Assembly (NCBI GenBank): GCA_964440805.1 | Contig: CAYTTR010000004.1 | Span: 15,040-79,039 of the forward strand | Length of the DNA stretch: 64,000 bases | Direction of reading: 5' to 3' | From: an uncultured Eubacteriales bacterium | GTDB taxonomy: Bacteria > Acidobacteriota > Aminicenantia > Aminicenantales > Aminicenantaceae | Shown here: piece after piece, positions 1 to 64,000 of the stretch | How positions within the stretch are numbered: the stretch's first letter is position 1 | Layout: each line of letters begins with the position of its first letter | The notes under the pieces: generated by a model | The model's input: the letters and a program-made list of their open reading frames with translations, nothing else | Told to the model about the DNA's origin: nothing | Database searches by the model: none | Translations under genes and position numbers: made by a program

Positions 1-103
1 AACCAATTTTTAGCAATAAAAAATCTTTTTCTTCATCTTCTGTTTTAATTACTATTCTCAGGCCACCGATTATTATTTTCGTACAAGTTGACTCTGATTG
101 CAT
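1..103 (-). CDS. hypothetical protein, N-terminal fragment running off the left edge
   Basis: There are 34 stop-free codons from ATG at 103 (MQSESTCTKIIIGGLRIVIKTEDEEKDFLLLKIG) in AT-rich DNA, divergent from the kinase gene. No recognisable motif and no clear SD. Confidence 0.2.
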   Translation of the reverse strand, partial: MQSESTCTKIIIGGLRIVIKTEDEEKDFLLLKIG

Positions 104-147
104 CCGGTGTTATTTTAGCATGAGCCTTTTTTAAAGAAGTAGGAACA

Positions 148-972
148 GTGGATAAGGAATTTCCAAGCCGGCCTGTAGCAGTAGCCGGTTATTCAGGCAG
201 GATTCATTCTGATTTTAATACTTCCCCTTTTTTGAAAAAACTGGCTTCCATTGACACTCTGCTTGATTCGCCTGAAGCCAGGATTCTTCTGAAGGGACGA
301 AACAGAGTAGCCGCGGTAAGTTTTCCGGTTTCTTCCGGAAAAACAAACGAGATTATAATTAAGGAATTCAGGCTCAGAGGAGTAAATCTTCTTAAAACCC
401 TAATTCTTCCTTCCAAGGCAAAAAAGGCTTGGAGAGGGAGTGTCGGCTTGGTTCAGAGAGAAATTCCCACTTCTTTTCCGGTAGCTTATCTTGAACAAAA
501 AAAGGGATTAATGGTGGAAAAGTGTTTTTTCCTCTCCCGCAAGATTCCTTTTTTTCAGGAAATCCGGTTTCTTTTCCGCGACCTGAAAGGTAAAGCCCTG
601 GAAGACCTGCTCCTTCACTTGGCTGCTTTTCTCCGCCAAATTCACCGGCAGGGAGTGCTGCACCGCGATCTTTCAGACGGGAACATCCTGGTCAGACGTG
701 AAGGCAGCGGCTATACTTTTTTTCTAGTAGATACAAACCGTATCCGGTTCCGGAAGCGAGTCGGTCTCTATTCAGGAATTAAAAGTCTTGTCCGGTTGGG
801 GATTGCGTCTCATTACCAGCGTTTTTTCCTTGAGAAATACAGGGGCAATATAGGATTGAGCCGGACTGTATGGCTGTGGTATAAGCTGGGGAAAAATACT
901 TTCTCAGCTTATCTCAGAGTTAAAAAAGCACTCGGTTTAAAAAAGTTAGCCCGAAAGCTCGGAGTCCAATAA
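148..972 (+). CDS. lipopolysaccharide kinase family protein (Kdo/WaaP/InaA type)
   Basis: 274-aa ORF with a GTG start after AGGAA. It has the protein-kinase catalytic loop HRDLSDGNILV followed by FLVDTNRIRF, and a length and pattern typical of LPS core kinases. Confidence 0.7.
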   Translation: MDKEFPSRPVAVAGYSGRIHSDFNTSPFLKKLASIDTLLDSPEARILLKGRNRVAAVSFPVSSGKTNEIIIKEFRLRGVNLLKTLILPSKAKKAWRGSVGLVQREIPTSFPVAYLEQKKGLMVEKCFFLSRKIPFFQEIRFLFRDLKGKALEDLLLHLAAFLRQIHRQGVLHRDLSDGNILVRREGSGYTFFLVDTNRIRFRKRVGLYSGIKSLVRLGIASHYQRFFLEKYRGNIGLSRTVWLWYKLGKNTFSAYLRVKKALGLKKLARKLGVQ

Positions 973-973
973 G

Positions 974-2266
974 ATGGAAGATTTCTCTTGGAACCCCTAT
1001 GCCGACCAGCCGCACAATATAGCACCCAAAAAAGATCGCTGGCGGCTTCATCTCAAATATGCCGGAAGCTACCTCAGCCTGCTTCCTTCAAATTTGGCCA
1101 AGCTTTCCCCCTCCCTTTTTCTCTACTGGAAATACAGGCAAGAACTTTACACTAAAACTGTATTTCTGGAAGATTGCTTTGCCGTTTCTGTCTCCATGGA
1201 AGAAACCCGGGAGAAAACAAAAAGAATAATATCCTCTTTAAAAGAGTTGGGAGTGGCTCATACTCTTTTTCGCCTCCCTTCCTGGGAAAAAGAAAAGATG
1301 GAACGCTTCCTGGAATTAGCCGAAATTCTTGATGGAGAGGGATTTTCTTTAACGCTTGCTCTCCTCCAGTGCCGCCGCGATGTTTTGGATTCCGGCCGCT
1401 GGAAAGAATTTCTGGAAGAGGTGTTTTACAGGTTCAAGGGATTGGTTTCTTTTTTTGAAATCGGTCATGCTTGGAACCGGACCAAATGGGGACTCTGGAG
1501 CTGGAAAGAGTATCTCAAGCTTATGGAACCCGCTTCTGAGCTCTCTTCAAGGAAAGGCGTTAAATTAGTAGGGCCGGCAGTCATCGATTTTGAATTTCAT
1601 CTTTATCCACCCCTCTTATCCCGATATTCCTTTGATAAGGTGTCTTCTCTCCTTTATGTTGACCGGGGAGGGGCTCCGGAGAATACCCAGTTCGGCTGGG
1701 ATACTTCCCGCAAAGTAGCTTTGTTGAAAGCAATTGTTGATTCCTGCCGGGGAGGGCCGAAAGATCTCTGGGTAACCGAAGTTAACTGGCCTCTTCGAGG
1801 CACCGGACCTTATTCGCCGGCTTCAGGAAAACCCAATGTCAGTGAAGAAGAACAGGCAAATTATTTGGTACGCTACTATGTCCTTACCTTGGCCACAGGC
1901 TTAGTGGAGAGAGTTTACTGGTGGCAGTTGGCAGCCCCTGGATACGGTCTGGTGGATAACCGGGGTGATGGCTGGAGAAAGAGGCCTTCTTATCTTGCTC
2001 TGAAAACTTTAATTGATCTCCTTAAAGATAGCCGTTTCCTTAAAAAAATTCCCCATCCGGAAGCTTATATTTTTGTTTTTTCCAAAAATGACCACATTCT
2101 GGCTGTTGCCTGGAGAAAAGCCGGAGGGGGCAAGGTTGATTTTCCTTTTGAGGTGAAACAGATTGTTACACGTGATGGACAAGTAAAACCGGCGAGATTC
2201 AGAAAAATTTTTATTGACACAAGCCCCTGTTATCTGATTTTAAAAGAAGAAGAAAAAATATTATGA
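974..2266 (+). CDS. hypothetical protein, possibly a clan GH-A TIM-barrel glycoside-hydrolase-like enzyme
   Basis: 430-aa ORF starting 1 nt after the upstream stop. The segments VTEVNWP and ERVYWWQL resemble nucleophile-strand regions of GH-A hydrolases. The assignment is weak. Confidence 0.45.
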   Translation: MEDFSWNPYADQPHNIAPKKDRWRLHLKYAGSYLSLLPSNLAKLSPSLFLYWKYRQELYTKTVFLEDCFAVSVSMEETREKTKRIISSLKELGVAHTLFRLPSWEKEKMERFLELAEILDGEGFSLTLALLQCRRDVLDSGRWKEFLEEVFYRFKGLVSFFEIGHAWNRTKWGLWSWKEYLKLMEPASELSSRKGVKLVGPAVIDFEFHLYPPLLSRYSFDKVSSLLYVDRGGAPENTQFGWDTSRKVALLKAIVDSCRGGPKDLWVTEVNWPLRGTGPYSPASGKPNVSEEEQANYLVRYYVLTLATGLVERVYWWQLAAPGYGLVDNRGDGWRKRPSYLALKTLIDLLKDSRFLKKIPHPEAYIFVFSKNDHILAVAWRKAGGGKVDFPFEVKQIVTRDGQVKPARFRKIFIDTSPCYLILKEEEKIL

Positions 2267-2931
2267 CCGCAGAAGTGAAAAGCCGGCCATTCGAAGATTA
2301 CCAGGTTGATGAGTACGAAAAAAAACGTTACCGTGGGCTTGACCAGCGGTTGGTTGATAGCCGGGAGAAGGCGATTGTTAAAAAAATTTATAAAAAAATT
2401 ACCCCTTCGGCCGGTCTTCTTCTTGATCTTCCCTGCGGCTACGGCCGTTTTTCAGCCCTTTCCTCAGGGACCGGTTTTTATCTTGTCCAAAGCGATATCT
2501 CTTTAGCCATGGTTAAAAGAGCTCTTAACCGGCCTTTGAAAGAAAATTTATTCAGGGCCGGAGCTGTGGCTGATGCAATCTTTGGGCTTCCCTTCAAAGA
2601 AAACGTCTTTCAAGCGGTTCTTTCCATGCGTTTTTTTCATCATCTACATCAAAGAGAAGACCGCCTAACTGTTTTAACTGAGTTTCACCGGGTGAGTTCC
2701 TCTTGGGTTGTTCTTTCTTTTTACCGGTCCAATTTCCTTCACATCTTTCAGAGAAAGTTGCGGCGGAGGATTAAAAAAAGCCGGACCAGGATCAAAATGC
2801 TTACTTGGCGGGAATTCAAAAAAGAGCTATCCGGGGCCGGGTTTAAAGTGAAGAAAAAGTTCTCGCTTTTTCCCGGTCTTCACGGCCAGCAGATAGTCTG
2901 GCTTGAGAAAATAAAAGATAATAATATTTAA
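2263..2931 (+). CDS. class I SAM-dependent methyltransferase
   Basis: 222-aa ORF with a 4-nt ATGA overlap with the upstream gene. It has the SAM motif I-like LLDLPCGYGRF and the post-I acidic residue (VQSDIS). Confidence 0.75.
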   Translation: MTAEVKSRPFEDYQVDEYEKKRYRGLDQRLVDSREKAIVKKIYKKITPSAGLLLDLPCGYGRFSALSSGTGFYLVQSDISLAMVKRALNRPLKENLFRAGAVADAIFGLPFKENVFQAVLSMRFFHHLHQREDRLTVLTEFHRVSSSWVVLSFYRSNFLHIFQRKLRRRIKKSRTRIKMLTWREFKKELSGAGFKVKKKFSLFPGLHGQQIVWLEKIKDNNI

Positions 2932-2953
2932 AATTTGAAAGGAGAAGTCTGAA

Positions 2954-4801
2954 GTGAAGAAAAAATTCTTAGGCACTATGATTATCGTTTCAATTATTTT
3001 CTTGGGTGGTGTTTCCAACGGCTTGACCGGAGAGCAACCTGTAACTACTAACAAAGACAAACTTTTAACCATTGCCGTTCAGGGTAAAATTGCTCCGGCA
3101 GAACCTTCCAGGGGTTATGTCACTACCTGGAACGGAAAACCCAAAATGGCCATCGGAACCGGAGGTATCAATTACAATTTGAAGCTAAGAGAAAAAGTTT
3201 TCGGCTGGGCAAGTGGTGACCGGGCAACCTTGGGAGTGGCGGTAAGCGGAGCCGGAGAAGAACGTTACGGCGGCGCCTGGCTTAATTTTACCTCTATCGG
3301 AAACGAAGTTAAGCTTCTTAGCGGAGAAGCAAGAGGAGAAAAAGGGATTGTTATTGGAAAATTCGGTAGTTATGTTCTGGCTCATTTTGAAGACCGGGTG
3401 CTGGAGAAACTTGCAGTAGGAGATCTTATGCAGGCTAAAGCCTGCGGTGTCGGCTTGAAAATAAATGGATTTGATGATGTTTTTACTCACGGACTTTCTC
3501 CCCACATATTAGAAAAGATAGCGGTTCAAGATGAAGAAGGAAAGATTGTTGTTCCGGTGGTAAAGGAGATTCCCGCCGAAATAGTGGGCCAAGGTGCGGG
3601 TAGATCAAGTCTCAGCGGGCACTGGCATATTCAGACCTGCTACCCCCCTGATATTGAGAAATACGGGCTGAATGAACTCCGGTTCGGTGATTTGGTTCTA
3701 CTAAGAGACATTCAAACTGATTATGGAAAAGGATATTACAAGGGAGGCGCCACAGTTGGTGTTGTCTGCAGCGGGCCGAGTGATATTTCAGGCCTGGGAA
3801 TAGGAGTAACCCCAATTCTCTCCTGCCGCACCGGAAAACTTAAAGGCCGGCTTGATCCTGAAGCCAATATAGCAAAATACTTAGGAATAAAGATGAGCGC
3901 AAAGGATGCCGGGTCAACCGAAACTTCTGCCTCTTTTAAAACCAACAAGGAAAGCCTGATAGAGACAGCTGTTGAAGGAGTGGTCCAACCGGCCGGAAGC
4001 CGGGATTATTCTACAACCTATGAGGGGACCCCCAAGCTCAGTATCGGCATGGCCTCTATTAACTATACAGTTTCCATGGGCGATCCGGCTTACGGCTGGG
4101 CTGAGGCCGATCATGTGGAACCCGATGTTACTATCCAGGGCCGGGATAAAGACAGGCCCAGTGATTGCGCCCTGGCTATTTTAGCCTGTATCGGCAATGA
4201 GGCAAAAGTTGTTTCCGGGGAAGCCAAGGGCGCCCGAGGCTTCTATATAGGAAGACATGCTGGATCGGATGATCTTGTTTGGTTTCCCAAGGAGGTTCTG
4301 GAGAATTTGGCTGTTAACGACCGGATACAGGTCAAGGCCAAGGGAGTAGGATTGAAGATAGAAGGCTTTGAGGACGTCAGAGTAAACAAGCTTTCTCCCG
4401 AGCTTTTAGAAAAAATGGGCATCACGGTCAAGAACGGCCGCTTAGTGGTTCCGGTAGTGATGGAAATTCCGGGGCACATCATGGGTTCCGGATTGGGGGG
4501 TTCTTTTATAGAAACGGTTGATTACGATATTCAGACCACCTGTCCGGAAACAGTAGAAAAATACGGCCTTAAAAAACTTCGTTTAGGCGATCTGGTAGCC
4601 ATTCGTGATCACTACAACTACTACGGCCGGGGGAGATATGAAGACGCAGTCACCATCGGCGTCTGTATTCACGGCTGGAGCGATTATGCCGGCCACGGTC
4701 CCGGCTTGAATCCTGTGCTTAGTGCTCTTCCCGGAAAAATAGAGGTAAAAATTGACCCGGAAGCTAATATTGCTTACTATCTGGGTCTAAAGCAAAAGTG
4801 A
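2954..4801 (+). CDS. secreted protein made of two homologous ~290-aa halves (possibly DUF4438-like)
   Basis: GTG start after AAAGGAGAAG, with an N-terminal signal/anchor (KKFLGTMIIVSIIFLGGVS). Residues ~30-320 and ~327-615 align along their whole length (e.g. GKPKMAIGTGGINYN / GTPKLSIGMASINYT; KACGVGLKINGFDDV / KAKGVGLKIEGFEDV; DPEANIAKYLGIK / DPEANIAYYLGLK). Confidence 0.6.
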   Translation: MKKKFLGTMIIVSIIFLGGVSNGLTGEQPVTTNKDKLLTIAVQGKIAPAEPSRGYVTTWNGKPKMAIGTGGINYNLKLREKVFGWASGDRATLGVAVSGAGEERYGGAWLNFTSIGNEVKLLSGEARGEKGIVIGKFGSYVLAHFEDRVLEKLAVGDLMQAKACGVGLKINGFDDVFTHGLSPHILEKIAVQDEEGKIVVPVVKEIPAEIVGQGAGRSSLSGHWHIQTCYPPDIEKYGLNELRFGDLVLLRDIQTDYGKGYYKGGATVGVVCSGPSDISGLGIGVTPILSCRTGKLKGRLDPEANIAKYLGIKMSAKDAGSTETSASFKTNKESLIETAVEGVVQPAGSRDYSTTYEGTPKLSIGMASINYTVSMGDPAYGWAEADHVEPDVTIQGRDKDRPSDCALAILACIGNEAKVVSGEAKGARGFYIGRHAGSDDLVWFPKEVLENLAVNDRIQVKAKGVGLKIEGFEDVRVNKLSPELLEKMGITVKNGRLVVPVVMEIPGHIMGSGLGGSFIETVDYDIQTTCPETVEKYGLKKLRLGDLVAIRDHYNYYGRGRYEDAVTIGVCIHGWSDYAGHGPGLNPVLSALPGKIEVKIDPEANIAYYLGLKQK

Positions 4802-5187
4802 ATAACAAAAAGCACATCCCGCTGGGGATAATCGTTATTTCCGTCATTATGTTTTTTGCGGCTCTGGCTACAAATATTTTCTGGATAGCCAAGCTTTTGG
4901 GAAAAGACTTTCCGGCTACTATTCAGGTTGATGAAAAAATTTATAATGCCTTTGCTGCCCCTGATCTTCTGATGTCTATTTTTCTTTATGTTGGAGCCAT
5001 CGGCCTCCTTAGAGGCCGCAAGTACGGCTTAGCAGCCACTTTTTTAGCCATGGGCATGTGGCTCTTTGATTCTCTTCTGGTGCTTGGAATCACCAAATTA
5101 GACCGGATTAATATTGTTGGACCCTGTTTGTTTTTCGTCTGTTTTACTGTAATTTATCTCTGGAGAAAACAGGCCTTTTTCGATTGA
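4798..5187 (+). CDS. small integral membrane protein (4 predicted TM segments)
   Basis: 129-aa hydrophobic ORF whose start overlaps the upstream stop (GTGA). Confidence 0.55.
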   Translation: MNNKKHIPLGIIVISVIMFFAALATNIFWIAKLLGKDFPATIQVDEKIYNAFAAPDLLMSIFLYVGAIGLLRGRKYGLAATFLAMGMWLFDSLLVLGITKLDRINIVGPCLFFVCFTVIYLWRKQAFFD

Positions 5188-5241
5188 TTACTCTATTTCT
5201 GAACCGGTTCCAGGTTGTCGGCAGCTCATCCATTTCAAGGC

Positions 5242-5304
5242 AACAAACGCAAGTAAAGCAATGAACTCAATAAACACGATAAACGCAACTAACGCTATCA
5301 ACGC
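5242..5304 (+). repeat. 9-nt periodic repeat array (7 units), locus R1 of a dispersed family
   Basis: The units read aacaaacgc aagtaaagc aatgaactc aataaacac gataaacgc aactaacgc tatcaacgc. The array lies in a convergent intergenic gap. Confidence 0.8.
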
Positions 5305-5307
5305 AAA

Positions 5308-6504
5308 TTAGAAGCGGAACCGGAGCCCTGCTTTAACGGTTATGCCGGAGAAAGAGACCACAGCTTCCTTAACATCAGAGACCCCTGCTTCTCCGGGCTT
5401 CTGTCTGCTTATAAAGAGCAGGGGATAAGATTTTTGGGCTGAAACTCGAGCCTGATAAATGTACAAAGTTCCCTTTTCTTCTGAAGTTTCTCCATCTGAT
5501 TCAATATAAATGTTGGTACCTTTGAATCCACTAATTTCAGCGTATTGCCCGGAAGCTTCAACGAACAGCCCAAGAAAAGAACCGAGCCAGGCTATAATAC
5601 CGGCACTTCCTCTAAATCCGCTACCTCTTGTGGTAGCTTCTCCCTGCCATCTGATCCAATCTTCACCTGTCTGGATGTGATAGTAATAGCTTGCCTTGGC
5701 GAAGTAGTAATCGACTCCAGCTTTTAAGTAAAAGAAATCGACAGGAGAATAAACGAGAGAAAAACGGAGGGGAAAAGCCTTAATTTCAGGCCTGGTGGTG
5801 AAGATGTCCTTTCGCGTTCCCTTCATAAGTTCAACCTGGCTCTCTTTTTCTCCGCTAAGATAATCAAGTCCGATGCCAAGAGATACCTGACGTGAAAGAG
5901 TAATATTCAGCTCTGCACCGACATTGTAACTAAGACGAAGAGGAGAAACCGTTCCAGTGGCTGTTGCCCCCAACGAATCTTTATAGAATCCAGCTAATCC
6001 CTCTGAGCCCCGGTTGAGGTCTCCTCCACCAAGGATGTTTCCTCCTCCTGTTAGAGAAAACTGAGCGGAAGGGAATTGGGCCGGGAGTTGAATTGAAGAT
6101 CTTTTTTCGGGACGGACTATTTGTTTTTCCTTGACAGGAGGAGGCTTTTCTTCTGCTTTCTCTTGGGGCAATTTTATTTTTTCTGGCCTTTTTTCTTCAT
6201 CAACATCAGGTTCTATCATCATGACTAAGCTCTCATGAACATAGCCGGAGCCTTCTTCTCCTTCATCTGAGACGAAGTCAACTTTATACCATTCGCCTTC
6301 TTTTTCCAGCAAGCTCAGGTAGCTTCCCAGGGGAGCCTGATAAATAATTAGGCTTGTTATATCCGGTTTCAAACGAATGTTTGCCTGTTCTGCCACTACC
6401 TTGAGTTGAATGTTTGACGGCTGGGTCAAAGCAGGCGTTAGAAAAAGAAAGTTTGCCAAAAGGAAAACAATACCGGTTTTAGTAATATTTTTCATTTTTC
6501 CCAC
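5308..6504 (-). CDS. outer-membrane beta-barrel protein with an N-terminal bacterial SH3-like domain
   Basis: It has a signal peptide and an SH3b-like segment (ANIRLKPDITS...EWYKVDF...GYVHESLV). A Pro/Glu/Lys-rich linker follows, then alternating-hydrophobic beta-strand sequence ending in ...AGLRFRF with an aromatic C-terminus. Confidence 0.65.
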   Translation of the reverse strand: MGKMKNITKTGIVFLLANFLFLTPALTQPSNIQLKVVAEQANIRLKPDITSLIIYQAPLGSYLSLLEKEGEWYKVDFVSDEGEEGSGYVHESLVMMIEPDVDEEKRPEKIKLPQEKAEEKPPPVKEKQIVRPEKRSSIQLPAQFPSAQFSLTGGGNILGGGDLNRGSEGLAGFYKDSLGATATGTVSPLRLSYNVGAELNITLSRQVSLGIGLDYLSGEKESQVELMKGTRKDIFTTRPEIKAFPLRFSLVYSPVDFFYLKAGVDYYFAKASYYYHIQTGEDWIRWQGEATTRGSGFRGSAGIIAWLGSFLGLFVEASGQYAEISGFKGTNIYIESDGETSEEKGTLYIYQARVSAQKSYPLLFISRQKPGEAGVSDVKEAVVSFSGITVKAGLRFRF

Positions 6505-6582
6505 CGGATAGATTCATCTTCATTCTTTTTGATTATAGGAGAATTCCCGGCTCCTGGCAAATACAACTTGTACAGTAAAACT

Positions 6583-6993
6583 AATTACCCATGGCGGCCT
6601 GGCCGCCTGTTGTCTTTCTCGGTCTATTTTGGGATCGCCATTGCCACTAAGCGGCCTTGCGATGACATGGAAATTAAGTCACTTCGCCCATCTCAACTGT
6701 TAATTTTGTTTTTCTCGTTTATTTAGTTTGTCTCGTACAATCTTTCAAAACCAAACAAACTAAATAAGCTGGATAAACCAAATGAACCATATAAACGCTA
6801 TTAACGCAATCAACTCTATTAACGCTTTTTACTTGTCTCGCTCTCATCGACCATCTTTTTTTTATTTAACTGAATTAACTGAACAGACCGAATAAACGAA
6901 ATAGACAGAAAGGACTGAACAGACAGAACAGACATCTATAATTGTTTTTCTTCAGGGAAAGGGGTGTCCCTTTGGGGGAACGTCCCCCTTTTT
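6583..6993 (+). repeat. composite intergenic repeat element, locus R2 (longest copy): head ATTACCCA, two 9-nt periodic arrays, double hairpin plus T5
   Basis: Array B lies at ~6751-6826 (...tggataaac caaatgaac catataaac gctattaac gcaatcaac tctattaac). Array D lies at 6881-6934 (gaacagacc gaataaacg aaatagaca gaaaggact gaacagaca gaacagaca). The hairpin module at 6948-6993 reads aaagggGTGTcccttt gggggAACGTccccc ttttt. R2 is collinear with R4 at 15485-15768. Confidence 0.8.
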
Positions 6994-6996
6994 GAT

Positions 6997-8304
6997 TCAG
7001 CGGAATAATAATGTACTGCTGGTATAGAAAGTTCCGGCTATGGCTCCGGTCATAAGGCAAGCCAGAGTGGCTGCCAGGAGCGCTTTAAATCCCAGGCGGC
7101 TTATGTCTTTAATCCGGTCCGGAGCCAGGGCTCCCACCCCTCCTACAAAAATGGCCAGTGAGGCTATATGGGCAAAACCGCAAAGAGCATAAGAAGTAAT
7201 GATGGCTGAGCGGGGATGAATCAGTTTCCCTTCAGCAATAAGTTCGGCCAGGTGCTGGTAAGCCACTACTTCGGTAGCCACAGTTCTTTCTCCTATGACC
7301 TTAGCTGCGGTCATGGCATCTTGGGGAGGAATCCCCAGGGCCAGGGTAAGAGGATAAAACACAACTCCCAGAAGCGATTCCAGCGACCATTGGAAATTGA
7401 GACCCAGCAAGCGATTAAGATAGCCGCCTGAAAATCCCAGAATAAGATCAAAGAGAGCCAGAAGTCCCAGGAAAGCCAGGAGAAGGGTTACTATCCCTCC
7501 CAGGAGTTTCAGCCCGCTGTTAGCTCCTTCGATTATGGCCATAATAAGATTGTCAGGCCTCTCATAATAGGGTTTGATGCTGAGCCCCAGAGTTTTTGGT
7601 TGTTCTGATTCAGGAACAATGAGTTTGGCCATTATCACAGCAGCAGGCACCGAAAGAAAAGAAGCCGAAACCAGGTGCCCGGCTATGGTGGGAAGGTTTT
7701 CCCGCAGGGCAAATACATAAAGAGCCAGGACCGTGGAAGCAATGGTTCCCATTCCCGCTGAAAGCACCGTAACCAGTTCAGACCGGGTCATATCTTTTAG
7801 GTGAGGCCTGATAACCAGAGCAGACTCTACTCCTACGAACATGTTGCTGGAAGCGGCCAGGGATTCGGCTCCGCTTATTCTCATTAGCCTGGTGAAAAGG
7901 AAGGAAAATCCCTTGATCAAGAGAGGCATGATTTTTAAATAATAGAGGGCGCTGATAAGAGCGGCAAAAAAGATGATGGTGGGTAAAGCCTGAAAGGCCA
8001 GGAAATATCCCAATGAAGTTTCTCCTGCTTCATTAACCGCTCCAGGAGGCAAGGCCAGCCGGCCGAAAAGAAATCTGGTGCCGGCTTGAGCGGAATCAAG
8101 GACTATAACTACCACCTTGTTTAGAAAAAGAAACAGCTTTGTTCCCGCAGGAACCAGGAAGATGAAGACGGCAAATAGAATCTGAATGGTGATCCCCCAG
8201 CTTACCACTCTCCAGTTTATCAGGCGCCTGTGTTCAGAAAAAAGCCAGGCAATAAAAACCATGACGAATATTCCCAGAAAGCTAATTAAGTTGTATGTTT
8301 CCAT
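6997..8304 (-). CDS. nupC: NupC/CNT family concentrative nucleoside transporter
   Basis: 435-aa polytopic protein. It carries the CNT signature region SGAESLAASSNMFVGVESALVIRPHL and the C-terminal ALCGFAHIASLAIFVGG. Confidence 0.85.
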   Translation of the reverse strand: METYNLISFLGIFVMVFIAWLFSEHRRLINWRVVSWGITIQILFAVFIFLVPAGTKLFLFLNKVVVIVLDSAQAGTRFLFGRLALPPGAVNEAGETSLGYFLAFQALPTIIFFAALISALYYLKIMPLLIKGFSFLFTRLMRISGAESLAASSNMFVGVESALVIRPHLKDMTRSELVTVLSAGMGTIASTVLALYVFALRENLPTIAGHLVSASFLSVPAAVIMAKLIVPESEQPKTLGLSIKPYYERPDNLIMAIIEGANSGLKLLGGIVTLLLAFLGLLALFDLILGFSGGYLNRLLGLNFQWSLESLLGVVFYPLTLALGIPPQDAMTAAKVIGERTVATEVVAYQHLAELIAEGKLIHPRSAIITSYALCGFAHIASLAIFVGGVGALAPDRIKDISRLGFKALLAATLACLMTGAIAGTFYTSSTLLFR

Positions 8305-8359
8305 TATTCCGCTATCCGGCCTTATTTTTTGTTAAAACAACATTTTTTTTATTTATAAA

Positions 8360-8554
8360 ACTAATTTCCCATTGCATCCTTGTCACCCATAACGATTGAA
8401 AATGATCATTTTCCATTTTTGAGGGTGCCGGTTGTTTTTCTTGCTCATCTAATCCAATCTTAAACTCAATAAACACGATAAACACTATTAACGCAAGAAA
8501 CGCTATAAACGCATTTCTTCAGGGAAAGGGGTGTCCCTTTGGGGAACGTCCCCC
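8360..8554 (+). repeat. intergenic repeat element, locus R3 (head, one 9-nt array, double-hairpin module)
   Basis: Its head taaaactaatttccca compares with R2 taaaactaattaccca. The array at 8459-8512 reads cttaaactc aataaacac gataaacac tattaacgc aagaaacgc tataaacgc. The module ttcttcagggaaaggggtgtccctttggggaacgtcccc is near-identical to R2 6948-6988. Confidence 0.8.
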
Positions 8555-8802
8555 TATTCCTCTACAGAGAAGATCTTGTTCCGGGATGAAGCTCCTTTTA
8601 CTACTTTTAACCGGGAAGGAGGGATTCCTAAGTAGTCGGCGAGAAGTTCAGCGGCCTCCTGGTTGGCTTTCCCTTTTTCAGGAGCTGAAACCACTCGTAT
8701 AAAAAACCGGTCTGAAGCTTTTCTCTGGAGGGATTGGAATTTTGAACGGGGCTGGACTTTAACTTTAATCAGTCTAACCGGTGGATTCTTTTCTTTCGGC
8801 AT
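8554..8802 (-). CDS. DUF167 (YggU) family protein
   Basis: 82-aa ORF with the pattern VKVQPRSK...VSAPEKGKAN...L, located directly downstream of yggT as in many bacteria. Confidence 0.75.
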   Translation of the reverse strand: MPKEKNPPVRLIKVKVQPRSKFQSLQRKASDRFFIRVVSAPEKGKANQEAAELLADYLGIPPSRLKVVKGASSRNKIFSVEE

Positions 8803-8808
8803 TTAATT

Positions 8809-9132
8809 TTAAAAAGCCAATGTCTGCTGCCTTAGTAACTGCATCCCGTAAAGGGAGATAGATTTAACCAGGAATGAATCAATGAATATGATAGCCAGGA
8901 TTGCCAGAATGGGGCTTATATCGATTCCACCCAGTTTATAAGGAGGGACGAAACGGCGCAGAGGCCTCAGAACCGGCTCAGTTAGGTAGTATAGAATCAC
9001 TGTAACCTGGTAGAGGGAGGGAACCTGTATCCAGGAAAGTATAGCCCGGATCAAGATCACCCAGATATAGGTCATCAGGATAATGTGAAGTATTTTAGCT
9101 GCAGATATCAAAAAATTGGCTGCCAGAATCAT
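8809..9132 (-). CDS. yggT: YggT family membrane protein
   Basis: 107 aa with two hydrophobic halves and the YggT-like segment [26 protein letters not shown]. Confidence 0.8.
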
Positions 9133-9161
9133 TTTGTTATTCCTTCAAAGATCGAAGTTAT

Positions 9162-9947
9162 TCATCTAATATCGAGAAGAGATTTATATTTTTCAAAAAG
9201 TTCTTTGAGCTGTTTTCTGGTTACCACATAGCCGCTGATATAAACAGAGAGGTTGCGGCGGATTGGGTCGTTTGATTTCAACAGAATATATTCTCTGATC
9301 AGGCCCGGGTTGTTGCGGGGTGGGATTTTAACGGTCAGAGAAACTTCTTTTTTTGCCGGGATGCGGAGTGAAGTAACTTTGACCTTTCCGGTCAGGAATT
9401 CGGCTTCTTTGTGAGAAAGTTCGACTTCCAATACTTTTTCCCCGCTGTTCCTTACTTTAAACTCAGCCGATATCGGTTCTCCTTCAAGGAGGATCCCCCC
9501 GTCAAGACTGAAGCGGTCAACTTCGATTTTCGGCCTGGGAGGAACATTAATGGAGGCACTGACGGTCAACTGTTTCCGGGGGGTCCGGGAGTCGTTTGAT
9601 TCTACATAAATGTACTTGGATTGATTTCCTTCATAACCGCGGGTATTGAAAGTGACTTTGATTTCACCCTTTTCACCCGGATTGAGCTTTTTGTTGGAGA
9701 CAAGAGCGGCAGCACAACCGCAGGATGTTCGCACTTTTTCGATTTGCAGAGGAGAATCTCCAATGTTTTCAAAAATGAAGACATGGTTAAGAACAGTTCC
9801 TTCCTTAACACTACCGAAATCCCAGCTATCCTCCTTGAATTTGATTCTGGGACCTTCATTTTTAGGAAGAGAGAGGGGATGAAGCAGCAATGGGGATACA
9901 ATTAAGCAAGAGATGAGGAGAAGAAAAAGTTTACTACCTCTGTGCAT
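9162..9947 (-). CDS. DUF1573 domain-containing protein (two Ig-like repeats), secreted
   Basis: It has a signal peptide, the DUF1573 hallmark FDFGSVKEG...FENIGDSPLQI..VRTSCGCA, and a second degenerate repeat. Confidence 0.75.
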   Translation of the reverse strand: MHRGSKLFLLLISCLIVSPLLLHPLSLPKNEGPRIKFKEDSWDFGSVKEGTVLNHVFIFENIGDSPLQIEKVRTSCGCAAALVSNKKLNPGEKGEIKVTFNTRGYEGNQSKYIYVESNDSRTPRKQLTVSASINVPPRPKIEVDRFSLDGGILLEGEPISAEFKVRNSGEKVLEVELSHKEAEFLTGKVKVTSLRIPAKKEVSLTVKIPPRNNPGLIREYILLKSNDPIRRNLSVYISGYVVTRKQLKELFEKYKSLLDIR

Positions 9948-10009
9948 GGCGACTCCTTTTTATTTATTTAAAATAATACCATCTTTAGAGAAAAATTGGC
10001 AAGCTCAAC

Positions 10010-10219
10010 GTAAGCATCTCTAAAGCCGTGATAAGAGGAAGGGTATGGGATTCGTCACCCGCTCGATTCCCCGGCGAGGAATCTCGCTCCCATTCGGGCT
10101 TCGCTCTCCTCTCCTCCGGAGAGGAACCATGCCCGCTCAGCCCTCATAGTGGATTCCTCATCCCATACCCTTCCTCTTTTTTATCTAAACAATCTATATC
10201 ACGGAATTAGAGATGCTTC
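10010..10219. mobile_element. MITE-like element: ~24-50 bp imperfect terminal inverted repeats flanked by a 10-bp direct repeat
   Basis: The direct repeat caagctcaac occurs at 10000-10009 and 10220-10229. The left end is gtaagcatctctaaagccgtgata, and the reverse complement of the right end is ggaagcatctctaattccgtgata (21/24 matches). A further inner inverted repeat pairs agaggaagggtatggga with tcccatacccttcctct. The core is GC-rich, contains an 8-bp hairpin (tcctctcc tcc ggagagga), and has no credible ORF. Confidence 0.6.
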
Positions 10220-10315
10220 CAAGCTCAACTCTCCAGGTACCTCTTGTCTTTTTCTTTTATCCTGATAAAATAGACCTGCCTTAAAAGAGAACAGTATTTC
10301 AGGGAGAGTAAAATT

Positions 10316-11194
10316 ATGCCGGAATTAATTAAAAAGATTCTTTGGGCGACTGATTTTTCTGACGAAGCCAATGAGGCTTTAGTTTATGCCAATATCTTCG
10401 CTCAGGCCTTTAAGTCAGAGCTAACGGCACTTCATATAATTCCTGATTTTTCCCCGTCACTCTATAATACAGCCGCAGCCTTGAGAGGAGAGTTGTCCCA
10501 AAGAGTCGGCCAGGCTAAAAAAGTTATCAAAAAAAAATTAGAAACCCTGCAGGAGAAAAAAGAGATTTCTTTCAAGGTCCTGGTAAAGGAAGGAACCGCA
10601 GCCAAAGTTATTGCTGAAATAGCCAAGAAGGAAAAAATTGATCTTATCGTTATGGGAAAAAGAGGGCAATCAGCTATTGAAAAGTTTTTTATTGGAAGTG
10701 TTACCAGCCAGGTCCTCCGCTGTTCCCCGGCTCCTGTCCTGGTTACAAAGAAGAAAAGCGGACTGCCCCGGGTTAAGAAAATTCTTGTTCCTACGGATTT
10801 TTCCGAACAAGAAGAGAAAGAAAGAGATTTTGCTTGGATGCTGGCCAAGAAACTAAATGCATCTCTTACTCTCCTCCACGTCATGGAACTCCATGACTAT
10901 GAGTTTTCACCCAAGGTGCTTGAAGAAACATTCAATAAATTGATGAGTAGGTTGAAAAGAAGGAAAAAAAGAGAAAAAGAAGATATTAGCGTTAAAGAAG
11001 ATGTGACCCGGGCGGTAAATGCTGCTGTTGGTATTGTCGACTATGCTGAAACGCATAAATTAGATATGATCGTTATGTCCACCTATGTTCACAGCAAACT
11101 GGAGAGGTTTTTCCTGGGAAGCACCACGGAAAAAGTGATCGGATACAGCCATATCCCGGTTTTTGCTATCCCGCCGGAGTGTTACCGGAAATAA
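10316..11194 (+). CDS. universal stress protein, tandem UspA domains
   Basis: 292 aa with two Usp repeats, each ending in a (D/H)L(I/M)VMG..G......F(F/I)(I/L)GS(V/T)(T/S)..V motif (DLIVMGKRGQSAIEKFFIGSVTSQVL; DMIVMSTYVHSKLERFFLGSTTEKVI). Confidence 0.85.
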   Translation: MPELIKKILWATDFSDEANEALVYANIFAQAFKSELTALHIIPDFSPSLYNTAAALRGELSQRVGQAKKVIKKKLETLQEKKEISFKVLVKEGTAAKVIAEIAKKEKIDLIVMGKRGQSAIEKFFIGSVTSQVLRCSPAPVLVTKKKSGLPRVKKILVPTDFSEQEEKERDFAWMLAKKLNASLTLLHVMELHDYEFSPKVLEETFNKLMSRLKRRKKREKEDISVKEDVTRAVNAAVGIVDYAETHKLDMIVMSTYVHSKLERFFLGSTTEKVIGYSHIPVFAIPPECYRK

Positions 11195-12305
11195 AAATCA
11201 AGTGGAGGATTTGTTACAATACTGGATTGCTTTAAATCTTGTTCTGGCGGAGAAGATAAAAGAAGCGGCTCTGATTCGCCGTGTTTACCCGGATATTTCC
11301 CAATTGTTCAAGGCCGGAAAAAGTGAGCTGACTGCCCTGGGCCTCAAAGATGAGCTAGTAAAGGCCTTGACTGTTTCCCAGACATTGCATAAAGCCGAAA
11401 GAATACTACAAAAATGCCGCCGGGAGGGAGTGGATATTCTTACCCGGAATGATAGCCGGTATCCGGACAGGCTTCGAGAAATATTTGATCCGCCGGACGT
11501 CCTGTACTGTAAAGGAAAATTGGAAGTGCTTCAAAAACCATCAGTGGCCGTTGTGGGTTCCAGAAAACCCACCGCCTACGGAAGAATGATGGCCGAACGA
11601 CTAACGGAAGATCTGTCTTCGGGGGGATTAGTGGTGGTCAGTGGGCTGGCTCACGGGATTGATTCTGCTGCTCACTGGGGAGCTCTCCGGGGAGGAGAGA
11701 CAGTTGCGGTGCTTGGCTCAGGAATGGAACAAATTTATCCAAAGGAAAACTTAAGGCTGGCTTCCAAGGTTGCAGAAAAAGGAGTCGTGGTTACAGAGTA
11801 TCCTCCTCGCAGCCGCCCCCTGGGATATCATTTTCCTTTGAGAAATCGAATTATCAGCGGCCTTTCCTTAGCCTGTATTGTGGTGGAAGCCGCCCGGCGC
11901 AGCGGTTCTTTAATAACAGCCAGGCTTGCCCTGGAACATGGAAGAGAGGTCATGGCTGTCCCGGGAAATGTAACTTCTGAGTTAAGCTGGGGGCCGCACT
12001 GGTTAATTCAGTCTGGGGCAAAACTTATCCGGAACTGGGAAGATGTGGCCGAAGAGCTTCCTTCGCCCTGGAGAGAAGATCTTTTAACCAAGAAGGAGGC
12101 AAAACCTGCCTCAAGGCCGGACTTGACAACTGAGGAGCAGAATATATTAGCTAAAATAAGCTCTGACTCGACAGTCCATATTGATGAACTGGTGGAAGGA
12201 AGTAAATGGTCCGTCTCGGAGATGCTTACTCATCTTCTTAATCTGGAGCTAAAAGGATACGTTATACAACTGGCTGGGAAAAATTTCATTGGCAAGGATA
12301 GCTAA
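11163..12305 (+). CDS. dprA: DNA-processing protein DprA (Smf)
   Basis: DprA Rossmann core motifs are present: VAVVGSRKPTAYG, SGLAHGIDSAAH, AVLGSGMEQIYP, RRSGSLITA. The start is uncertain: TTG 11163 overlaps usp, and an in-frame GTG at 11202 lies just after the usp stop. Confidence 0.9.
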   Translation: MLSRRSVTGNKNQVEDLLQYWIALNLVLAEKIKEAALIRRVYPDISQLFKAGKSELTALGLKDELVKALTVSQTLHKAERILQKCRREGVDILTRNDSRYPDRLREIFDPPDVLYCKGKLEVLQKPSVAVVGSRKPTAYGRMMAERLTEDLSSGGLVVVSGLAHGIDSAAHWGALRGGETVAVLGSGMEQIYPKENLRLASKVAEKGVVVTEYPPRSRPLGYHFPLRNRIISGLSLACIVVEAARRSGSLITARLALEHGREVMAVPGNVTSELSWGPHWLIQSGAKLIRNWEDVAEELPSPWREDLLTKKEAKPASRPDLTTEEQNILAKISSDSTVHIDELVEGSKWSVSEMLTHLLNLELKGYVIQLAGKNFIGKDS

Positions 12306-12307
12306 TA

Positions 12308-14566
12308 ATGAAACTGGTTATTGTTGAATCGCCGGCTAAGGCCAAGACGGTCAATCGTTATTTAGGAAAAGACTTCCGGGTTATGGCCACTATGGGTCAT
12401 ATCCAGGATCTTCCCAAGACGAGCCTGGGAGTGGATATTGAGAAAGATTTCAAACCTAAATTTAAAATAATTGATGGCCGTAAGAAGATCGTTTACCAGT
12501 TGACTAAAGCCGCTGAAGAAGCTGCTGCTGTTTATCTTGCGGCTGACCCGGACCGGGAAGGAGAAGCCATTTGCTGGCATCTTTCGGAAATCCTTAACAA
12601 GGTTAATCCAAACATTAACCGGGTTCTTTTCCATGAAATAACCAAAAACGCTATTTCCGAGTCTTTCCAGGAAGGGGGGCAGCTCGACAGGGGAAAAATC
12701 GATGCTCAACTAACCAGAAGGATTCTGGACAGGCTTGTTGGTTACCTGATCAGCCCTCTTCTTTGGGAGAAAGTGGGCAAAGGATTAAGTGCAGGCCGGG
12801 TTCAATCTATTTCCCTGCGCCTTATTTGTGAGCGGGAAAAAGAGATAAAAAACTTTGTTCCCCAGGAATACTGGACCATTACCGCTGCCCTTAAAGCATC
12901 TTCTCCTCCTCTTTTCAAAGCATCCTTGGCCAAAATCGAGGGAAAAAAAGTCCGGGTGAAAACAGGCGAGGAGGCCAAGACCATTGTTTCAGAGCTGGAA
13001 AAACTTCCCTTTATTTTAAAAAACATTGTCCGTAAACAGAAGAAAAAAACTCCTCCTCCTGCTTACATTACCAGTACCCTCCAGCAGGATTGTTTTAGAA
13101 TTTTCCGTTATCCAGTTAAAAAAACCATGTCTGTGGCCCAGCGTCTTTATGAAGGGTTGGATGTGGGCAAGAGAGGCCGGACAGGATTAATAACTTACAT
13201 GAGAACTGATTCGGTTCGAGTTTCGCCCCTGGCATTGTCTTTAGCCAGAAAATATATAGCTGAAAATTTTCCTGCACAGTACCTTCCTGCCAAAGCCAGA
13301 ATCTACAGGAATAAAAAGAAAACCCAGGATGCCCATGAAGCCATTCGGCCGACCCATTTCGCTCTTCCCCCGGAAAAAGTCAAACCTTATCTCAAAAAGG
13401 ATGAATACAATCTCTATTCATTGATTTGGAAACGGTTCCTTGCTTCTCAGATGAGCCAGGCCATTATTGATGAAACGGAATTTAAGATTGAGGCCGGGAA
13501 ATATGGTTTTTCCGCTAAGGGAGAGGTGATCCGGTTTGACGGATTCATGGCCCTTTATTCCAGGCAGAAAGAAGATAAGGCTCTGCCGCCGGCCAGGGAA
13601 GGGGAAACCCTATCCCTTCTGGAGCTGGAGCCGAAGCAGAATTTCACTCAGCCTCCTCCCCGGTATACAGAAGGCTCGCTGGTCAAGGAGCTGGAAGCCC
13701 GTGGGATAGGAAGGCCCAGTACCTATGCTCCGATTATTGCCACCCTCCAGGACAGGGTTTACGTGGTTAAAGAGGCTGGGAAGTTTGTTCCTACTGATTT
13801 GGGCCTCTTTGTCACGGATTTTCTGATCAAGCATTTTCCCGATCTTATGGAATTCGAGTTTACAGCCCTCTTAGAGGAGGAATTAGACCGGGTAAGCCAA
13901 GGCGAACTCGACTGGAAAGAATCATTGAAATCTTACTATGCTCTTCTTGAAAAAGACCTGAATGAAGCCCGGAAAGAGGAAAGCATAAAGGCCAATGGCA
14001 TACCTGTTGAAGATGTCTGTCCCCATTGTGGGAAGAGATTGGTGATTAAGGAGGGCCGGTACGGCCGCTTTAAAGCCTGTTCAGGTTACCCAGAGTGTAC
14101 ATACAAGGAAAGTCTGGTCAAGAAGGAAGTCAAGACATTAGAGGAAAACTGTCCTTTGTGTGGAGCTCATCTGGTTGTCCGTAAGGGAAAATATGGAACT
14201 TTCATAGCCTGTTCCGATTATCCCAAGTGCCGTTACACCAAGAAAGAAAAGGAAGATACAGGGCTTCCCTGTCCCCTGGATTGCGGAGGGACTTTAGTTA
14301 AAAGAAAAACCAGGCGCGGTAAAGAGTTTACCGGATGCAGCAACTTTCCTCGTTGCCGCTTTGCCACCTGGGGCATTCCAGAGGAAAGAACCTGTCCTCA
14401 GTGTGGGCGGAAGGTGCTCTTTTTCAAAAGGGAAAAGGGAAAGTCCCGGCGTTACTGTGCTTCAGAAGACTGCGGTTATCAAGAGGAAATTTCCTCTGAT
14501 TCTAAAAAGAAGCCAAAAGCTATTTCTTCCGGGGAGATCAAGACAGAGAATCCGGAAGCCCAATGA
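12308..14566 (+). CDS. topA: DNA topoisomerase I
   Basis: 752 aa with a Toprim N-terminus (MKLVIVESPAKAKT, DPDREGEAI), the active-site Tyr region ITYMRTDS, and four C-terminal CxxC...CxxC zinc ribbons. Confidence 0.95.
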   Translation: MKLVIVESPAKAKTVNRYLGKDFRVMATMGHIQDLPKTSLGVDIEKDFKPKFKIIDGRKKIVYQLTKAAEEAAAVYLAADPDREGEAICWHLSEILNKVNPNINRVLFHEITKNAISESFQEGGQLDRGKIDAQLTRRILDRLVGYLISPLLWEKVGKGLSAGRVQSISLRLICEREKEIKNFVPQEYWTITAALKASSPPLFKASLAKIEGKKVRVKTGEEAKTIVSELEKLPFILKNIVRKQKKKTPPPAYITSTLQQDCFRIFRYPVKKTMSVAQRLYEGLDVGKRGRTGLITYMRTDSVRVSPLALSLARKYIAENFPAQYLPAKARIYRNKKKTQDAHEAIRPTHFALPPEKVKPYLKKDEYNLYSLIWKRFLASQMSQAIIDETEFKIEAGKYGFSAKGEVIRFDGFMALYSRQKEDKALPPAREGETLSLLELEPKQNFTQPPPRYTEGSLVKELEARGIGRPSTYAPIIATLQDRVYVVKEAGKFVPTDLGLFVTDFLIKHFPDLMEFEFTALLEEELDRVSQGELDWKESLKSYYALLEKDLNEARKEESIKANGIPVEDVCPHCGKRLVIKEGRYGRFKACSGYPECTYKESLVKKEVKTLEENCPLCGAHLVVRKGKYGTFIACSDYPKCRYTKKEKEDTGLPCPLDCGGTLVKRKTRRGKEFTGCSNFPRCRFATWGIPEERTCPQCGRKVLFFKREKGKSRRYCASEDCGYQEEISSDSKKKPKAISSGEIKTENPEAQ

Positions 14567-15447
14567 AAAAGCAGATAGAAAAATTTATCGACTATCTCCA
14601 GCATGAAAGAAATGCCTCTTCCCACACAGTGAATAGTTACCGGAGAGATCTGCAACAATTTGAACGCTACTTGAAACAGAAAAAAGTTGGATTCCGGGAG
14701 GTGGATAATACAGTTTTAAGAGGATTCCTGGCATCTCTTTACCTCCAGCAGCTGAAAAAAACTTCTGTTTCCAGAAAATTGGCAGCTATCCGGTCTTTTT
14801 TCCAATTTTGTCTCCAGAAGAAAATTGTTAAAGACAATCCAGCCAAGATTGTTTCCACTCCCCGCCTTGAGAAACATGTTCCTTCTTTTCTCACCGAGGA
14901 AGAAATAAGCCTGTTTTTGGATTTTCCGGTTTCGAATAAGTCTCTCGACCGCAGGGATGATGCCCTTCTTGAGCTCCTTTATGCCACCGGCATTAGAGTG
15001 AGTGAATTAGTGGGTATTAATCTCGATGACCTTAATTTTGAGGAACGGTTTATCCGTATCAGAGGGAAAGGAAAGAAAGAAAGGCTGGTTCCCTTTGGGG
15101 CAAGAGCCGATGAGAAACTCAGCCGCTACCTCAAAATAAGGCAGCAGATTAATGAGGGAAAAATTGATGAGAAAGCACTTTTTCTTAATTATAAGGGATC
15201 AAGGATTTCGCCCCGCTCAGTGGAAAGGATTGTTAAGAAGGCTTTAAACAGGACAGCTATAAAAAGAAATATCAGTCCTCATTCTTTAAGACATTCTTTT
15301 GCCTCCCATCTTCTCAGCCGGGGAGCTGATTTAAGAGTAATTCAGGAGCTTTTAGGCCATGAAAGTTTGGCCACAACTCAAAAATACACGCATCTGGATC
15401 TTAAAAAGCTTCTGGAAACCTATAAAAAAACTCACCCCCGGTCATAA
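14563..15447 (+). CDS. xerC: tyrosine recombinase XerC/XerD family
   Basis: 294 aa with a 4-nt overlap with topA. It has the catalytic pattern ATGIRVSEL, HSLRHSFASHLL, LGHESLATTQKYTH. dprA-topA-xer is a common arrangement. Confidence 0.9.
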   Translation: MKKQIEKFIDYLQHERNASSHTVNSYRRDLQQFERYLKQKKVGFREVDNTVLRGFLASLYLQQLKKTSVSRKLAAIRSFFQFCLQKKIVKDNPAKIVSTPRLEKHVPSFLTEEEISLFLDFPVSNKSLDRRDDALLELLYATGIRVSELVGINLDDLNFEERFIRIRGKGKKERLVPFGARADEKLSRYLKIRQQINEGKIDEKALFLNYKGSRISPRSVERIVKKALNRTAIKRNISPHSLRHSFASHLLSRGADLRVIQELLGHESLATTQKYTHLDLKKLLETYKKTHPRS

Positions 15448-15484
15448 ATTTTCTGCTTTAAAATTCACTCTAAGTGCAGCCGAT

Positions 15485-15768
15485 TACCCACAGCATCCTC
15501 ATCGTCTGTGACGGGAAAACATGGATTTCATGGCATGTTTAGGACCGAGCGAAGCCGAGTGATGTGGAAATTGCCACACTTCGCCCATATCACCCCACTA
15601 TCTTGTTTATTTAGTTTCACCCTTTTCAAACCGAACAAACCAGATAGACCAGATGAACGCTATAAACGCAAAAACGCTATTAACGCGATTAACTATTCCT
15701 GTTTTTCTCGCTCCCCATTTATTTAACTTAATCAACTGAACAGACCGAATAGACGGAATAGACTGAGC
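15485..15768 (+). repeat. intergenic repeat element, locus R4 (head, two 9-nt arrays), collinear paralogue of R2
   Basis: R4 gtgatgtggaaattgccacacttcgcccatatca corresponds to R2 gatgacatggaaattaagtcacttcgcccatctca. Shared segments are tttatttagttt, cttttcaaacc, ataaacgc, tattaacgc, tttttctcgctc, atttatttaact and aactgaacagaccgaata. The arrays lie at 15632-15693 and 15738-15764. Confidence 0.8.
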
Positions 15769-15921
15769 TACCTCTGTTGACGGTATTTTTCCGAGACTTG
15801 TCTATCTTCGAATAAGTTAGGGCCCCTAATTAATGATAATATTTTGATAATAAATAAGTTAAAAATTCACTCTTCCTGGTCTGGAGTTTGCACTTATTAT
15901 TCCCGAAAGGAGGTTTCAACG

Positions 15922-16221
15922 ATGATATTATCAAAGAAAAAATTATTTGCCGGGAGTGTGCTAGTTTGTTTTCTTTTTTCTTTATGCTTTCTGGCTGTTC
16001 CGTCAGTCCAGGCTCAGTCAGGCAGCAAGATCAATATCAATAACGCCACAGCGGCTGAACTGGAAAGCCTGCCCCGGATAGGACCCAAAGTGGCTCAGAG
16101 AATTATTGACTTCCGGGAAAAAAACGGAAAGTTCAACCGGATTGAAGACATTATGAAAGTCCCGGGAATCGGGGAAAAGGTTTTCGAACAAATCAAGGAC
16201 AAAATTACGGTAGGGGATTAG
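15922..16221 (+). CDS. ComEA-like helix-hairpin-helix DNA-binding protein
   Basis: ATG 15922 follows AAAGGAGG. The protein has a signal/TM segment and then tandem HhH motifs (INNATAAELESLPRIGPKVAQRIIDFR; IEDIMKVPGIGEKVFEQI). The 5' extension of the track ORF is unsupported. Confidence 0.8.
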   Translation: MILSKKKLFAGSVLVCFLFSLCFLAVPSVQAQSGSKININNATAAELESLPRIGPKVAQRIIDFREKNGKFNRIEDIMKVPGIGEKVFEQIKDKITVGD

Positions 16222-16250
16222 ACCCAGCGGGATGGTTGATTAATAAATGG

Positions 16251-16285
16251 GAGAAGGGAAGCTTCCACAGAAGACTTCCCTTCTC
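16251..16285. terminator. bidirectional stem-loop between convergent genes
   Basis: A perfect 11-bp stem gagaagggaag / cttcccttctc encloses a 13-nt loop. It lies 30 nt after the comEA-like stop, and the minus-strand reading is followed by TTTATT. Confidence 0.55.
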
Positions 16286-16473
16286 TTCCCCTCCCAGAAA
16301 AAATATCATCTTCGGTCTGTTTTTTTGCTTTTTGTGGATGATAAGTTTACTTTGAGGATTGGTTAATGAGGCTCTCTTCCATTTTGTGTGGGGAAAATCA
16401 TTGAATATGAGAGCATCGGGCATACCTTATGCTCTTTAGTTCTTTAAGCATACTTACAAAAAATAGAAGAAAA

Positions 16474-17076
16474 TTATTTAAGGTAATTTTTTAAAAATTC
16501 CCGCAGCTTTGTTAAAGCCCGGCCCCGGTGGCTAACCTTGTTTTTTACTTCCGGTTCAAGCTCAGCCAAGGTTTTGTCAAGCGGAGGATAGTAAAAGATG
16601 GGATCATAGCCGAACCCCCATCTTCCTTTTTGTTCAAAGGTAATATAACCTTCCACTTTTTCTGTGATTTCAGTAAGAACTCTTTCCTGGCTGGCAAGCA
16701 CCATGGAGCAGACAAAACGGGCGGTCCTTTTTTCAAAGGGGGTGTTTTTCAAAAGACTCAAAACCTTCTCGATGTTTCGCTCATCACTGGCATTAGGAAC
16801 TGAAAAACGGGCAGAGTAGATTCCGGGTGCTCCTCCCAGCTCATCCACTACCAGCCCGGAATCTTCAGCCAGGGTAAGACCATTCCATAAAGAACGGTAA
16901 AAAAGACTTTTTTGCCTGGCATTTTCCAGAAAACTTTTTCCGGATTCAGGACAGGTCTCCTTAATCTTCAAATCAGAGAGACTAAATATCCTGATGCTTA
17001 AGGGTGAAAGATACCTTAGCAGCTCTCTTTTTTTGCCTGGATTCCAGGTGGCCAAGAGAAGGCGGGTCTCATTCAA
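16474..17076 (-). CDS. rdgB: dITP/XTP pyrophosphatase (RdgB/Ham1 family)
   Basis: Motifs LLLATWNPGKKREL, FGYDPIFYYP and SHRGRAL are present. The track ORF (248 aa) overextends into mgtC, whereas TTG at 17076, 2 nt after the mgtC stop, gives ~200 aa as expected for the family. Confidence 0.85.
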   Translation of the reverse strand: MNETRLLLATWNPGKKRELLRYLSPLSIRIFSLSDLKIKETCPESGKSFLENARQKSLFYRSLWNGLTLAEDSGLVVDELGGAPGIYSARFSVPNASDERNIEKVLSLLKNTPFEKRTARFVCSMVLASQERVLTEITEKVEGYITFEQKGRWGFGYDPIFYYPPLDKTLAELEPEVKNKVSHRGRALTKLREFLKNYLK

Positions 17077-17716
17077 TGTTAATTTCCAGAATCCCCTCGA
17101 TTTGCAAAAGAAGTTGGTTGAAATTTTGTTCCTTTTCGTCTGTTGTGGAAAAACTGAGCCGTAAGAGATGGTAATCCTTTCCTTTTTTGAGAGATATTTC
17201 CCGGAATTTAATTCCTTCATGAAGGGCGAATTTCTTAATTTTCAGGAGGGCATCTTTGCTCGGATCCAGTTTCAGGTTATAGATGAAGAGAGATTTTCTT
17301 AGATAGAATTCTTCAATCCGCCTGAACAAGACCAAGGTAAGCATAATAATAATGGAAAAAATCAAGCCGGCCATATAATAGCCGGCTCCAATTAGTAATC
17401 CTAAGCCGGCTACAACCCAGAGGGTGGCAGCGGTGGTCAGCCCGATAACCGTACCCCTTGATTGAATAATTGTTCCGGCTCCAATAAAACCGATGCCGGT
17501 TATAACACCGGCTGCAATTCTGGCTGCTTCACTGGAAGCAATATCGTGTTCCCCGATAAGGAGGCCGGCTAAAATCATCATCATTGTTGCTCCCAGACAA
17601 ATCAAGATGTTTGTCCTGAAACCGGCCGGTTTATGGCTGGATTCTCTTTCCAGGCCGATAAGACCGCCCAAGGCAACTGCCAGAAAGAGTTTTAAAATGA
17701 TTTCCATAAGTTCCAT
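17069..17716 (-). CDS. MgtC/SapB family protein
   Basis: 215 aa with an N-terminal membrane domain (ALGGLIGLERE, GFRTNILICLGA, TAATLWVVAGLGLLIGAG) and a soluble C-terminal domain. Confidence 0.85.
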   Translation of the reverse strand: MELMEIILKLFLAVALGGLIGLERESSHKPAGFRTNILICLGATMMMILAGLLIGEHDIASSEAARIAAGVITGIGFIGAGTIIQSRGTVIGLTTAATLWVVAGLGLLIGAGYYMAGLIFSIIIMLTLVLFRRIEEFYLRKSLFIYNLKLDPSKDALLKIKKFALHEGIKFREISLKKGKDYHLLRLSFSTTDEKEQNFNQLLLQIEGILEINIE

Positions 17717-17786
17717 TAGATTCTTCTCAAAATCAATTTAAGGTCAATTTATCATACTTCATCTTCCTTAATCAATCAGCCGGGGA

Positions 17787-18695
17787 TCAATTGCCGGCCC
17801 GGTCAAAAAGGAAGGCCACCAGAAAACAAAGGAGAAGAAAAAGGGTATAGAGAAAAAATCGCCGGTGCCTGAGCAGTCTTTCCGGCTCTTCCATCACTTC
17901 TTTTTCTCGAAGAGTTTTGCGGATGATGAGGATAAAAAATAAAAGGACCGGAAAGGCCAGAATAAAGAAAGATTCAAGCCTGAACCGGATAGCGAAGATG
18001 AAATAAGCGGTAAAAAAAACTGCAGCACTGATTATCATTCCGGCCAGCAGGTTTTGTTTGGAATAGCGCTTCAGGGAAGAACGGTACTTTCCCGCGGTTT
18101 CTTTCAGAAAACGGAATTCAGACAGCCTCTTGGCCACCATCAGAAAATTACCGAAAGCCCACCAGGCTAAAAGAAGTGAAACCGGAGGCAGGAAGTGAGA
18201 AGGCGAATAAGTGAACCAGCCGATGAAAAAACGGATGGGATTATTGGCTGACTCGGAAACAGAATCCAGGAAAGGGATATCCTTGGTCCTGATTGGTCTT
18301 ACATTGTAGAGGAAGCCGGCAATAAGCAGAGAGAGAAGAGAAATAAAAAAATAAATATTATAAATCAGAAAGGCAACAATCAGGCAGGCGGCAGTTAAGA
18401 TTATCCCTGAAAAAACCAGGAGCTTAAGATCTATTTCTCCTCTTACTAAAGGACGGTTTTTCTTGGTGGGATGATGGATATCGAAAGGAGCATCCACGAT
18501 TTCATTAATGATATAATTGGATGTAGATATTCCCCAGGTAAGAAAAAAAGCCAGTACGCCTTTCCATAAAAAGGTGATAAGGTTAAATTCCTGGATAGCG
18601 GCTGGATAAAGAAAAAAGAAGGCAGCGCTGCCTATAAAAATAACCAGGCTCCGGGGCCACCTCTCCGGCCGCATCGCCTTAAAATAAGAATGCAT
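17787..18695 (-). CDS. UbiA family prenyltransferase
   Basis: 302-aa polytopic protein with the Asp-rich motif NYIINEIVDAPFD. It overlaps the upstream methyltransferase gene by 1 nt. Confidence 0.7.
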   Translation of the reverse strand: MHSYFKAMRPERWPRSLVIFIGSAAFFFLYPAAIQEFNLITFLWKGVLAFFLTWGISTSNYIINEIVDAPFDIHHPTKKNRPLVRGEIDLKLLVFSGIILTAACLIVAFLIYNIYFFISLLSLLIAGFLYNVRPIRTKDIPFLDSVSESANNPIRFFIGWFTYSPSHFLPPVSLLLAWWAFGNFLMVAKRLSEFRFLKETAGKYRSSLKRYSKQNLLAGMIISAAVFFTAYFIFAIRFRLESFFILAFPVLLFFILIIRKTLREKEVMEEPERLLRHRRFFLYTLFLLLCFLVAFLFDRAGN

Positions 18696-19621
18696 TATTT
18701 CATCACTTTCTTAGCGTAAACTTCCAGAGAATCGCCAAGGGCTAATTTTACCGGATATTTCCGGCAAAAAGAAGCCAATTTTCCTTTTTGTAACAATGGT
18801 TGTAAGAAAGAAAAACGGGAGAGAAGGTAGTACAGGCTGAAAGTCCAGGAATACCGGTGGACAATAAGCGGTTGGAAACCGCACCTACGGAGAAGGAAGA
18901 ACAGGCTTTTGGTTGTAAAGAAAGCCAAGTGAGCTGGGCGGTAATGCCACCATCGCTTGCCTGCCAAGCGGGCAGCTAAACTCTGAATATCTGGAGTTAC
19001 CAGACAGATTACAGCCTCCGGCTTTAAAAGAAGGGAAGCTTTCCGGCAAGCAGCTAAAGGATCAAGGATATGCTCTATAAAATCTACCATGGTCAGGGCA
19101 TCGAAAGACTCTGGCTTCAAGGCTGTTTCCTCAAAAGGACTTCCTATAAGTTTTATCCTGTGCTTTCTTAAGGCTACCTCAGCAGCCCACTCGCTTGGCT
19201 CTACTCCTTCAACCTTCCAGTTTCTGTCCCTGGCCAGATCGAGAAGAATGCCGGTGGCTGCTCCCACATCTAAAAGTTTCCCTTTTTCCGGGCAAAGAAT
19301 TTCCAAACGATTAAGGATAGGAATGAAGTTTTTCGCTCTACCTCCTGCTTCTTCTTCGTAAACGGGATCTTCAACCAAGCTGTATAGTTTATTTATTGTT
19401 TCCGGGAAAGGGGCGGGATTGGCAAAGATATGACTGCAACGGCGGCAGCAATAAAGATCCCAGATTCTGCCATAGCCGCTTGCTGTTATTTTTATGGATT
19501 TCTCATCCAGCGCCTCAGGCTGAAGATTTCCTTTTTTGAAAAATTCAATATTTTCACTTGAACAAACCGGGCATTTTTTTAACCAGTGCCACTTTTCCAT
19601 CTTCAATTTCTTGGACATCAA
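18695..19621 (-). CDS. class I SAM-dependent methyltransferase with an N-terminal zinc ribbon
   Basis: CPVCSS...CCRRCSH forms the zinc ribbon. SAM motif I is KLLDVGAATGILLD, followed by the acidic residue VEGVEPS. Confidence 0.75.
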   Translation of the reverse strand: MMSKKLKMEKWHWLKKCPVCSSENIEFFKKGNLQPEALDEKSIKITASGYGRIWDLYCCRRCSHIFANPAPFPETINKLYSLVEDPVYEEEAGGRAKNFIPILNRLEILCPEKGKLLDVGAATGILLDLARDRNWKVEGVEPSEWAAEVALRKHRIKLIGSPFEETALKPESFDALTMVDFIEHILDPLAACRKASLLLKPEAVICLVTPDIQSLAARLAGKRWWHYRPAHLAFFTTKSLFFLLRRCGFQPLIVHRYSWTFSLYYLLSRFSFLQPLLQKGKLASFCRKYPVKLALGDSLEVYAKKVMK

Positions 19622-19664
19622 TATAGCTTACTCAGTAAAAAAAACTCAATAAATACATCTTGCC

Positions 19665-22580
19665 TTAATTTTTACAAGGCTGATATTCCTGGAGAAAATT
19701 GAAAAAATTGATCTCATTGGCTTCAAGGCCGTAAGTATAAATATAACGGCTGGCCAAGCGGGAAGCGAAGATGGCTTTCAAATAGGAATCAGGGACTTTT
19801 TGGAGAATCTTTTCCAGGCCGATTTCTTCGACCAGGATCATGGGGCAGCAGCATTTGATAACATTTTTAAACAGCTCCTTGTTCCGGCTCAGATTGGACT
19901 CATAGATGGAGTCGGTTACAGCATTTATTTTTTCGCTTATTATGTCCGAAAGAATGGAGCGGGCAATCTTTGTTTTTTGGTTTTCCCGCCAGATGATTTC
20001 AAACTCTAAGGAAGCGTTTTCCTTGATAATCCTGATTATTTCCTGGATGTAGTGCTGCCTGAAGGCCGGGATCTTCCTGTTTTTAACGCACATTAAACGG
20101 CTGTATTCTTCGTCAGTCAGGGCTAAACTACCGAAGACTTCCAAGGATGAAGAAGTGACTCCACCTTTATTGGCTGAGGCATCTTTATAGATGATGACGC
20201 CTTTTTCTTCCAGCCTCAATCTTGCCTGCTGGGTTAAGAAAAGATTGGCTCCTTCGACAATGTATTTAAAACGGGGTTCTCCCCTTTCCGTGATGAAACT
20301 CTTCCAGTTGTTGATGTTTATGGAGGCAGGACGGCCGCCGCAGGGTACGAAAAGATCGGCTGAAAAACGGTGATCGAGATGGAAAGTATTACGAAATTCC
20401 AGGCCGCTCACTACTTTTTCTCCCCCGGGGAGGGTAATGTTTTCATCCTGAATCCTAACCAGGAATCCGTTGTTGGAAAGAAGATCTTTCTTGAAGTGTT
20501 CGACTGGAAGGCGAGCCTTGGCTAAACGTATTAGTTCCTTCCGGTCAATTCCTTGCAGATCATAAAGTACGCCGGAGCCGTCAATTATAGCCAGAATTTT
20601 ATCCTTGGAAATCAGAATTTCGTTGCTTCCCAGATCTCCATCAGGGCCCCCAGTCATAACTTTAGTTATATCTTTTTCTTTGCGTCCAACTTTTTCCAAT
20701 ATGTTTAAAACGAACTGGTGCACAGAATTAGTGGTCATGCCGTAGATGTCATGGGGAATCCCTCCTATGGTAACCGGTTTTCCGGTGGAAAAGGCTTTCC
20801 AGTAAGGATAATTTCTTTTTCCGGCACATTCGGCAGCCCAGGCCATGAGCTCAGCTGTTCCTTCGTCAGGTCCCAGGAATAGAATAATTTCCTGACCATA
20901 GCCGTCAAGGATTTCTTCAGAGGGAAGAAGGAGATCAAGAAGTCCGTGAATGTATTTCTTGAAAGCTGTTTCTGTCTGATCCTGATAATCCCAGCGGAGG
21001 AGGACTGTTCCTTTGGAGCCACCCTCGGGAATGTCCTTGTTTTTTCTTTGTTGGGTCCGGGCAAGGTTGTAGTTTTCATCGAAAATAAAGTCAGAATTGA
21101 AAAGGTAGTTCTGCAGATTGTTGGAACTAACCACCCTGATACCGCCGCGGGAGATGTCGCGGAACCGGATGTGAAAACCTCTCATTTCAGCTGCGATGAC
21201 ATGGAAGATTCCAAATGGAGTTTCCGGATAGTCCACCTGGTTAAGAAATCCAGGTTTGTACATAAAGGCCAAAGAGACCTTGTGTTTCTTAAAGAAATTG
21301 GTACGGAGGATTGAGGTGATGAAAAGAAGTACAGCCCGGAATATATCCCTGTCTATATCAGTTGGAATATATCGTTTCAACTGGCCTTCTATCCCGGCTA
21401 AGTCTTTGGAGATATTATGACTTTGATGATAGGAATTAAATTTTTTGTCAAAAAGATGAAAAAGTTTTTTCAAAAAATCCGGATAGGCCAGCAAAGCATC
21501 CCAAACCCGTTGCTCGGTATAGGTGTCCTTGGCCAGGTTGACCTTCATGTCGCGCAGAAGTCCCAGCATTTCGGGAGAATCTTTCAGATGTTCGGCCAGT
21601 TTCAAATATTCTTCATTGTGAGTGGTAAGAAACTGATGAGCAAAGCTCCAGGCAGAAACTCCAAAAACAGTTTCCTGAGCCGTAAGTTTACCGGACCGGA
21701 AAAGTTCCGAGAGAGGACTTTCCGGGATAACATAAATCAGGCTGATATCGTCCACCAGGTCCTGGATTAGAGCTTTGTTTTTTATATCGGGAAGATAAAA
21801 GACGAAAATGGTTTTACCGTTGGCGAATTGCTCAACATATTTGCGGTTGGAAACAAGGTTGTGTGAATTGAAAACATCGGAAACATTAATTAAAAACCGG
21901 CGGCTTGCCTTTCTGTCCAGGACAACCATTATTCTCAATTCTCCAGTTTCTTCTTTATGGGAGACATCAATCTGCGGGGTTTCTCCTTCAATAGATTTTG
22001 CCAGCATCTCCCGGTATCTCTGGATAGTCTCTTCGGTTGAGGTTTCCAGAAACTCCTTGTCTGAGATTTTCTGGATTTCGGTTTCTCGGTCTTTGATTTT
22101 TTCAAGGGGAAAGGAGGGCTTGGTTACAATGTACATTCGGAGATGTTCAATACCGGCTACTTTTCTCTGCGTTCGGTAGGATTGAACCCTGAAAAAGGGA
22201 TATTTTTCCTCGATCCTTTTTTCAATCTCTACTGCCCGGAAATGATGGTCATCTACTAAATAGACAGCTTCGTCTGTTCCTTCGGTTCCGTAATCTATTT
22301 TGAGGGCTTTTTCTTTCTGGAGTCCGGCAATGATTTCAGCAGACTTGAGAGCTTCAATATGACCGGCGATGGTTTCCAAGGGAGTTGTTTCGAAATAATA
22401 ATCAGCCATTCCCAGCCGGGTGCAAAAGAGATTTATTTCACTGCGAACAGTCTCAGGCCGGAAATGGCCGTGACTGAGAATTATGTTATCTATTTTCCGG
22501 AGATTTTCTTCGCTCAGGGGAGAGTTTTTTGCGATTTCGCTTAGAGGTTTCATTAAAGACTCCTTTTGACTTTTTTTCAA
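19665..22580 (-). CDS. large NAD-specific glutamate dehydrogenase (~110 kDa class)
   Basis: 971 aa. It has a Glu/Leu/Phe/Val dehydrogenase catalytic region (IPEGGSKG, LGPDEGT) and dinucleotide-binding segments GGPDGDLGSNE and VEGANLF. The long N-terminal extension matches large GDHs. Confidence 0.8.
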   Translation of the reverse strand: MKKSQKESLMKPLSEIAKNSPLSEENLRKIDNIILSHGHFRPETVRSEINLFCTRLGMADYYFETTPLETIAGHIEALKSAEIIAGLQKEKALKIDYGTEGTDEAVYLVDDHHFRAVEIEKRIEEKYPFFRVQSYRTQRKVAGIEHLRMYIVTKPSFPLEKIKDRETEIQKISDKEFLETSTEETIQRYREMLAKSIEGETPQIDVSHKEETGELRIMVVLDRKASRRFLINVSDVFNSHNLVSNRKYVEQFANGKTIFVFYLPDIKNKALIQDLVDDISLIYVIPESPLSELFRSGKLTAQETVFGVSAWSFAHQFLTTHNEEYLKLAEHLKDSPEMLGLLRDMKVNLAKDTYTEQRVWDALLAYPDFLKKLFHLFDKKFNSYHQSHNISKDLAGIEGQLKRYIPTDIDRDIFRAVLLFITSILRTNFFKKHKVSLAFMYKPGFLNQVDYPETPFGIFHVIAAEMRGFHIRFRDISRGGIRVVSSNNLQNYLFNSDFIFDENYNLARTQQRKNKDIPEGGSKGTVLLRWDYQDQTETAFKKYIHGLLDLLLPSEEILDGYGQEIILFLGPDEGTAELMAWAAECAGKRNYPYWKAFSTGKPVTIGGIPHDIYGMTTNSVHQFVLNILEKVGRKEKDITKVMTGGPDGDLGSNEILISKDKILAIIDGSGVLYDLQGIDRKELIRLAKARLPVEHFKKDLLSNNGFLVRIQDENITLPGGEKVVSGLEFRNTFHLDHRFSADLFVPCGGRPASININNWKSFITERGEPRFKYIVEGANLFLTQQARLRLEEKGVIIYKDASANKGGVTSSSLEVFGSLALTDEEYSRLMCVKNRKIPAFRQHYIQEIIRIIKENASLEFEIIWRENQKTKIARSILSDIISEKINAVTDSIYESNLSRNKELFKNVIKCCCPMILVEEIGLEKILQKVPDSYLKAIFASRLASRYIYTYGLEANEINFFNFLQEYQPCKN

Positions 22581-22702
22581 GGTTAATAAATCAAATTAAA
22601 TTATATCATGAGCCTGAAAATAGTCCATTTAGTTTATGCGCATTTTTATTTCCGTGATAGAGATTATATAGTTAAAAAAGAGGGAGGGGAAAAGTGGTCC
22701 TT

Positions 22703-23050
22703 TCATTCTATTTCAAGTTCCACTTTTTCAACCAGGATATCTGTGCCTTCCATGGTCTCCAAATCTGTGGACCGGCAATGGCCACAGGTAAAGACAATGT
22801 CTTCCTGGATTGTTTCCTGGCTGCATTGGCGGCAGCGAAACCGGAGAGGAACCTTTTCGATTTCCAGTCGGGCTTGAGAAGCAATGGTCCCCTTTTTGTA
22901 AAGCTGGAAGGCTGTTTCCAGAAGTTCCGGGACGGCTCCGGAAAGCATTCCTACTTTAAGCTTGACCCCGGTAATCTTAACCGCTTTTTTTTCTTTCGCC
23001 TGTTCCTCCAGGATATCGAAAAGATTGCTGATTATAGAAAGTTCATGCAT
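22703..23050 (-). CDS. hypA: hydrogenase nickel-insertion protein HypA
   Basis: 115 aa with the MHELS N-terminus and a zinc site CRQC-N14-CGHC. Confidence 0.9.
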   Translation of the reverse strand: MHELSIISNLFDILEEQAKEKKAVKITGVKLKVGMLSGAVPELLETAFQLYKKGTIASQARLEIEKVPLRFRCRQCSQETIQEDIVFTCGHCRSTDLETMEGTDILVEKVELEIE

Positions 23051-23714
23051 TTTCCCGGAGCAGTCTCTTTAGTTTATCGATCAGAAAACGGCGAAATTCA
23101 TCTATGCCGTTGCCTTGGACGGCAGAGGTCTGAAAAATCTTCAGCTTGGGATTAAGCTCCAAGGCTTCTGCAGCCGCTTTTTCCGGATTAAACGGGACGT
23201 GGGGGATAAGGTCTGCTTTGGTTATGACAAGACAGTCGGAAGTAGTAAAAGCTTTAGGGTATTTTTTGGGTTTGTCATCTCCTTCAGGCGATGAGAGCAG
23301 CACACAGCGAATACTTTCGCCCAAGTCATATCCGGCCGGGCAGACCAGGTTGCCCACATTTTCAATGAACAGAAAATCAAGGTCGGAGGGAATTTTGGAA
23401 AACAGTTGACCGATCATTTTAGCTTCAAGATGACAGGCTCCGCCGGTGGTGATTTGCCAGGCAGGAATGCCTTTGGCTTTGATGCGTTCAGCATCCCTTT
23501 CGGTTTCGATGTCTCCTTCAATTACGGCCATTTTATATTCCGGCTGAAAGGCTTCGGCCAATTTTTCCAACAAGCTGGTTTTACCTGCTCCTGGGGAGCT
23601 GAGAAAATTTATGGTCAGAATGCCTTTTCCGGTTAATTTTTCCCGTATTTCCGAGGCGATTTTTTTGTTGGAACCCAATAAATCTTTGAGGACTAAAACT
23701 TCTTTTTTCTTCAT
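23043..23714 (-). CDS. hypB: hydrogenase nickel-incorporation GTPase HypB
   Basis: The P-loop SSPGAGKTS and the motifs ENVGNLVCP and ITKADL are present. It overlaps hypA by 8 nt. Confidence 0.9.
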   Translation of the reverse strand: MKKKEVLVLKDLLGSNKKIASEIREKLTGKGILTINFLSSPGAGKTSLLEKLAEAFQPEYKMAVIEGDIETERDAERIKAKGIPAWQITTGGACHLEAKMIGQLFSKIPSDLDFLFIENVGNLVCPAGYDLGESIRCVLLSSPEGDDKPKKYPKAFTTSDCLVITKADLIPHVPFNPEKAAAEALELNPKLKIFQTSAVQGNGIDEFRRFLIDKLKRLLRENA

Positions 23715-24193
23715 TTTTTGCCTTCTGACAAGAGAGTGAAGAGAATATCTATAATTCGGGGTACGGCTTTTTCCATTTCGGGGGTTAAGTCTTCCCCCAG
23801 CCTAAAGATATTCTTGGCTTCAACAGCGATAACTTTCACCTCACCCGGAACATCCAGGCCGGTTTTCCGGCCTATTTCCAGCATTTGAGGGAAAGAAATA
23901 TAATGAGGTGAAGGCCCGGGAATGTGACGGAGATCTTTTCCATCGAGGACAGAGATTTTGCCTGTTACCGGATTATCTGCCTTGACGGTATCGATAATGA
24001 TGAGCCGGTCGAATCCCACAATTATATCCAGAAGAGAGAGACCGGAAAGGGAGCTGGCTTCAAGGGAGATCGACTGTCCGTTATCAATTAGTTTCCGGAA
24101 GGTCGGATCCTGCTTCACCTTTTCAATGACATGGATTCCCACCCCATCGTCACCGTAGAGTTCATTTCCTAAACCAAGTACCAGAGTTTTCAT
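23711..24193 (-). CDS. stand-alone [NiFe]-hydrogenase maturation endopeptidase (HyaD/HybD/HoxW family)
   Basis: 160 aa with LGLGNELYGDDGVG, LIIIDTV and SPHYISF, which match the positions of the three metal ligands of the family. Confidence 0.85.
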   Translation of the reverse strand: MKTLVLGLGNELYGDDGVGIHVIEKVKQDPTFRKLIDNGQSISLEASSLSGLSLLDIIVGFDRLIIIDTVKADNPVTGKISVLDGKDLRHIPGPSPHYISFPQMLEIGRKTGLDVPGEVKVIAVEAKNIFRLGEDLTPEMEKAVPRIIDILFTLLSEGKK

Positions 24194-24215
24194 TAATCCT
24201 CGTTTGAATCAGCCT

Positions 24216-24917
24216 TCAGGAAGATTTTTTCTGCGAAGAAGATGCTTTGGGCAGGAAAACAGTGAAACAACTTCCCTTCCCCGGCTCGCTTTCTACTTCA
24301 ATCCGGCCGTTGAGAGCATCCACGATTTTTTTGGCGATGGTCAGGCCCAAGCCTGTGCCCGTATGTTTTTCTTCACCTTCGGCTTTTATCCGGTAGAATT
24401 GGTCGAAGAGATAAGGAAGATGTTCCTTCTCCATTCCTATTCCTGTATCTTTGACAGACACGGTGATGAAGCTATTTTTATCTTCAATAGAAACTTCTAC
24501 TTTTCCGTCTGGCTGGTTGTATTTTATGGCGTTGTTTATTAGATTGGAGAAAATTTGTTCCAGAGTATCCGGGTCTCCTTGAGCCAGATCATCCCCTTCA
24601 GGTTTTAATAATTCAAGAGTAACCTTGTTTTCTTCGGCAAAAGGCCGGTTGAATTCAACAATATTTTCCAGAATTTCTGTCAGATGAATCGTCTTCATTT
24701 TTTCAACTATCTGGCCTTTATTCATCCTGGCTACATCGAGCCAGTCATTGATCAATTTAATCAATCCTTCCAGCCGTTCCTTGGCTCTCAAGAGCATGTC
24801 TTTCTTTTTCTGCTCGTCCTTGATGATGTCGCTGAGAATGACTTCAAAATACTGAAGAATAACTGCAATCGGGCTTTTCAGTTGGTGAGAGACCATGGTT
24901 ATAAAATTTTCTTCCAT
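24216..24917 (-). CDS. histidine kinase catalytic core (HisKA + HATPase_c) without a sensor domain
   Basis: It has the H-box MVSHQLKSP, N-box NLINNAIKY, G1 DTGIGM and G2 GTGLGLTI. The reading frame stays open for 24 codons upstream of the ATG, with a coiled-coil-like linker EKDKRAQTLEKEKRA. Confidence 0.85.
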   Translation of the reverse strand: MEENFITMVSHQLKSPIAVILQYFEVILSDIIKDEQKKKDMLLRAKERLEGLIKLINDWLDVARMNKGQIVEKMKTIHLTEILENIVEFNRPFAEENKVTLELLKPEGDDLAQGDPDTLEQIFSNLINNAIKYNQPDGKVEVSIEDKNSFITVSVKDTGIGMEKEHLPYLFDQFYRIKAEGEEKHTGTGLGLTIAKKIVDALNGRIEVESEPGKGSCFTVFLPKASSSQKKSS

Positions 24918-25087
24918 GGCCCTTTTTTCTTTCTCCAGAGTTTGAGCTCTTTTATCTTTTTCAGGCCTGATTCGCCGTCCGGAGCGGTTTCAGTCTTATA
25001 TCCTTCCTTGGCCAAGATAAGACTGCAGGAATCCCGCATGGATTCCTCATCATCAATAACCAGAATCAACGGCTTTTTTTCGGACAT
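24899..25087 (-). pseudogene. receiver-domain N-terminal fragment (first ~45 residues), out of frame with the downstream kinase core
   Basis: PLILVIDDEESMRDSCSLILAKEGYKTETAPDGESGLKKIKE is a canonical REC beta1-alpha2 segment. It then runs into non-REC sequence and a stop, overlapping the kinase ORF by 19 nt in another frame. Confidence 0.5.
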
Positions 25088-25141
25088 AAAGGAAGCCTCT
25101 CTTTCTTTACCAGATGTCCGTGAGGACTTTTATATTTTATT

Positions 25142-25369
25142 TTACTTTAAAATACCTTCTATTTCAGCAAAAATTTCTTTATCTGTAAAATGTCTGGCCG
25201 TTGCTGCTGATGACGGACAAGCTGCTGCACAGGTGCCGCACTGGATACATTTTTTAAGGCTTTCTCCTCCCGGAATATTTTCTACTTGGAGGAGAAATGA
25301 TTTTATGAGTTTTTGATCGTTTTTTCCGGAATTGCCTTTAAATTTTTCTTGAGTCAGCTCACCTTTCAT
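25142..25369 (-). CDS. small single-motif [4Fe-4S]-type protein related to the HdrC N-terminus and HdrA C-terminal tail
   Basis: 75 aa. CIQCGTCAAACPSSAATARHFTDKEIFAEIEGILK compares with the tail of the 42833-44590 protein ([36 protein letters not shown]) and with HdrC CIQCGTCSSSCP. It overlaps the upstream REC gene by 4 nt. Confidence 0.5.
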   Translation of the reverse strand: MKGELTQEKFKGNSGKNDQKLIKSFLLQVENIPGGESLKKCIQCGTCAAACPSSAATARHFTDKEIFAEIEGILK

Positions 25370-25773
25370 CTCTCCAAAAGCCTTTCGATGCGGGAAATTA
25401 GAACATCCGGTTTAACAGGTTTATCAAGATAATCATCCGGGCCGGTAAGACCCTGTTCTTCTGCTTTGAATTGGAAACGGGAGCCGGTCATTTCTTTTAC
25501 TGCTGATACAAAGATGATGGGAGTGTCTTTGACCGGTTTGAATTCTTTGCTCGTCTTGACGTCATGGCAAAGAGAGAAACAGTCGAAAAGGCTGTCCATC
25601 ATAATGTCCAGAAGTACTAAATCAGGTTTTTCGGAAAGAATTTTCTTATTTCCTTCGGCGGGATCTCTGGCAGTGACTACTTCATAAAGAGCTGAGTGAA
25701 GAATGGAGGTCACAGCTTCGCGGAAATCGGGATCGTCGTCGATAACCAGAATTTTTCCTTTTGACTTTTCCAT
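25366..25773 (-). CDS. single-domain response regulator (receiver only)
   Basis: ILVIDDDPDF, the phospho-acceptor context DLVLLDIMMD, IIFVSA and YLDKP are present. Confidence 0.85.
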   Translation of the reverse strand: MEKSKGKILVIDDDPDFREAVTSILHSALYEVVTARDPAEGNKKILSEKPDLVLLDIMMDSLFDCFSLCHDVKTSKEFKPVKDTPIIFVSAVKEMTGSRFQFKAEEQGLTGPDDYLDKPVKPDVLISRIERLLER

Positions 25774-25784
25774 ATTGTCCTCCT

Positions 25785-26156
25785 TTATTGTCTGAAGGCG
25801 TTTGAGATCGCCAGTTTAAGTTCGTCCTTGCCGAAAGATTTTATAAAGTAGAAGAAGATATCCTGTTCCCGGACCTTGGCTTCAAGCCGCTTGGAGTTTT
25901 TCCGGGTGGTCATGATGATCTTGATATTGGGATCGATGTTTTTGATGATGGATACTGCCTCATAACCTTTCATTTCGGGCAGGTTGACTTCTATAATCAG
26001 GCAGTCATATTTTCCTCCGGATATCTTCCGGATAGCATCAGTGACTCCTTTGCCGGTTTCCACTTGGAATTTTTCATTTTTCAGAAATTTAGCCAGATCT
26101 TCCCTTTCTTTTCTTTCAGGGTCAATTATAAGGATTCTTCCTTCGAAATCAATCAT
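25785..26156 (-). CDS. atypical single-domain receiver (phospho-acceptor Asp replaced by Glu)
   Basis: The start is chosen at ATG 26156 (GAGG 7 nt upstream) because the longer ORF would begin inside the sigma-54 promoter. The motifs are ILIIDPERKE (DD pocket becomes DP), CLIIEVNLPEMKG (D becomes E), IIMTT and YFIKSF. Confidence 0.7.
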   Translation of the reverse strand: MIDFEGRILIIDPERKEREDLAKFLKNEKFQVETGKGVTDAIRKISGGKYDCLIIEVNLPEMKGYEAVSIIKNIDPNIKIIMTTRKNSKRLEAKVREQDIFFYFIKSFGKDELKLAISNAFRQ

Positions 26157-26181
26157 GGTTTTAGCCTCAAGCATGAAGGAA

Positions 26182-26198
26182 TGCAATTATTGTGCCAA
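26182..26198 (-). promoter_or_regulatory. sigma-54 (-24/-12) promoter of the receiver/kinase/hyp operon
   Basis: The minus strand reads TTGGCACaataaTTGCA, an exact fit to TGGCAC-N5-TTGCW. It lies ~25 nt upstream of the ATG at 26156. Confidence 0.65.
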
Positions 26199-26393
26199 GT
26201 AAGGAAAAAGATAGTTGTAAACATAAAACATTTAAGTTGTTATATTTACATTAATTAGAAGGAATTAAAAAAAGAGAGGAATGAATATTCAAAACCGAGG
26301 AATTTTTCCTGGGGAATTACTCCCTACTGGTGGGGAAATGGGGGACAATAATTAAAACAAAAGGTAGAGGAAATTCGGGTGCAGCGACAAGGA

Positions 26394-26753
26394 TTAAATA
26401 TAGGCAGCGGCAACAATCAGGGAAGATAGTAAACCCAGAATAATAAGATTGAAGAAGCGGTAAAAAAATCCGGCTAAAGAAGGAGAAACTGATATCAACC
26501 GCCCGCTCAGGCGGCAGCGCACATCAGAACCCAGAAGGAAAGGCGCGCTTAGCATTTTGTCCCACAAACCTTTCAGAAGTGTATTGAAAAATCTCAGGCT
26601 GCGCCTCTTTTTTTCTCTAAGAGAGGAAGAAAAAAAAGCTCCAAAAGATAAGGGAATAAGGAGAATAACAGCACTGGTAAAAGTTATGATAAAAAGGAAG
26701 AGAGAAAAGATTAAGAATTGCTTTTTTTGTTTTTTAGCAGCGCAGCAGGCCAT
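26394..26753 (-). CDS. hypothetical membrane protein
   Basis: 119-aa ORF with three hydrophobic segments and basic loops. No recognisable family. Confidence 0.4.
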   Translation of the reverse strand: MACCAAKKQKKQFLIFSLFLFIITFTSAVILLIPLSFGAFFSSSLREKKRRSLRFFNTLLKGLWDKMLSAPFLLGSDVRCRLSGRLISVSPSLAGFFYRFFNLIILGLLSSLIVAAAYI

Positions 26754-26778
26754 TTGAGCCCTCCTTATCTATTTTCAC

Positions 26779-28008
26779 TCAGCGGAAATATTTTATGATT
26801 TGTTTAAAAGTGTCGATGAATGCATCGATTTCAGTAAAAGTGTTATAGGCCGAAAAGGAAATTCTAAGTGAATCAGAAATCTTCCGGGAGTTATAAAAAG
26901 AATGGACACAGTGTTTGCCTGAGCGAACCATAATATTGCGGCTTTCATTGAGAATTTTGGCAGCATCACTGACATTCAGTCCATCCACAATGAAATTGAG
27001 GATGCTGTTTCTGGCTGAGTGATCCTGGGGGCCGAGGATGCTTACACCTGGAATTTGTTTGATCTTCTCAGTGGCAAGGTGATTGAGTTTTATCACCTGG
27101 TTGAGGATGGTAGTTTTCCCCACTTTTCTAATATAATCCACAGCGACACCAGCCCCAATGACTCCGGCGTAATCCTGAAGCCCGGCTTCGAATTTATCGG
27201 GGAGCCCGGCTAAGGTGGCTGAAGTGTGGGTAGTATCGACTACAGTTTCTCCACCGGTTAGAAACTGAGGGAGGCTTTCAAGAAGGGATTTTTTTCCGTA
27301 GAGAATACCGATTCCTGTGGGTCCCCACATTTTATGGACGGATAAAACCAGAAAGTCAACATCCCAAGCTCTGACATCGAGAGGATGAGACAGTGCGCTC
27401 TGGGCTGCATCGACACAAACCAAAGCACCGGCCTGGTGAGAGGCTTCGATAATGTCTCTTACAGGAAAAGCGACTCCGGTGAGATTGGAGTGAGAAAGGA
27501 TTGAAACCAGTTTGACCCGTGGAGCGAAGGAAGTCAATTTTTTTCTGAAATGATTCAGGTCAAAGGAAGTATCGGGCAGAGTGGAAATAATAATCCTTTG
27601 GATACCTTTCTTTTTTTCCACCGCCTGCCAGGGAAGAAGATTAGAGTTATGCTCTATGTCTGAGGAAAAAATGATATCGCCTTTGGCCAAAGGGAGAATG
27701 TGAGCCAGCAAGTTAAGGCCTTCGGTGGCGTTACGGAGAAAGATGATTTCGTCAGAGTGGGCAGCATTGAGAAATTTCTGGAATTTTTTTCTTGAATTTT
27801 CATATTTTTCTGTAGTTTCAGCTCCGAAATGATGATTGGTCCGGCCGTGACAACCGGGAAAGTTGAAGTAGTAATCTACAATGGCCTCAATCACAGACCG
27901 AGGTTTAAGAGTCATGCAGGCATTGTCAAGATAAATGACTGGTTTCTTGTTGATGATTCGGGACAGGGAGGGAAAATCTTCTCTAAGTTTGTCCAACTGA
28001 AAAGCCAT
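26779..28008 (-). CDS. cysteine desulfurase, SufS-like class V aminotransferase
   Basis: 409 aa with the PLP lysine context LSVHKMWGPTGIGILYG, the active-site Cys loop VRSGKHCVH and an N-terminal IYLDNA. Confidence 0.85.
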   Translation of the reverse strand: MAFQLDKLREDFPSLSRIINKKPVIYLDNACMTLKPRSVIEAIVDYYFNFPGCHGRTNHHFGAETTEKYENSRKKFQKFLNAAHSDEIIFLRNATEGLNLLAHILPLAKGDIIFSSDIEHNSNLLPWQAVEKKKGIQRIIISTLPDTSFDLNHFRKKLTSFAPRVKLVSILSHSNLTGVAFPVRDIIEASHQAGALVCVDAAQSALSHPLDVRAWDVDFLVLSVHKMWGPTGIGILYGKKSLLESLPQFLTGGETVVDTTHTSATLAGLPDKFEAGLQDYAGVIGAGVAVDYIRKVGKTTILNQVIKLNHLATEKIKQIPGVSILGPQDHSARNSILNFIVDGLNVSDAAKILNESRNIMVRSGKHCVHSFYNSRKISDSLRISFSAYNTFTEIDAFIDTFKQIIKYFR

Positions 28009-28486
28009 GTTTTTCCTTTGTCAAAATAAAATGAATTGTAACTGTAATGATTACCTTTGTCAATAAATACTATTATTACGATAAAATTACTTGACACACA
28101 TTTCCAAACTGCGGTTGGAACCGCTGTTCCTGAATAATCCGAGTCCGGGGAGAGGGCGGATATGCACCATGCCTTCCCATTCTTAACCTGACTTCAAAAT
28201 TAGGAAGAAATCGGGAAAATTAACCTTGACCTTTGTGTTAATTTTTCATAAATAAAAGAGATGAAACTACCTCTTCCGGCAGTTGATGAAGAAAACCTGC
28301 CAATTATGGTTAACGGATTGATGGATTATACTTATTCGGATATAATCACTCCATTAGTTAGTTTGTTTTCCATTTAATATATGGTAGAAGAATATTATAA
28401 CAACTCGGATACTCTTACAACCGGAGTTGCCGTAAGCCCAAATGAAAAGCAACAATTTTTTTGTTTTCAATGAGGAGGATTACTAA

Positions 28487-31400
28487 ATGAAAAAGAGATT
28501 GATTCCTTTTTTAGTCTTTTTTATTTTTTTACTCTTTTCTTTTCCAGCCGAAGCTGTGGACATAAATAATACATTAATGCTGACTCAACCTGCGGTGGGG
28601 CAAAATATGATTGCTTTCTCTTATGCCAATGATCTCTGGACAGCTGATCTCCAGGGGCAGAATGTCCGCCGGTTGACTTCTCATTCCGGAGAAGAATCCA
28701 ATCCTGTTTTCTCGCCCGACGGTAAATGGATTGCTTTCAGTGGACAGTATGACGGCAACACCGATGTTTATCTTGTCCCGGCTGAGGGAGGGATCCCCAA
28801 AAGGCTCACTTGGCATCCGGGCGAGGATATTGTCAGGGGTTTTACCCCGGACGGTTCAGCCGTTGTCTTCATGTCCTCCCGCCATTCATTCACCAGAGCC
28901 AGAAGCCGTTTATTTACTGTTTCTGTGGACGGAGGCATGCCCCAGCCCTTGGTGATTCCGTATGCTCATAAAGCATCCTATTCTCCGGATGGGACAAAGA
29001 TGGCCTACACTCCCTTTGGAGAAGCTTTTCAACAGTGGAAGAATTACCGGGGAGGAACGGTTTCCCGGGTCTGGATTTTTAATTTCAATGACAACTCAAT
29101 TGAAAAAATCCCTCAACCGGAAGGACGCTGCAACGACACTGATCCTATGTGGCTGGGCGATAAAATTTACTTTCGTTCAGATAGAAACGGTGAGTTTAAC
29201 CTTTTTTCCTTTGACCCCGGTACCCGGGAAATTCGCCAGTTGACCCAGCATGATGATTTTCCTGTTGTTAGTGCTTCGGCTGGAGGAGGAAAGATTATCC
29301 ATGAGCAGGCCGGGCAGCTCCATCTCTTTGACCCGGCCAAGGAGACTACAGCTTCTCTAACTATAGGCGTTGCAGCTGACCTCCTTGAGCTCCGGCCCCG
29401 TTATGTTAAGGGAGAGCGTTATATCCGCCATGCTGATATTTCTCCTTCAGGAGCCAGGGCTGTTTTTGAATTCAGGGGGGAGGTAGTTACTTTGCCGGCT
29501 GAAAAAGGAGACTTCAGGAATTTGACCGGTACCCCGGGGGTTCATGAAAGGGAGCCTGTTTGGTCGCCGGACGGCAAAAAAATAGCTTATTTCTCAGATG
29601 AATCGGGTGAATATGCTCTTCATGTGTTTTCCAGAGACAAAGAGGAAGTAAGGAAATTCGAGCTTCCCGGCGCCGGCTTTTATGAGAGATTAGTCTGGTC
29701 ACCGGACAGTAAGAAATTAACTTATACAGATAATTCCTGGAGTCTTTTCTGGATTGACCCCGAGACTGGAATTTCAGAAAAAATAGGTCAGGAATACCTC
29801 TACGGTCCATCCGGACTTAAAACATTGAAGGGCGTCTGGTCGCCTGATTCCCGCTGGATTGCTTATACCTTAAACACCAGGGCTTATATTCAGCGGGTTT
29901 ATGTTTATTCGCTGGAAGAGAAGAAATCCTACCCTATAACCGACGGATTGAGTGAAGTAAGTGAACCTGAATTCGACAGCAGCGGAAAATACCTCTATTT
30001 CTTTGCCTCCACTGATGCCGGTCCGGTTAAACACTGGTTCGCCATGTCCAGTGCTGACATGGAAATGAATCAGGCCCTTTATTTAGCTGTTCTGCAAAAA
30101 GGAACACCTTCTCCTCTGGCCAAGGAAAGCGATGAAGAGAAGCTTGAAGAAGAAGGAAAAGAAGAAGCAGAAAAAGGTGCCGGCGAAAAAGCTGAGAAAA
30201 CTTCAGAAGATTCTCAAGTCAAGATTGATTTTGAAGATTTAAACGAAAGAATAGTCTCTTTCCCCATTGAATCGGCCGGTTATTTCAATCTTCAGGTTGG
30301 CGGTGAAGGTCAGATATATTACTTGGAAGTTCTTCCCGGAAGCCGCGGTTTTGGGCAAGAAAGGTCAAAACTTCATCTTTTCGACCTAAAAAAACGGCAG
30401 GATGAGGTGCTTATTTCTGGAATCAATAATTACAAAATCTCTGCTGATAATAAAAAAATCCTATATTTATCACGAAACCTATGGGGGATAGTTGATGCCG
30501 GGAAAAAAGTTAATCCAGGAGAGGGGAAGCTAAATGTTGATTCCATCGAGGCCCGCATTAATCCTGCAAAAGAATGGCAACAGATTTTTGATGAAGCCTG
30601 GAGGATAAACCGTGATTATTTTTATGATCCCGCTATGCATGGAGTTGACTGGGAAAAAATGCGGGAGAAATACAGCTATTTCCTCTCTCATCTTTCCTGC
30701 CGCCAGGATCTTTCCCGGGTAATCCAATGGATGTGCCGCGAATTGAGGGTCGGTCATCACAGAACAGGTGGTGGAGATACTCTGGTGGAGGCAAAACGTA
30801 TTCCCGTGGGATTGCTGGGAGCCGATTATTCCGTTGAAAACAACCGTTTCAGATTCAAGAAGGTTTACGGCGGTCTTAATTGGAATCCGGAACTCCGGTC
30901 ACCCTTGACGGAACCGGGAGTAGAAGTTAAAGAAAGAGAATATTTGCTGGCGGTAAACGGCGAGGATGTTAAGTTCCCGGCAAATTTATATCAATATTTC
31001 GATAACACAGCCAGCCGGCTTATCGAGATTACAGTCGGCCCCTCGCCGGATGGAAAAGGAGCCCGTACTGTCCAGGTGGTTCCTCTTCCCAATGAATATA
31101 ACCTGAGAAACCGTGATTGGGTGGAAGGTAACATTGAGAAGATCAACAAAGCCACTGACGGAAAAGTAGCCTATGTCTATGTGCCCAATACAACCACTTT
31201 GGGCCATACTTACTTTAAAAGATATTTCTTCCCCCAATCACATAAGGATGCCATAATTGTTGATGAGCGTTTTAACGGAGGAGGACAGGTAGCTGATTAC
31301 TATATAGATATTCTCCGGCGTCCCTTTGTCTGTATGTGGAATATGCGCTATGGAGCTGATCTTAAAACACCCAGTGCTTCAATCCAGGGGCCTAAAGTTA

Positions 31401-31768
31401 TGCTCATCAATGAATCTGCTGGTTCGGGCGGGGATTTGCTTCCCTGGATGTTCCGCAAGTTTGAGGTGGGAACGCTTATCGGAACCAGGACCTGGGGCGG
31501 TCTGGTGGGAACATTGGGCTTTCCTTTATTAATGGACGGAGGCTATGTCACCGCACCCAATCTTGCCATCTGGACCGAAGACGGTTGGGTGGTAGAAAAT
31601 GAAGGAGTTCCCCCGGATATTGAAGTGGAACAGATTCCGGCTGAAGTTATTGACGGTCATGATCCCCAACTGGAAAGAGCTATTCAGGTTGTTTTGGAAG
31701 AACTGGAAAAGAATCCTCCCCGAAGGCTGGTCCGGCCTCCCTACCCGGATAAGGTAAAGAGGAAATAG
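28487..31768 (+). CDS. tricorn-type protease (beta-propellers + PDZ + S41 peptidase domain), secreted
   Basis: 1093 aa with a signal peptide. It has repeated TolB-like blades (PVFSPDGKWIAFS, ASYSPDGTKMAY, PVWSPDGKKIAYF, LVWSPDSKKLTY, GVWSPDSRWIAY), an acidic linker and a C-terminal S41 region INESAGSGGD. Confidence 0.85.
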   Translation: MKKRLIPFLVFFIFLLFSFPAEAVDINNTLMLTQPAVGQNMIAFSYANDLWTADLQGQNVRRLTSHSGEESNPVFSPDGKWIAFSGQYDGNTDVYLVPAEGGIPKRLTWHPGEDIVRGFTPDGSAVVFMSSRHSFTRARSRLFTVSVDGGMPQPLVIPYAHKASYSPDGTKMAYTPFGEAFQQWKNYRGGTVSRVWIFNFNDNSIEKIPQPEGRCNDTDPMWLGDKIYFRSDRNGEFNLFSFDPGTREIRQLTQHDDFPVVSASAGGGKIIHEQAGQLHLFDPAKETTASLTIGVAADLLELRPRYVKGERYIRHADISPSGARAVFEFRGEVVTLPAEKGDFRNLTGTPGVHEREPVWSPDGKKIAYFSDESGEYALHVFSRDKEEVRKFELPGAGFYERLVWSPDSKKLTYTDNSWSLFWIDPETGISEKIGQEYLYGPSGLKTLKGVWSPDSRWIAYTLNTRAYIQRVYVYSLEEKKSYPITDGLSEVSEPEFDSSGKYLYFFASTDAGPVKHWFAMSSADMEMNQALYLAVLQKGTPSPLAKESDEEKLEEEGKEEAEKGAGEKAEKTSEDSQVKIDFEDLNERIVSFPIESAGYFNLQVGGEGQIYYLEVLPGSRGFGQERSKLHLFDLKKRQDEVLISGINNYKISADNKKILYLSRNLWGIVDAGKKVNPGEGKLNVDSIEARINPAKEWQQIFDEAWRINRDYFYDPAMHGVDWEKMREKYSYFLSHLSCRQDLSRVIQWMCRELRVGHHRTGGGDTLVEAKRIPVGLLGADYSVENNRFRFKKVYGGLNWNPELRSPLTEPGVEVKEREYLLAVNGEDVKFPANLYQYFDNTASRLIEITVGPSPDGKGARTVQVVPLPNEYNLRNRDWVEGNIEKINKATDGKVAYVYVPNTTTLGHTYFKRYFFPQSHKDAIIVDERFNGGGQVADYYIDILRRPFVCMWNMRYGADLKTPSASIQGPKVMLINESAGSGGDLLPWMFRKFEVGTLIGTRTWGGLVGTLGFPLLMDGGYVTAPNLAIWTEDGWVVENEGVPPDIEVEQIPAEVIDGHDPQLERAIQVVLEELEKNPPRRLVRPPYPDKVKRK

Positions 31769-32034
31769 AAAAAAACTTTAATGAATAGCTGATTTAAGCA
31801 TAAATGATTTTTTGCCGGTTATCGGCAATTGATTAGGCCTGTCTTTTTTGGACAGTTTTATGTTGTGGATAATTTACTTCAGGTGATTTCTTTTTTTGAT
31901 GAGGAAACCGTCCGGCGGTGAAGGCCGGTTATTGAGGCAGGAAAAATGGCGGGAGTGATTATGATGAAATCACTTAAATCCTTCACTTTCCGGACGGTTT
32001 TATATATAAAGAAGGATCTCTTTTTTCTTTATAA

Positions 32035-33780
32035 TTAGTTTGTAATATTCTCCAGGATTTTTTCTGCCGCCCTCTTAACAGCAACAGATAAGTTTTTACC
32101 TTCCTCGAGTGTTTCCGGCTGTATGCCTAAAACATAAGTGTTTTTCATCTGGGCATAACTCATTTCGCCACATAAAAACGGACTAAACTTGTGGCTGAGA
32201 GAAGCGTTGTGCAGAACGCTAAGAAGGGGGATAAGAGAGACTTTCCCTGCTTTTGCTTTAAAGTCAACCGCATCCACAAAGATGACCGGCCGGTCTTTAC
32301 TGTTTCCGGAAAAAATTTCCCTGCCTTCAAGCTCTTTTTCCAGAAGGCTTTCTTTTCCTCCTTTCCTTAATTCATCAGCCAGAAAAATTCCGACGCCGTC
32401 ATCCGATCTCTCCGGATTGCCGATGCCGATAAAGAGAAGTTCCTCATCAGCCTGCAGTTCCTGAAGCCTTAGCTGCCAGTCGTTTTCTTCACCTTTTTTA
32501 ACTTCAGCCATGTGAACAGAGCAGCTAATGCAGGGATCGTAAGCTCTTACCAGAATATCCAAACGGTCCCGGATGGCATCTCCCTGACCTTTATCAAGGA
32601 GTGTCTGGGCTGCAATCAAGCCGTATCTTTCAATCTCTTCAGCGTTCTGGGCGGTGGGAGTTATGATATCGGCATAATCAACTACTCCGTCTTTAATCCG
32701 GTAATGATGAATAAGCAGCCCGCGGGGAGCTTCAACCAGGCCGGTGCCTTTACCTTCTTTATTTTCATAAGAAACTATGGCAGGATTTTCGCTTATGGCA
32801 AGGAGTTCATCGATGATTTCCTGGGTTCTTTCGAAAGCATAGACTATTTCCAGAGCCTGGGCAGCATTATTATAGAGTGGGTTGCGCTTCCAGTGCCGGT
32901 TGAAATACTTGCGGAACATTTCTCCTGCTTGTTTTTCCAACCGTTCTCCCAGGTTATTGACTCTGGCCAAGGCTCCCACTGAATAAGGTTTGTCATTATA
33001 ACGGCTTCTCTTGCAAAAGGAGTGAGAAACCACAAACTCGTTGGTAAGGTTCCGGTAGTCCTCGCGAAAGATTCTGTCGCCTGTGGAAAGAATTATTTCT
33101 TCTCCGGCAAAACCGTATTTTTCATCAGCCGGGTTGCAGCAGGCATAAATAGTATCATCCTCAGGGATATCCGGATAGTCTATGGTGCAGAAGAGGTCAA
33201 CAGTCTTCATCACAAAAGGCATAAACTGAAGCGCCCTGTTCTTGATCCAGGTAAGCTCGTCCCGGGCAGGCCATTGGCCGAAACCGCCGATTACTGGATT
33301 TTCTCCGTGGATAAAGCGGCCGCTTAAGGTTTTCATAATATGATTACCGAAATTTTTCATTTCCAGGGCTATCTTGACTTCAAATTCGTACTTGGAGGCC
33401 ATGGCAACAGCATTGGGGAAACCGAGGTAGTCAGGTAAGGCTAAGTAGAATGTGTGGAGTGAATGGCTCTCGATCATTTCTCCCATATGCGTCAATTCCC
33501 TGAGGAGCTGGACTTTTCGGGGAACTTTCACCTTGAGTGTATTTTCCATGGCCCTGATGGCGGCTATCTTGTGAGAGATAGAGCAGATGGCACAGATACG
33601 GGGAGCGAGACTGACGTCTTCCTCCGGGGTGCGGCCCAGAACCAGACGTTCAACGAGCCGCGGGCCTTCATTGATGATGAACTTAACATCTGTCACTACG
33701 TTTCCGTCTATAGTTGCTTCTATGCCACCGTTTCCTTCAACCCTTGGTAATTGTTCTATGGTTACCTTTTTCATTTTCAC
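32035..33780 (-). CDS. hydA: group-3b [NiFe]-hydrogenase large subunit (sulfhydrogenase alpha) fused to a maturation endopeptidase domain
   Basis: 581 aa. The N-terminal Ni-binding motif RICAICSISH and the C-terminal DPCISCSVH (His423) are present. A further 158 residues follow in frame, containing LFIGIGNPERSDDGVG, VIFVDAVD and SLSHKF. Confidence 0.85.
   Translation of the reverse strand: MKMKKVTIEQLPRVEGNGGIEATIDGNVVTDVKFIINEGPRLVERLVLGRTPEEDVSLAPRICAICSISHKIAAIRAMENTLKVKVPRKVQLLRELTHMGEMIESHSLHTFYLALPDYLGFPNAVAMASKYEFEVKIALEMKNFGNHIMKTLSGRFIHGENPVIGGFGQWPARDELTWIKNRALQFMPFVMKTVDLFCTIDYPDIPEDDTIYACCNPADEKYGFAGEEIILSTGDRIFREDYRNLTNEFVVSHSFCKRSRYNDKPYSVGALARVNNLGERLEKQAGEMFRKYFNRHWKRNPLYNNAAQALEIVYAFERTQEIIDELLAISENPAIVSYENKEGKGTGLVEAPRGLLIHHYRIKDGVVDYADIITPTAQNAEEIERYGLIAAQTLLDKGQGDAIRDRLDILVRAYDPCISCSVHMAEVKKGEENDWQLRLQELQADEELLFIGIGNPERSDDGVGIFLADELRKGGKESLLEKELEGREIFSGNSKDRPVIFVDAVDFKAKAGKVSLIPLLSVLHNASLSHKFSPFLCGEMSYAQMKNTYVLGIQPETLEEGKNLSVAVKRAAEKILENITN
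32038..32511 (-). other. in-frame C-terminal extension of HydA: hydrogenase maturation endopeptidase-like domain
   Basis: Residues 424-581 carry the GxGNxxxxDDGxG signature and Asp/His positions paralleling the stand-alone protease at 23711-24193 (LGLGNELYGDDGVG / IIIDTV / SPHYISF). Confidence 0.7.
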
Positions 33781-34556
33781 TTGCTCCCTTTGAGAAGTTC
33801 GAAAACTTCGGCTATTTTGGTTCCTGAATAGTTGGCCATCTTTTTCTTAATGAGCTCGATGTCGAATCCTTTATCCTTGAGAAGGTAGTATTCTGAGGTC
33901 CAGTTGGCTCCCTCAACCGGTCCCCAGCAGCCAACGCAAGGAAGATTATGGCTTGGACAAACGGCACTGCAACCGTCTTCTGTCAAGGGACCAAGGCAGA
34001 GGATGCCCTTTTTTAAAAGGCAATCATTCTCTTTGTATTTACAGGTGATACAAACTGGTTGAGGATAATGTTCCGGAGGATTGCCCCGGACTACCCGGGT
34101 GAAAAAATGGAGGAATTGTTCCTTACCTATGGGGCACCCTGGAAGATAGTAATCTACTTTAATATAAGCATCAATGGGTTTAGACTGAACCGGGCTGGTA
34201 TGAGCCATCCGGGTATCTCCATAAACATTTTTGTAATTTTCACTCCATTCATCTTTTTTTAGGAAACGGGCTTGAATTCCACCTACTGTGGCGCAGAGGC
34301 CGATAGCAACCACTATTTTGGCTCTTTCCCGGATTTCTTTAAGCTCTTCGATTTCTCTTTCTGTTGAGACCGATCCTTCAATAAGAGCTACATCCAGTTC
34401 GCCCTCAATGTTGTCGCTTTTTGCCATGAGGAAGGATTGGATGTCAACCGCCTGGAAGATATCCAGGAGTTCTTTTTCACAGTCCAGGATCAACAGGGCG
34501 TCTCCGGCACATCCGGTCAGTTCGTATATTCCTATTTTCAGTTTGTTCTCTTTCAT
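33777..34556 (-). CDS. hydD: group-3b [NiFe]-hydrogenase small subunit (sulfhydrogenase delta)
   Basis: ATG 34556 follows AAGGGGG and begins MKENKLKIGIYELTGCAGD. Fe-S cysteines (GLCATVGG, YYLPGCP, CVGCWGP) are present. The track ORF is 5'-overextended into hydG. Confidence 0.85.
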   Translation of the reverse strand: MKENKLKIGIYELTGCAGDALLILDCEKELLDIFQAVDIQSFLMAKSDNIEGELDVALIEGSVSTEREIEELKEIRERAKIVVAIGLCATVGGIQARFLKKDEWSENYKNVYGDTRMAHTSPVQSKPIDAYIKVDYYLPGCPIGKEQFLHFFTRVVRGNPPEHYPQPVCITCKYKENDCLLKKGILCLGPLTEDGCSAVCPSHNLPCVGCWGPVEGANWTSEYYLLKDKGFDIELIKKKMANYSGTKIAEVFELLKGSK

Positions 34557-34566
34557 TTTTTCCCCC

Positions 34567-35427
34567 TTAGATAAGCTCCCGCATATGGAGGACATCCCAA
34601 TAGGTAAAGACTGGTCCGTCAAGGCAGGTATAAATATAGTCAATAGCACAGTGGCCGCATTTTCCTACTCCGCATTTCATTCGTCTTTCCAGGGTCATTA
34701 AAATTTGGTCTTTGGGGATGTTCAGTTTAATGAATTCGTTAATGACAAACTTGTACATAACCGGCGGGCCGCAGACCAGGGCTACAGTGTTGGCCGGATC
34801 GATGTTTTTCAATTTGGGGAATAGAGTGGTTACCACTCCGGTGTTTTCTGTCCATTTTCCGGTATCATCTGCATCCACGGTGAGATAGCATTCAAGATCA
34901 TCCCTGTTTTTAAGAGAAAGAAATTCCTCGCGGAAAATCATCTCCACAGGTCTTTTGGCTCCGTGAAGCAGAATTACCCGCCTGAAGAGATCCCGGTTAT
35001 CTAAGCTATAGAAAAGAACCGAGCGGAGCGGAGCCACTCCCAGTCCGCCCATGACAATGAGCACATCCTTGCCTTTCATCTTTTCTACCGGAAAACCATC
35101 CCCATAAGGACCGCGCAGCCCGATTAAATCGTTTTCTTTCAACCTGAAGATGGCATTGGTTAATGTGCCTACCTTACGGATGCAGAATTCAAGAAGGCCG
35201 GGGCGAGAGGGGGTAGAAGAGATAGAGAAGGGAGCTTCGCCAGCACCGAGTACTGAAATCATGGCAAATTGGCCGGGCCTGTAACGGAAAGAAAGAGCCT
35301 TTTCCATGTCCACCAGTCGCACCTGGAAGAACTTAACGTCTTCTGTCAAATTATAGAGGCGGACAATCCGTGCTGCCTCAGGGAGGAAAGGATTGGTCCT
35401 ATTAATAGATTTATTTTCGCCGTTCAT
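34567..35427 (-). CDS. hydG: sulfhydrogenase gamma subunit (FAD/NAD(P)-binding, 2Fe-2S)
   Basis: 286 aa with ferredoxin-reductase-type RPGQFAMIS, GGLGVAP and the C-terminal cluster CGVGKCGHCAIDYIYTCLDGPVF. Confidence 0.85.
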   Translation of the reverse strand: MNGENKSINRTNPFLPEAARIVRLYNLTEDVKFFQVRLVDMEKALSFRYRPGQFAMISVLGAGEAPFSISSTPSRPGLLEFCIRKVGTLTNAIFRLKENDLIGLRGPYGDGFPVEKMKGKDVLIVMGGLGVAPLRSVLFYSLDNRDLFRRVILLHGAKRPVEMIFREEFLSLKNRDDLECYLTVDADDTGKWTENTGVVTTLFPKLKNIDPANTVALVCGPPVMYKFVINEFIKLNIPKDQILMTLERRMKCGVGKCGHCAIDYIYTCLDGPVFTYWDVLHMRELI

Positions 35428-36485
35428 TTTGTCACCTCTTTGGCCAGCCGGTTCCAGAAGGCCTCTACTTCTTCACCTTCCAGGGCGTGAGAAACTGTTT
35501 TTACATTGATATCCACCGGACAAGTGGTTACACAGCGGCCGCAACCCACACAGGCAGGTTTGCCGTATTTAGATATGTACGCCTGTAGTTTATGGGTGTA
35601 GTAGAGTTTGAGTCTTTGAGAGCGTTTCTCCCGGAAGTTTTCTCCTCCGGCTACTGCGGAGTAATTTTCCAGAGTACAGGCGTCCCAGCAGCGGCGAATT
35701 TCTGAAGTTTGCTTGCCCAGCAGCGGATGGTCTGTCATGTTGTAGCAGTTGCAGGTAGGGCAGACCATGCTGCAGGAACCGCAAGCTAAGCAGGCCTCTC
35801 CAAGTTTCTCCCATAGAGGATGATTGTAGCGTAGTTCTATTAAATCCGGCATGGCTACAAAGTCTATCTGTGCCTGAAAGGCTTTGTCACGCTCCTCGCG
35901 CCAGCGGATGTATTGCTGAATTTCATTTTCGCTGATTTCTTCTTCGAAGACGTCCGGTATTAGCCGGAGGGAGTCGTCTCCTTTACTTGAGCCGATCCAA
36001 ACTAAGTAGTAGGCATCGATTTCCGAGAAAAAGAGATCATACCCTTCTTCTACTATGTGGGTATGAGTTGATTTGCACAGACAGTGCTCATCAGGCCAAC
36101 ACGAATGCCCGAAAATAAGAGTGTTTTGACGGGCTTTCAAATAATAAGGATCTTCAAAGACTTGCTCGTGAAATCTGTTAAGAATGAGGAGTCCGTGGAT
36201 ATCACAGGGGTGAATACCGAAGATAACTTTCCGGCTGACATGAGAGAAATCTTCTTTATAACTTTGAGGGGTGGCTTCAAACATTTTGAACTGGGGCGGA
36301 ATGAACAATTTTTTGGGCGGCAGGATGGTTCGGTTGTAATCGAGATCAATTTGCGAAAAATCATCAATATACTGGAAGGCGTGCTTGTTCTCTCCTTTTT
36401 TGACTGGAGCGAAAAGCTCGACTTCTTTAGAGACCGCTTCCAGGAATAATGGAAGTTTTTCCTTCTTGAGTTTGACGACTTTCAT
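35424..36485 (-). CDS. hydB: sulfhydrogenase beta subunit (AsrA-like 4Fe-4S protein)
   Basis: 353 aa with CLACGSCSMVCPTCNC and CVGCGRCVTTCP. The gene order B-G-D-A is as in the Pyrococcus-type sulfhydrogenase. Confidence 0.8.
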   Translation of the reverse strand: MKVVKLKKEKLPLFLEAVSKEVELFAPVKKGENKHAFQYIDDFSQIDLDYNRTILPPKKLFIPPQFKMFEATPQSYKEDFSHVSRKVIFGIHPCDIHGLLILNRFHEQVFEDPYYLKARQNTLIFGHSCWPDEHCLCKSTHTHIVEEGYDLFFSEIDAYYLVWIGSSKGDDSLRLIPDVFEEEISENEIQQYIRWREERDKAFQAQIDFVAMPDLIELRYNHPLWEKLGEACLACGSCSMVCPTCNCYNMTDHPLLGKQTSEIRRCWDACTLENYSAVAGGENFREKRSQRLKLYYTHKLQAYISKYGKPACVGCGRCVTTCPVDINVKTVSHALEGEEVEAFWNRLAKEVTK

Positions 36486-36581
36486 GATTAATTCCTTATC
36501 TTACTTAATTTATTTAGCCAAAAGGATCGCTCTTGTGCCTTAGGACAAAAGCAATCCTCTTTCTTAGACAAAATATTAATA

Positions 36582-36597
36582 AGCAAAATTTGTGCCT
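36582..36597 (-). promoter_or_regulatory. sigma-54 (-24/-12) promoter of hydBGDA
   Basis: The minus strand reads AGGCACaaattTTGCT with correct GG-N10-GC spacing. It lies ~95 nt upstream of the hydB ATG and immediately downstream of the NtrC-type gene. Confidence 0.6.
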
Positions 36598-36606
36598 TAT
36601 CAATAC

Positions 36607-37845
36607 TTATATTACTGTAAAAGAATTGTAAATGTATATCTTACAGAAATTAAAGTAAATAGAAAATATTCTGAAGAAGGGAAAAAATCCCGGTTTTTTT
36701 TTAATAAAGAAGTAATGAGTATTTTTCCCACCCTCTCTGTAGAAATTTGGTACATTGGGAAAACGCGAAGCAGCCAGTGCTTTTTTTACTGAGGGGGAGA
36801 GGATCTTGATTCTCTTCTTAGCTTTTTTATTATATTTCTGGAGAAAGTGGTCCACTAAAAGTTGGATGTCTTCTTTTCTTCGTCTTAAAGGAGGAAGATG
36901 GATTGGAACCACGCTGAGGCGGTAAAATAGATCTTCTCTGAATTTTCCTTCCCTGACAGAATCAGACAGGTTCTGGTTGGTGGCAGCAATGATGCGGACA
37001 TCCACTTTTATAGGACGGGAACTGCCTATCCGGGTGACTTCCCTTTCCTGGATAACTCTTAGAAGTTTCGCTTGAATGTTAAGAGAAATGTTAGAGATCT
37101 CATCTAAGAATATAGTCCCTCCGTTAGCTACTTCGAAACGGCCGTGTTTGGTTTCATAGGCACCGGTAAAAGATCCTTTGACATGTCCAAACAGCTCACT
37201 TTCAAACAAGCTTTCCACAAGAGCGCCGCAGTCAACAACAACAAAAGGTGCTTTCTTTCTGGGACTGTGATTGTGGATTTCCCTGGCGAGGAGTTCTTTT
37301 CCGGTTCCGCTTTCTCCGGAGATAAGAACTGTACTTTCTGTAGGACTGACTTTTCGGAAAACTTCCATCACTTTTTGCATAGCCGGGCTGCGGCCTATCA
37401 CCATGTTGAAAGTACTGTTTTTTTCAGGAAATTGTCTCTCTTTTTGTCGCTCTTGGAGGTGTTTGCTTGAATCCAGGGCTTTTTTAACCATGACCCGGAG
37501 TTCTTCCGGGCTGAACGGCTTGGCTAAATAATCGAAAGCTCCTCTTTTAATTGTTTCTACCGCAGATTCAATGGAAGCATGCCCGGTAATGATAATAACC
37601 GGAAGGTCAGGTTGTTCTTTCTTGAGCCGGGAAAGGGCTTCAAATCCATTTAACTTGGGCAGCTTCAGGTCAAGAAGAACCAAATCAATTTTTTCTTTTT
37701 TAAAAAGGTCAAGGCCTTGAAGGGCATTTTCAGCCCCCATCACTTCATAACCGGCTCTTTTCAGTACCTGAGTACAGGAGTCGCGGATAGCTTCCTCGTC
37801 ATCTATAATTAAAATCCTGTTTTTCTTACTCATTATTGTCTTCAA
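36607..37845 (-). CDS. sigma-54-dependent response regulator (REC + AAA+), with no recognisable C-terminal HTH
   Basis: REC motifs are ILIIDDEEAIRD, DLVLLDLKLP and YLAKPF. AAA+ motifs are GESGTGKE, the GAFTGA variant GSFTGA and IFLDEI. After ...LSPSVKKALAASRFP the expected GNVRELxN and Fis-type HTH are absent, and the last ~45 codons are AT-rich and low-complexity. Confidence 0.75.
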   Translation of the reverse strand: MKTIMSKKNRILIIDDEEAIRDSCTQVLKRAGYEVMGAENALQGLDLFKKEKIDLVLLDLKLPKLNGFEALSRLKKEQPDLPVIIITGHASIESAVETIKRGAFDYLAKPFSPEELRVMVKKALDSSKHLQERQKERQFPEKNSTFNMVIGRSPAMQKVMEVFRKVSPTESTVLISGESGTGKELLAREIHNHSPRKKAPFVVVDCGALVESLFESELFGHVKGSFTGAYETKHGRFEVANGGTIFLDEISNISLNIQAKLLRVIQEREVTRIGSSRPIKVDVRIIAATNQNLSDSVREGKFREDLFYRLSVVPIHLPPLRRRKEDIQLLVDHFLQKYNKKAKKRIKILSPSVKKALAASRFPNVPNFYREGGKNTHYFFIKKKPGFFPFFRIFSIYFNFCKIYIYNSFTVI

Positions 37846-39154
37846 GCTTTACTGGTATAGTGACAGCAAAGGTTAAGCCTTTGCCTTGCTCGCTGTCCAC
37901 ATCGATTTTCCCCTCATGTTTCTGGATAATGCTGTAACTTATGGAAAGTCCCAGGCCGGTTCCTTTTCCCACTTCTTTGGTGGTGAAAAAAGGTTCAAAA
38001 ATTCGCCTTTTGTCTTCTTCACTCATTCCATGGCCGGTATCAGCGAAAGAAATGCGAATGTTTTTTCCATCATCATCAAGCTGGGTGGTTAAGGTAAGTG
38101 TACCCTTTCCGTCCATGGCTTCGGCTGCGTTGATTATGATGTTGGTGAATACTTGTTGTAATTGACCGCCGTCAGCAATAGTTCTGGGGAGATTAGAGTC
38201 ATAATTTCTTTTTATTTTAATATTTTGGAAAAGAACCTGTCTTTCCACAATGGAGAGAGATTTTTCTACAATTTCATTAATATCCACCGATGACATTTCC
38301 GGTTCCTTGGGCCGGGCAAATTCCAGGAGCCCCTTGACTATATCCTTGCAGCGGGATGTTTCCTTGACGATTTTTCTCAAATTTTCATAGTGAGGACTGT
38401 TTTTTTTGGTATCTTCAAGGAGAAGGTGACTGTAAATCAGGATTCCACCCAGAGGATTATTTATTTCGTGAGCGATTCCGGCAGCCAGTTTTCCCAGGGA
38501 GGCCAGTTTTTCCGATTGGACAAGATGGGTTTGCATGGCAGTAAGCTCCTTGGTCCTTTCTTCCACTTTTTTCTCCAGGGTTTTTCCCCACTCAAGAAGT
38601 TTTCTGTTAGCTTCCTTTAGGTTGTCTATCATAGAATTAAAGGATTCAGCTAAGTAGCCCAGTTCATCAGAAGAGCGGATTTCAACTTTGTGGGAGAGGT
38701 CGCCGTTGGCGATGCTTTTAGTGGCAGCCACCATTTTATGCAGGGGTTTGATGATGCGGGAGGTGGAAAAATTTAGAATTATGAGGAGAAGAACTACACA
38801 GAGAGAAGCCATAATAGTAAAAGTCAACATCAGACGGTTTGTAGTGTCAATGTAAGGTTTTTCCAGCATTCCAACATAAAGAATGCCGATAATTTTTCCG
38901 TTTATATTTCGGATAGGTTCATAGGCGGTGATATACCAGTCATTGACAACAAAGGCCCGGTCAATCCATGATTTTCCTTCCCGGAGAACGGCAGTGTTGA
39001 CTTCTTTGGAGACCCTTGTCCCTAAGGCTCTGGTTTCGTCTTTATTCCTGACATTGGTGGAAATGCGGAGGTCTTTTTGAAAGATGGTTACAGTTCCTAT
39101 TTCGCGGCCTTTATACTTTTTCCCTTTATAAACGATTTCCTTTACCCGGTCCAC
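37826..39154 (-). CDS. sensor histidine kinase, C-terminal part (distal Cache half, TM2, HAMP, HisKA, HATPase_c)
   Basis: GTG start. It contains GTVTIFQKDLRISTNV...AFVVNDWYITAYEPI (Cache), TM, HAMP, the H-box AAGIAHEINNPL, the N-box and G boxes DTGHGM and GTGLGLSI. Confidence 0.8.
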   Translation of the reverse strand: MDRVKEIVYKGKKYKGREIGTVTIFQKDLRISTNVRNKDETRALGTRVSKEVNTAVLREGKSWIDRAFVVNDWYITAYEPIRNINGKIIGILYVGMLEKPYIDTTNRLMLTFTIMASLCVVLLLIILNFSTSRIIKPLHKMVAATKSIANGDLSHKVEIRSSDELGYLAESFNSMIDNLKEANRKLLEWGKTLEKKVEERTKELTAMQTHLVQSEKLASLGKLAAGIAHEINNPLGGILIYSHLLLEDTKKNSPHYENLRKIVKETSRCKDIVKGLLEFARPKEPEMSSVDINEIVEKSLSIVERQVLFQNIKIKRNYDSNLPRTIADGGQLQQVFTNIIINAAEAMDGKGTLTLTTQLDDDGKNIRISFADTGHGMSEEDKRRIFEPFFTTKEVGKGTGLGLSISYSIIQKHEGKIDVDSEQGKGLTFAVTIPVKLEDNNE

Positions 39155-39158
39155 TATT

Positions 39159-39695
39159 TCATGATTGCGGTTTAGCAGTGGTTATGAATTCCATATAAGC
39201 CTGATTGGCTAATTGACTTCCTTCTTTGAGGAGCTCTTCTCTTGGGATTACTTGAGGAGAGGTGACCGCCTGTCCTTTAAGGGCTCGCCTTACAAATTCG
39301 TCTGTGGATTGATCATTCCCGGCTACTTCCGGATTCCTTGAGCGGAGAATAACTTTTCCCTGATGGTCGCAAATAGTGAGTGCATCCAATCCGTTTTCTT
39401 GCCTGACTTTTCCCAGAATTCTTAACAGTGCTTCCCGGTTTTGAACTCGAACCGCCTGATGAAGACTTTCCCTGGATGAGGTCATGGTCACAATGTCTTT
39501 GATATCATTTAGTTTGCCGTTAAAAACCAGCCAGGCGGCAGCCAGATCATGCCTTACTTTTGCTTGAGCCTGGGTTATAAGTGTATTTTTAACCAGACGC
39601 CAGCCAATGATAAGAGAGATCAATCCTCCAAAGATTATAACGAAGAGAAAACTAAGGATGATTTTTTTGCGAAGGGAAAGACGCAAAGGCTTCAT
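39159..39695 (-). CDS. sensor histidine kinase, N-terminal part (TM1 + proximal Cache half), separated from the rest by a frame change
   Basis: 178 aa with TM1 (ILSFLFVIIFGGLISLIIGW) followed by periplasmic sensor sequence. It stops 4 nt before the next ORF, and the downstream frame is already open as PLLNRNHEIVD over the same nucleotides. Confidence 0.65.
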   Translation of the reverse strand: MKPLRLSLRKKIILSFLFVIIFGGLISLIIGWRLVKNTLITQAQAKVRHDLAAAWLVFNGKLNDIKDIVTMTSSRESLHQAVRVQNREALLRILGKVRQENGLDALTICDHQGKVILRSRNPEVAGNDQSTDEFVRRALKGQAVTSPQVIPREELLKEGSQLANQAYMEFITTAKPQS

Positions 39696-39881
39696 TCTCC
39701 TGTTGACCGGTTCGAATTAAAAATTTTATCTTATCTGGATGAATAGCACAACATAAAAGTGTGGAGAAAATACCCACTTTCAGATTGTAACTATGTTGTT
39801 TCAGTCTGGGAAACCTTCCTTTGCTATTTCCCTTGGCTAAATATTTTTCTTTATTTTTTTAAAATTTCATTTTTTAAGGGA

Positions 39882-41342
39882 TTATTTCTTTAGCCTTTCG
39901 ATTAGCTCTCCGTGATGGTTGTAAATATTGATAACCAAAGGCATATCACCAGGAAGAGCATGAGTCCCGCAGGCATGACAGGGATCATAAGGCCGGAAAG
40001 CCATTTCTGCCAGGTTTAGTAAACCTTCGGAGACTTTACCGCCTTTAATAAAAGCTTTGGCAGCTTTTTCAACCGACATGGTGATAGCTGCTGCATTGTT
40101 TACGGTGGCCACGATTAAGTTGGCTTCGGTCAGGATGCCTTTGGAATCTGTTTTGTAGTGGTGGATGAGAGTTCCACGGGGTGCTTCCACAATTCCTACT
40201 CCTTCATCGGGTGTTTCTGTAGGGATGTTTCTAATATTGGGATCGGTTATATCCTTGTTTTCCAGTAATTGTACCATTGCTTCTGTAGCTTGAAGGGCCT
40301 CGATTAAGCGGGCCCAGTGAAAAGCCAAGGTATGGTGAGACGGTTTTCCTCCCAGGACTTCATACATTTTCTCGTAGGCCTCCTGGGCCAGAGGAGTAGC
40401 CATTCCGTCGGAAGCATTCAACCGGGCAAGGGGGGCCACCCGGTAGATGCCGCTGTCTTTACCTTCGCTGAATCCATTCCAACCCACTTTTTTCAAGAAG
40501 GGGAACTTAATGTAGGTCCAGGGCTCTACATGTTCTGAAATATGATCAAGGTATTCGCTGGGGGAAAACTTGGCGTATTCTTTTCCTGTTGGATCGACTA
40601 CCCGGACCGGTCCGTCGTAAAAGTTTACTTTGTTATTTTCATCAACCAGGCCCATGTAATAGGTTTCCATCTTGTAGGCGTCCCCTGTGACCAGGTCGAC
40701 ATACTCTTTGTTCTTGAGCACTACATCATCGAAAATCTGCAAAGCAAACTGAGCAAATTCAACAGCGAATTTGGCTGTTTCCAGGAACTTGAGGCGGTGT
40801 TCTTCATCCAGGCCCTTGGATACTCCTCCAGGGAGGCCGGAAACCGGATGAATGACTTTTCCGCATAAATGATTAAGAATATCCCGGCATTCTCTCCTGA
40901 CCCGGATGACTTTTCCTCCGATCTCCAGCCCCACTTTACCCAGCACGCCAAGAATATTTCGTTCGGCTGCAGGTGCCTGAGGCCCGACCACAAAGTCCGG
41001 TCCTCCGAGAAAAAAGAAATGGAGCGTATGGTCCTCCATCATGAAAGTATTGTAGATAAGTTCGCGAAGCATTTTGGCGGCGGGAGTAGGTTGAACATGA
41101 AACAGGTCGTCCAGGGTTTTGGTTGAAGCCATGTGGTGGGCAGTGGGGCAAACACCGCATATCCGCGGGGTAATGCGGGGCATTTCCTCAGCCGGACGGC
41201 CTACTGCGAACTGTTCGAATCCGCGAAGTTCCGGTATTTGAAGAAAAGCTCTTTCTACATCTCCTTTGTCATCCAGAAAGATTTCAATTTTTCCATGTCC
41301 TTCCAGACGGGTGATAGGGTCTATAGTTATGCGTTGGCTCAT
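39882..41342 (-). CDS. mvhA: group-3c [NiFe]-hydrogenase large subunit (MvhA-type)
   Basis: 486 aa with RICGVCPTAHH near the N-terminus and DPCHACGTH followed by a 25-aa cleavable extension. Confidence 0.9.
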   Translation of the reverse strand: MSQRITIDPITRLEGHGKIEIFLDDKGDVERAFLQIPELRGFEQFAVGRPAEEMPRITPRICGVCPTAHHMASTKTLDDLFHVQPTPAAKMLRELIYNTFMMEDHTLHFFFLGGPDFVVGPQAPAAERNILGVLGKVGLEIGGKVIRVRRECRDILNHLCGKVIHPVSGLPGGVSKGLDEEHRLKFLETAKFAVEFAQFALQIFDDVVLKNKEYVDLVTGDAYKMETYYMGLVDENNKVNFYDGPVRVVDPTGKEYAKFSPSEYLDHISEHVEPWTYIKFPFLKKVGWNGFSEGKDSGIYRVAPLARLNASDGMATPLAQEAYEKMYEVLGGKPSHHTLAFHWARLIEALQATEAMVQLLENKDITDPNIRNIPTETPDEGVGIVEAPRGTLIHHYKTDSKGILTEANLIVATVNNAAAITMSVEKAAKAFIKGGKVSEGLLNLAEMAFRPYDPCHACGTHALPGDMPLVINIYNHHGELIERLKK

Positions 41343-42319
41343 TTTGATTCCTCCATTTTGCGCCTTCTTAAGATGGATTTAGGCAGGCTGAAGCGGTAAA
41401 AAGTGCCGGCTGGATCTACAATGGTTTGAACCACTTTTTCAATTTCTTTTTCGTCGTCTGTGTCCAGAATTGAGGCAAAGGCAGCCAGGAATTTAGCTCC
41501 CTGGTCGAAGACCTGGTCGGTTGGTCCAAAGCAGCCCCGGCAGGGCATGTTGGCTTCAATGCAGCGCTCCCCGCATCCAGTCCGTGTAGCCGGGCCAAGA
41601 CAAACAACTCCCTGGGCGAGAAAACATTTCTCCGGGTCGAGCATAATTTCCCAGGGGCGTTTTATCTCTTTGACAGCCATTTTTTCCGGTTTTGATTCGT
41701 TGCGGTCGCAGTCGTCACAAAGTGATTTGTTGGGGGAGAGAACTGCACCCTTGGGAGGCAGCTTTCCTTCGAGAATAGCTTGAACCGCCTCCATGATTAA
41801 GTTTTTCGGGGGGGCACATCCCGGAAGATAATAATCCACGTCAATAACCTGGTCAAGGGCATAAACGGTATCATAAAAGCTGGGCAGATAAAGCTCTTTT
41901 CCATCAACGGTGCATTTTTCCTGAGGGACTACACCGTCAGGGTTGTCCGTAGAAGGAGTGGTATGATAAGATCGGTTAAAAATTGTTTCTTTGTCCCAAA
42001 AATTGGCCAGGCCAGGAACCCCTCCGAGATGGGCACAGGAGCCGAAGGCTACCACCAGTTGGGATTTCTTCCGGAGAAGATCAACCATTTCTTGTTGTTC
42101 AGACAGGCGGACGGCTCCGTTAATGAAGCTCACAGCAATAGAGCCATCGTCCATGGCCTCTACGTCTTTTTTCTTGAAGTCGAGAGCCACCGGCCAGAAG
42201 ACAATGTCCACTGCTTCAACCACTTTCAGAATGTCTTCGGCAAGGTCGACCACAGCCTCCTCGCATCCGCCGCAGGAGGCACACCAGTAAAAAGCAACTT
42301 TAGGTTTGTCATTACTCAT
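41339..42319 (-). CDS. mvhG: group-3c [NiFe]-hydrogenase small subunit (MvhG-type)
   Basis: 326 aa with N-terminal [28 protein letters not shown] and distal cluster cysteines. It overlaps mvhA by 4 nt. Confidence 0.85.
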
Positions 42320-42743
42320 TATGATTTCCTCCGTTCCAGGACAGGGGTCCTAATTTACGTATTTCTTCTGTGAATTCATTGCATACTTTCTGGAACTTTG
42401 CTCCTTCCGCCGCTGAAACCCATTCCAGGCGGAAGCGTTCTTTTTCGATTCCGAACTGTTCCAACATTTTAGAGAGTAATCTGTGCCTTCTTAAAGCTTT
42501 GTAGTTTCCCTCTTGGTAATGACAATCGCCGGGGTGACACCCAGAAATAAGGACACCGTCTGCGCCTTCTCTGAAAGCTTTGAGGACAAATTGAGGGTCT
42601 ACTCTACCGCTGCACATGACCCTGATAATCCGCATGTTGGGAGCATAGGTCATGCGGGCAGTGCCGGCGAGATCAGCGCCCGTATAAGAGCACCAATTGC
42701 ATAAAAAGCCAACCAATTTAGGGTCGAAGGCTTGCTCGCTCAT
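42312..42743 (-). CDS. mvhD: methyl-viologen-reducing hydrogenase delta subunit (MvhD/FlpD)
   Basis: 143 aa with [24 protein letters not shown] and [21 protein letters not shown]. Confidence 0.85.
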
Positions 42744-42832
42744 TTATTGGCCTCCTTCCAATTTTACGGTCGTCTCCTGAAGAGAAAACCTTGTATTATG
42801 GACGAATTGAATCGTTTATTCTACCACTTTTT

Positions 42833-44590
42833 TTATTCAATAAACAGGCCCTCGATCTCAGCAAAGATCTGGGCATCCCGGAAATGTTTCTGTTGCGAAG
42901 CAGCGCTGGGGCAGGCAGAAACACAGGTGCCGCATCCTTTGCAGAGGGCATCATTGATTTCAGAAATCCCCTTCTCTTTATTGAAGGTGATGGCGGTAAA
43001 AGGGCAAAGTCCCACGCAGAGCTGGCAGCCGGAGCAAAGTTCTTCATCTATTTCGGCTGTAATGGGTTCCAGCTCAAAGACACCCTTATCAGCTAAGGCC
43101 AAGGCTTCGGAAGCAGCTGCTCCTGCTTGAGCCACTGTATCAGGGATATCTTTGGGAGACTGGCAGGTTCCGGCCAGGAAAATTCCGTCGGAAAATGTTG
43201 AAACCGGAGCCAGTTTAGGATGGCGCTCGAGAAAGAAAGTGTCTTGACTGCAGGATATATTGAAAATGTGAGCCAATTCATTTTGCTCAATTCCCGGCTC
43301 AAGACCAGTGGCCAGTATAACCATGTCTACTGGAATCCGGCGGACCGCTCCTAACAAAGTATCTTCTACCCCGATTACAAGTTTTCCCTCTTCGCTTTCT
43401 GTCAGGGGGATATCGCTTATTTCTGATACTCTGCCCCGAATAAACTTGGTTCCTTCCTCGAGCAATCGATGATAGAACTCTTCGTACCCTTTTCCGAAAC
43501 AGCGCATATCGATGTAGAAGTCATATATATCAGCTTCTGTTTTTTCCTTGAGCAGATGGGCGAATTTAAGCGAGTACATGCAGCAGACCCTTGAGCAGTA
43601 TTCGTTGTAGTTTTCATCCCGCGAGCCAACGCAGTGAATAATGCCCACTGCTTTAGGTTCTTCTCCATTGGCCAAAAGAATGTTACCGCCGGTTGGACCT
43701 GAGGCATTAACCAGCTTCTCGAATTCTATGGCAGTTATGACATTAGGAAAGCGCCCGTAGCCGTAGGCCGGTATTTTCCGGGGATCAAAAGGTTTAAAGC
43801 CGGAGGCAAGGATAATGGATCCCACTTCAATCTCTTTTTCTTTCTCCTCCATTTCGTGGTTGATAGCCTCTTTTTCGCAGACTTTTTCACAGAGTTTGCA
43901 GTTTCCGGTTTTAAAATGAATGCAGGCTTCTTCGTCGATAAAGGGAACCATGGGAACAGCTTGTCTTATTGGAACCCGGACGGCGGTAAGGGGTCCTAAT
44001 AGGAGTTCTTCATGAATTACTTTGCGTCCGTGAAGATCTTCGACCGTAATGGCTTCAGTGGGACAAAAATAAGCGCAGGCGGCACAACCGATGCAAGCTT
44101 CTGATTCTTTACCGAAAGGAGGAGCTACTTCTCTATCTTTTCCCCGGTTGATGAAGCTAATAGCATTGGCTCCCACAACATCTTCACAGGTACGGACACA
44201 CAGCCCGCAGAGAATACATTTCTCATGGGGATCCTTGATTTCAAAACGGGTCTTTTCAATTCCCAGGTCCTCGGCAATTTTCTGAACAGGTTCAGCTGCC
44301 GGGGCTCGGGCCATCAGCATTTCTACATTTAGTTTTCTGGCTCTCAGGGCTCTTTCTGAGGAGGTCTCAACCATCATTCCGTCGCGGGCTTGGGTGTTGC
44401 ATGATGTAACCAGATCTTTTTCTCCATGAACATCGATTTCCACCACGCAAACCCGGCAGGCGGCATAAGGCTCAAGCAGCGGGTGATAGCAGAGAGTGGG
44501 GATGTGAACATCCGCCTTTTCCGCTGCTTGAAGAATAGTTGTTCCTTCCTCAACCTGAATTTTTTTTCCGTCTATGGTGATGTCGATCAT
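42833..44590 (-). CDS. chimeric Fe-S flavoprotein: NuoG/HydA-type N-terminus (2Fe-2S + 2x4Fe-4S) fused to the C-terminal two-thirds of HdrA
   Basis: Residues 1-185 contain [18 protein letters not shown]...LCYHP...CRVCVVEI...TSC and [12 protein letters not shown]...[12 protein letters not shown]. From ~205 onward the sequence is HdrA-like: [72 protein letters not shown], and a C-terminal ferredoxin [12 protein letters not shown]...[12 protein letters not shown]. Confidence 0.75.
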   Translation of the reverse strand: [585 protein letters not shown]

Positions 44591-44602
44591 GATTCCTCCT
44601 CC

Positions 44603-46435
44603 TTACTCAATTTTTACGGCTCCGAAATTGCAGACGTCAAAACAGACGCCACATTTAATACACTTATCCTGAACGATACGATGAAGCTGATTTTTTTCTC
44701 CTATAATAGCATCGGAAGCGCAGTTGCGGCGGCAGAGGTCGCAGCCGTGTCCGACTTCAACACAGATTTTTTCATCGATAGTGTAGGTGTTAAGCTCGCG
44801 GCAGACATGAGCCGGACATTTTTTATTGGTTATATGAGCTTCATATTCTTCCCTGAAATATCTCAAAGTGGTCAAAACTGGATTAGGAGCAGTTTTTCCC
44901 AGCCCGCAGAGGGCTGTATCTTTAATGGAAACAGCCAGGTCTTCCAGGAGATTCAGGTCTTCCATTGTCCCTTCACCCTTTGTAATCCGGTCCAGGATTT
45001 CCAGCATGGCTTTTGTCCCTTCCCGGCAGGGAGTACATTTGCCGCAGCTTTCATCCTGGGTGAAGGATAGGAAGTATTTGGCTATATCCACCATGCAGGT
45101 GTCCTCGTCCATGACCACCATTCCTCCTGAGCCCATCATGGAACCTGCGTCTGTCAGGCTTTCGTAGTCTATGGTGAGATCAATTTGTTCCTTGGGTATG
45201 CAACCTCCTGAGGGGCCTCCGGTCTGAACGGCTTTGAATTCTTTTCCTTGAGGAATACCCCCTCCGATTTCGTATATAATTTCTCTGAGGGTAATGCCCA
45301 TGGGGACTTCAACCAGGCCGGTGTTGTTGATTTTTCCTACTATGGAAAAGACTTTTGTTCCTTTGCTGGTTTTGGTGCCGATGTGGGAATACCAGTCAGC
45401 TCCCCGGTTGATAATGGGGGAAACATTGGCCCAGGTTTCCACATTGTTGATGCAGGTGGGCTGTCCGTAGAGTCCTTTCTGAGCAGGATAGGGGGGCCTG
45501 GGTCTGGGTTCACCTAATCTTCCTTCGATTGAGGCGAGAAGGGCTGTTTCCTCTCCGCAAACAAAGGCTCCAGCGCCGCGGGCTACTTTGATATCGAAAT
45601 CGAAGCCTGTTCCCAGAATATCCTCACCAAGAAGACCGTATTCCCTTGCTTGTTTGAGGGCTATATTTAGTCTTTTTAAAGCCAAAGGATATTCATTGCG
45701 GACATAAACATAACCCACACCGACTCCTATGGCCTTGGCTCCGATGACCATTCCCTCAATGACAGAATGTGGATCTGCCTCCAGAATGCTTCGGTCCATA
45801 AAGGCTCCCGGGTCACCTTCGTCACCGTTACAGACAATATACTTCATGCCTCCGTTAGAGGTTGAGGCAGCCCGGACGAATTCCCATTTAAGGCCGGTAG
45901 GAAAACCAGCTCCTCCCCGGCCGCGAAGACCGGATTTTTTTACCTCAGCGATGATTTCTTCCGGAGTCATTTTGGTTAAAGCCTTAACCACAGCCTGATA
46001 ACCGTCCCGGGCGATATATTCATCGATTTTTTCCGGATCAATGAGCCCCCGGTTACGTAAGGCAATAAGGACTTGTTTTTTGAAAAAATCAATTTCATTC
46101 AATACCGGAACCGCTTTTTCTTCCTCCGGCGGTCTGTACATTAGTTTTTGAACGGGGCGTCCTTTTAGAAAATGTTCCTCAACTAAGTGGGGAATGTCTT
46201 TTAAAGTAAGTTGCTGGTAAAAGATGTTTCCCGGCTGGACCACAAGCAAGGGGCCACGTTCACAAAAGCCGTTGCAGCCTGTGGTTACAACCAGAACTTC
46301 ATCTTCCAAGCCTTGTTCTTTGATTTCTTTTTCCAGGGTTTCCTTGATTTCAAACGAGCGGTTGGAAACGCAAGCTGTTCCGGCGCAAACCATTAAATGA
46401 ATCCGGTATCTTTTCTCTGTTGCTTTTTCGGGCAT
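44603..46435 (-). CDS. NuoF-like NAD(H)-binding flavoprotein subunit (HydB/HndC type)
   Basis: 610 aa. It has an N-terminal thioredoxin-like 2Fe-2S domain (VCAGTACVS...GCNGFCERGP), GRGGAGFPTGLKW, CGKCTPCREG and two C-terminal CxxCxxCxxxC motifs. Confidence 0.9.
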   Translation of the reverse strand: MPEKATEKRYRIHLMVCAGTACVSNRSFEIKETLEKEIKEQGLEDEVLVVTTGCNGFCERGPLLVVQPGNIFYQQLTLKDIPHLVEEHFLKGRPVQKLMYRPPEEEKAVPVLNEIDFFKKQVLIALRNRGLIDPEKIDEYIARDGYQAVVKALTKMTPEEIIAEVKKSGLRGRGGAGFPTGLKWEFVRAASTSNGGMKYIVCNGDEGDPGAFMDRSILEADPHSVIEGMVIGAKAIGVGVGYVYVRNEYPLALKRLNIALKQAREYGLLGEDILGTGFDFDIKVARGAGAFVCGEETALLASIEGRLGEPRPRPPYPAQKGLYGQPTCINNVETWANVSPIINRGADWYSHIGTKTSKGTKVFSIVGKINNTGLVEVPMGITLREIIYEIGGGIPQGKEFKAVQTGGPSGGCIPKEQIDLTIDYESLTDAGSMMGSGGMVVMDEDTCMVDIAKYFLSFTQDESCGKCTPCREGTKAMLEILDRITKGEGTMEDLNLLEDLAVSIKDTALCGLGKTAPNPVLTTLRYFREEYEAHITNKKCPAHVCRELNTYTIDEKICVEVGHGCDLCRRNCASDAIIGEKNQLHRIVQDKCIKCGVCFDVCNFGAVKIE

Positions 46436-46448
46436 ATCTCCCCTCCTC

Positions 46449-46838
46449 TCAATAATCGGTCTTTTCGCTGCCTATTCCCAGGGCATAGTCCTTGACCACA
46501 TTTCCACCGGTAATGTGTTTCTCAAAAATTTCCTTAACCTTTTTTTCGTCAAGGTCAACATATTTTACTGGAGGCTTTCCTTTGAGTTCCACTGTGGCCA
46601 TTGGTTCCCGGCTGCAGAGTCCGGCACAACCAGAAGTGGTGAGTAGGATATCAGTGATATCCTTTTCTTCGAGTTCCTTCATGAAAGTATTCATGATACT
46701 TCTGGCTCCGGCTGCTATGCCACAGGTTCCCATATGAACCGTGATTTTAGCCTTGTATTCTCCACCTTCTCGCAGTCCAGTTTGTTTTCGGGTTTTTTCC
46801 CGGATTTTTTCTAAATCTTCAAGGGTAAGTTTAGGCAT
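46449..46838 (-). CDS. thioredoxin-like (2Fe-2S) ferredoxin (HndB-like)
   Basis: ATG 46838 follows GAGGGGG. The motifs are HMGTCGIAAGA and TSGCAGLCSREP. Confidence 0.8.
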   Translation of the reverse strand: MPKLTLEDLEKIREKTRKQTGLREGGEYKAKITVHMGTCGIAAGARSIMNTFMKELEEKDITDILLTTSGCAGLCSREPMATVELKGKPPVKYVDLDEKKVKEIFEKHITGGNVVKDYALGIGSEKTDY

Positions 46839-46849
46839 TTTTCCCCCTC

Positions 46850-47302
46850 TCATTTTTGATATTTTTTAATGACACCCGGGACTTTCATCTGGGGAATCTT
46901 TCCATGAACTTCTTCTCCCACCATAACCACTGGCGCCAGTCCGCAGCATCCCACACAACGAACTGCGTCCAGGCTGAACTTTAAATCCTCAGTTGTTTCC
47001 CCGGTCTTAATCCCCAGTTCCCGTTCAAATTTTTCCAGAACCAATTGAGCCCCTCTGACATGGCAGGCCGTTCCCATGCAGACATGAATTGGGTTCTTCC
47101 CTCTGGGCACTAAGCTGAAAGCGTTGAAAAAAGTAGCCAGACTCAGTACCCGGCTTAAGGGGACATTGAGCTCCTTGGAGACTTGAACGAGTGTTTCTTT
47201 GGGGAGGTAACCATAATGTTCCTGGATGTCTTGGAGGATGGCAATTATTGAACTCTGTTGAGGTTCATAACGTTCGATTATTTCAGTGACTTTTTCCTCC
47301 AT
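46850..47302 (-). CDS. NuoE-like 2Fe-2S subunit (HydC/HndA type)
   Basis: 150 aa with HVCMGTACHVRGA and VRCVGCCGLAPV. Confidence 0.9.
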   Translation of the reverse strand: MEEKVTEIIERYEPQQSSIIAILQDIQEHYGYLPKETLVQVSKELNVPLSRVLSLATFFNAFSLVPRGKNPIHVCMGTACHVRGAQLVLEKFERELGIKTGETTEDLKFSLDAVRCVGCCGLAPVVMVGEEVHGKIPQMKVPGVIKKYQK

Positions 47303-47306
47303 GTTT

Positions 47307-47849
47307 TTACCTCCTTATTAGATCGGTTCCTTCTTTTAAGTTGTTTATGATAAATGACATGACTCCTGGAGAGTTCAAAGGTTGTCCATTAAATCTGGTC
47401 CTGATATCCTTGGTGGAAAAGGTGAACTCCTGGCCGTCTTTTTGGTGGATATAAACAATATCCACTTCCGGATGACCCATTATCAGGGTAGCCAATGTTT
47501 GAGGGATATCTCCAAGAGGTTTCATGTCCCAGTGATCTGTTTTAAAGGTGGCCCTGACTTTTGTCCCCCGGCCGGGAGAGGATTCAATTGAGAAATGTCC
47601 CCCTGCAGCCCGGGCCGCTTCAGCCAGCAGAGAAAGCCCCAGTCCAACTTTCCGGGTAGTCCGGGAAGTAAAGAAAGGATCCACAGCTTTTTTTAAAGTT
47701 TCTTTATCCATCCCTTGTCCGTTGTCTTCTATACTTAGGATAAGTAGATTGCCGGCAATATTTTCTTCCAGACGGATTATTATTCTGGAAGCCTGAGCAG
47801 AAATAGAATTCTCGGCAATGTCAAGCAGATGCAATGACAAGTCTTCCAT
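47307..47849 (-). CDS. histidine-kinase-like ATPase (HATPase_c only)
   Basis: 180 aa with LLDIAENSISA (N-box-like), IEDNGQGMD (G1) and VGLGLSLL (G2). There is no HisKA or H-box. Confidence 0.75.
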   Translation of the reverse strand: MEDLSLHLLDIAENSISAQASRIIIRLEENIAGNLLILSIEDNGQGMDKETLKKAVDPFFTSRTTRKVGLGLSLLAEAARAAGGHFSIESSPGRGTKVRATFKTDHWDMKPLGDIPQTLATLIMGHPEVDIVYIHQKDGQEFTFSTKDIRTRFNGQPLNSPGVMSFIINNLKEGTDLIRR

Positions 47850-47856
47850 TTTTCCT

Positions 47857-48585
47857 TTAATTTAAAAGCCTTCTTCCGTTTTTATTTAATAAAGCTAATT
47901 TAATTTCTTCTATAGAAACTTTTTCCAGTTGAAAAAAAGTAAATCTCCGGCCGATTTCCTCCGGGCGGTGAGCATCTGATGAAGCTGTCATGGGTAATGA
48001 AGGAGAAAACTTTCTCCGGGCATCTTTAATAGAGATAAGAGGCGAGGTTTCCAGAGCGTCCAGGGCAAGCTCAGGAGGGATGAATCCCAGTTGGCTGAAG
48101 ATGCTGAAAGCCCCCCGGTCGATATGGGAGGCCATTGCCAGTCCACCTAAAGAATGGATGGCATCGACCGTCTCATTGATGGTAAGAGCGCAGGCACCAA
48201 TGAGGAGACGAGGATTGAAATTCAGAACTTCGCCTTTTTCATTGACTACTGCCTGGAGCCCGAAAGCTTTTTCATCGTTTTCACCGGGAAGATGGGCGTA
48301 AATCATTTCCTGGAGTCCGAAGGCCTGGCGGGCATTATCGAAAAGTCCCAAAAGATGAATTTCTTCCTGGGTGGTCACTTCAATCCCGGGAAAGATGAAA
48401 ATCTTATTGCTTTTGGCGGCGTCGGTAACGGCAGGAACATTCTCGGCTGAATTGTGGTCACAAATGCCCAGGATATCTAACTCTTCTTTAAGGGCTCTTT
48501 CCACAATAGCCCGGGGGGACATGCTCAATTCAGCGCAAGGAGAAAGGCAGGTATGAATGTGGAGATCAGCTTTGAAACTCTTCAC
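47857..48585 (-). CDS. PHP-domain phosphoesterase
   Basis: 242 aa with ADLHIHTCLSPCA, ICDHNS, ASHID and SSDAH, the metal-binding His/Asp series of PHP domains. Confidence 0.8.
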   Translation of the reverse strand: MKSFKADLHIHTCLSPCAELSMSPRAIVERALKEELDILGICDHNSAENVPAVTDAAKSNKIFIFPGIEVTTQEEIHLLGLFDNARQAFGLQEMIYAHLPGENDEKAFGLQAVVNEKGEVLNFNPRLLIGACALTINETVDAIHSLGGLAMASHIDRGAFSIFSQLGFIPPELALDALETSPLISIKDARRKFSPSLPMTASSDAHRPEEIGRRFTFFQLEKVSIEEIKLALLNKNGRRLLN

Positions 48586-48931
48586 GCTTTTTTTCTCCTT
48601 CTTTAAGCAATTGATAAAGTTTGCCTGAGGCGGTAAAGGCCGTTTCCTGGCTAAGGAGAAGAGGCACTCCTTCTTCTCCGGCTTTTTTTACGGCTGCATC
48701 CTCAGGCATCCGTCCGTTGACCAGGATAATTCCGCTCAATTCCTTCAATACCGCCACAGCCACAATATTCTGATGGATTTGAAGAGTTATCCACAGATTT
48801 TTCGCTTTGCTGTTGGCCATGACGTCGCTAAGAAGATCTGAGGTATAACCGCTGGAGACCTCGATGTCCAGCCGGTCTTCAGCGGTCAGGGCCTCAAGAC
48901 CCAGTTGTTTTATAATGGTTTTTAACTTCAT
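48566..48931 (-). CDS. DRTGG domain protein
   Basis: 121 aa, a paralogue of 50734-51102 (SDLLSDVMANSKAKNLWITLQ / SDLMSDVLAFGKPGLLLLTGL; GRMPEDAAVKKAGEEGVPLL / GKKPDKEAVELAERKNISLL). Confidence 0.7.
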   Translation of the reverse strand: MKLKTIIKQLGLEALTAEDRLDIEVSSGYTSDLLSDVMANSKAKNLWITLQIHQNIVAVAVLKELSGIILVNGRMPEDAAVKKAGEEGVPLLLSQETAFTASGKLYQLLKEGEKKREEFQS

Positions 48932-50301
48932 TTTTTTCCGGCCTTTCTTTTTTTCTTAGAGCCTTGATTCCTGGGAGAATAAGCCTTCTGGGTTTTTTCA
49001 AGCATTTTAATTAGTTCTGTGGAAAGCTTCTTGAAATGTTGAGGGACCATGGCAAAACAATCTGTTAGTTCCGCCTCTCCCCTGACTAAATCCTCGGCAA
49101 AAATAGGACAACTGGGAGAACCGCAGGCTCCGCAATCAATTTTAGGAAGCTTTTTATAGATTTCATCTTTTTCTTTCTTTTTTTGAATGGCTAAGGAGAG
49201 ATCATCATAAAGAGGCTTCAACGGCCGGGGCTTGAGCTCTCCTTCTATAAAAAAGCTTCCTTCCCGGTAGCGTTTGCGGATGCTGACGATATCCGGACAG
49301 GCCTTGACTTTTTCCAGTTCAAGAGTTTCCAGAAGCTGAACTATTTTGTTATAGGAGATATAAAGATTTTCTACGGTTAATGAACCGCCCACGCATCCCT
49401 GGGGACAGGAATAAGCTTCAATGAAGTCGATATGACTTAGTTTGCCTCGCTCGATATCTTCAAAAACCTTAGTGATTTCTGCAATACCCGATACTGCCAG
49501 TGAATTCTTCAGTTTGAGGGTGCGACGGATACCTCCGGCAATAGCCCAGCCCAAACCCAGAATGCATATTTTTTCCAGAGAATCTCCCTCATCTTTCTTG
49601 TCCATGTTTTCTATAGCAGAAAGCAGAGGGCCGTAAATATCAGAAACAGCAATAGCTCCATCAAGATGGGATTTGCCTTTTTCAGCAGGCTGTTTAATGG
49701 ATATCATTTTAACTGGGCAAGGTGTAATGTAAAAAGCCCCGATTTCTTTTTCTTTAAGTCCGAGCTGACTTGATTTCTTTTTCTTTATTTCTCTTCCTGC
49801 AAGTTCTCTGGGAATATCAATGGGAGTGACATGCTGGACAAGAGAAGGATATTTTACTTGAATCAATCTGACTACAGTAGGGCAGACATTGGAAATGATT
49901 GGACGGGGACCTTTATTTTCTCTTAAATATTCCTGCATAGCTAAGCTTACCTCACCGCAGGTAAAAGCCAAGTCATAGGCATCGTCGAATCCAAGGCGGC
50001 GCAGTCCGCGGAGGATTTTACCTGGTAGAATCTCCTGGCCAAACTGGGCATAAAGAGCCGGTGAAGGGACAGCCACTGTGTAACGGAACCTGGTTAGTTC
50101 TCCTACCGGATCAGTTAAAGGAACAATTGCATTTGAGGGACAGGCGGTGATACATTCGCCGCAGTCGATGCACTTATCTTCCAGAATATGGGCTTTTCCT
50201 CCTCTGACCCGTATGGCCTGGGTAGGGCAAGCTCTCATGCAGCTCATCCGGCCTCGACACTTTTCTGTATCAATGCGAATAGTGTGGAAATATTCAGTCA
50301 T
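48928..50301 (-). CDS. [FeFe]-hydrogenase-like protein (2x4Fe-4S + H-cluster-domain-like core + C-terminal CxxCxxxxC Fe-S motif), putative sensor
   Basis: 457 aa with CMRACPTQAI...CIDCGECITACP. Its counterparts of the H-cluster motifs are degenerate: SNVCP (versus TSCCP), TPCPVK (versus MPCxxK) and SCPQGCVGG (versus CxxGCxxGG). The C-terminal motif is CGACGSPSCP...C. It lacks a NuoG-like N-terminus. Confidence 0.7.
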   Translation of the reverse strand: MTEYFHTIRIDTEKCRGRMSCMRACPTQAIRVRGGKAHILEDKCIDCGECITACPSNAIVPLTDPVGELTRFRYTVAVPSPALYAQFGQEILPGKILRGLRRLGFDDAYDLAFTCGEVSLAMQEYLRENKGPRPIISNVCPTVVRLIQVKYPSLVQHVTPIDIPRELAGREIKKKKSSQLGLKEKEIGAFYITPCPVKMISIKQPAEKGKSHLDGAIAVSDIYGPLLSAIENMDKKDEGDSLEKICILGLGWAIAGGIRRTLKLKNSLAVSGIAEITKVFEDIERGKLSHIDFIEAYSCPQGCVGGSLTVENLYISYNKIVQLLETLELEKVKACPDIVSIRKRYREGSFFIEGELKPRPLKPLYDDLSLAIQKKKEKDEIYKKLPKIDCGACGSPSCPIFAEDLVRGEAELTDCFAMVPQHFKKLSTELIKMLEKTQKAYSPRNQGSKKKRKAGKK

Positions 50302-50737
50302 GGTTCTTTTCCAGAAAAAAAATCATCCTGAGGAATGTTCCTTCTCCGGGAATAGAGGTTATGGTAAAAAGATCGGCATTTTTCTTTATATTAGGAAGAC
50401 CCATGCCGGCACCGAAGCCCATCTCTCTCATTTCCTCGGTGGCGGTGGAGTAACCTTCCTGCATGGCCAATTCAATATTTTCTATGCCCTGCCCTTGATC
50501 ATCGACCTCGATCTTGATTGCTCTGGGATTGAGCACCAGAGATAATTCTCCTTCTTGGGCATACATAACAACGTTCATTTCTGCCTCATAGGAGGCGATA
50601 GCCACCCTGCGTATGATTTCAGGAGCGATCCCGATTTCCCTGAGAATTTCTTTGACTTCTGTGGAAACATTTCCTGCCCGGTTGAAGTCTCCTCCCTTAA
50701 TGGAAAAAGATTGGAATAATTCATCCTTCCTTGTCAT
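50294..50737 (-). CDS. anti-sigma-factor-type Ser/Thr kinase-like ATPase (HATPase_c only)
   Basis: 147 aa with ASYEAEMNVVMY, DDQGQGIEN and GFGAGMGLPNI. Confidence 0.7.
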   Translation of the reverse strand: MTRKDELFQSFSIKGGDFNRAGNVSTEVKEILREIGIAPEIIRRVAIASYEAEMNVVMYAQEGELSLVLNPRAIKIEVDDQGQGIENIELAMQEGYSTATEEMREMGFGAGMGLPNIKKNADLFTITSIPGEGTFLRMIFFLEKNHD

Positions 50738-51102
50738 CCTGTTTTTTTTTCAGCCGTAGAAAATACTCCCGGAATCCCGGATTTATATAAAATACCGCAG
50801 GCTTCGTACATCATAAAATTAGTGCAGAGAAGAGAAATGTTTTTTCTCTCGGCTAATTCCACTGCTTCTTTATCAGGTTTTTTGCCGCGGACATAAACGA
50901 TGGCCTTGGCTTCGATGATATCGGCGGTGCGCACCGATTGCTGGTTGGACAATCCGGTGAGAAGAAGAAGGCCCGGTTTCCCAAAAGCCAGGACATCGCT
51001 CATCAGATCAGAACCGCCGGCAAAAGAGATTTCCTGATCGAGAAGGCTGTCTCCGGAAATGACTTCAGCCTTGAGAAGTTCTTTTATTTTTCTGAGATTC
51101 AT
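50734..51102 (-). CDS. DRTGG domain protein
   Basis: 122 aa, a paralogue of 48566-48931, with a 4-nt overlap with the downstream gene. Confidence 0.7.
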   Translation of the reverse strand: MNLRKIKELLKAEVISGDSLLDQEISFAGGSDLMSDVLAFGKPGLLLLTGLSNQQSVRTADIIEAKAIVYVRGKKPDKEAVELAERKNISLLCTNFMMYEACGILYKSGIPGVFSTAEKKTG

Positions 51103-51107
51103 TACTT

Positions 51108-51959
51108 TTAATGTTCTTTTTGAACTTTTTTAAAAATTGTCTTTCCTTTCCTGATAATTCTTTCCGATGGACTGACAATAGTGGGGCAGTTTTCCCAGCA
51201 AGCGCCGCAGCCGTTGCATGTGTCCACATCGACAAAGCGGGCTTTTTTCTTGATTCTGGCCTTGAAATTTCCCACATGACCGGAAATTTCTTCCACTTCG
51301 CTCCAGGTTAAAAGCTGGATATTGGGATGTTTGCCCACTTCGGTCATTTTAGGAGTAAGAATGCAGGCGGAGCAGTCCAGGGTGGGGAAAGTTTTATCCA
51401 GCATGGACATGTGGCCGCCGATGGAAGGCTCTTTTTCTACCAAGTAAACTTTTTTTCCTGAATTAGCATAAGTAAGGGCAGCATGAATGCCGGCAATGCC
51501 GCCTCCGACAATCAGAATTTCCGGTCTTACCGGAACTTCTTTTTTCATTAACGGATCATGGAGAGCCACCCGGCGCACTGCGGCTGAAATCAAGGCTTTG
51601 GCTTTCTTGGTGGCTTTGTCGGGATCCTTGGTAACCCAGGAAACATGTTCCCGGATATTGGACATTTGAAAGAAAAAGGGATTAAGTCCTCCCTCAGCCG
51701 TTGCCCCACGGAAAGTAGGTTCGTGCATTAAAGGTGAACAGGAGGCCACTACTACCCGGTTCAGGTTATGATCTCTAATATTTTGTTTTATAAGTTCCTG
51801 GCCAGGATCCGAGCACATGAATTTATGCTCCTTGGCTACAATCACGTTATCCAACTTGGAGGCGAATTCGGCCGCTTCATAGACATTAACTTTTCCGGCA
51901 ATATTGGTGCCGCAGTGGCAGACAAAAACTCCGATTCTTGGTTGGCCGTTTTCTTGCAT
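51108..51959 (-). CDS. hdrA: HdrA N-terminal fragment (N-terminal Cys domain + first part of the FAD domain + first ferredoxin-insert motif)
   Basis: 283 aa with IGVFVCHCGTNIAG...VVVASCSP...NIREHVSWV, the FAD site ILIVGGGIAGIHAA, LVEKEPSIGGHM, DKTFPTLDCSACILTPKM and CNGCGACWENCP. It stops 24 codons after that last motif. Confidence 0.8.
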   Translation of the reverse strand: MQENGQPRIGVFVCHCGTNIAGKVNVYEAAEFASKLDNVIVAKEHKFMCSDPGQELIKQNIRDHNLNRVVVASCSPLMHEPTFRGATAEGGLNPFFFQMSNIREHVSWVTKDPDKATKKAKALISAAVRRVALHDPLMKKEVPVRPEILIVGGGIAGIHAALTYANSGKKVYLVEKEPSIGGHMSMLDKTFPTLDCSACILTPKMTEVGKHPNIQLLTWSEVEEISGHVGNFKARIKKKARFVDVDTCNGCGACWENCPTIVSPSERIIRKGKTIFKKVQKEH

Positions 51960-51960
51960 G

Positions 51961-52845
51961 TTATCCTCCTATCTGGATTCTTGACCACATATTATTCAGG
52001 GGAATTATGGAGCGGTTAAAGCCCAACTCTTCCCTCGGAAGGCCGAAAGCTAATCCCATGAGCTGGGAAAAATAGAGAATGGGGAGCTTAAAATCTTCTT
52101 TAAAAGCCTTGGCCACCTTGCTCTGGATTATCTCCAAGTTGAACTGGCACAGCGGACAAATGGTCACAATAACATCAGCCTTTTTCCGGCGAGCTTCTTT
52201 GAGCAGGACATAGTTGAGCTGAGTGCCCACTTCCTCAATGGTTCCTGTTAAAGAGCCTCCGCAGCATTTGGTCTTGGCTGCATAATCAACAGGAGAAGCT
52301 CCCAGGGTTTCCATAAGTGAATCAAGGCTTGTTGGATAATCAGGATCATCGAAATCAGTGTATGGCCTGACAAGCTGGCATCCGTAATAGCAGGCAATTC
52401 GGAGTCCAACCAAAGGGTTTTGAACTTTTGTCTGGATAGTTTTAAAGCCGACTTCATTCACCAGCACATCGAGAGGGTGTTTTACTTCCACTCCACCCTT
52501 ATACTCACAACTTGAGTTTTTAAGGTCATCAAGGATTTTTTTTGCTTGGTTGCTTCCTTCTTTGAGAAAATGGTTGGATTTTTTTAAGGTCAGAAAGCAG
52601 CCGGCACAGGGAGCCAGAATATCCTTGCCTGTTTTTTCAGCAATGGATAAATTCCGGCCGCAGATGGCAGCAGCCATTTTGTCGTCAACAGAGAAGTAAG
52701 CGGTTGCCCCGCAGCAATTCCAATCCTCCATCTCCTCCGTTTCCAGTCCCAGTGTTTTTAATACCGGAAGCAGAGACTCTTCATAATGCTTGGCGTTTCC
52801 CTGCATGGAACATCCGGGATAATAAACATAATCTTTCATCTTCAT
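51961..52845 (-). CDS. hdrB: heterodisulfide reductase subunit B (two CCG domains)
   Basis: 294 aa with YYPGCS...WNCCGA...APCAGC and YYGCQ...KCCGGS...CPLCQ. Confidence 0.9.
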   Translation of the reverse strand: MKMKDYVYYPGCSMQGNAKHYEESLLPVLKTLGLETEEMEDWNCCGATAYFSVDDKMAAAICGRNLSIAEKTGKDILAPCAGCFLTLKKSNHFLKEGSNQAKKILDDLKNSSCEYKGGVEVKHPLDVLVNEVGFKTIQTKVQNPLVGLRIACYYGCQLVRPYTDFDDPDYPTSLDSLMETLGASPVDYAAKTKCCGGSLTGTIEEVGTQLNYVLLKEARRKKADVIVTICPLCQFNLEIIQSKVAKAFKEDFKLPILYFSQLMGLAFGLPREELGFNRSIIPLNNMWSRIQIGG

Positions 52846-53417
52846 TCCTCCTTGGCTGCCTTTAATATCCGGCGAAGCTGTCTGGTATTTTTAATTTTTT
52901 CTTTTTTTAAGCTCATTCGTCCGGTCTTCATCAGGCTCATACCCATTGGGGCCATTTTGAGAAGCCCCATTGGATTTTTGGATTTAAGGTATAGATTGAG
53001 GACAAGCCAGGTTTCAGAGTTGCGGCCGTTTTTGGCAATCAGGCGGTGCATTTCCCGGGCCAGAACGGGCATGGAAAACTTGGAGGGATAAACTCCTTCT
53101 TCTATAGCTTTTCTTTTCAGAGCGTACATGACATCGGTTATTTTGATTTTAGAAGGGCAGCGGACCTGACAGGTGTAACATGACGGGCAGAGCCAGATGG
53201 TAAAACTTTTTAAGGCTTCTTCTTTAAATCCGTTTTTTATGAATGAGATGATTTTACGAGGGGGATAATCCATATAAATAGCCATTGGACAGGAACTGCT
53301 GCAAGTGCCGCATTGAATACAGCGGTCTATTTCCTCGCAGTGGGACATCTCCTTGATTTCGTCAAGGAAATTTCTGTCCAGTTCCTCTTCAAACTTAACT
53401 TTTCTCTGGATTTCCAT
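52842..53417 (-). CDS. hdrC: heterodisulfide reductase subunit C
   Basis: 191 aa with CIQCGTCSSSCP and CPSCYTCQVRCP. It overlaps hdrB by 4 nt. Confidence 0.85.
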   Translation of the reverse strand: MEIQRKVKFEEELDRNFLDEIKEMSHCEEIDRCIQCGTCSSSCPMAIYMDYPPRKIISFIKNGFKEEALKSFTIWLCPSCYTCQVRCPSKIKITDVMYALKRKAIEEGVYPSKFSMPVLAREMHRLIAKNGRNSETWLVLNLYLKSKNPMGLLKMAPMGMSLMKTGRMSLKKEKIKNTRQLRRILKAAKEE

Positions 53418-53634
53418 AAATCCTCCTTTTTTGAGATTTATATAGGGAAAGGGTAGGGAGGGAATGTCTTAAGGAAGGGACGGAAAACTACAGCCTTTTT
53501 TTTAGTAATTATAGTACATCCAAAATTGCGGAAGGCAGAACACGCTTATTAAGCGTATGATTTTAAAAATTCCTGCATCAATAAAACATATAATAATTAT
53601 CGGAAAACTATTGATTTCCCGAAAATTACGTTAA

Positions 53635-53663
53635 ATAATATTTTTTATAACAGGCCTTGTCAA
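53635..53663 (-). promoter_or_regulatory. candidate sigma-70 promoter for the hdr-nuoEF-mvh operon
   Basis: The minus strand reads TTGACA-N17-TATTAT, ~220 nt upstream of hdrC. It lies in AT-rich DNA, so a chance match is possible. Confidence 0.3.
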
Positions 53664-53792
53664 CATAAAATTCAAAATTATCTTAAATTCCAACTTTTAA
53701 TAGAAAAACTCAAGATGTAATAATTTTTTTTCGGGGAAAAAGCAAAAAAATAAATTAAAAAATTATTTGTGGTTATAAAAAAGATAGATATT

Positions 53793-53830
53793 AAAAAAAG
53801 AAGGGGGGAGAAGCCCTCTGCTTCTCCCCT
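53793..53830 (-). terminator. rho-independent terminator after the LTXXQ gene
   Basis: On the minus strand a 9-bp GC-rich stem GGGGAGAAG / CTTCTCCCC encloses a 7-nt loop and is followed by TTCTTTTTTTAA. It lies 30 nt after the stop at 53862. Confidence 0.75.
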
Positions 53831-53861
53831 CCGATCGGCTTGAGACAATTCTTTTTTTGTA

Positions 53862-54383
53862 TTATCTCTTGTGGAAGAATCCGCGGTCTTTCATTCTGAT
53901 TCCACGGTGGTGACCCATATAGCCATGACCGCAACCGGCAGCACAGGCTCCCATACAGCTTCTGCTACCCATGAAATGGCCGGGAGTCATTTTGTCGAAG
54001 ATTTTCTTCTGGTCTTCGGTCAGAACATTTCTGATTTCCTGACGGTGGGCATAGGCTTTTTTCTGCATTTCAGCTCGTGCTTTGGCGATTTCATCTATCA
54101 TGGCGTTTATTTTGGCGGAATCAGCCTTGTCCATGGTCAGAGCTCGAAGGTCAAGCATTTTGGCCTTGAGTTCTGTCTGCATAGTCAGCCTTTCTTTTTG
54201 AAATACGAGCTTCATTTTCTGAATTTTTTCCATCTGTTCCGTGGTCAGATTTAACTGCGTCTTACACATCATTTCCTGACCCTTAATCGGTTTTTCTTCC
54301 TGAGCTTTTTGGGCAGACAGCGGAACCATAGCTGCCAAAGCAATGATTAGAGCCCCTACCGTAATTCGATTTAGTTTTTTCAT
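53862..54383 (-). CDS. periplasmic Spy/CpxP-family (LTXXQ) protein with a Cys/His/Met-rich tail
   Basis: It has a signal peptide, LTXXQ motifs (LNLTTEQMEKI, VLTEDQKKIF) and the tail CMGACAAGCGHGYMGHHRG. Confidence 0.7.
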   Translation of the reverse strand: MKKLNRITVGALIIALAAMVPLSAQKAQEEKPIKGQEMMCKTQLNLTTEQMEKIQKMKLVFQKERLTMQTELKAKMLDLRALTMDKADSAKINAMIDEIAKARAEMQKKAYAHRQEIRNVLTEDQKKIFDKMTPGHFMGSRSCMGACAAGCGHGYMGHHRGIRMKDRGFFHKR

Positions 54384-54416
54384 TTTTTACCTCCTATTTT
54401 ACCTCCTATTAAATTT

Positions 54417-54971
54417 TTAATGGTATACCATGGTTTTCATGATCGATTTATTTCTATTCTTTTCTATTTTTCTGCCCTCTGCGGGCGGTTTTTCGGATGG
54501 ATGGTGATCTTTTATGGTCCGGCCGCAGACATGGCGTTCGAACATTGAGAAATAGTGTTTCCTTTGTCTCTGGTCCAGGATAGATTTCTCCTGGAGAAGA
54601 TTCATAACCGCTTTTTTCTGGATTTCCGCCTGGAGAAGGCTTATCTCATCGATCAATTTGTTGATTCTGGTCATATCCGGCTTTTCGCTCCGGATTTCTT
54701 CAATAAGAACTCTTTTTTTCTCCTGGATTTCCTGGATTTCAGGTCTTATTTGCTGCCTGTAGGAAAGTCTCCGGACTCTTAATTTTTGGATTTGTCCCGG
54801 CGTCAGGCCGAGTTCTTTTCTGACTGATTCAACGGTTTCGCCTGGATCAGGTGGAGCAAAGGGTTTTTCCTGGGAAAACAGCCGGTTGTAACTTAGGGTA
54901 AAAAGAGCAGTCAAATTGACGGCGATAAGAAAAACTAAGATATATGTCAAATGTTTATTCTTTTTTTTCAT
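54417..54971 (-). CDS. membrane-anchored LTXXQ-motif periplasmic protein
   Basis: It has an N-terminal TM anchor, LGLTPGQIQKL and a coiled-coil-like remainder. It overlaps the anti-sigma gene by 4 nt. Confidence 0.6.
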   Translation of the reverse strand: MKKKNKHLTYILVFLIAVNLTALFTLSYNRLFSQEKPFAPPDPGETVESVRKELGLTPGQIQKLRVRRLSYRQQIRPEIQEIQEKKRVLIEEIRSEKPDMTRINKLIDEISLLQAEIQKKAVMNLLQEKSILDQRQRKHYFSMFERHVCGRTIKDHHPSEKPPAEGRKIEKNRNKSIMKTMVYH

Positions 54972-55462
54972 GACCGGCCCTCCTCAGCTACATTATTAGT
55001 GTTTAGATAAAGATAAGCATCAGCCAATGAATCTGAAGGAATCTCTTCGAACTTGTTGAAGTATTCAGATACAAACTCAGAAGTCTTATCTTGGCTGATT
55101 TTGGATGGAGAGTAGGCAAGTTGGATTCCAGTAATAATGCCCAGGAGGATGAGTGCTGTGACTGGAACTGCCCGAAGCAAGGGTTTCAACCCGGTTAGAA
55201 TTTTTTTTGGAGCAGCTTCTTGATGTTCATATTCTTCGATTTTGTTTATAAGCCTGCTTAAAAAATAAGGAGAAGGTTCTATTTCTGTCGGTGATTCAAT
55301 CCTGTTCCATAATAGAGAGAAATCCTTTATCAGCCGGGAACATTGAGGACAGGAGTCCAAGTGAGCCCGGAGTATCTCTTCGGGAAGTGATGGGATTTTC
55401 TTTTTTTCCGCGATGTCCACCAGGTGAGCTTTCACCAAGCGGCAGGTTTTGTTTTTTTTCAT
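54968..55462 (-). CDS. anti-sigma factor (zf-HC2 type), single-pass membrane protein
   Basis: An N-terminal H/C pattern (CRLVKAH...HLDSCPQC) and a central TM (AVPVTALILLGIITGIQLA) are present, and it lies directly downstream of the ECF sigma gene. Confidence 0.7.
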   Translation of the reverse strand: MKKNKTCRLVKAHLVDIAEKKKIPSLPEEILRAHLDSCPQCSRLIKDFSLLWNRIESPTEIEPSPYFLSRLINKIEEYEHQEAAPKKILTGLKPLLRAVPVTALILLGIITGIQLAYSPSKISQDKTSEFVSEYFNKFEEIPSDSLADAYLYLNTNNVAEEGRS

Positions 55463-55516
55463 TTTTCCAACCTTTACATTTAATTAGACACAGGTTTTTC
55501 CAAAAAACTTGCGTCG

Positions 55517-56110
55517 CTATTTATTTTTTTCCATAACCTCAAGGAGAATATCGCGAAGGGCATTTTTTGCCCGGTGAATTCTCGACTCAACCGAGGATAG
55601 TGACGTATTTAAAATTTCGGCAATCTCCCGGTAAGAAAGGCCTTCCCAGTAATGAAGAATGAAAGCCGTCCTTTGTTTTTCCTGGAGAGAGTCGAGAGCT
55701 TTATTTATAAATTTTCTTTCTTCTTTTTTCTCAAATGCTTCCTCCGGCGATTGATTGGGAAATGACTGTAAGATGTCAACATGCCTGGTTCTGCTTTCCT
55801 GTTCATCAACAGATGATTTATTCTGGGAAAATCTTTTTTGCTTTCTATTGAAGTTCAGCGAGCGGTTGACGGCAATCCGGTAGAGCCAGGTGGACAGTTT
55901 ACTCCGGCCGCGAAAGCTTTTTGCCTGCCGGTAGACTTGGAAAAAAACTTCCTGAGCCACATCTTCTGCATTTTCCCTGTCTCCGGTAAGGCGAAAGCAA
56001 GTGTTGAGGATAAGGCTCTGATAGCGGTTAACCAGTTCCTGGAATGCCAGCAGGTCCTTTTGGGCAATTTTCTGCATGAGTTTAAAATCATTTCCCAAAG
56101 ACTGTTTCAT
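55517..56110 (-). CDS. ECF-type RNA polymerase sigma-70 family factor
   Basis: Region 2 is AEDVAQEVFFQVY and STWLYRIAVNRS. Region 4 is LSYREIAEILNTSLSSVESRIHRAKNAL. Confidence 0.9.
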   Translation of the reverse strand: MKQSLGNDFKLMQKIAQKDLLAFQELVNRYQSLILNTCFRLTGDRENAEDVAQEVFFQVYRQAKSFRGRSKLSTWLYRIAVNRSLNFNRKQKRFSQNKSSVDEQESRTRHVDILQSFPNQSPEEAFEKKEERKFINKALDSLQEKQRTAFILHYWEGLSYREIAEILNTSLSSVESRIHRAKNALRDILLEVMEKNK

Positions 56111-56204
56111 AAATTAATTATCCGCCTTAATTTCTATTATTATGACAGTTTAAGTAAAAAATATCCATTTATCGGCCGATAACAATCAAGGCCCACCAAT
56201 TTTT

Positions 56205-56345
56205 CTTCTAATTAATTACCCAAGACAGTCATGCGGCCGGCTTCAGATAAAAAATGATAAACGAGATGAACCAGATAAACTAAACAAACCGGCCAAACCA
56301 AATAAACTAAATAGACGATATAAACTAAATAGACTGAACAGACAG
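56205..56345 (+). repeat. intergenic repeat element, locus R5 (head + uninterrupted 10-unit 9-nt array)
   Basis: The head is taattaattaccca. The array at 56256-56345 reads gataaacga gatgaacca gataaacta aacaaaccg gccaaacca aataaacta aatagacga tataaacta aatagactg aacagacag. Confidence 0.8.
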
Positions 56346-56350
56346 ACCAT

Positions 56351-57886
56351 TTAAATATATTTTCTTACAATATGGGATAAATTACCTATCAGGACTACGA
56401 TGGCTCCTCCTATAATTACATAAAGAGTCCAGGCAACAGCCAGCCCTTCACCAGGCAGAATTTGCTGTGCCGGTCCTTTTACCAGAAAGAGCAGAGCCGT
56501 CAATCCGGAAAAAAAGCCGATAAGGGCATCCCGGCGGTCTACCTTTCGGGAAAGCATTCCCAAGGCGAAAGCTCCCAATAAACCGCCGTAAGTGTAGGAA
56601 GCGATACCCAGTCCGAGCTCAACAGCAGCCGGTCTTTCTCCCATAGATTTCAATTGAATCAGAGCAAATATAAAAGCAGAACTGGTGATTATTAATCCCC
56701 AGAAACCGGTAATTATTCTGGAAATGCGGAGATCCTTTTTAACGGAGTTGTTTTTTCCCCAGTAAGGTTTATAGATGTCCATAGTGGTGGCTGAGGCTAA
56801 GGAATTTATGGATGAAGAAAGAGTGCTCATGGCTGCTGCCAGAACAGCAGCAACTATCAAGCCGGAAAGTCCGGGGGGCATTTGCTCCACGATGAATTTG
56901 GCAAAAATTTCATCATGGGTAGCCAGCCCTAATTGAGCCGGAGTTTTACCGGCATAAAAACTGAAAAGAAGAAGACCGATAAACATGAAAAAAGCATATT
57001 GGGCAAAGACCACCAATCCGCTGACTGTCAAGGCTTTCTGGCTTGCTCTCATGCTCCTGGTAGCAAGCAGGCGCTGGACTATGAGTTGGTCGGTTCCATG
57101 GGAAGCCACTGAGAAAACCGCTCCGCCGATTACGGCTGTTATCAGAGTATAGGGTTGAGCCAGAAAGTCACTCCAACTGAGGTCAAAGCCCAGGTAGAAA
57201 AGTTTCAATTTGCCGGAACTTTGAGCCGCAGTTATTACTCCGGTTAATCCTTGCGGCAGGCGGGTTAATATTATCAAAGCTGCCATTATGGCTCCGCCGA
57301 TATAGACACCCATCTGGACAACATCCATCCAGACAACTGCTTTTATTCCGCCCAGACAGGTATAAACAAGAGTGGCTAAGGATATTATAAATATGGAAAG
57401 AAGGTAAATGCTCAGAGCGGGAATCTTTATGCCAGCCAGCCTGAGAATAATGGCCACCGGGATGGCTGAGGCAAAAAGACGGACTCCATCTGCCAGCAGG
57501 CGGGTTACCATGAAGGTGGTGCTGGTTATATTCCTCATGCTGTTACCGAAACGCTGCCCCAGGTATTGATAGGCAGTGGACATTTCGCCTTTATAAAATT
57601 TCGGCAGAAATAAAAGGCTGACCGCAATCCGGCCCAGAATATAGCCCATGGCTATTTGGAGAAAAGTTAAATTTCCGGTATAAGCTACGGCCGGGATGCT
57701 GATAAAGGTCAGAGTACTGGTTTCGGTAGCTACAACCGAAAAAAGAACAGCCCACCAGGGTATTTTATGGCCTCCTAAAAAATAATCCTCCGGGCTACGT
57801 TGCTTTCCTGAAACCATGATACCGAAGAAGCTTACTCCGAGCAGGTAAAGAGCAACAATGACATAATCGATAACCGCAAATCCCAT
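56351..57886 (-). CDS. sodium:solute symporter family transporter
   Basis: 511-aa polytopic protein with SSF-like segments (WWAVLFSVVATETSTLTFISIP; GGIKAVVWMDVVQ). Confidence 0.8.
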   Translation of the reverse strand: MGFAVIDYVIVALYLLGVSFFGIMVSGKQRSPEDYFLGGHKIPWWAVLFSVVATETSTLTFISIPAVAYTGNLTFLQIAMGYILGRIAVSLLFLPKFYKGEMSTAYQYLGQRFGNSMRNITSTTFMVTRLLADGVRLFASAIPVAIILRLAGIKIPALSIYLLSIFIISLATLVYTCLGGIKAVVWMDVVQMGVYIGGAIMAALIILTRLPQGLTGVITAAQSSGKLKLFYLGFDLSWSDFLAQPYTLITAVIGGAVFSVASHGTDQLIVQRLLATRSMRASQKALTVSGLVVFAQYAFFMFIGLLLFSFYAGKTPAQLGLATHDEIFAKFIVEQMPPGLSGLIVAAVLAAAMSTLSSSINSLASATTMDIYKPYWGKNNSVKKDLRISRIITGFWGLIITSSAFIFALIQLKSMGERPAAVELGLGIASYTYGGLLGAFALGMLSRKVDRRDALIGFFSGLTALLFLVKGPAQQILPGEGLAVAWTLYVIIGGAIVVLIGNLSHIVRKYI

Positions 57887-57887
57887 T

Positions 57888-59993
57888 CTAAAAATTCTCC
57901 GGCGGTGATTTTTTCAGCATCGATTTTGGCAGAAGGAAGTCTGGATTAAGCCGGGAGAGGTAGTTTTCAAGCCCTTCTTTTTCTGAAGTGGACATAGCCT
58001 CTTCCCAGCTTACATAACTTTTTTTCTTCATGGCTTCAAGTATCCTTATTATAGAGAGGGTAACTTCGCTGGCAAGGCATTTTTTTCGGCCGGTAAATTC
58101 CAGAGCATCGAAAAGAACAGCATTTGCCTGGGCATAGGAGACCGGGGTTTGCCGGCCGTAGTGCTGGCTCCAATTTGAGCTTCCCAGGACATCATTGACA
58201 TGACTTTTAATAAGATAGGTTGCCCGGCCGATAAGTTTGAGGTTGCTGGGATTAACGCTGGTCATAGTGTTTCCCACTATTTTTCCCAGGACAGCCATTA
58301 CTCCTGTTGAATGGGTATTGAGCAGCATTTTAAGAAGCACCTGTTTTCTTAGTCCTAAAGGATCCGATACTCCCTTCAAAGGAAGGTAAAGAAGGCCATT
58401 TTTATTGGAATCAAAAAGTGATTTATTAACAGCCGGTTTGCTTGACTCCGAAGCGGAGTCGGTTAGAAGAATTAAGCTCAGGGCGGCTTTGTTTTTTTTC
58501 AAAATCCGGATAAATTTTAAAAATGAAGATTCTTTTTTATTGAGCTCTTCCAGTTCTTCATCCTGGAGGATTATAACTCCCAGGTCTCCTTTTTTGGGAC
58601 ACCTTGATTTTATGTTTTTTTCTGAAAAGGAGAAGTCATAAAGCTCAGCCTGGTTTTTTCCGGCTTTGGCCAAGCTTTTAATTGCCGTTTCTTTGAGATA
58701 AGTGTCTTTGACCTTATTGACAAGATGGGATCTGTAAAATGAATCTTTGAGGCCTCTGAATGACCTGCCTAATAAAATAGTCCAGGCATTGCTGCTGTCC
58801 TGAGCTTCAGTCCAGACCTGAATCCAGCTTAGAGTTTTTTTTGCACCAACAGGGTCCAGAGGATGGAGATGAAAGGTGGGGTTTCTTTCAGCGCAGTCGA
58901 CAAAAACTGTGGAAAGAGCTTTTTTAGCGAAATAAGTTGTCCGTTTGCCTTTACGGTAGGTTTGAGCCTCTTTATAAGTAAGTTCGGCCAGATCATCTAT
59001 TTTGGAAGAAAGGAGGTTTTTTAGTTTATTGAACGAAATAATTTTTTCACTAAGGCTTGTCGACGGTTGAAAGCCCAAACCGGTCAATTCACTTTCGGTC
59101 ACGAAGCTTTCAAGAAAAGCTTGGATCCCGCTTTCTATAATTACTCCCAGGATAAAGGTTTCCGATGTAGCCGCCTGCATTCGGGTTGAGCCGGTTACGG
59201 CCTGAGGGCCTGTAGTCAGATTTATTTTGGTAACGGCCGGATTTTCCAGCACTCGCCGGCTTCGCTCCAAGGGCATTAATACTTCTTCAGGGTTGTTGAA
59301 AATAAAATAAATATTATTTTTTGCCTCGGCCGTTTTTTCTTGAGTTAACCTTCCGTAAAGCTTAACCGCACCCAAGACGGCTCCGATAACAGAGGAGGTT
59401 TCTCCCCCTTCGGTTATACAGAAAACAACATCGCCTCTCTCAATTCTTCTTTCAGCCAGTTGAAGCTCTCCCATTATTTCCAGGTCTTCGAAGCCTTCAA
59501 GAGCGCTGATGAAAGCTCTGTCTCCACCGGTTATTTCACCTATAAGAAGCTCTTCGATATGTTCTGAAACGAAAGGGGCTAATTTTTGCCGGATAGGACT
59601 TTTTTTAGTTTTTTTCCAAAAGGGCCGCCAAATGGCACTTTCCATTTGTTTGGCCAGCCTGCCGGTGGAGCCGCAGCCGTAGATAAAGATTTTTTTCTTT
59701 TCCCTTATAGCCCGGGTTACGGCCCAGCCTGCCTGCTCTATAAGGCCTAACATTTTTTCATCGCCGGCTATTTTGTTGAATTTCAAGGAAATATCTTCAT
59801 CCACAGAAAGAATCTGGTTCAACCCCTCTTTAATATTTTTTTTGATAGTAAAAGTCAGATTCCAGGTTCGTGGATGTCTTTGTTCGGTAATCAGAGAATG
59901 GAGTTGGTATTGTTTTTTGTTTTTTACATAGCCCTTAGATTGGGGCAAAGGAGTTATCTTTAAAAGAGACAGGACATCTGGAGTTTTGTTCAT
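57888..59993 (-). CDS. double-SIS protein of the MurQ / glucokinase-regulator (GckR) type
   Basis: 701 aa. MurQ-like segments are SLITEQRHPRT, KIFIYGCGSTGRLA, CITEGGETSSVIG and the late LKMLLNTHSTGVMAVLGKIVGNTMTSVNPSNLKLIGRA. It ends 1 nt before the symporter gene. Confidence 0.55.
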   Translation of the reverse strand: MNKTPDVLSLLKITPLPQSKGYVKNKKQYQLHSLITEQRHPRTWNLTFTIKKNIKEGLNQILSVDEDISLKFNKIAGDEKMLGLIEQAGWAVTRAIREKKKIFIYGCGSTGRLAKQMESAIWRPFWKKTKKSPIRQKLAPFVSEHIEELLIGEITGGDRAFISALEGFEDLEIMGELQLAERRIERGDVVFCITEGGETSSVIGAVLGAVKLYGRLTQEKTAEAKNNIYFIFNNPEEVLMPLERSRRVLENPAVTKINLTTGPQAVTGSTRMQAATSETFILGVIIESGIQAFLESFVTESELTGLGFQPSTSLSEKIISFNKLKNLLSSKIDDLAELTYKEAQTYRKGKRTTYFAKKALSTVFVDCAERNPTFHLHPLDPVGAKKTLSWIQVWTEAQDSSNAWTILLGRSFRGLKDSFYRSHLVNKVKDTYLKETAIKSLAKAGKNQAELYDFSFSEKNIKSRCPKKGDLGVIILQDEELEELNKKESSFLKFIRILKKNKAALSLILLTDSASESSKPAVNKSLFDSNKNGLLYLPLKGVSDPLGLRKQVLLKMLLNTHSTGVMAVLGKIVGNTMTSVNPSNLKLIGRATYLIKSHVNDVLGSSNWSQHYGRQTPVSYAQANAVLFDALEFTGRKKCLASEVTLSIIRILEAMKKKSYVSWEEAMSTSEKEGLENYLSRLNPDFLLPKSMLKKSPPENF

Positions 59994-60139
59994 TTTCGAT
60001 TTTTTATAAGGTGATAAGCCTTGGTTAAAGAAAATAAAATTCCCCTTCTTAACCTGAGTAAATGGATTTGCAGGAATTTATAATCCACTCACTTTCTCTC
60101 AGTAACGTTGAGACCATTAACACCATAAGGCTGTTTATG

Positions 60140-61309
60140 TCAAGTTGGAGAACTCGAATTTTCTTTTTTGACAAATAGTAAAAGGATCCCTGCAACAATA
60201 GTTAGAAATAGAGAGAAAATGAATGGGGCTAACATTCCCCAGGATTCCCAGAGAATACCAGCCAGGAAAGAAGCAGGGAAAGTACACAAGCCAGTGATCA
60301 TCTGGTATCCTCCCAGAGCGCTGGCTCTGAAAGACTGAGGAGCCAGCTCACAGACAAAAGTTGTCTGGACAGGTTCAAAGGCACCTTTATGGGCACCGTA
60401 TAAAACAAATCCCGCTGCGACCAGGGCAATGCTTTCCCCCAGAATAAAGCAGGTCAAAACCAAGGCCCAAAGAAGAAAAGAAAAGAGGAGGACCGGTTTT
60501 CTGCCGATTCTGTCAGAAATTTTCCCCATGGGAGTGGAAAAAAGTGAGGCTACTGCAGTAAAAATAAGATAAAGCACCGGAACAAAAGCTGGTTTGAAAC
60601 CGGTTTCCTTAGCATAAATTAGCAAGAATGAATAGCTGAATGCTCCCAAAGTAAAAACAGCGCTTAAAGATAAAAACAATTTAAAATTCTTATTCAGGTC
60701 TTTTAAGGTAATCCCTTTATAGAGTTTAATTTTTTCCGTTTTTCTTTCTTTAATGAGAAAAAAGACCAAACCGGCACTGATTAAAGAAGGAACGGCGGCC
60801 AAGGCGAAAAGCAAGCGGTAACCGAGGAGATTAAAAAAAGCTATACAAATCAGAACACCGCAAAAAGCTCCCAGATGATCCATGGCCCTGAGGAGGCCGA
60901 AATTTTTCCCCCGTTCTTCGGCTGAAGAAATATCTGCTACCAAGGCATCCCGGGGAGAGCTGCGGATTTTTCCGCTTCTGTCCAGAATGCGGAAAGGAAT
61001 TAAATGAGTCCAGACTGATGAAGCAGCATAGCCCAAGCGGGAGAGAGAACCGAAAAGATACCCTGTCCAGATAAAAATTTTCCTCCTTTTAAGTCGGTCT
61101 GAAAAATAGCCGGAGGCAAATTTGGAAAGAGAGACTAAGGCTTCTCCCAGCCCATCCAGGAAGCCGAGGGCGGTCATGTTAGCCCGCAATATCTGGGTTA
61201 CAAAAAGGGGCCAAATAGGATAAATGATATCTGAACCCAGGTCATTCAGAAATGAGGCAGCGGCGAAAGTCCTGACTACTTTTTTGGGTGTTTCTTTATT
61301 CTTGGTCAA
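60140..61309 (-). CDS. MFS transporter
   Basis: 389 aa with ~12 TM segments and an MFS loop 2-3 motif-like GYFSDRLKRRKIF plus a second GKISDRIGRKPV. Confidence 0.75.
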   Translation of the reverse strand: MTKNKETPKKVVRTFAAASFLNDLGSDIIYPIWPLFVTQILRANMTALGFLDGLGEALVSLSKFASGYFSDRLKRRKIFIWTGYLFGSLSRLGYAASSVWTHLIPFRILDRSGKIRSSPRDALVADISSAEERGKNFGLLRAMDHLGAFCGVLICIAFFNLLGYRLLFALAAVPSLISAGLVFFLIKERKTEKIKLYKGITLKDLNKNFKLFLSLSAVFTLGAFSYSFLLIYAKETGFKPAFVPVLYLIFTAVASLFSTPMGKISDRIGRKPVLLFSFLLWALVLTCFILGESIALVAAGFVLYGAHKGAFEPVQTTFVCELAPQSFRASALGGYQMITGLCTFPASFLAGILWESWGMLAPFIFSLFLTIVAGILLLFVKKENSSSPT

Positions 61310-61781
61310 AGTGTTTTTTCCCGGATCTTTGATTTTAGAAGTGAATTTTACAAGATGTCTGAATATATTTCATCTCCTGATTCATCCTGATAGGAAGCTT
61401 TATTTTGCTGAAAGATTTTATTTGCTGTAAAAAGGGGAAGCTGATCCAGGAGGAGTTCATTGGATTTCTGTATTTTCAGTTGTAATTCCAGATTTTACTG
61501 CAATCTGCAAGAGGAAAACTTAAAGAGAAAATTGCTTCGCTGGCTGTGAGAAAGAGCAAGGTCTTTGACTTAAAGAATTTATTTATTTATCTTGAAATAC
61601 AATGCATTTTTTGAGCTTGTCTTCTAAATCTTCTTTATTTGGCAAAGAACAAGTTCGACTTATTCTTTATAAAAACCGTTTCAGCGGATTATAATCATTT
61701 TCCTCCCTCTTACTTTTAATTGATTTTGATCTTTCTTTAGTTGAGAAAACATTTAGGTTTTTTTATTAGCTGGAGGAAAAA

Positions 61782-62960
61782 ATGCAAAAAGTAATCATCC
61801 TTGGGGCCGGACTTGTTGGCGGTCCCATGGCTTTGGATTTGGCTGCCGATCCGGATATTATGGTTTGGACAGTGGACAAGGATAAAGAGGCTCTTAAAAG
61901 GCTTAATGTATCCGGTTCAATTCGAACCATCCGTTCAGATCTTTCCCGGAGAGAAAATGTTAAGAAACTCGTCCAGGATTTTGATTTTGTAATTAGTGCT
62001 GTACCTGGAGCTATGGGCTTTGAAACATTGAAAACTGTAATCGAAACCGGAAAAAAGGTGGTAGATATTTCCTTTTTTCCGGAAGATGTCTTTCTTCTGG
62101 ATGAGTTAGCAAAAAAAAAGGGAGTCACTGCTGTAGTGGATTGCGGAGTTGCGCCTGGAATGACCAACTTGTTGGCTGGGTATGTTGATCAGATTCTTGA
62201 CAATACCGAGTCTTTAACCATTTATGTGGGCGGTTTGCCTGAGGAACGCAAGTGGCCTTATGAGTATAAAGCCGGCTTTTCTCCCTATGACGTAATTGAG
62301 GAGTACCTGCGTCCGGCAAGATACGTGGAATGGGGAAAGGTTGTGGTTAAGCCGGCTCTTTCAGAACCAGAGCTAATCAATTTTCCTGGGATTGGGACTT
62401 TAGAGGCTTTCAACACAGACGGTTTACGTACTCTTATTAAAACTCTTTCTATTCCCAACATGAAAGAAAAAACCCTGAGATATCCCGGACATATTGAGAA
62501 AATGGCAATGCTTAGAGACACCGGCTTTTTTGGCCAAAAAGAAGTTCAGATAGGGGAAGTAAAGATAAGGCCGATTGACCTCACAGCTAAACTTCTATTT
62601 CCCAAATGGAAAATGAACTTAGGTGATCGCGATATTACGGTGCTGAAGATGATGGTTGAAGGAAAAAAAGCGAATCAGACAGTTCGTTATTCCTATGAAC
62701 TTCTGGATAGATATAATCCAGAGACCGGAATTCATTCTATGGCCCGGACAACAGGCTATACAGCCACCCTTATGCTGCGCCTGCTTGCTAAAGGTCTTTA
62801 TGAACGAAAGGGAATATCTCCGCCTGAGTATATCGGACGAAATCCTGATTGTGTGGATTTCATTCTTCAAGGTTTAAGGAAACGGGGCGTTTACTACAAG
62901 GAGGCGGTTGAAAATTTATCCTCTGAGACGACCATAAGGAAACAAAAAAAGGAGAAATAA
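61782..62960 (+). CDS. saccharopine dehydrogenase-like NAD(P)-binding oxidoreductase
   Basis: 392 aa with an N-terminal Rossmann fold (KVIILGAGLVGGP), VDCGVAPGMTN and a C-terminal Sacchrp_dh-like region. Confidence 0.65.
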   Translation: MQKVIILGAGLVGGPMALDLAADPDIMVWTVDKDKEALKRLNVSGSIRTIRSDLSRRENVKKLVQDFDFVISAVPGAMGFETLKTVIETGKKVVDISFFPEDVFLLDELAKKKGVTAVVDCGVAPGMTNLLAGYVDQILDNTESLTIYVGGLPEERKWPYEYKAGFSPYDVIEEYLRPARYVEWGKVVVKPALSEPELINFPGIGTLEAFNTDGLRTLIKTLSIPNMKEKTLRYPGHIEKMAMLRDTGFFGQKEVQIGEVKIRPIDLTAKLLFPKWKMNLGDRDITVLKMMVEGKKANQTVRYSYELLDRYNPETGIHSMARTTGYTATLMLRLLAKGLYERKGISPPEYIGRNPDCVDFILQGLRKRGVYYKEAVENLSSETTIRKQKKEK

Positions 62961-62962
62961 TA

Positions 62963-63826
62963 ATGAAAAGATTTTTTATTGTAATGGTTGCGGGGTTTGT
63001 ACTGTTATCGCTCAACCTTCCTGCCGATAAAAGTGCCGAAGGATATCTTTTTATAATCGGTGGAGGGAATCGTCCGGAACAAATGATGGAAAATTATGTG
63101 TCATTAGCCCAAAAAAATCCCCAAAAGAAAACAGTTGTTTTTCCCATGGCCAGTGGTTCGCCCGAGGAAGCCGGCCAGGCCATGAAAGAAGAATTAACCG
63201 GGCTCGGTTTGCCGGAGGTGGAATATCATGTTTTGAGTAGAGATCAGGCAGAAAATCAGGAAACCCTCAAGATTCTGGATGGAGTGGGTTCCATTTATTT
63301 CACCGGAGGAGATCAAAGCCGGTTGACCAAAGCACTGGTTGGGGCCCCAATCCAGGAAAGACTTCTCGAAATTTATAAACAAGGGGGTGTAATTGGAGGA
63401 ACCAGTGCCGGAGCAGCGGTCATGAGTGAATTAATGATTACCGGCAATGAAAAAATACCTGTTGAAGACGACCGGGCTTTTGAGAGAATCATGGCCGATA
63501 ATATTGAGGTTATTCCGGGTTTAGGATTCATTAAAACAGCAATTATAGATCAACATTTTGTGACCCGCAAAAGACACAACCGTTTGATAAGCCTGGTTCT
63601 GGAAAATAAAGATCTCCTGGGGATCGGAATTGATGAATCCACGGCGATTATAGTTAAACCCGGCAGAACTTTTGAAGTTGTGGGAGAACAAAATGTCATC
63701 GTCTATGATGCTTCAGGAGCAGCCATAGAAATCAGGCCTGATAAAATCCTGAGCGGGCATAATGTCGTAATGCATGTCCTTAAACCGGGTGACAAATTCG
63801 ATTTAAAAACAAAAGAGCCGATTTAA
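62963..63826 (+). CDS. cyanophycinase (peptidase S51) with a signal peptide
   Basis: It has the N-terminal hydrophobic leader FFIVMVAGFVLLSL. S51 motifs are FIIGGGN, FTGGDQSRL, GGTSAGAAVMS (nucleophile Ser) and IDQHFVTRKRHNRL. Confidence 0.8.
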   Translation: MKRFFIVMVAGFVLLSLNLPADKSAEGYLFIIGGGNRPEQMMENYVSLAQKNPQKKTVVFPMASGSPEEAGQAMKEELTGLGLPEVEYHVLSRDQAENQETLKILDGVGSIYFTGGDQSRLTKALVGAPIQERLLEIYKQGGVIGGTSAGAAVMSELMITGNEKIPVEDDRAFERIMADNIEVIPGLGFIKTAIIDQHFVTRKRHNRLISLVLENKDLLGIGIDESTAIIVKPGRTFEVVGEQNVIVYDASGAAIEIRPDKILSGHNVVMHVLKPGDKFDLKTKEPI

Positions 63827-64000
63827 AAGGGCCCCCAATTCATAAGAATAGGAGGAATCAGAGCGATCAAGCTGAAGACAATAAGAATCATCATCAGGGG
63901 CAGGAACCATCTGGCCCATTTTTCCCAAGGAATATGGGCCACGCCAAGGACTCCCATAGTCACTGCCGAGGTAGGCAGAATAGGATTGATAACTTCGCAT
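63823..64000 (-). CDS. C-terminal end of a polytopic transporter (YfcC/DcuC-like?), partial
   Basis: A frame not listed in the track reads ...CEVINPILPTSAVTMGVLGVAHIPWEKWARWFLPLMMILIVFSLIALIPPILMNWGPF-stop. It is hydrophobic and protein-like, unlike the listed 63803-64000 frame. The family call is tentative. Confidence 0.4.
   Translation of the reverse strand, partial: CEVINPILPTSAVTMGVLGVAHIPWEKWARWFLPLMMILIVFSLIALIPPILMNWGPF

Follow-up and report, generated by a model that had tools for sequence, protein, structure and literature searches.

Modular intergenic elements with degenerate 9-nt repeat arrays in an uncultured Aminicenantes bacterium

What kind of element is formed by the degenerate 9-nt repeats that recur between genes of an uncultured Aminicenantes bacterium, and do they act in RNA, in DNA, or not at all? 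The repeats lie in a 64,000-nt stretch of DNA (here called the window), and the homologues of its NupC and SSF proteins carry Aminicenantes/Acidobacteriota names. A preliminary description had placed arrays with a strict 9-nt period at five intergenic loci (R1 to R5), all on the plus strand, which was borne out by Tandem Repeats Finder, by pattern counts against shuffled sequences, and by autocorrelation. The array family is real, although 50 units were counted rather than the approximately 45 given earlier. A four-unit pattern matched 12 times, on the plus strand only and solely within R1 to R5, with no match in 100 shuffles. Tandem Repeats Finder delimited period-9/18 arrays at 5240-5306, 6699-6736, 6790-6826, 6866-6934, 8461-8513, 15656-15763, and 56257-56331, thereby also revealing an 18-nt super-period. 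Likewise, a lag autocorrelation scan of the window (lags 5 to 15) detected seven arrays at lag 9, each within R1 to R5, and no array at any other lag, with the sole exception of one coding GAA-rich stretch at lag 15.

Each unit consists of the core A-Y-A-R-A-C and three variable bases, and the period is kept strictly, indels being almost absent. Among the 50 units, position 1 is A in 90%, position 2 is Y in 92%, position 3 is A in 72%, position 4 is R in 100%, position 5 is A in 92%, and position 6 is C in 92%; positions 7 and 8 are uninformative, and position 9 is A in 62%. Arrays contain 4 to 10 copies of AYARAC and are A-rich and G-poor, and they are therefore expected to be unstructured.

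The genes around the arrays are housekeeping genes. The chromosomal neighbors include NupC, YggT/U, XerC, TopA, DprA, and ECF sigma genes, and their synteny is kept in relatives. The elements fill the space from a stop codon to the next promoter, which is the only dispensable part of these compact spacers. Several known repeat classes could be set aside on such grounds. In line with the earlier statement that a period of 9 is neither a CRISPR nor an iteron spacing, both classes were rejected: CRISPRs have 23- to 50-nt repeats with unique spacers of similar length, whereas the units here are 9 nt long and contiguous, and chromosomal housekeeping neighbors argue against iterons and plasmid centromere repeats, which lie at a replicon origin or beside par/rep genes. 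Type III toxin-antitoxin RNA repeats (approximately 34 to 45 nt, followed by a toxin gene) were rejected on the period of 9 and on the downstream housekeeping genes, which lie on the other strand.

The elements are modular, comprising one or more arrays, one or more short G/T-rich inverted arms, an optional 5' domain (R2 and R4), and an optional hairpin (R2 and R3). A head, the 5' domain, the G/T-rich arm, a first array type, spacer blocks, a second array type, and the hairpin are combined as different subsets at each locus. Each element has a polarity, with the G/T-rich arms often 5' of the arrays, with which they are able to pair. The simplest element, R1, has neither head nor hairpin and consists of seven AACGC-type units (5243-5305) between convergent genes; its end is 3 nt away from the stop codon of the SH3-domain gene, which is on the minus strand (5308-6504).

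The R2 element carries the largest set of modules, all on the plus strand. Its head, TAAAACTAATTACCCA (6576-6591), begins right next to, and upstream of, the -35 box predicted for the promoter of the SH3 gene (6560-6532, minus strand). The 5' domain (6583-6675), which is at single-copy depth, has a closing helix formed by AATTaCCCATG (6583-6593) with CATGGaAATT (6666-6675) and includes the inner hairpin GGCGGCC-T-GGCCGCC (6593-6607). A box, CACTTCGCCCATCTCA (6680-6695), common to R4 only, is followed by a G/T-rich arm (6699-6736) with the reverse-complement-type units GTTTATTTA and GTTTGTCTC; this arm and the opening units of array 1 (6755-6826; eight AACGC-type units) are predicted to fold into a long imperfect hairpin. 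Farther 3' are a spacer (6827-6873) with the blocks CTTGTCTCGCTC and ATTTATTTAACT, both common to R4, and array 2 (6874-6936; seven units of the ACAGAC/ATAGAC type). The element ends with the G/C hairpin module TTTCTTCAGGGAAAGGGGTGTCCCTTTGGGGGAACGTCCCCC and TTTTT (6947-6993), terminator-like on the plus strand, and the stop codon of NupC (6997) is 3 nt away.

The remaining elements, also on the plus strand, repeat parts of this layout. In R3, the head TAAAACTAATTTCCCA (8356-8371) precedes a body (8372-8459) with the palindrome GAAAATGATCATTTTC and the short G/T-rich block GGTTGTTTTTCTTGC, an array of six units (8460-8513), and the G/C hairpin module (8514-8553), which adjoins the stop codon of a YggU-family gene (8554). 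R4 begins with the head GATTACCCA and a 5' domain (15482-15572) that is closed by pairing of 15482-15492 with 15563-15572 and is at single-copy depth, followed by the box CACTTCGCCCATATCA (15577-15592), the G/T-rich arm TTGTTTATTTAGTTT (15603-15617), array 1 (15626-15697; eight units, one of them an 8-nt unit that shifts the phase), and a stretch (15698-15766) made up of the spacer blocks TGTTTTTCTCGCTC and ATTTATTTAACT and the four units of array 2 (15731-15766). R5 has the head TCTAATTAATTACCCA (56207-56222) and an array of 10 units of mixed types (56257-56346), 5 nt from the stop codon of a sodium:solute symporter gene (56351). The hairpin (terminator) module is thus absent from R1, R4, and R5. 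The head described earlier, TAAAACTAATT(A/T)CCCA, is present in R2, R3, and R5 and partly in R4. The common spacer blocks described earlier were likewise confirmed, together with G/T-rich stretches that complement the units, and the double hairpin noted in two copies is an identical block in R2 and R3. Copies reported as lying upstream of minus-strand genes do so, but at a distance of 0 to 5 nt they also abut the stop codon of the minus-strand gene that precedes them.

Only the arrays and the hairpin module are multicopy. The population is present in hypersaline mat samples (runs X1 to X3). In the metagenomes, array bins reached depths of 15 to 150x and the hairpin module depths of 350 to 2360x versus 5 to 8x in the flanks, with many different flanking sequences, while the 5' domains of R2 and R4 remained at flank depth (5 to 6x). 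R1 was at 152x versus approximately 6x in its flanks, the R2 hairpin module at approximately 950 to 990x versus 6.4x, and the word depth of the R3 hairpin module was approximately 1200 (X1) and 2360 (X3) versus 6 to 8 in the flanks; the R4 stretch 15715-15766, covering spacer and array 2, was at approximately 5 to 8x. With a depth ratio of approximately 200 to 280 for the hairpin module, metagenome depth suggests approximately 200 to 300 hairpin modules and dozens of arrays per genome equivalent. The module is 36 to 39 nt long, G/C-rich, palindromic, and near-invariant, and it often lies between A- and T-runs; a T-run with the terminator-like hairpin occurs in R2 and in many further copies. 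Only one R3 hairpin variant reached at least 2% (G8529A, 7 to 9%). As it would break a pair on the plus strand and give a G.U pair on the minus strand, the strand signal is mixed, and assignment of the hairpin RNA to a strand from variant spectra was abandoned because the signals conflict. An A/C-rich array was found immediately 5' of the module in 11 contigs, and array joints into positions 6946-6949 recur, indicating a fixed array-module polarity. Most copies of the module are not preceded by an array.

The elements had been called REP/MITE-like. This is correct in the broad sense that they are dispersed, noncoding, multicopy, intergenic, and specific to one lineage, but they have no terminal inverted repeats, no recognizable target duplication, no whole-element repetition, and no GTAG/CGTC tag outside a stem. 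No inverted counterpart of the head TAAAACTAATTACCCA was found at the 3' ends of R2 to R5, and the inverted repeats within the elements are unit-like arms rather than termini. R4 is the only locus for which an empty site is available (in the orthologous locus L241), where the flanks have diverged by approximately 20% at the nucleotide level and the junction is not placeable to the base. Repetition of the whole element, as in MITEs, was not observed, the 5' domains of R2 and R4 being single copy, and no transposase, including the RAYT (IS200/IS605-type tyrosine transposase) associated with REPs, was found among the 10 of approximately 59 window ORFs scanned against Pfam. Only the hairpin module is a short extragenic imperfect palindrome with tens to thousands of copies, as are REPs; the arrays themselves are not palindromes. 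The module resembles GTAG/CGTC REPs in being short, palindromic, extragenic, near-invariant, and present in hundreds of copies. However, these REPs carry a conserved unpaired GTAG or CGTC at one end, and CGTC REPs have stems of 8 to 9 bp, loops of 4 to 5 nt, and a CCA tail (PMC3733652). The stems of the module are 5 to 6 bp. Here, no GTAG was found, and CGTC sits in the loop and stem of the second hairpin, GGGGAACGTCCCC, and not in an unpaired terminal position. Head-to-head dimers of the module were not found in the window.

The descriptive class that fits best is that of E. coli BIMEs (REP clusters), pneumococcal BOX elements (boxA-boxB(n)-boxC), and neisserial NIMEs/dRS3, which are likewise extragenic, high-copy, lineage-specific, and modular. 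As in these systems, modules are combined in variable number and order, with a variable count of short subunits and stem-loop modules at 3' ends or between cistrons. BIME, BOX, and NIME elements are usually cotranscribed, and roles in mRNA stability and in termination have been attributed to them. However, their variable module is a 35- to 45-nt box or palindrome, whereas here it is a degenerate 9-nt array with a 6-nt core and a polarity, and no similarity in sequence to these elements was noticed.

The description of the family as genome specific did not survive comparison, as similar arrays occur in other phyla. Among the matches listed, degenerate period-9 and period-7 arrays with an AYARAC tendency were found in Desulfobacterota, Nitrospirota, and Bacteroidota, and in several phyla this tendency extends to positions not forced by the search pattern. 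Period 7 accompanies period 9 elsewhere among these matches, often as mosaics, and periods of 8 or 10 hardly ever occur; arrays were listed in both direct and inverted arrangements. The arrays of Bacteroidota have T at position 9. The genome of the window itself was not among the matches listed. In a Nitrospira proteasome operon, a metatranscriptome contig covers prcA together with the entire array spacer, the array-bearing spacer type of Nitrospira being that between prcA and pafA. No homologues of the 5' domain, box, or head were found by BLAST among approximately 370 loci retrieved, and a head-like CATTACCAAC lies 5' of arrays in L100 and L228 but is not general. At L100, an otherwise unrelated locus, a degenerate gene remnant flanked by terminal inverted repeats, RAYT-type transposase-like by eye, adjoins the array. 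The hairpin module was absent from viral contigs, and matches of the array pattern there, mostly perfect repeats, were judged to be coding N-A-T repeats and set aside.

Comparison with relatives shows that the elements have been gained, lost, extended, and remodeled since the lineage split from them. Syntenic spacers in relatives at 72 to 77% protein identity are 12 to 83 nt long and contain no arrays, and in a relative at 89% protein identity the elements are partly kept and partly remodeled, orthologues differing by whole modules. The whole of R4 is absent in L241, at the XerC-ComEA spacer, and in the X3 strain, and the arrays of R1 and R2 are not conserved in the orthologous comparison. The R3 array is approximately 90% identical to its L241 orthologue and the unit order is kept, while the R3 body of L241 has an extra insert of approximately 140 nt with further arrays. 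The R5 array also retains its unit order; relative to the L370 orthologue, its 3' 70 nt are 83% identical and the 5' part has been replaced. The 3' array (plus the terminator in R3) was the best-conserved part in both orthologous comparisons, and the core and positions 7 and 8 were equally conserved between orthologues, despite the lack of a family consensus at positions 7 and 8. As a reference, 48% of 4-fold degenerate sites differ, and the identity of other spacers is 68 to 77%. The case for purifying selection looks strong when set against the 4-fold sites but is weakened by the identity of the other spacers, the arrays being only modestly better conserved than the remaining spacer DNA.

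Such turnover could mean that the arrays are functionless by-products of in-register replication slippage or unequal recombination beside stalling-prone hairpins, followed by drift, with the apparent conservation due to AT-rich spacers having diverged little or to gene conversion between repeats. The changes at R1, R2, R4, and the R3 locus of L241, the 68 to 77% identity of other spacers, and the 18-nt super-period, which points to duplication of unit pairs, are all compatible with this, as is the mosaic setting of R2, whose surroundings are 0.6% different in the X3 strain and adjoin a part of the SH3-domain gene (5704-6300) with approximately 18% divergence. However, the period is specific (9, plus 7 elsewhere), the core persists while the remaining positions degenerate heavily, the same core appears across phyla, and the unit order of R3 and R5 has been kept across the 48% divergence at 4-fold sites. 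We therefore consider a purely passive origin quite improbable.

The arrays might also encode small hydrophobic peptides on the minus strand, of the type (A-F/L-I)n or (L-F-S)n, in frames that immediately follow the stop codon upstream (for example, TAA-ATG in R5). Open minus-strand frames of 17 to 57 codons do run over every array, and the unit consensus by necessity makes one of three phases stop-free. Frames and start codons nevertheless vary between copies. In L241, four of the four array differences are nonsynonymous in the A-F-I frame (including I to N and A to E), L370 has no ATG and has a TAG stop within the L-F-S frame, and the period-7 arrays found elsewhere cannot code. This reading is already effectively refuted, and its remaining probability is negligible. 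More generally, coding repeats (plus-strand I-N-A; minus-strand A-F-I, L-F-S, and V-Y-L) were rejected because frames differ between copies and changes in orthologues are nonsynonymous or stop creating; no ORF common to the copies was found among the open frames of the five loci, in agreement with the initial statement that no reading frame is conserved.

Hints of structure were found at some of the loci. By sequence reading, the closing helix of R4 (gATTaCCCACA/TGTGGaAATT) differs from that of R2 by two compensatory pairs, and the R3 hairpin differs from that of L241 by one compensatory change and two G-C to G-T changes. R2 folds with a z score of -3.0, both strands folding well, and the hairpin module and R4 folded no better than shuffled sequence. 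Within the string of minus-strand genes, the hairpin-bearing copies are antisense, and the sole sense copy (R4) lacks the module, which fits selection against a terminator on the sense strand. In Rfam, nothing in the whole window reached the gathering score, and when the loci were searched in E-value mode, the only matches were chance ones to miRNAs and snoRNAs; no tRNA or tmRNA was found. No convincing conserved plus-strand promoter, including any sigma-70 promoter, was found upstream of the head, and the head and the 'AAC' units do not qualify as sigma-54 or ECF promoters, since spacing and strand are wrong. Inspection by eye for DnaA boxes, the IHF consensus, integron attC core sites (RYYYAAC/GTTRRRY), boxA, RNase E sites, and Rho rut sites gave no convincing candidate.

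One way in which RNA could be involved, raised already in the preliminary description as a protein sponge, is that the elements are independent plus-strand small-RNA genes, with the head as 5' end and the G/C module as intrinsic terminator. Their 6 to 15 AYARAC motifs would sequester an RNA-binding protein, for example Hfq, much as CrcZ or CsrB/RsmZ do, or would pair with unit-like G/U-rich stretches of other RNAs. R2 and R3 indeed span a common head to a hairpin/T-run on the plus strand, and the covarying R2/R4 helix, the plus-strand G.U-compatible changes in L241, the expected lack of structure in the arrays, and the conservation of the 3' array with its R3 terminator all agree with such genes. 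CsrB/RsmZ (GGA motifs) and CrcZ (A-rich AANAANAA) likewise combine reiterated single-stranded motifs with a terminator, and AAYARA resembles two A-R-N triplets. However, only two of three triplets fit A-R-N (A at position 9 giving AAYARA), and Bacteroidota, from which Hfq is generally absent, have arrays too, with T at that position. CsrB and CrcZ are encoded by one to few genes with defined promoters and irregular motif spacing, whereas here dozens to hundreds of loci per genome, far above any known sponge RNA family, have a strict 9-nt spacing. The terminator module is missing from three loci and the head from one, head and promoter are not conserved in the R2, R3, and R5 orthologues, module copies mostly lack an array 5' of them, and no RNA run holding the element sequence was found. 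Although A-rich Hfq-titrating RNAs are known (e.g., PMC5501646), independent small-RNA genes are decidedly unlikely.

Alternatively, the arrays could act as DNA, the landing pad of the preliminary description, with the 9-bp unit (GTYTRT on the other strand) as a binding site and contiguous units nucleating a protein filament. The binding protein might be nucleoid associated or of the ribbon-helix-helix type, in the style of a plasmid centromere or omega-protein heptad operator; since the 9-bp period is off the helical repeat, it would wind round the DNA, affecting supercoiling, domain boundaries, and neighboring promoters. Ribbon-helix-helix proteins bind head-to-tail 7- to 11-bp units that nucleate filaments (omega-protein 7-bp heptads of pSM19035, ParR/ParG centromeres), but these arrays are few, plasmid borne, and beside par or regulator genes, whereas those described here are chromosomal, dispersed, and without an adjacent cognate gene. 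A strict period with almost no indels, a conserved hexamer core beside three free bases, the core tendency at unforced positions in several phyla, direct and inverted arrangements, and the co-occurrence of period 7 all argue for a DNA site. Furthermore, among approximately 90 arrays in other genomes from the matches listed, 30 were in same/same and 24 in opposite/opposite orientation relative to flanking genes; with no orientation bias, a DNA-level or neutral role fits as well as an RNA role. There is also a precedent in Geobacter metallireducens, where paired 7- to 9-nt tandem-repeat families were read as sites of unknown global regulators or of IHF/HU (PMC2700814). Those repeats are similarly degenerate, tandem, and present at many intergenic sites, often as opposite-strand pairs, but their units (GTTGCTYN, TCTCCGTS[Y], and MTYCTGA, three to five per site) differ, and no AYARAC core, head, or hairpin was described (PMC2700814). 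Against a symmetric DNA role, which requires neither, stand the single orientation at all five loci and the fixed array-hairpin polarity. Positions 7 and 8, moreover, are as conserved between orthologues as the core without any family consensus, and no candidate protein is encoded beside the arrays. A primarily DNA-level function is possible but, in our view, unlikely.

The recurrence of the core could further indicate that the arrays are the visible half of an undescribed cross-phylum system, in which one or more proteins read AYARAC/GTYTRT in a 9-nt register, with a sister class at 7 nt. The reader would polymerize on RNA or DNA arrays, which would then be a general regulatory or architectural element overlooked by annotation. 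This is a speculative idea with a low probability; if true, the system would span Acidobacteriota/Aminicenantes, Desulfobacterota, Nitrospirota, and Bacteroidota. Within it, there is a very slim chance that telomerase-like reverse transcriptases producing tandem repeats of 9 nt have left the arrays behind in the genome as relics or use them as templates. The bacterial enzyme DRT10 makes tandem DNA repeats with an exact 9-nt period, but its product is extrachromosomal, protein primed, and perfect, whereas the arrays are degenerate genomic mosaics, so that the analogy is formal only (PMC12632851).

Overall, the explanation we favor, and to which we give an even chance, is that these are lineage-expanded, interspersed, mosaic noncoding intergenic repeats, analogous to BIME, BOX, and NIME elements, that probably act mainly at the RNA level. 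The elements may have spread and grown by duplication, insertion, and recombination, together with in-register slippage, rather than by classical transposition with terminal inverted repeats. They would act mainly in whatever RNA crosses them, where the arrays would form single-stranded reiterated AYARAC tracts or, with the inverted arms, long imperfect hairpins, and the G/C module a stable hairpin or terminator. Array and module together could thus serve as 3'-end or intercistronic elements in RNA stability, processing, and termination. They may also be protein-binding sites, and some copies may have been kept by selection.

REP, BIME, BOX, and Correia elements influence how operons are expressed, and they shape terminators as well as the plasticity of genomes. 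To our knowledge, such interspersed intergenic repeats have been described almost only from cultured Proteobacteria and Firmicutes. In the Aminicenantes lineage, the spacers have been filled with another kind of module, a degenerate array that keeps strictly to a 9-nt period around a 6-nt core, and with a REP-like hairpin of the lineage's own, and similar arrays have so far gone unnoticed in several other bacterial phyla. If no factor reads the arrays, they would still be a useful marker of spacer turnover, as well as a likely source of miscalled small hydrophobic ORFs and a cause of metagenome contig breaks. If one factor does read them, they would represent a new and testable regulatory layer.

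Tandem Repeats Finder returned a period-9 or period-18 array at each of the five intergenic loci of the preliminary description (R1, approximately 5243-5305; R2, 6576-6993; R3, approximately 8356-8553; R4, 15482-15766; R5, approximately 56207-56346). A pattern of four units (AACNNNANNAACGCNANNAACGCNANNAAC, at most two mismatches) matched 12 times, always on the plus strand and inside these loci, and not once in 100 dinucleotide-preserving shuffles. The window was also scanned by lag autocorrelation (45-nt window, ≥62% self-identity, lags 5 to 15). As all seven arrays at lag 9 lay within the five loci and no arrays occurred at the other lags from 5 to 14, the period of 9 is specific. The only stretch detected at lag 15 was coding and GAA-rich. 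At 30130-30195, a GAA-rich period-3/15 repeat within a 1,093-aa ORF (28487-31768) probably encodes an acidic low-complexity stretch.

The profile of 50 phased units was A (90%), Y (92%), A (72%), R (100%), A (92%), C (92%), N, N, A (62%). The other parts previously described were likewise recovered, namely, the head TAAAACTAATT(A/T)CCCA, the spacer blocks, G/T-rich stretches that are reverse-complement-type units, and a hairpin block identical in R2 and R3. R2 and R4 are paralogues from end to end and have in common the head, a 5′ domain, the box CACTTCGCCCAT(C/A)TCA, a G/T arm, array 1, a spacer, and array 2.

The copies have no ORF in common, in agreement with the preliminary description. 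Every array contains open minus-strand frames encoding hydrophobic tripeptide repeats, (A-F/L-I)n or (L-F-S)n, and in R5 an ATG directly follows the upstream TAA. These open frames follow from the unit consensus, as one phase reads YTR-TTN-NGT and never a stop. A peptide-coding function was rejected on comparison with the nearest relative (loci L241/L242 and L370/L371): all four array differences in L241 are nonsynonymous in the A-F-I frame, including I to N and A to E, and L370 lacks the ATG and has a TAG within the frame. Searches of Rfam gave no match at gathering thresholds, and only chance matches at E-values up to 5.

The window sequence occurs in microbial-mat and hypersaline-lake metagenomes only. 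For two proteins encoded beside the elements, a nucleoside transporter and a sodium:solute symporter, there are hundreds of homologues at 70 to 77% identity, and these are labeled Candidatus Aminicenantes or Acidobacteriota. Around the elements lie ordinary chromosomal genes (SH3-domain protein, NupC, YggU, YggT, DUF1573, XerC/D, ComEA-like, ECF sigma, and SSF), whose order is kept in relatives. In all four cases in which an element follows a minus-strand gene, its 3′ boundary lies 0 to 5 nt from the stop codon, while the 5′ boundary is immediately upstream of the promoter of the following gene; a predicted promoter at 6560-6532 (TTGCCA-17-TATAAT) is conserved in L241. The elements therefore fill exactly the dispensable part of the spacer. 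Another palindromic insertion, at 10012-10218, is missing from the syntenic L241 spacer. It has nested inverted repeats (22 nt with 91% complementarity, 10012-10033 with 10197-10218; 19 nt with 100%, 10033-10051 with 10160-10178) and resembles a MITE or foldback element with no relation to the 9-nt arrays.

In the nearest relative, NupC and SSF are 89% and 88% identical, 4-fold degenerate sites differ by 44 to 54%, and period-9 arrays occupy the corresponding spacers. In contrast, the spacers of relatives at 72 to 77% identity measure 12 to 83 nt and contain no arrays (about 100 kb examined), so the expansion of the family took place within one genus-level lineage. R4 is missing from L241, whose XerC-ComEA spacer measures 167 nt, and from a strain in metagenome run X3. 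At R1, L241 retains only a vestige of the array beside the SH3 stop codon, with a different, AAAGAAACC-type array nearby. The 5′ half of R2 has a diverged orthologue, while unrelated GC-rich sequence replaces its forward arrays and hairpin module. At R3, the array and hairpin (103 nt) are approximately 90% identical to L241 with unit order preserved, and L241 carries an extra 140-nt insert with further arrays. Unit order is also preserved in the 3′ 70 nt of the R5 array (83% identical to L370), whereas G/T-rich arms replace the 5′ part including the head. The constraint seems strong relative to 4-fold degenerate sites, but other spacers compared between these genomes are themselves 68 to 77% identical, so that the excess in array conservation is modest (binomial p of approximately 0.02 for R3 and 0.15 for R5). 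On this sequence comparison, selection probably, if not provably, maintains some arrays.

Divergence from a run X3 contig is a mosaic within one strain over 5704-6970. Approximately 109 differences and 12 gap positions (roughly 18%) fall in 5704-6300 (SH3-domain gene) versus only 4 differences in the 671 nt of 6300-6970 (5′ end of that gene, promoter, and R2), a pattern suggesting that a tract of recent recombination ends within the SH3-domain gene.

Logan contigs of the three metagenomes holding the window's population (runs X1 to X3) were mapped onto the window region. Compared with 5 to 8x for unique flanks, depth was 152 to 180x in the R1 array bin, 15 to 69x in the R2 arrays, and 350 to 990x in the hairpin module, the 36- to 39-nt G/C "double hairpin" ending R2 and R3. 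At finer resolution, the module core (8526-8552) reached approximately 1,200x in X1 and 2,360x in X3, with adjacent depths of 5.8x and 8.5x. These values suggest approximately 200 to 280 module copies per genome equivalent, with related populations in the same samples adding depth. The module is almost invariant (sole variant at ≥2%, G8529A, 7 to 9%), its flanks vary between copies, and many copies are preceded by an A-run and followed by a T-run. An AACGC-type array precedes only a minority (approximately 5 to 15% by depth), always with the same polarity: array, then CAGGG...CCCCC, then T-rich sequence. As the R2 and R4 5′ domains are at flank depth, the repeated entities are the arrays and the hairpin module and not whole elements, which disfavors a MITE in the strict sense.

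The module (6947-6993; 8514-8553) is an independent repeat of about 36 to 39 nt and differs from REPs in lacking the defining GTAG and CGTC tags (PMC3733652). As most copies adjoin A-runs and T-runs instead of arrays, it is a REP-like, bidirectional-terminator-like element of this Aminicenantes lineage. The family did not show the defining features tested for MITEs, REPs, CRISPRs, iterons, and type III antitoxin RNAs, and on that basis it belongs to no named family; in behavior it most resembles mosaic interspersed repeats (BIME, BOX, NIME). No description of this array type was found in the literature. The closest report concerns Geobacter metallireducens, for which families of three to five tandem 7- to 9-nt repeats, many of them in pairs on opposite strands, were listed as putative binding sites of unknown global regulators or IHF/HU (PMC2700814). 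DRT10 reverse transcriptases produce perfect 9-nt tandem-repeat cDNA (PMC12632851); we regard the shared period as a formal coincidence.

Several features favor the plus strand, including the T-run after the hairpin in R2 and many other copies and the fixed polarity of arrays relative to the module. In L241, one pair of the first hairpin has changed in a compensatory way (G-C to A-T), and one G-C pair in each of the two hairpins has become G-T; G-T forms a G·U pair only in plus-strand RNA. The helix closing the R2/R4 5′ domain, with two compensatory pairs (CCCATG/CATGG versus CCCACA/TGTGG), points the same way. G8529A, the variant present in the population, is more consistent with the minus strand. 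Neither strand of the module folds better than its shuffles, and R2 folds well on both strands (z = −3.0 and −4.2), unlike R4 (z = −0.6). No plus-strand promoter was conserved between the window and L241, and the window element sequence had no match among the RNA runs. The elements probably act at the RNA level; of the alternatives raised previously, both an RNA serving as a protein sponge and a multisite DNA landing pad remain live.

Three hairpin- or head-bearing copies are antisense to the minus-strand gene string in which they lie, which is probably one operon, as its spacers are 12 nt in relatives. The only sense-oriented copy, R4, has no hairpin module. This is the pattern expected from selection against a sense-strand terminator inside operons. 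Arrays would grow by in-register duplication and reach free spacer DNA by insertion or recombination, and selection against sense-strand terminators would filter the copies.

Similar arrays were sought in one genome per GTDB species (six-unit RAC/A pattern) and in JGI metagenomes (AACGC pattern). Many matches appear coding (collagen-like or N-A-T-type), judged from sequence and host. The only repeats on phage contigs were of the N-A-T type, mostly perfect, and were judged coding. Degenerate, mostly noncoding arrays occurred in at least approximately 55 loci, with hosts among the matches listed in Desulfobacterota, Nitrospirota, Bacteroidota/Ignavibacteriota, Verrucomicrobiota, and unclassified MAGs; one listed locus (L086) came from another hypersaline site. 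In 381 kb of listed loci, 101 arrays had lag 9 and 40 had lag 7, versus only 13, 4, and 2 at lags 8, 10, and 11, and arrays differing in unit and period often adjoin as mosaics. Listed Nitrospirota arrays form inverted pairs predicted to fold as long imperfect hairpins. Relative to flanking genes, the listed arrays showed no orientation bias (30 same/same, 24 opposite/opposite, 8 convergent, and 7 divergent).

Individual contigs showed further arrangements. Five metagenome contigs (L127, L131, L154, L155, and L219) are dense mosaics of degenerate period-7 and period-9 arrays, for example, GAACCTC x8 adjoining AACGCAAYA x6; some arrays directly follow a stop codon, and periods 8 and 10 are rare. 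In L151 (9700-12800), four separate 9-nt arrays in one shared orientation occupy spacers between successive small putative toxin-antitoxin-like gene pairs, judged from ORF translations, in a cassette-array-like layout. In a Deltaproteobacteria MAG (L100, reverse strand, approximately 7390-7800), the short, degenerate remnant of a gene lies immediately upstream of a 9-nt array; its translation resembles, by eye, an IS200/RAYT-type transposase, and 14-nt terminal inverted repeats (GGGTACGTCCTTCAA/TTGAAGGACGTCCC) stand on either side of it. In front of the array is GGAGCAATCAAAGACATTACCAAC, an almost identical "head" being found before an array in metagenome locus L228.

In a Nitrospira lenta-like MAG (L060, 5649-5776), the spacer separating prcA from a pafA/dop-like gene in the proteasome operon is occupied by an inverted 9-nt array pair. 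A 932-nt lake metatranscriptome contig spans prcA and the whole L060-type array spacer, and short array unitigs were 10 to 15 times deeper than their neighbors in two independent RNA runs. Such arrays thus occur in RNA at the Nitrospira proteasome operon, on one strand or the other, although residual DNA may contribute to the signal.

Overall, the family is firmly shown to be real, noncoding, polar, modular, high copy, and lineage specific, and to turn over rapidly with some array segments conserved. At positions not forced by the search pattern, each of three phyla resembles the window (p2 pyrimidine, 77 to 94%; p3 A, approximately 55%), while positions 7 to 9 are lineage specific among the matches listed (CCA, CAR, or TTT elsewhere; GCW in the window). 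Of greatest interest, the AYARAC core recurs in a 9-nt register in different phyla, a hint that one type of reader molecule may be shared among them.

Follow-up and report, generated by a model that had tools for sequence, protein, structure and literature searches.

A group 3b [NiFe]-hydrogenase large subunit that probably carries its own HycI-type maturation endopeptidase as a C-terminal extension

Results

Organization of the locus

The window (the whole stretch of 64,000 nucleotides that was analyzed) contains a set of genes for a [NiFe]-hydrogenase on its reverse strand (Table 1). One of these genes is an open reading frame (ORF) whose translation in the ORF list reads ...RAYDPCISCSVH up to residue 423 and continues as MAEVKKGEENDWQLRLQELQADEELLFIGIGNPERSDDGVG...VIFVDAVD...SLSHKF...ENITN to its stop codon. 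Residues 1-423 represent a large subunit, predicted to be of group 3b, that ends in DPCISCSVH. The remainder, residues 424-581 (158 codons plus the stop codon, 32035..32511), follows in the same frame without interruption and comprises a 24-residue tail and an entire maturation endopeptidase domain of the HycI type (peptidase A31). A previous sequence-only reading of this DNA had described an in-frame join of a large subunit to a maturation endopeptidase and had quoted three motifs for the extension. All three motifs are present, and the join itself was borne out by the stop-free ORF, the right fold and the invariant metal-ligand residues that are described below.

The GTG codon at 33780, from which residues are numbered here, shares nucleotides with the stop codon of the gene that precedes it. 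The true start is probably ATG 33774, which is preceded at a distance of 9 nt by a GGGAG Shine-Dalgarno sequence and yields a protein of 579 aa, a length similar to that of homologues; with this start, His423 would therefore be His421 of the real protein. The ORFs for the beta, gamma and delta subunits are located directly upstream on the same strand, and this arrangement is conserved in related loci L001-L080. The listed start of the delta-subunit ORF is probably too far upstream, its homologues having 257-260 aa.

Table 1. Features of the hydrogenase locus, with positions in the window
Feature	Position	Strand	Remarks
Large-subunit precursor of a group 3b [NiFe]-hydrogenase (predicted class), fused to the protease	32035..33780	-	Single stop-free ORF, 581 codons from GTG 33780
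Predicted mature large subunit, to His423	32512..33774	-	47.9 kDa counted from the GTG start
Predicted scissile bond His423-Met424 (codons CAC ATG)	32509..32514	-	Position by the known cleavage rule
Tail/linker, residues 424-447	32440..32511	-	Flexible at 424-433; helix at 435-445 containing the invariant Trp435
HycI-type (peptidase A31) maturation endopeptidase domain, residues 448-581	32038..32439	-	TIGR00072, Foldseek, 5zby alignment
Putative metal ligands	D461 32398-32400; D503 32272-32274; H530 32191-32193	-	
Small (delta) subunit, 3b hydrogenase	33777..34649	-	Pfam Oxidored_q6
Gamma subunit (FAD/NAD(P)-binding diaphorase)	34567..35427	-	Pfam NAD_binding_1, DHODB_Fe-S_bind, FAD_binding_6
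Beta subunit (4Fe-4S)	35424..36485	-	Pfam Fer4_22
Stand-alone HybD/FrhD-like maturation protease	23711..24193	-	TIGR00072 97 bits, hupD 58.6 bits
HypB (23043-23714) and HypA (22703-23050)	22703..23714	-	Pfam cobW/HypB, HypA; nickel-insertion proteins acting before cleavage
Second [NiFe] large subunit, MvhA-like	39882..41342	-	Ordinary 25-residue tail after ...CGTH

The large subunit

The Ni-Fe ligand cysteines are C63 and C66 (in PRICAIC) and C417 and C420 (in DPCISC); together with H423, they are invariant in 121 homologous sequences. The large subunit aligns end to end with HyhL of Thermococcus kodakarensis (5yxy) and the alpha subunit of Pyrococcus furiosus SHI (E about 1e-96), and the HyhL alignment (E 6e-96) stops exactly at the His, which is His424 of the archaeal proteins. 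Other PDB matches were weaker (MvhA, 8.5e-46; FrhA, 7e-43). When a model of the protein was searched with Foldseek, the top matches were 9nf0, 9e15 and 9nez, with a TM score of 0.83 to 9nf0. Overall, residues 6-423 align with HyhL 5yxy and SHI alpha (9nez, 9e15) at 35-39% identity and TM 0.79-0.84, the RICxxC and DPCxSCxxH metal motifs are shared, and so is an operon with four subunits, beta, gamma, delta and alpha. The archaeal precursors differ, however, in that their tail after the His is only 4 residues long (428 vs 424), whereas the fused protein has a folded enzyme of 158 residues in its place.

The top profile matches, NCBIfam ShyA and HydA (365-371 bits, residues 6-426), were below the equivalog cut-offs (371 vs 700), and the protein is therefore a bacterial 3b relative rather than a ShyA/HydA orthologue. 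Based on similarity of sequence and structure, we predict a hydrogenase of group 3b (NAD(P)-linked, HyhL/sulfhydrogenase-type).

The extension has the fold and metal-ligand residues of a maturation protease

Searched alone, the extension matched TIGR00072 (hydrogenase maturation protease) with 65.1 bits (E 6.7e-18), and the whole protein did so with 61 bits over residues 447-580; the curated cut-off of this profile is 47.45 bits. Pfam PF01750 was marginally under its threshold (22.2 vs 23) and is recorded for many homologues. An AlphaFold2 model of residues 424-581 (pLDDT 83, pTM 0.80) had 11 Foldseek matches in the PDB at E <= 0.001, the next being at E 1e-2. Ten of them are chains of maturation proteases (5zby, 5ija, 5ttx, 2e85, 2i8l, 1cfz and 2kml), and the remaining one is 3pu6, an uncharacterised Wolinella protein. 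Thus, the extension has the protease fold that the sequence-only reading presupposed.

The best match was T. kodakarensis HycI (5zby, E 3e-9, TM 0.69), and values for this protein, Escherichia coli HycI (2e85/2i8l) and HybD (1cfz) ranged from E 3e-9 to 2e-7 and TM 0.59 to 0.69. What is shared with these enzymes is a core of about 135 residues and the positions of an Asp-Asp-His metal-ligand triad. In a sequence alignment to 5zby (E 5e-5), D461, D503 and H530 align with its GDD, VDA and TH motifs. D461 also aligns with Glu16 of HybD and D503 with the Asp of the HybD ADA motif, the His being offset by 4 residues in this weak pairwise alignment. In E. coli HybD/HycI numbering, the three conserved metal ligands are Glu/Asp16, Asp62 and His90/93, and these endopeptidases belong to MEROPS family A31. 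To our knowledge, every characterised HycI/HybD protease is a separate protein that encounters its substrate in trans. Unlike them, the fused domain is covalently joined to its substrate, downstream of the scissile bond, and has an extra N-terminal helix with an invariant Trp.

In addition to H423 and W435, the residues G452, G454, D460, D461, G464, F501, D503, G512, S529, H530, P534, G552, Q554 and P555 were invariant in the 121 sequences. Judged from codon substitutions, the extension is under purifying selection, with a dN/dS of about 0.26 in the protease domain vs 0.11 in the large subunit.

The junction

Hydrogenase proteases cut after the His that is three residues past Cys-4 (PMC6769069), from which we infer cleavage at His423-Met424. 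Residue 424 is M, L or I in the 121 sequences, and the conserved pattern around the junction is H-M/L-A-x-V-K-K-A-P..DW. In the AlphaFold2 model, residues 421-433 have a pLDDT below 50 and helix 435-445 is confident. Each of the 76 intact genes has a spacing of 27-28 residues from H423 to G452; the linker is fixed in length within Aminicenantes and is 38 residues longer in Eisenbacteria. An internal translation start at Met424 was also considered and was rejected as a conserved feature, as no Shine-Dalgarno sequence precedes it and 45 of the 121 homologues have Leu or Ile at this position.

Occurrence of the fusion

Full-length matches were found in the best 120 protein clusters, whose members have 572-602 aa at 97-100% coverage, and in all of the best 80 species-representative genomes; most of these are labelled Aminicenantes. 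Unfused relatives have the two genes side by side or with an overlap of 4 nt, and a single-base error could join them; moreover, the frame is broken in three of the 80 related loci (L068, L073 and L080). These observations raise the question of whether a missed stop codon or a frameshift, in sequencing or assembly, had merged separate hyhL and downstream protease genes. However, the same junction, tail and fixed linker length occur in the best 120 clusters, which come from NCBI, JGI, ENA and Logan assemblies, and the junction is in frame in 76 of the 80 species-representative genomes, which have diverged to 58-71% identity. Independent errors are therefore excluded as the cause, and we assign a negligible probability to an artefact, in agreement with the sequence-only reading, which had treated the frame as continuous. 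The fusion is real and lineage-wide, and it is conserved in many uncultured bacteria.

Unfused relatives and a second fused family

The more distant unfused relative L085 (P0125) encodes alpha (438 aa) and, after 19 nt, HycI (158 aa). Its HycI matches the fused domain with E 2e-9, compared with E 4e-4 for the free protease of the window, and no other free protease that was tested is closer to the fused domain. In the unfused L082 (Acidimicrobiia, P0318), alpha (434 aa) is followed by HycI (158 aa) and HypC. Both unfused 3b operons have the gene order beta-gamma-delta-alpha and then directly a 158-aa HycI-family protease, but the two proteins are made separately: the large subunit has a tail of 7 residues and then a stop codon, and the genes are spaced by 19 nt or overlap by 4 nt. 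As unfused relatives have a HycI gene directly after the large-subunit gene, the fusion has united the subunit and its cognate protease. In P0123/L084, the nearest unfused relative, no protease gene lies next to the large-subunit gene; this locus is uninformative on the origin, and thus, for this family, the gene merger is directly illustrated only by P0125.

A second fused family was detected in Actinobacteria (P0255, P0289, P0292 and about 25 further clusters, 596-621 aa). These proteins share the architecture of a 3b large subunit, a linker and an A31 protease with its ligands kept. Their large subunits are only about 31% identical to that of the fused protein in the window, the linker is unrelated and lacks the Trp helix, and the protease is HybD/HupD-like rather than HycI-like. 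This fusion probably arose independently, as judged from these sequence differences. The fused actinobacterial locus L083 has alpha::HycI (596 aa) and HypC, the same gene order as in L082, with no separate protease. The claim that the subunit is joined to its own protease thus found support on two sides: the 158-aa HycI gene lies directly downstream in unfused relatives, and it is lost in the fused actinobacterial operon.

The stand-alone protease of the gene cluster

The stand-alone protease of the window adjoins HypB and HypA. The fused domain had been said to parallel it; a free protease does exist at this place, but the likeness was overstated, as the two are distant paralogues, the fused domain being HycI-like and the stand-alone protein HybD/FrhD-like. 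BLASTP aligned only 25 residues between them, and an origin of the fused domain as a duplicate of the free protease was rejected on account of this short alignment, the different subfamily preferences and the better match of the L085 HycI.

Of the 28 related loci that had hypB in range, 22 encode a free protease within the extended gene cluster, and this enzyme could, in principle, process the fused subunit. In loci L001 and L055, the fused gene is directly followed by hypB-hypA with no free protease, and four further loci also keep the fused domain without an adjacent free protease. L055 lacks both the Mvh genes and the stand-alone protease while retaining the fused gene and hypBA, which provides circumstantial support for the proposal that the stand-alone protease may serve only the MvhA-type enzyme. 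The MvhA-like subunit, whose 25-residue tail proved to be as ordinary as had been noted, is a candidate substrate of this protease.

The frequent presence of a free A31 protease, in the window and in these 22 loci, would also fit a fused domain that no longer cuts and serves as an oversized "intramolecular chaperone" tail, to be removed in trans by the free protease (23711..24193) or by one encoded elsewhere. Such a role would be in line with the view that the C-terminal extension is purely structural (PMC6769069). Nevertheless, deep divergence has left no variation at the three metal-ligand positions or in the motifs GxGN..DDG, FxDA, SH and GxQP, which is not expected of a mere spacer, the six loci mentioned above keep the fused domain without an adjacent free protease, and the actinobacterial fused gene replaces the only operon-encoded protease. 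We therefore regard an inactive domain as unlikely.

Discussion

The maturation of [NiFe]-hydrogenases ends with a Ni-dependent step in which a dedicated endopeptidase removes the C-terminal tail. In the case of the fused gene, we consider it likely that the product is a 3b large-subunit precursor whose removable C-terminal extension is the cognate HycI-type endopeptidase. Following the established maturation pathway, HypCDEF would deliver Fe(CN)2CO, and HypA and HypB, encoded nearby, would deliver Ni. The tethered protease most likely cuts the H423-M424 bond after nickel insertion, as far as can be judged from its sequence; in doing so, it would recognise the Ni-loaded site via D461, D503 and H530. 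The predicted products are a mature subunit of 47.9 kDa and a tail-plus-protease fragment of 17.5 kDa, values computed here that match the sizes of about 47 and 17 kDa given by the sequence-only reading. The mature subunit would then close around the cofactor and assemble with the delta, beta and gamma subunits. The tether would give 1:1 stoichiometry, a high local concentration and built-in specificity, and the bulky extension may hold the active site open and block early assembly.

An extension that is never removed, i.e., a permanent extra domain of the mature enzyme such as a regulatory or metal-sensing module, could account for the helix that bears the invariant Trp435 and for the constant length of the linker, which could reflect a stable arrangement between domains. 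It is difficult to reconcile with the solved mature P. furiosus SHI (9nez, 9e15 and 9nf0), which align to the large-subunit part of the model alone (about 420 columns) and contain no counterpart of the extension, and with the large subunits that skip processing, which have no extension rather than a long one. In addition, the His at the cleavage site does not vary, the prediction shows residues 421-433 as disordered and accessible, and the established model needs removal of the extension to let Cys-4 close over the cofactor (PMC6769069). A permanent domain is accordingly very unlikely.

A removable, tethered protease could cut its own chain or another copy of the precursor, and the released fragment may act again. 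The sequence-only reading had favored cleavage in cis with a single turnover. In the strictest form of this proposal, the fused domain would be the sole protease of this hydrogenase and would act strictly in cis, as a Ni-gated single-turnover autoprotease that excises itself. The 10-residue segment of predicted disorder after the scissile bond and the fixed Aminicenantes linker are indirect hints toward cis cleavage, and we view this strict form as a tentative possibility. Self-cleaving fusions of protease and substrate are known, e.g., viral polyprotein proteases, in which the enzyme is translated within the chain that it must cut. Common to these proteases and the fusion, as a general comparison, would be guaranteed stoichiometry and proximity; the cut in the hydrogenase, unlike theirs, would be gated by prior Ni insertion into the substrate part. 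If strict cis cleavage were true, the 3b enzyme would be self-maturing for the last step, and its precursor would be a natural covalent complex of an A31 enzyme and its substrate.

The last maturation step is mechanistically unclear, and its endopeptidase matches neither metallo- nor serine proteases as a class (PMC6769069). Previous work also assigns the C-terminal extension a structural role with no say in the specificity of the protease, Ni serving as the recognition template (PMC6769069). The natural fusion would directly test whether cleavage can be intramolecular, and it suggests that a complete folded domain can take the place of the "tail", which supports a structural over a sequence-specific role of the tail. 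In a ligand-mutated form, it may serve directly as a tethered 1:1 complex in cryo-EM or crystallography; we know of no solved structure of a hydrogenase protease-precursor complex. Heterologous production of NAD(P)-linked hydrogenases could likewise become simpler with the fusion, as it would need one accessory gene fewer and pose no protease-specificity problem.

The two-domain architecture, for which the sequence-only reading had proposed a database search, is already present in the databases. No description of a natural large subunit-protease fusion was found in the openly accessible full-text literature; the fusions met there were two-hybrid constructs, an HPS-PHI fusion and [FeFe]-[NiFe] hybrids. 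In the databases, the fused genes are named inconsistently, as "hydrogenase maturation protease", "sulfhydrogenase subunit alpha" or "nickel-dependent hydrogenase large subunit". As a consequence, the hydrogenases of Aminicenantes and Actinobacteria may be counted wrongly in surveys. The actinobacterial fused proteins are labelled with the first of these names.

Reading frame and start codon

The fused gene is a single open frame of 581 codons in the six-frame ORF list, and in the raw sequence no stop codon separates the end of the large-subunit part from the protease motifs. In translation it runs ...RAYDPCISCSVH(423) MAEVKKGEENDWQLRLQELQADEE LLFIGIGNPERSDDGVG ... VIFVDAVD ... SLSHKF ... ENITN*. 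The sequence-only reading had placed the extension at 32035..32511 (158 codons plus stop); these coordinates match both the ORF list and the raw sequence, and every motif it quoted for the extension occurs in the translated frame. Residues are numbered here from GTG 33780, which overlaps the TGA of the small-subunit gene upstream. The real protein is probably two residues shorter, starting at ATG 33774, since this codon has a Shine-Dalgarno sequence (GGGAG) 9 nt upstream and the homologues, which start MKK(V/I)TI, are 579 aa long. Similarly, the small-subunit gene probably starts at an internal ATG near MKENKLKIG, because its homologues are shorter (257-260 aa) than the listed ORF.

A large subunit joined to a maturation protease

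Residues 1-423 are a group 3b [NiFe]-hydrogenase large subunit. The top NCBIfam models for this half, sulfhydrogenase alpha ShyA (371 bits) and HydA (365 bits), both score below their equivalog cut-offs, and it is therefore a relative rather than an orthologue of these proteins. The best PDB sequence matches, to residues 6-423, are Thermococcus kodakarensis HyhL (5yxy) and Pyrococcus furiosus SHI alpha (E ~1e-96), and both alignments stop precisely at His423. P. furiosus SHI structures match the AlphaFold2 model of the full chain with TM 0.83-0.84.

Residues 424-581 contain a hydrogenase maturation endopeptidase domain. The extension scores 65.1 bits (E 6.7e-18) against TIGR00072, whose cut-off is 47.45, and is marginal against Pfam HycI (22.2 versus 23), a family recorded in many of its homologues. 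Its motifs align in register with the GDD, VDA and TH motifs of T. kodakarensis HycI (5zby). Modelled on its own with AlphaFold2 (pLDDT 83, pTM 0.80), the extension has 11 PDB structure matches at E <= 0.001, with the 12th falling to E 1e-2. Ten of the 11 are hydrogenase maturation protease chains (T. kodakarensis HycI and HybD, a thaumarchaeal Hyd-2 peptidase, and Escherichia coli HycI and HybD); the other is the uncharacterised Wolinella protein 3pu6. Since profile, alignment and structure search all lead to maturation proteases, the extension has the protease fold that had been proposed for it.

Conservation and selection

Among 5.8 billion proteins searched, the best 120 clusters are all homologues of 572-602 aa with 63-99% identity and 97-100% query coverage, drawn from NCBI, JGI, ENA and Logan assemblies. 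When GTDB species were scanned at one genome each, all of the best 80 loci had a full-length match (58-71% identity). About half of these loci are labelled Aminicenantes, with most others under generic names such as 'uncultured Eubacteriales'. Large subunit and protease share one stop-free frame in 76 of the 80; stops or a frameshift disrupt the gene in three (L068, L073 and L080), which have suffered an assembly error or are pseudogenes.

Across an alignment of 121 sequences, the cleavage-site His, D460, D461, D503, S529, H530, the GxGN glycines and GxQP are invariant. So is W435 in the tail, where A425, V427, K429, A430 and P431 vary only slightly. All 76 intact genes have a spacing of 27-28 residues from H423 to the first protease glycine. 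Approximate dN/dS is lowest in the large subunit (0.11), higher in the protease (0.26) and highest in the tail (0.35); these values are rough because dS is near saturation. These comparisons argue that the fusion is no artefact and that the protease extension is under selection. Thus frame, profiles, fold and conservation uphold the identification of the protein as a large subunit fused to a maturation endopeptidase.

Both halves belong to well-known families; what is unusual is that a substrate is covalently joined to its dedicated protease, which follows the scissile bond in the chain. Fused sequences are already present in public databases, many with both Pfam domains, under inconsistent names ('hydrogenase maturation protease', 'sulfhydrogenase subunit alpha', 'nickel-dependent hydrogenase large subunit'). 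We found no description of a natural large subunit-protease fusion in full-text searches of about 8.3 million openly available papers and preprints. The fusion is real and recurrent and probably functional.

Proposed maturation

The large-subunit precursor receives the Fe(CN)2CO group first and Ni second, and Ni is the recognition template for the specific endopeptidase, which cuts on the C-terminal side of the His that lies three residues beyond Cys-4 (PMC6769069). Once the extension is gone, Cys-4 can close over the cofactor; the extension has a structural role and no part in setting protease specificity (PMC6769069).

The analyses above establish the architecture, conservation, fold and ligands of the fused protein, and those below its origin; from the known pathway we infer that it is cleaved at His423|Met424 by its own domain. 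Hyp proteins (HypA and HypB genes lie nearby) would load the 65.5-kDa precursor, the tethered domain would contact the Ni site via D461/D503/H530 and cut His423|Met424, and the chain would be split into a mature subunit of 47.9 kDa and a fragment of 17.5 kDa. The cut may be made in cis with a single turnover, as the sequence-only reading proposed, or in trans, and the domain may act more than once. AlphaFold2 predicts residues 421-433 to be disordered (pLDDT < 50) and helix 435-445 with confidence. This helix appears to be part of the protease module, so the scissile bond would lie on a flexible leash of ~10 residues. Such a natural substrate-protease fusion should be of note to specialists in hydrogenase maturation, and makes the protease mechanism and cis versus trans cleavage directly testable.

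Gene neighbourhood

The fused gene lies in a large hydrogenase neighbourhood on the minus strand.

Features of the hydrogenase neighbourhood
Feature	Position	Strand	Remarks
HdrC/HdrB/HdrA-like genes	51108-53417	-	Fer4_8, CCG, FAD_oxidored; adjoin hydrogenase region
[FeFe]-hydrogenase-like protein	48928-50301	-	Fe_hyd_lg_C and Fe-S domains
Whole region around it	47307-50737	-	flanking HATPase-domain proteins and PHP-domain protein
NuoE-like	46850-47302	-	second hydrogenase cluster (39882-47302)
NuoF-like	44603-46435	-	second hydrogenase cluster
585-aa 2Fe-2S/4Fe-4S protein	42833-44590	-	second hydrogenase cluster
MvhD	42312-42743	-	second hydrogenase cluster
Small subunit (MvhG-like)	41339-42319	-	second hydrogenase cluster
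MvhA-like large subunit	39882-41342	-	ordinary 25-residue tail
Cache-domain histidine kinase, sigma-54 response regulator	39695..36607	-	
3b operon	36485..32035	-	beta (Fe-S), gamma (FAD/NAD(P)) and delta (small) genes upstream of fused gene, same strand
gamma gene	34567-35427	-	
delta ORF as listed	33777-34649	-	290 aa, GTG start; 83-nt overlap with gamma gene
Fused gene	32035..33780	-	
S41 peptidase, tricorn-type	28487-31768	opposite	1093 aa
Class-V aminotransferase	26779-28008		cysteine desulfurase-like
Two receiver proteins, kinase, free protease, HypB, HypA	24193..23711 (free protease)	-	beyond the two preceding genes

The second hydrogenase cluster recalls the layout of the electron-bifurcating [NiFe] HydABCSL complex, and PDB 7t2r is among the large-subunit matches.

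Many related loci show this arrangement again, with the 3b operon followed by receiver proteins, the free protease and hypB. The free protease lies just upstream of hypB in 22 of the 28 loci with hypB in range and is absent there in six. Locus L055 runs from the 585-aa Fe-S protein directly to the 3b operon, fused gene, HypB and HypA, with Mvh genes, regulators and free protease jointly missing; L001 (amidase, 3b operon, HypB, HypA, GDH) also has no free protease at the locus. At the level of loci, this pattern fits a division of labour in which the fused protease would serve the 3b enzyme and the free protease the Mvh enzyme; a free protease may lie elsewhere in these genomes.

Region 26394-31768 holds genes that are extra relative to many related loci (the S41 peptidase, the aminotransferase and a 119-aa ORF), and these separate the fused gene from the receiver/kinase/protease/hypBA module. 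The [FeFe]-hydrogenase-like gene and its flanking genes, which lie upstream of the NuoEF/Mvh genes, resemble a module for sensing or regulation. In L081 a similar Hdr-like set is instead downstream of the fused gene.

Origin of the fusion and other fused 3b large subunits

An unfused Acidimicrobiia operon has the order beta-cNMP-gamma-delta-alpha(434)-HycI(158, 4-nt overlap)-HypC-EamA-DUF6390, alpha being the large subunit. A fused actinobacterial operon keeps this order with alpha::HycI as one 596-aa gene, and the separate protease gene is gone. In the unfused relative P0125, alpha (438 aa, tail VAKINRT) is followed after 19 nt by a 158-aa HycI. This HycI matches the fused domain of the window (26% identity over 135 residues, E 2e-9) better than does the window's free protease (25 residues, E 4e-4). 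These gene orders and matches point to an operon-linked cognate 3b protease as the ancestor of the fused domain, and justify calling it the large subunit's own endopeptidase. In P0123, the unfused cluster closest of all to the window protein, no protease gene adjoins the large-subunit gene, so the gene orders trace the history of this branch only in part.

In a search of 1.84 billion representatives at 50% identity, most 3b large subunits were 410-445 aa and a few were long. The 616-aa P0122, from Candidatus Eisenbacteria, is a member of the window protein's fused family; from the Trp helix on, the extensions of the two proteins align (E 3e-22). P0122 has ~38 additional low-complexity residues immediately past the cleavage site, giving a leash of ~48 residues as against ~10.

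P0255, P0266 and P0229 stand for a second fused family of some 30 clusters, a number of them with the label Actinobacteria or Streptosporangiaceae. This family lies within a set of unfused enzymes of 431-435 aa from Acidimicrobiia, Chloroflexi and other groups. Its large subunit shares only ~31% identity with that of the window, the two linkers are unrelated, and its protease resembles HybD/HupD where the window's is HycI-like. It probably represents an independent fusion event.

Other long proteins were also seen. The actinobacterial P0312 (1006 aa) combines an acetate-kinase domain (PF00871) with a fused large subunit-protease and is probably a gene-calling merger. P0145 (549 aa) has a different 129-residue extension past a DPCISCSAH site, with no protease-family match; its HGHLGPYVVVGYRL motif may resemble FmdE-type domains, and it may be another kind of tail fusion. 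Within a 583-588-aa group, P0157 has a small-subunit domain joined to the large-subunit N-terminus, and length and alignment range suggest the same for P0194 and P0206. All three chains terminate exactly at the cleavage-site His, and therefore carry no tail for removal.

Follow-up and report, generated by a model that had tools for sequence, protein, structure and literature searches.

A Conserved Operon Joining Heterodisulfide Reductase, NADH/Ferredoxin Flavoprotein, and Nickel–Iron Hydrogenase Genes in an Uncultured Aminicenantes-Type Bacterium

The window (the whole 64,000-nucleotide stretch of DNA that was analyzed) contains a run of genes that places an NADH/ferredoxin flavoprotein module inside a heterodisulfide-reductase flavoprotein, beside a nickel–iron hydrogenase. 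Is this arrangement genuine, and how might electrons pass through its products? No characterized enzyme was found to match the whole arrangement; Hdr-Mvh, NiFe-Bfu, and class II benzoyl-CoA reductase come nearest to it. The design, termed Hdr-Bfu-Mvh here, constitutes an uncharacterized yet widespread joining of two electron-bifurcating machines.

Results

Sixteen ORFs are listed on the minus strand from 53417 down to 39882 (Table 1). The spacings between neighbors, beginning with hdrC and hdrB, are −4, 1, 5, −4, −8, −4, −20, 7, 4, −4, 13, 12, 89, −8, and −4 nt, with eight overlaps and a widest gap of 89 nt. The GC content per gene is homogeneous (0.43–0.50). The Pfam domain content agrees exactly with the gene order given in the initial annotation, and the 16 tightly packed genes constitute a single operon that is conserved and belongs to an uncultured Aminicenantes-type bacterium. 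A promoter candidate, assigned by consensus match alone, is located ~220 nt ahead of hdrC, whose ATG follows AAAGGAGGA. This candidate and a strong terminator-like hairpin belonging to the gene upstream (53829–53805) bracket the operon start. Strong GGAGG sites are found upstream of the structural genes; the weak sites before four cassette or accessory genes fit regulators made in low amounts. A neighboring histidine kinase gene is frameshifted in this window.

Table 1. Coordinates of the Operon Genes and the Promoter Candidate
Feature	Coordinates	Strand	Basis
Promoter candidate, sigma-70-like, TTGACA-17-TATTAT	53635..53663	-	11/12 consensus matches, best in scanned region
hdrC, 191 aa, 2x[4Fe-4S] ferredoxin-like heterodisulfide reductase subunit	52842..53417	-	Pfam Fer4_8/Fer4_17
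hdrB, 294 aa, two CCG domains (non-cubane [4Fe-4S] sites)	51961..52845	-	Pfam CCG x2, E 7e-31
hdrA N-terminal piece, 283 aa	51108..51959	-	Alignment to HdrA 5odc_A
Small DRTGG-like protein 1, 122 aa	50734..51102	-	Pfam DRTGG, E 2e-4 (below gathering score)
GHKL ATPase, 147 aa, SpoIIAB/RsbW-like serine-kinase type	50294..50737	-	Pfam HATPase_c_2, E 2e-9
Putative sensory [FeFe]-hydrogenase homologue, group D (M2e)-type, 457 aa	48928..50301	-	Pfam and motifs
Small DRTGG-like protein 2, 121 aa	48566..48931	-	Pfam DRTGG, E 3e-4 (below gathering score)
PHP-family phosphoesterase, 242 aa	47857..48585	-	Pfam PHP and PHP_C
Histidine-kinase-like ATPase without HisKA domain, 180 aa	47307..47849	-	Pfam HATPase_c, E 4e-18
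bfuC (NuoE/HydC-like), 150 aa, [2Fe-2S]	46850..47302	-	Pfam 2Fe-2S_thioredx, E 5e-49
Thioredoxin-like [2Fe-2S] ferredoxin, 134 aa, optional accessory subunit	46449..46853	-	Matches 9n5u_B
bfuB (NuoF/HydB-like, bifurcating type), 610 aa	44603..46435	-	Full-length match to 7t2r_B
bfuA::hdrA-C fusion, 585 aa	42833..44590	-	Aligns to 9mqx_A and 8rvu_a
mvhD, 143 aa, [2Fe-2S] adaptor	42312..42743	-	Pfam FlpD, E 3e-58
mvhG, 326 aa, [NiFe]-hydrogenase small subunit	41339..42319	-	Pfam Oxidored_q6
mvhA, 486 aa, [NiFe]-hydrogenase large subunit (group 3)	39882..41342	-	Motifs, solved relatives

The hdrC gene also opens the operon in L001-3, L008-10, L017, and L087-89. HdrB matches methanogen HdrB 8rvv_B with an E value of 5e-57, and the cysteines of both CCG motifs are aligned. 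HdrA is encoded in two pieces. The N-terminal piece, whose residues 6–266 match residues 3–263 of 5odc_A (E = 9e-100), comprises the N-terminal cluster domain and the FAD/TrxR domain's first half; the flavin-proximal CxxC (TLDCSAC) is kept. Of the inserted ferredoxin domain, this piece carries the first CxxCxxCxxxCP motif, and it ends 25 residues past the motif CNGCGACWENCP. The alignments place the break right behind that first cysteine motif. The gap in the reading frame is ~6.5 kb and includes a complete bifurcating-type BfuCBA (HydCBA/NuoEFG-like) module, after which the C-terminal two thirds of HdrA appear as a translational fusion to the BfuA (NuoG-N-like) module. The inserted ferredoxin domain retains its two cysteine motifs. 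Conservation is complete at the HdrA flavin site (Lys, CxxC, and HA4 cysteines) and in the two non-cubane cluster motifs of HdrB. In methanogen HdrA, the inserted ferredoxin domain is the low-potential exit (PMC9012536; BCRII preprint).

The fusion protein carries Pfam Fer2_4 and Fer4 domains ahead of its HdrA-C part. Its residues 1–194 match Wor-Bfu BfuA 9mqx_A (E = 2e-37) and correspond to a type-2 BfuA with one [2Fe-2S] and two [4Fe-4S] clusters, without the His-ligated cluster. Residues 198–582 match residues 276–652 of HdrA 8rvu_a (E = 6e-118). Family alignment A1 shows no variation at any cluster cysteine or at the flavin-contacting Lys (CCMYslK), and more than 120 homologues of equal length were found (77–93% identity). 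The AlphaFold single-chain model of the fusion has a mediocre pLDDT of 69.5, with values below 50 for junction residues 186–216.

The best solved relatives of BfuC are the HydC subunits of bifurcating hydrogenases, 8a6t_C (6e-47) and 7t2r_C (5e-46). BfuB contains an N-terminal [2Fe-2S] cluster, an FMN/NAD(H) site, a [4Fe-4S] cluster, and a C-terminal 2x[4Fe-4S] region, and aligns over its whole length with HydB of A. mobile NiFe-Bfu (7t2r_B, E = 1e-261). The PGAFM signature and ligands C438, H525, C531, and C536 are kept; Cys476, one of five ligands of the ‘B2’ site, is replaced by Thr. The NuoF-like subunit is assigned from these sequence features to the bifurcating BfuB type. With the exception of Cys476, the cofactor motifs of HdrABC, MvhADG, and BfuABC are all intact. 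The accessory [2Fe-2S] protein shares homology with the BfuB/NfnB N-terminal domain (9n5u_B, 2.5e-11); its gene follows nuoE in L009, L014, L052, L058, and L077 and is missing in L008, L010, and L017.

In almost every related locus, including those without a nearby hydrogenase, mvhD lies directly 3′ of the fusion gene; it is also followed by mvhG in L001, L005, L008-11, and L017. MvhA contains the motifs RICGVCPTAHH and DPCHACGTH and a C-terminal extension. Among solved proteins, it is closest to 7t2r_D (7e-118) and MvhA 5odc_F (5e-117).

The six interleaved genes make up a regulatory cassette around a homologue of the group D (M2e) sensory [FeFe]-hydrogenases. The Pfam content of this homologue is two Fer4 domains, Fe_hyd_lg_C, and FeS. 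Val replaces the proton-relay Cys in SNVCP and Thr replaces M353 in TPCPVK; SCPQGCVGG and a C-terminal CGACGSPSC-x16-C are also found, and no PAS domain appears among the sequence features. The protein shows every sequence criterion in the definition of the group D (M2e) putative sensors (PMC8163306), in keeping with the earlier statement that the operon lacks a catalytic HydA. No hydEFG maturase genes were found in the window. Both DRTGG assignments fall below the Pfam gathering score (21.6 and 21.2 vs 25.2 bits), and neither protein has an NCBIfam match. The position of the first, which has a weak ribosome-binding site, is kept in Aminicenantes and L009, and the second is kept in L001, L009, L052, and L058. 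The top NCBIfam match of the GHKL ATPase, below the cutoff, is the anti-sigma F factor SpoIIAB. The PHP gene starts with GTG and is kept in L001, L009, L014, L052, and L058.

The identical 16-gene order is found on six other contigs (L001-3, L087, L088, and L089) from five further Aminicenantes populations, where the fusion protein is 77–93% identical and the samples are independent. It also occurs in L009, a MAG labeled Bryobacterales, with protein identities of 47–72%. The core order hdrC-hdrB-hdrA(N)-nuoE-nuoF-[bfuA::hdrA(C)]-mvhDGA appears without the cassette in MAGs of Zixibacteria, Ignavibacteria, and Verrucomicrobiota and in a rearranged version in Planctomycetota. Relatives without an adjacent hydrogenase are found in Desulfobacterota, Spirochaetes, Chloroflexota, and archaea. 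HdrA-N::NuoE fusions occur in L004, L006, L016, L052, and L058, and P0138 is a natural unsplit form with BfuA inserted after motif 1. In ANME-1 HdrA (PMC9012536) and in L039, an Aminicenantes paralogue, the same HdrA site is occupied by an NAD(P)-binding insertion resembling NfnB/GltD.

These comparisons bear on whether the locus is an accident: an assembly chimera, an hdrA gene inactivated by a recent cassette insertion, or three independent systems side by side. The ~6.5 kb break in the HdrA frame and the frameshift in the neighboring kinase gene would agree with such an accident. However, both junctions singled out for checking in the initial annotation (44590/44603 and 51102/51108) recur in independent JGI, ENA, NCBI, and Logan assemblies, which excludes misassembly. 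The many full-length homologues of the fusion protein, the conservation of all cluster ligands but one, the uniform composition, and the occurrence of the design in several phyla also stand against an accident. The suggestion that the cassette insertion was caught in an intermediate evolutionary state was rejected from the 47–93% identity across many lineages; the retained ligands, except BfuB Cys476, and the homogeneous base composition likewise rule it out. An accidental origin is extremely improbable and for practical purposes already refuted: the operon is real, and neither an assembly chimera nor a transient insertion.

Discussion

The NAD(H)-coupled Mvh-Hdr-NuoEF supercomplex proposed in the initial annotation is favored by the comparative evidence, namely the split HdrA with its BfuA fusion, the HdrA-N::NuoE fusions, and the order kept across several phyla; from these we infer the complex itself. 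The best reading, held with moderate confidence, is one complex with four substrates (H2, a disulfide, NAD(H), and ferredoxin) and two bifurcation modules in series. Ten subunits (HdrC, HdrB, the two-piece HdrA, BfuC, the accessory 2Fe-2S protein, BfuB, and MvhD/G/A) would form a single cytoplasmic redox complex in which BfuA is joined covalently to the C-terminal part of HdrA. We infer the wiring and direction of electron flow as follows. MvhAG would oxidize H2, and the high-potential electron would pass through HdrC and HdrB to a disulfide. The low-potential electron would exit via the split inserted ferredoxin domain to BfuA, not to free ferredoxin, and BfuA would deliver it to the FMN core of BfuBC for reduction of NAD+ and ferredoxin. 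One self-consistent stoichiometry would be 4 H2 + 2 RS-SR′ + NAD+ + 2 Fd(ox) → 4 thiols + NADH + 2 Fd(red), and the reverse reaction may be possible.

Serial coupling of HydBC-type and HdrA-type modules has been demonstrated in class II benzoyl-CoA reductase (BCRII preprint), a precedent for Hdr-Bfu coupling here. In BCRII, the only solved enzyme with HdrA and HydBC, electrons from the Bfu-like module nevertheless arrive at the mid-potential entry, by way of the C-terminal ferredoxin domain and an MvhD-like adaptor and not by the inserted ferredoxin domain proposed here. They leave BamGHI (HydCBA homologues) via BamI, cross the C-terminal ferredoxin-like domain and the MvhD-like BamF, and reach the bifurcating FAD (BCRII preprint). 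By analogy, the Bfu module and the Mvh hydrogenase could both feed the mid-potential entry of HdrA at the C-terminal ferredoxin domain and MvhD, with H2, or NADH and reduced ferredoxin by confurcation, loading the HdrA flavin. HdrBC would be the high-potential output, and the reconstituted inserted ferredoxin domain would reduce free ferredoxin or another partner at low potential; the node could also interconvert H2 with NADH and ferredoxin, as NiFe-Bfu does. The position of mvhD directly after the fusion gene, with or without a hydrogenase nearby, agrees with this wiring, and the two retained cysteine motifs of the inserted domain could still serve an external acceptor. It is nevertheless rather unlikely. 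The tether from BfuA to the second half of the inserted domain is at most ~45 residues, and that from NuoE to the first half is ~9 residues in L004, L006, and L016; tethers this short place the Bfu module at the inserted domain. The partner-facing cluster (A4) of type-2 BfuA is in the ferredoxin part adjoining the fusion point, and other HdrAs hold their NAD(P)-binding NfnB-like inserts at the same site.

Against the serial wiring, already low-potential electrons would enter a second bifurcating site, a step for which no energetic need is obvious, and the fusion topology may differ from the electron path. The Thr in place of BfuB Cys476 and the lack of hydEFG genes in the window also count against the favored reading. 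A calculation with textbook potentials offers as a rationale a lower H2 threshold, by ~45 mV or ~30-fold in H2 partial pressure.

No other solved protein is more similar to BfuB, BfuC, or MvhA than the A. mobile NiFe-HydABCSL subunits are. This likeness agrees with a confurcating or bifurcating hydrogenase of the NiFe-Bfu type that interconverts NADH and Fd(red) with H2, where HdrA and MvhD would be mainly a conduit between BfuA and MvhAG and HdrBC a thiol-based redox switch or side branch, with no obligatory third acceptor. Aminicenantes have been described as fermentative, with H2 as the outlet for reductant (PMC10766756), and the sensor type in the operon usually accompanies trimeric bifurcating [FeFe] hydrogenases (PMC8163306); both points are also in line with a hydrogenase of this type. 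It is improbable, because the HdrA flavin site and the HdrB non-cubane motifs are fully conserved, unlike the degenerate BamD of class II benzoyl-CoA reductase, and because hdrC and hdrB lead the operon in every Mvh-linked relative and are well-translated. Within the favored four-substrate complex, the cassette would tune expression or activity to H2.

Organization of the Operon

The operon consists of sixteen consecutive ORFs on the minus strand, with neighbour spacings of -20 to +89 nt and eight overlaps. The gene order assigned using Pfam is HdrC, HdrB (two CCG domains), the N-terminal piece of HdrA, a DRTGG-like protein, HATPase_c_2, an [FeFe]-hydrogenase-like protein, a second DRTGG-like protein, PHP, HATPase_c, a NuoE-like protein, a small thioredoxin-like 2Fe-2S protein, a NuoF-like protein, an Fer2_4/Fer4::HdrA-C fusion, MvhD, MvhG, and MvhA, in agreement with the order proposed in the initial annotation. 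Both DRTGG matches fall under the Pfam gathering score and are without an NCBIfam match. The NuoE/HydC-like, NuoF/HydB-like, and NuoG-N-like components are denoted here as BfuC, BfuB, and BfuA, respectively, and the block of six putatively regulatory genes that includes the [FeFe]-like gene as the cassette. The coordinates of the features are collected in the table.

Coordinates of the operon, its signals, flanking genes, and related loci
Feature	Sequence	Coordinates	Strand	Remarks
Operon, hdrC to mvhA	window	53417-39882	minus	16 ORFs
HdrA N-piece	window	51108-51959	minus	283 aa
BfuA::HdrA-C fusion protein	window	42833-44590	minus	585 aa
Sigma-70-like promoter candidate	window	53663-53635	minus	11/12 consensus matches, ahead of hdrC
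Terminator-like hairpin of upstream gene	window	53829-53805		brackets operon start
Upstream gene group	window	53862-56110	minus	directly upstream of operon
ECF sigma factor	window	55517-56110	minus	part of upstream gene group
Cache/HAMP histidine kinase	window	37826-39695	minus	178-aa and 442-aa ORFs in different frames
Kinase ORF junction	window	near 39154-39161
Sigma-54-dependent response regulator	window	36607-37845	minus
-24/-12-like motif	window	36583-36597		AGGCACAAATTTTGC, 1 mismatch
Block with group-3b-like [NiFe] hydrogenase operon	window	32035-37845	minus	four hydrogenase genes
Sensor homologue	L087	5027-5659		called only as 210-aa fragment
DRTGG-like/RsbW-like ORF	L088	3493-4311		272 aa
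HdrA with GltD/NfnB-like insert	L039	7664-11065		1133 aa
Hydrogenase-less unit	L004	3796-12941
Hydrogenase-less unit	L006	1-9928
NuoF/GltD-NfnB-like fusion gene	L005	3-1685		contig begins inside gene

The start of the operon is well bracketed by the promoter candidate, the hairpin of the upstream gene, and a GGAGG ribosome-binding site ahead of hdrC. The GC content per gene is uniform (0.43-0.50). When the 20 nt upstream of each start were examined, strong GGAGG-type sites were found on the structural genes and were absent from the genes for the first DRTGG-like protein, the RsbW-like ATPase, the sensor hydrogenase, and the small 2Fe-2S ferredoxin. This pattern suggests that translation is graded within the operon and would fit regulators maintained at low abundance. 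A gathering-threshold scan of the whole window with Rfam gave no matches. No sigma-54 -24/-12 promoter was found upstream of hdrC; the motif appears 40 times across the window versus 43 expected, which is chance level, and the sole well-placed match is upstream of the neighbouring group 3b hydrogenase.

Conservation and Distribution

One reading in the initial annotation was a cassette insertion caught in an intermediate evolutionary state. This reading is contradicted by more than 120 homologues of the fusion protein at 77-93% identity, with lengths of 584-591 aa that are equal or nearly so to 585 aa, and by the same order and junctions in independent samples. All of the named homologues are labelled Candidatus Aminicenantes, Aminicenantales, or Aminicenantaceae; the NCBI rank for the Aminicenantes group is the phylum Candidatus Aminicenantota. 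Exact-protein look-ups returned six contigs from independent samples (JGI 3300037583, 3300002481, and 3300005254; ENA ERZ25039515; Logan SRR3723048 and SRR28875795), which carry four distinct fusion-protein sequences. Gene order and junctions are identical on all six contigs, and an assembly artefact, for which a check had been proposed, is in practice excluded. The locus is thus well supported as a real, conserved unit; the mechanism proposed for it is one that we infer.

The distribution was obtained from a scan of one genome per species followed by tblastn with the 16 window proteins; the close Aminicenantes relatives were covered by five exact-protein look-ups, and none was among the matches listed in the species-level scan. 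Among the matches listed, the complete ordered 16-gene set is found in the Bryobacterales-labelled MAG L009 at 47-72% identity, and the cassette-less order hdrC-hdrB-hdrA(N)-nuoE-nuoF-[bfuA::hdrA(C)]-mvhD-mvhG-mvhA is found in MAGs of Zixibacteria (L008), Ignavibacteria (L010), Verrucomicrobiota (L017), and an unclassified bacterium (L011). In the Planctomycetota loci L050, L052, and L058, nuoF and bfuA are separated by part of the cassette, and a second HdrA copy extends the fusion protein. Units of the form hdrA(N)-nuoE-nuoF-[bfuA::hdrA(C)...]-mvhD without an adjacent hydrogenase occur in Desulfobacterota, Spirochaetes, Anaerolineae, a Thermoplasmata archaeon, and others. The BfuA::HdrA-C architecture is present in about a dozen clusters at the 50%-identity level, and, going by MAG labels, relatives of the locus fall into eight or more phylum-level groups.

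Two of the hydrogenase-less units (L004 and L006) adjoin genes for an acyl-CoA dehydrogenase and EtfAB and end with an HdrD/BC-like CCG protein, a context that recalls the high-potential arm of class II benzoyl-CoA reductase (BCRII), which is reported to be linked to ETF. The nearest fusion-protein relative outside Aminicenantes among the matches listed is encoded at L005 (60% identity). The gene upstream of it encodes a fusion of the C-terminal [4Fe-4S] region of NuoF with a GltD/NfnB-like flavoprotein, rather than a BfuB with a C-terminal ferredoxin domain.

Split HdrA and Its Fusion to BfuA

Residues 6-266 of the HdrA N-piece align with residues 3-263 of Methanothermococcus HdrA (E = 9e-100), and the piece terminates 25 residues past the first CxxCxxCxxxCP motif (motif 1) of the inserted ferredoxin domain. 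In the fusion protein, the match to HdrA spans residues 198-582, against HdrA residues 276-652 (E = 6e-118); this HdrA-C stretch opens with the segment that normally follows motif 1 and holds the second motif, here Cx7Cx2Cx3C. The remaining N-terminal portion, residues 1-194, matches 9mqx_A (E = 2e-37), the short BfuA from the Wor-Bfu enzyme of Acetomicrobium, which was identified via PMC12318220. HdrA is accordingly not encoded as one polypeptide with an uninterrupted inserted ferredoxin domain; the domain is broken after motif 1, and its second part is located behind BfuA. Because the HdrA pieces end and start around motif 1 and BfuA stands ahead of HdrA-C, the inserted ferredoxin domain has to be rebuilt from two polypeptides, with BfuA in the connecting loop. 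The NCBIfam HdrA/HdrA2 scores for the split HdrA are 351-440 bits versus cut-offs of 1100-1400. Selenocysteine read-through was considered as a cause of the split and was ruled out, since ~6.5 kb of well-conserved genes separate the two parts. An AlphaFold2 model of the fusion protein from an 11-sequence alignment gave a pLDDT of 69.5 and a pTM of 0.45, with low confidence at the junction and in all of the ferredoxin-like parts.

Three facts tie the whole BfuCBA unit to the break point of HdrA. In L004, L006, L016, L052, and L058, the HdrA N-piece and NuoE form a translational fusion, with a linker of ~9 residues as measured in the first three of these loci. In P0138, a natural unsplit protein, BfuA is inserted behind motif 1 via a low-complexity linker. 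The gap in hdrA is filled in the order nuoE-nuoF-nuoG, which is canonical. The result amounts to a hydCBA-type operon inside hdrA, an "operon within a gene".

P0138 (JGI 3300042731) is 660 aa in length. Its gene lies beside a member of the aldehyde:ferredoxin oxidoreductase family and another HdrA-like gene, a context that is Bam/Wor-like.

Cofactor Sites of the Subunits

The BfuA part retains ligands for one [2Fe-2S] and two [4Fe-4S] clusters, with 12 invariant cysteines, and has no His-ligated cluster and no HxxxCxxC motif. A short BfuA without the His-ligated and C-terminal clusters corresponds to "type 2" of Schut et al. (PMC9304861). BfuB aligns end-to-end with HydB of the Acetomicrobium mobile NiFe-Bfu enzyme, 7t2r_B (E = 1e-261), with all cluster motifs. 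Pfam and the alignment give an architecture of an N-terminal [2Fe-2S] domain, an FMN/NADH domain, a NuoF-type [4Fe-4S] site, and a C-terminal 2x[4Fe-4S] domain, with the PGAFM signature. The residues specific to bifurcating BfuB comprise five ligands of the B2 (or Zn) site and A202/M204 near the FMN. At the B2 site, C438, H525, C531, and C536 are kept and C476 is replaced by Thr; A202 and M204 are kept. The B2 position is modelled as a Zn site in other structures, and four ligands would suffice for Zn. BfuC is a NuoE-like [2Fe-2S] protein that is nearest to HydC of bifurcating hydrogenases.

The flavin site of HdrA is kept, with the N5-contacting Lys of CCMYslK and the CxxC of TLDCSAC. The CVGSRD...YCSxVCC motif (TrxR-domain, HA4) and both motifs of the inserted domain are likewise kept, and all of these features are invariant in the family alignment of the fusion protein (A1). 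HdrB contains two complete CCG motifs, and HdrC contains two [4Fe-4S] motifs. MvhA carries the NiFe ligand motifs RICGVCPTAHH and DPCHACGTH and a C-terminal extension, and aligns with 5odc_F (E = 5e-117); its similarity to MvhA is matched by that to the large subunit of NiFe-Bfu. MvhD (Pfam FlpD, E = 3e-58) and MvhG (Oxidored_q6, E = 6e-21) are encoded with MvhA in overlapping reading frames.

The Inserted Ferredoxin Domain as an Insertion Site

In the HdrA of ANME-1, an NfnB-like domain interrupts the inserted ferredoxin domain (Chadwick et al. 2022, PMC9012536). The protein described here is interrupted at that same point, and in both cases a nucleotide-binding flavoprotein module is placed at the low-potential exit. 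In ANME-1, the insert consists of one GltD/NfnB-like domain and the polypeptide is unbroken, whereas a three-subunit FMN/FeS bifurcating module and a split gene are found here. The NfnB-type insertion is also found in bacteria, including the paralogue from a Candidatus Aminicenantes MAG (L039), where the GltD/NfnB-like insert (Fer4_20 and Pyr_redox_2, residues 293-686) begins directly past the first motif of the inserted ferredoxin domain. A similar insert of ~1.5 kb is present in about 26 of the HdrA matches among loci L001-L086.

In a neighbour-joining tree of the HdrA-C parts, constructed from about 377 columns only and with no outgroup for the Bfu genes, the Bfu-inserted, NfnB-inserted, and unsplit HdrAs are interleaved by taxon. 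The two Bfu-type sequences from Anaerolineae group with an unsplit Anaerolineae HdrA in 98/100 bootstraps, and a single origin of the insertion is rejected at the level of this tree (monophyly of the Bfu-type HdrA-C in 0/100 bootstraps). The insertion therefore arose repeatedly or was recombined between backbones. The inserted ferredoxin domain emerges as a general docking/insertion hot spot for Bfu, NfnB-like, and polyferredoxin partners, which is useful for the annotation of HdrA paralogues and the engineering of electron-bifurcating enzymes.

Proposed Electron Flow and Comparison with Known Systems

A low-potential arm that feeds BfuA/BfuBC is proposed because the inserted ferredoxin domain is where the Bfu module interrupts HdrA, at the same site as the NfnB-like NAD(P) module of ANME-1 and L039. 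Electrons from the HdrA flavin would pass through this arm to BfuA and then to the BfuBC core, which would reduce NAD+ and ferredoxin, and HdrCB would reduce a disulfide. The bacterial host is, to our knowledge, without CoM/CoB. The reaction may also proceed in the reverse direction. The standard potential (E0') of the NAD+/NADH couple is -320 mV. Using this value and the potentials quoted in PMC9304861, the average acceptor potential for a stoichiometry of 4 H2 + 2 RSSR' + NAD+ + 2 Fd is calculated as about -275 mV versus about -320 mV for canonical Hdr-Mvh. By our calculation, this difference would correspond to tolerance of a roughly 30-fold lower H2.

All six subunit types of HdrABC-MvhADG from hydrogenotrophic methanogens (group 3c; PDB 5odc, 8rvu) are encoded here, with ~40-60% identity in the aligned parts. 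The NiFe ligands, MvhD, the HdrA flavin Lys and cluster cysteines, the two HdrB CCG motifs, and HdrC are shared, and the hdrCBA-mvhDGA order forms the frame of the operon. Here, however, HdrA is made of two polypeptides, the BfuCBA module and the six-gene sensor cassette are encoded in the gap, and the low-potential arm is fused to BfuA and does not end at a ferredoxin-docking surface.

The NiFe-Bfu (NiFe-HydABCSL) enzyme of A. mobile (PMC9304861; PDB 7t2r) has a bifurcating-type BfuB/BfuC core and a closely related [NiFe] large subunit, and NAD(H) and ferredoxin are predicted common substrates. In a rival reading, the complex could act chiefly as a hydrogenase of the NiFe-Bfu type, and Hdr would be a conduit or switch. 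In the A. mobile enzyme, the hydrogenase is connected by the His-ligated cluster, whereas the type 2 BfuA here is without this cluster and is fused to HdrA; the hydrogenase is joined via MvhD/HdrA, and HdrBC would provide a fourth substrate. The Bfu catalogue of Schut et al. (2022, PMC9304861) comprises twelve functionalities (FeFe, NiFe, Nfn, Fdh, F420, Wor, Bam, Por, Codh, Mbh, Nuo, and Rub), with metagenomes left out and 17-18 clades without an assigned function. It names no Hdr-Mvh type, and a BfuA::HdrA fusion is found in none of the listed types.

The sole characterised enzyme that joins HydBC-type and HdrA-type bifurcation modules is BCRII, Bam[(BC)2DEFGHI]2, from Geobacter metallireducens (bioRxiv 10.64898/2026.04.10.717634). 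An MvhD-like adaptor and an HdrBC/D-like high-potential arm are common to both systems. In BCRII, electrons from the HydCBA-like BamGHI enter at the mid-potential site through the MvhD-like adaptor, and in a rival reading Mvh and Bfu could similarly share the mid-potential entry of HdrA here. The Bfu-like module of BCRII consists of separate subunits at the mid-potential input, and the inserted ferredoxin domain of BCRII feeds the tungsten enzyme BamBC; at the sequence level, the Bfu module here is spliced into that domain, Mvh is at the input, and HdrB is canonical. BCRII contains no hydrogenase, BamE is a fused HdrA dimer, and BamD, with a degenerate distal cluster, reduces ETF. No AFOR-family (BamB/BamC tungsten) gene was found in the operon or in the scanned flanking ORFs.

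The FlxABCD-HdrABC complex of Desulfovibrio is an NADH dehydrogenase/heterodisulfide reductase in which NAD(H) is linked to the Hdr module with an MvhD-like adaptor. The NAD(P)H-binding subunit of Flx is unrelated to the Bfu type, and no hydrogenase is attached. We know of no mention of a split HdrA or a BfuA fusion in descriptions of Flx. The nuoEFG-mvhD-hdrA transcription units remarked in passing, at the annotation level, in the Desulfotignum phosphitoxidans genome paper (PMC4046663) correspond to the hydrogenase-less relatives found here and likewise link NAD(H) to Hdr with an MvhD-like adaptor; the description has no attached hydrogenase and mentions neither a split HdrA nor a BfuA fusion. 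The archaeal hybrid [FeFe]/[NiFe] hydrogenases with HydBCD are of a different design. In genome papers for Aminicenantes, Zixibacteria-type, and Ignavibacteria organisms, the genes are annotated as plain MvhADG/HdrABC. No name for the composite (such as Hdr-Bfu or Mvh-Bfu) was found in the literature searched, and an earlier description may exist elsewhere.

From this locus and its relatives, a large subset of bacterial HdrABC-MvhADG complexes is predicted to be hard-wired to a NAD(H)/ferredoxin bifurcating module at the low-potential exit of HdrA. Bacterial HdrABC-MvhADG is annotated in thousands of genomes, and the locus provides a concrete, testable partner and reaction. We tentatively advance, with the odds judged to lie somewhat against it, a widespread and previously unrecognised class of four-substrate hydrogenase in which the HdrA FAD and the BfuBC FMN/FeS sites, two bifurcation sites of different mechanism, act in series via the low-potential arm, with wiring unlike that of BCRII and with bfuCBA encoded within hdrA. 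If this is true, bacteria could oxidise or evolve H2 at partial pressures beyond those of canonical Hdr-Mvh while still making reduced ferredoxin, and the long-sought low-potential partner of bacterial Hdr-Mvh complexes would be named. Serial wiring would also constitute the second case of hierarchical coupling of bifurcation modules, after BCRII, and the first with a hydrogenase; H2 thresholds and redox balancing would then be modelled differently for fermenters that are abundant in sediments and aquifers, Aminicenantes among them.

The Putative [FeFe]-Like Sensor Cassette

All of the sequence features of group D (M2e) putative sensors were found in the [FeFe]-like protein. It contains two N-terminal [4Fe-4S] motifs, the four H-cluster cysteines, and a C-terminal Cx2Cx4Cx16C motif, with no PAS domain. 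The proton-relay Cys299 is lost (Val in SNVCP) and Met353 is replaced by Thr (TPCPVK). The gene is upstream of the NuoE/NuoF-type genes and beside a kinase-like ATPase; the small ATPase beside the [FeFe]-like protein resembles SpoIIAB/RsbW serine kinases at a score under the curated cut-off. No hydEFG genes are found within the 64-kb window.

The features of group D, as defined for TamHydS, include the loss of Cys299 and the replacement of Met353 by Ser or Thr, and H2 sensing is a proposal even for TamHydS (PMC8163306). The protein here resembles TamHydS in domain layout, in the diagnostic substitutions, and in its gene position, with a histidine-kinase-like ATPase as neighbour and genes of the NuoE/NuoF type downstream. 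It differs in that the putative sensor is beside a [NiFe]/Hdr/Bfu complex, not a trimeric group A [FeFe] hydrogenase, and in the extra DRTGG, RsbW-like, and PHP partners. The cassette varies within Aminicenantes: the sensor homologue at L087 is called only as a fragment, and at L088 a single ORF covers both the first DRTGG-like protein and the RsbW-like ATPase.

Flanking Genes

The Cache/HAMP histidine kinase directly downstream of mvhA is split into two ORFs, and the orthologues in the Aminicenantes loci L001, L087, and L089 are intact at 661-663 aa; the split is either a sequencing error or a pseudogene. A sigma-54-dependent response regulator follows, then the -24/-12-like motif and a four-gene group-3b-like [NiFe] hydrogenase operon, which encodes Fer4_22, an FAD/NAD subunit, a small subunit, and a large subunit of unusual length (581 aa). 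This block of kinase, response regulator, and hydrogenase likewise follows the operon in L001 and L087. The genes directly upstream of the operon encode an ECF sigma factor, a 164-aa protein without a Pfam match, and a pair of periplasmic proteins of the Metal_resist/LTXXQ type. Both LTXXQ genes are also found ahead of the operon in L089.
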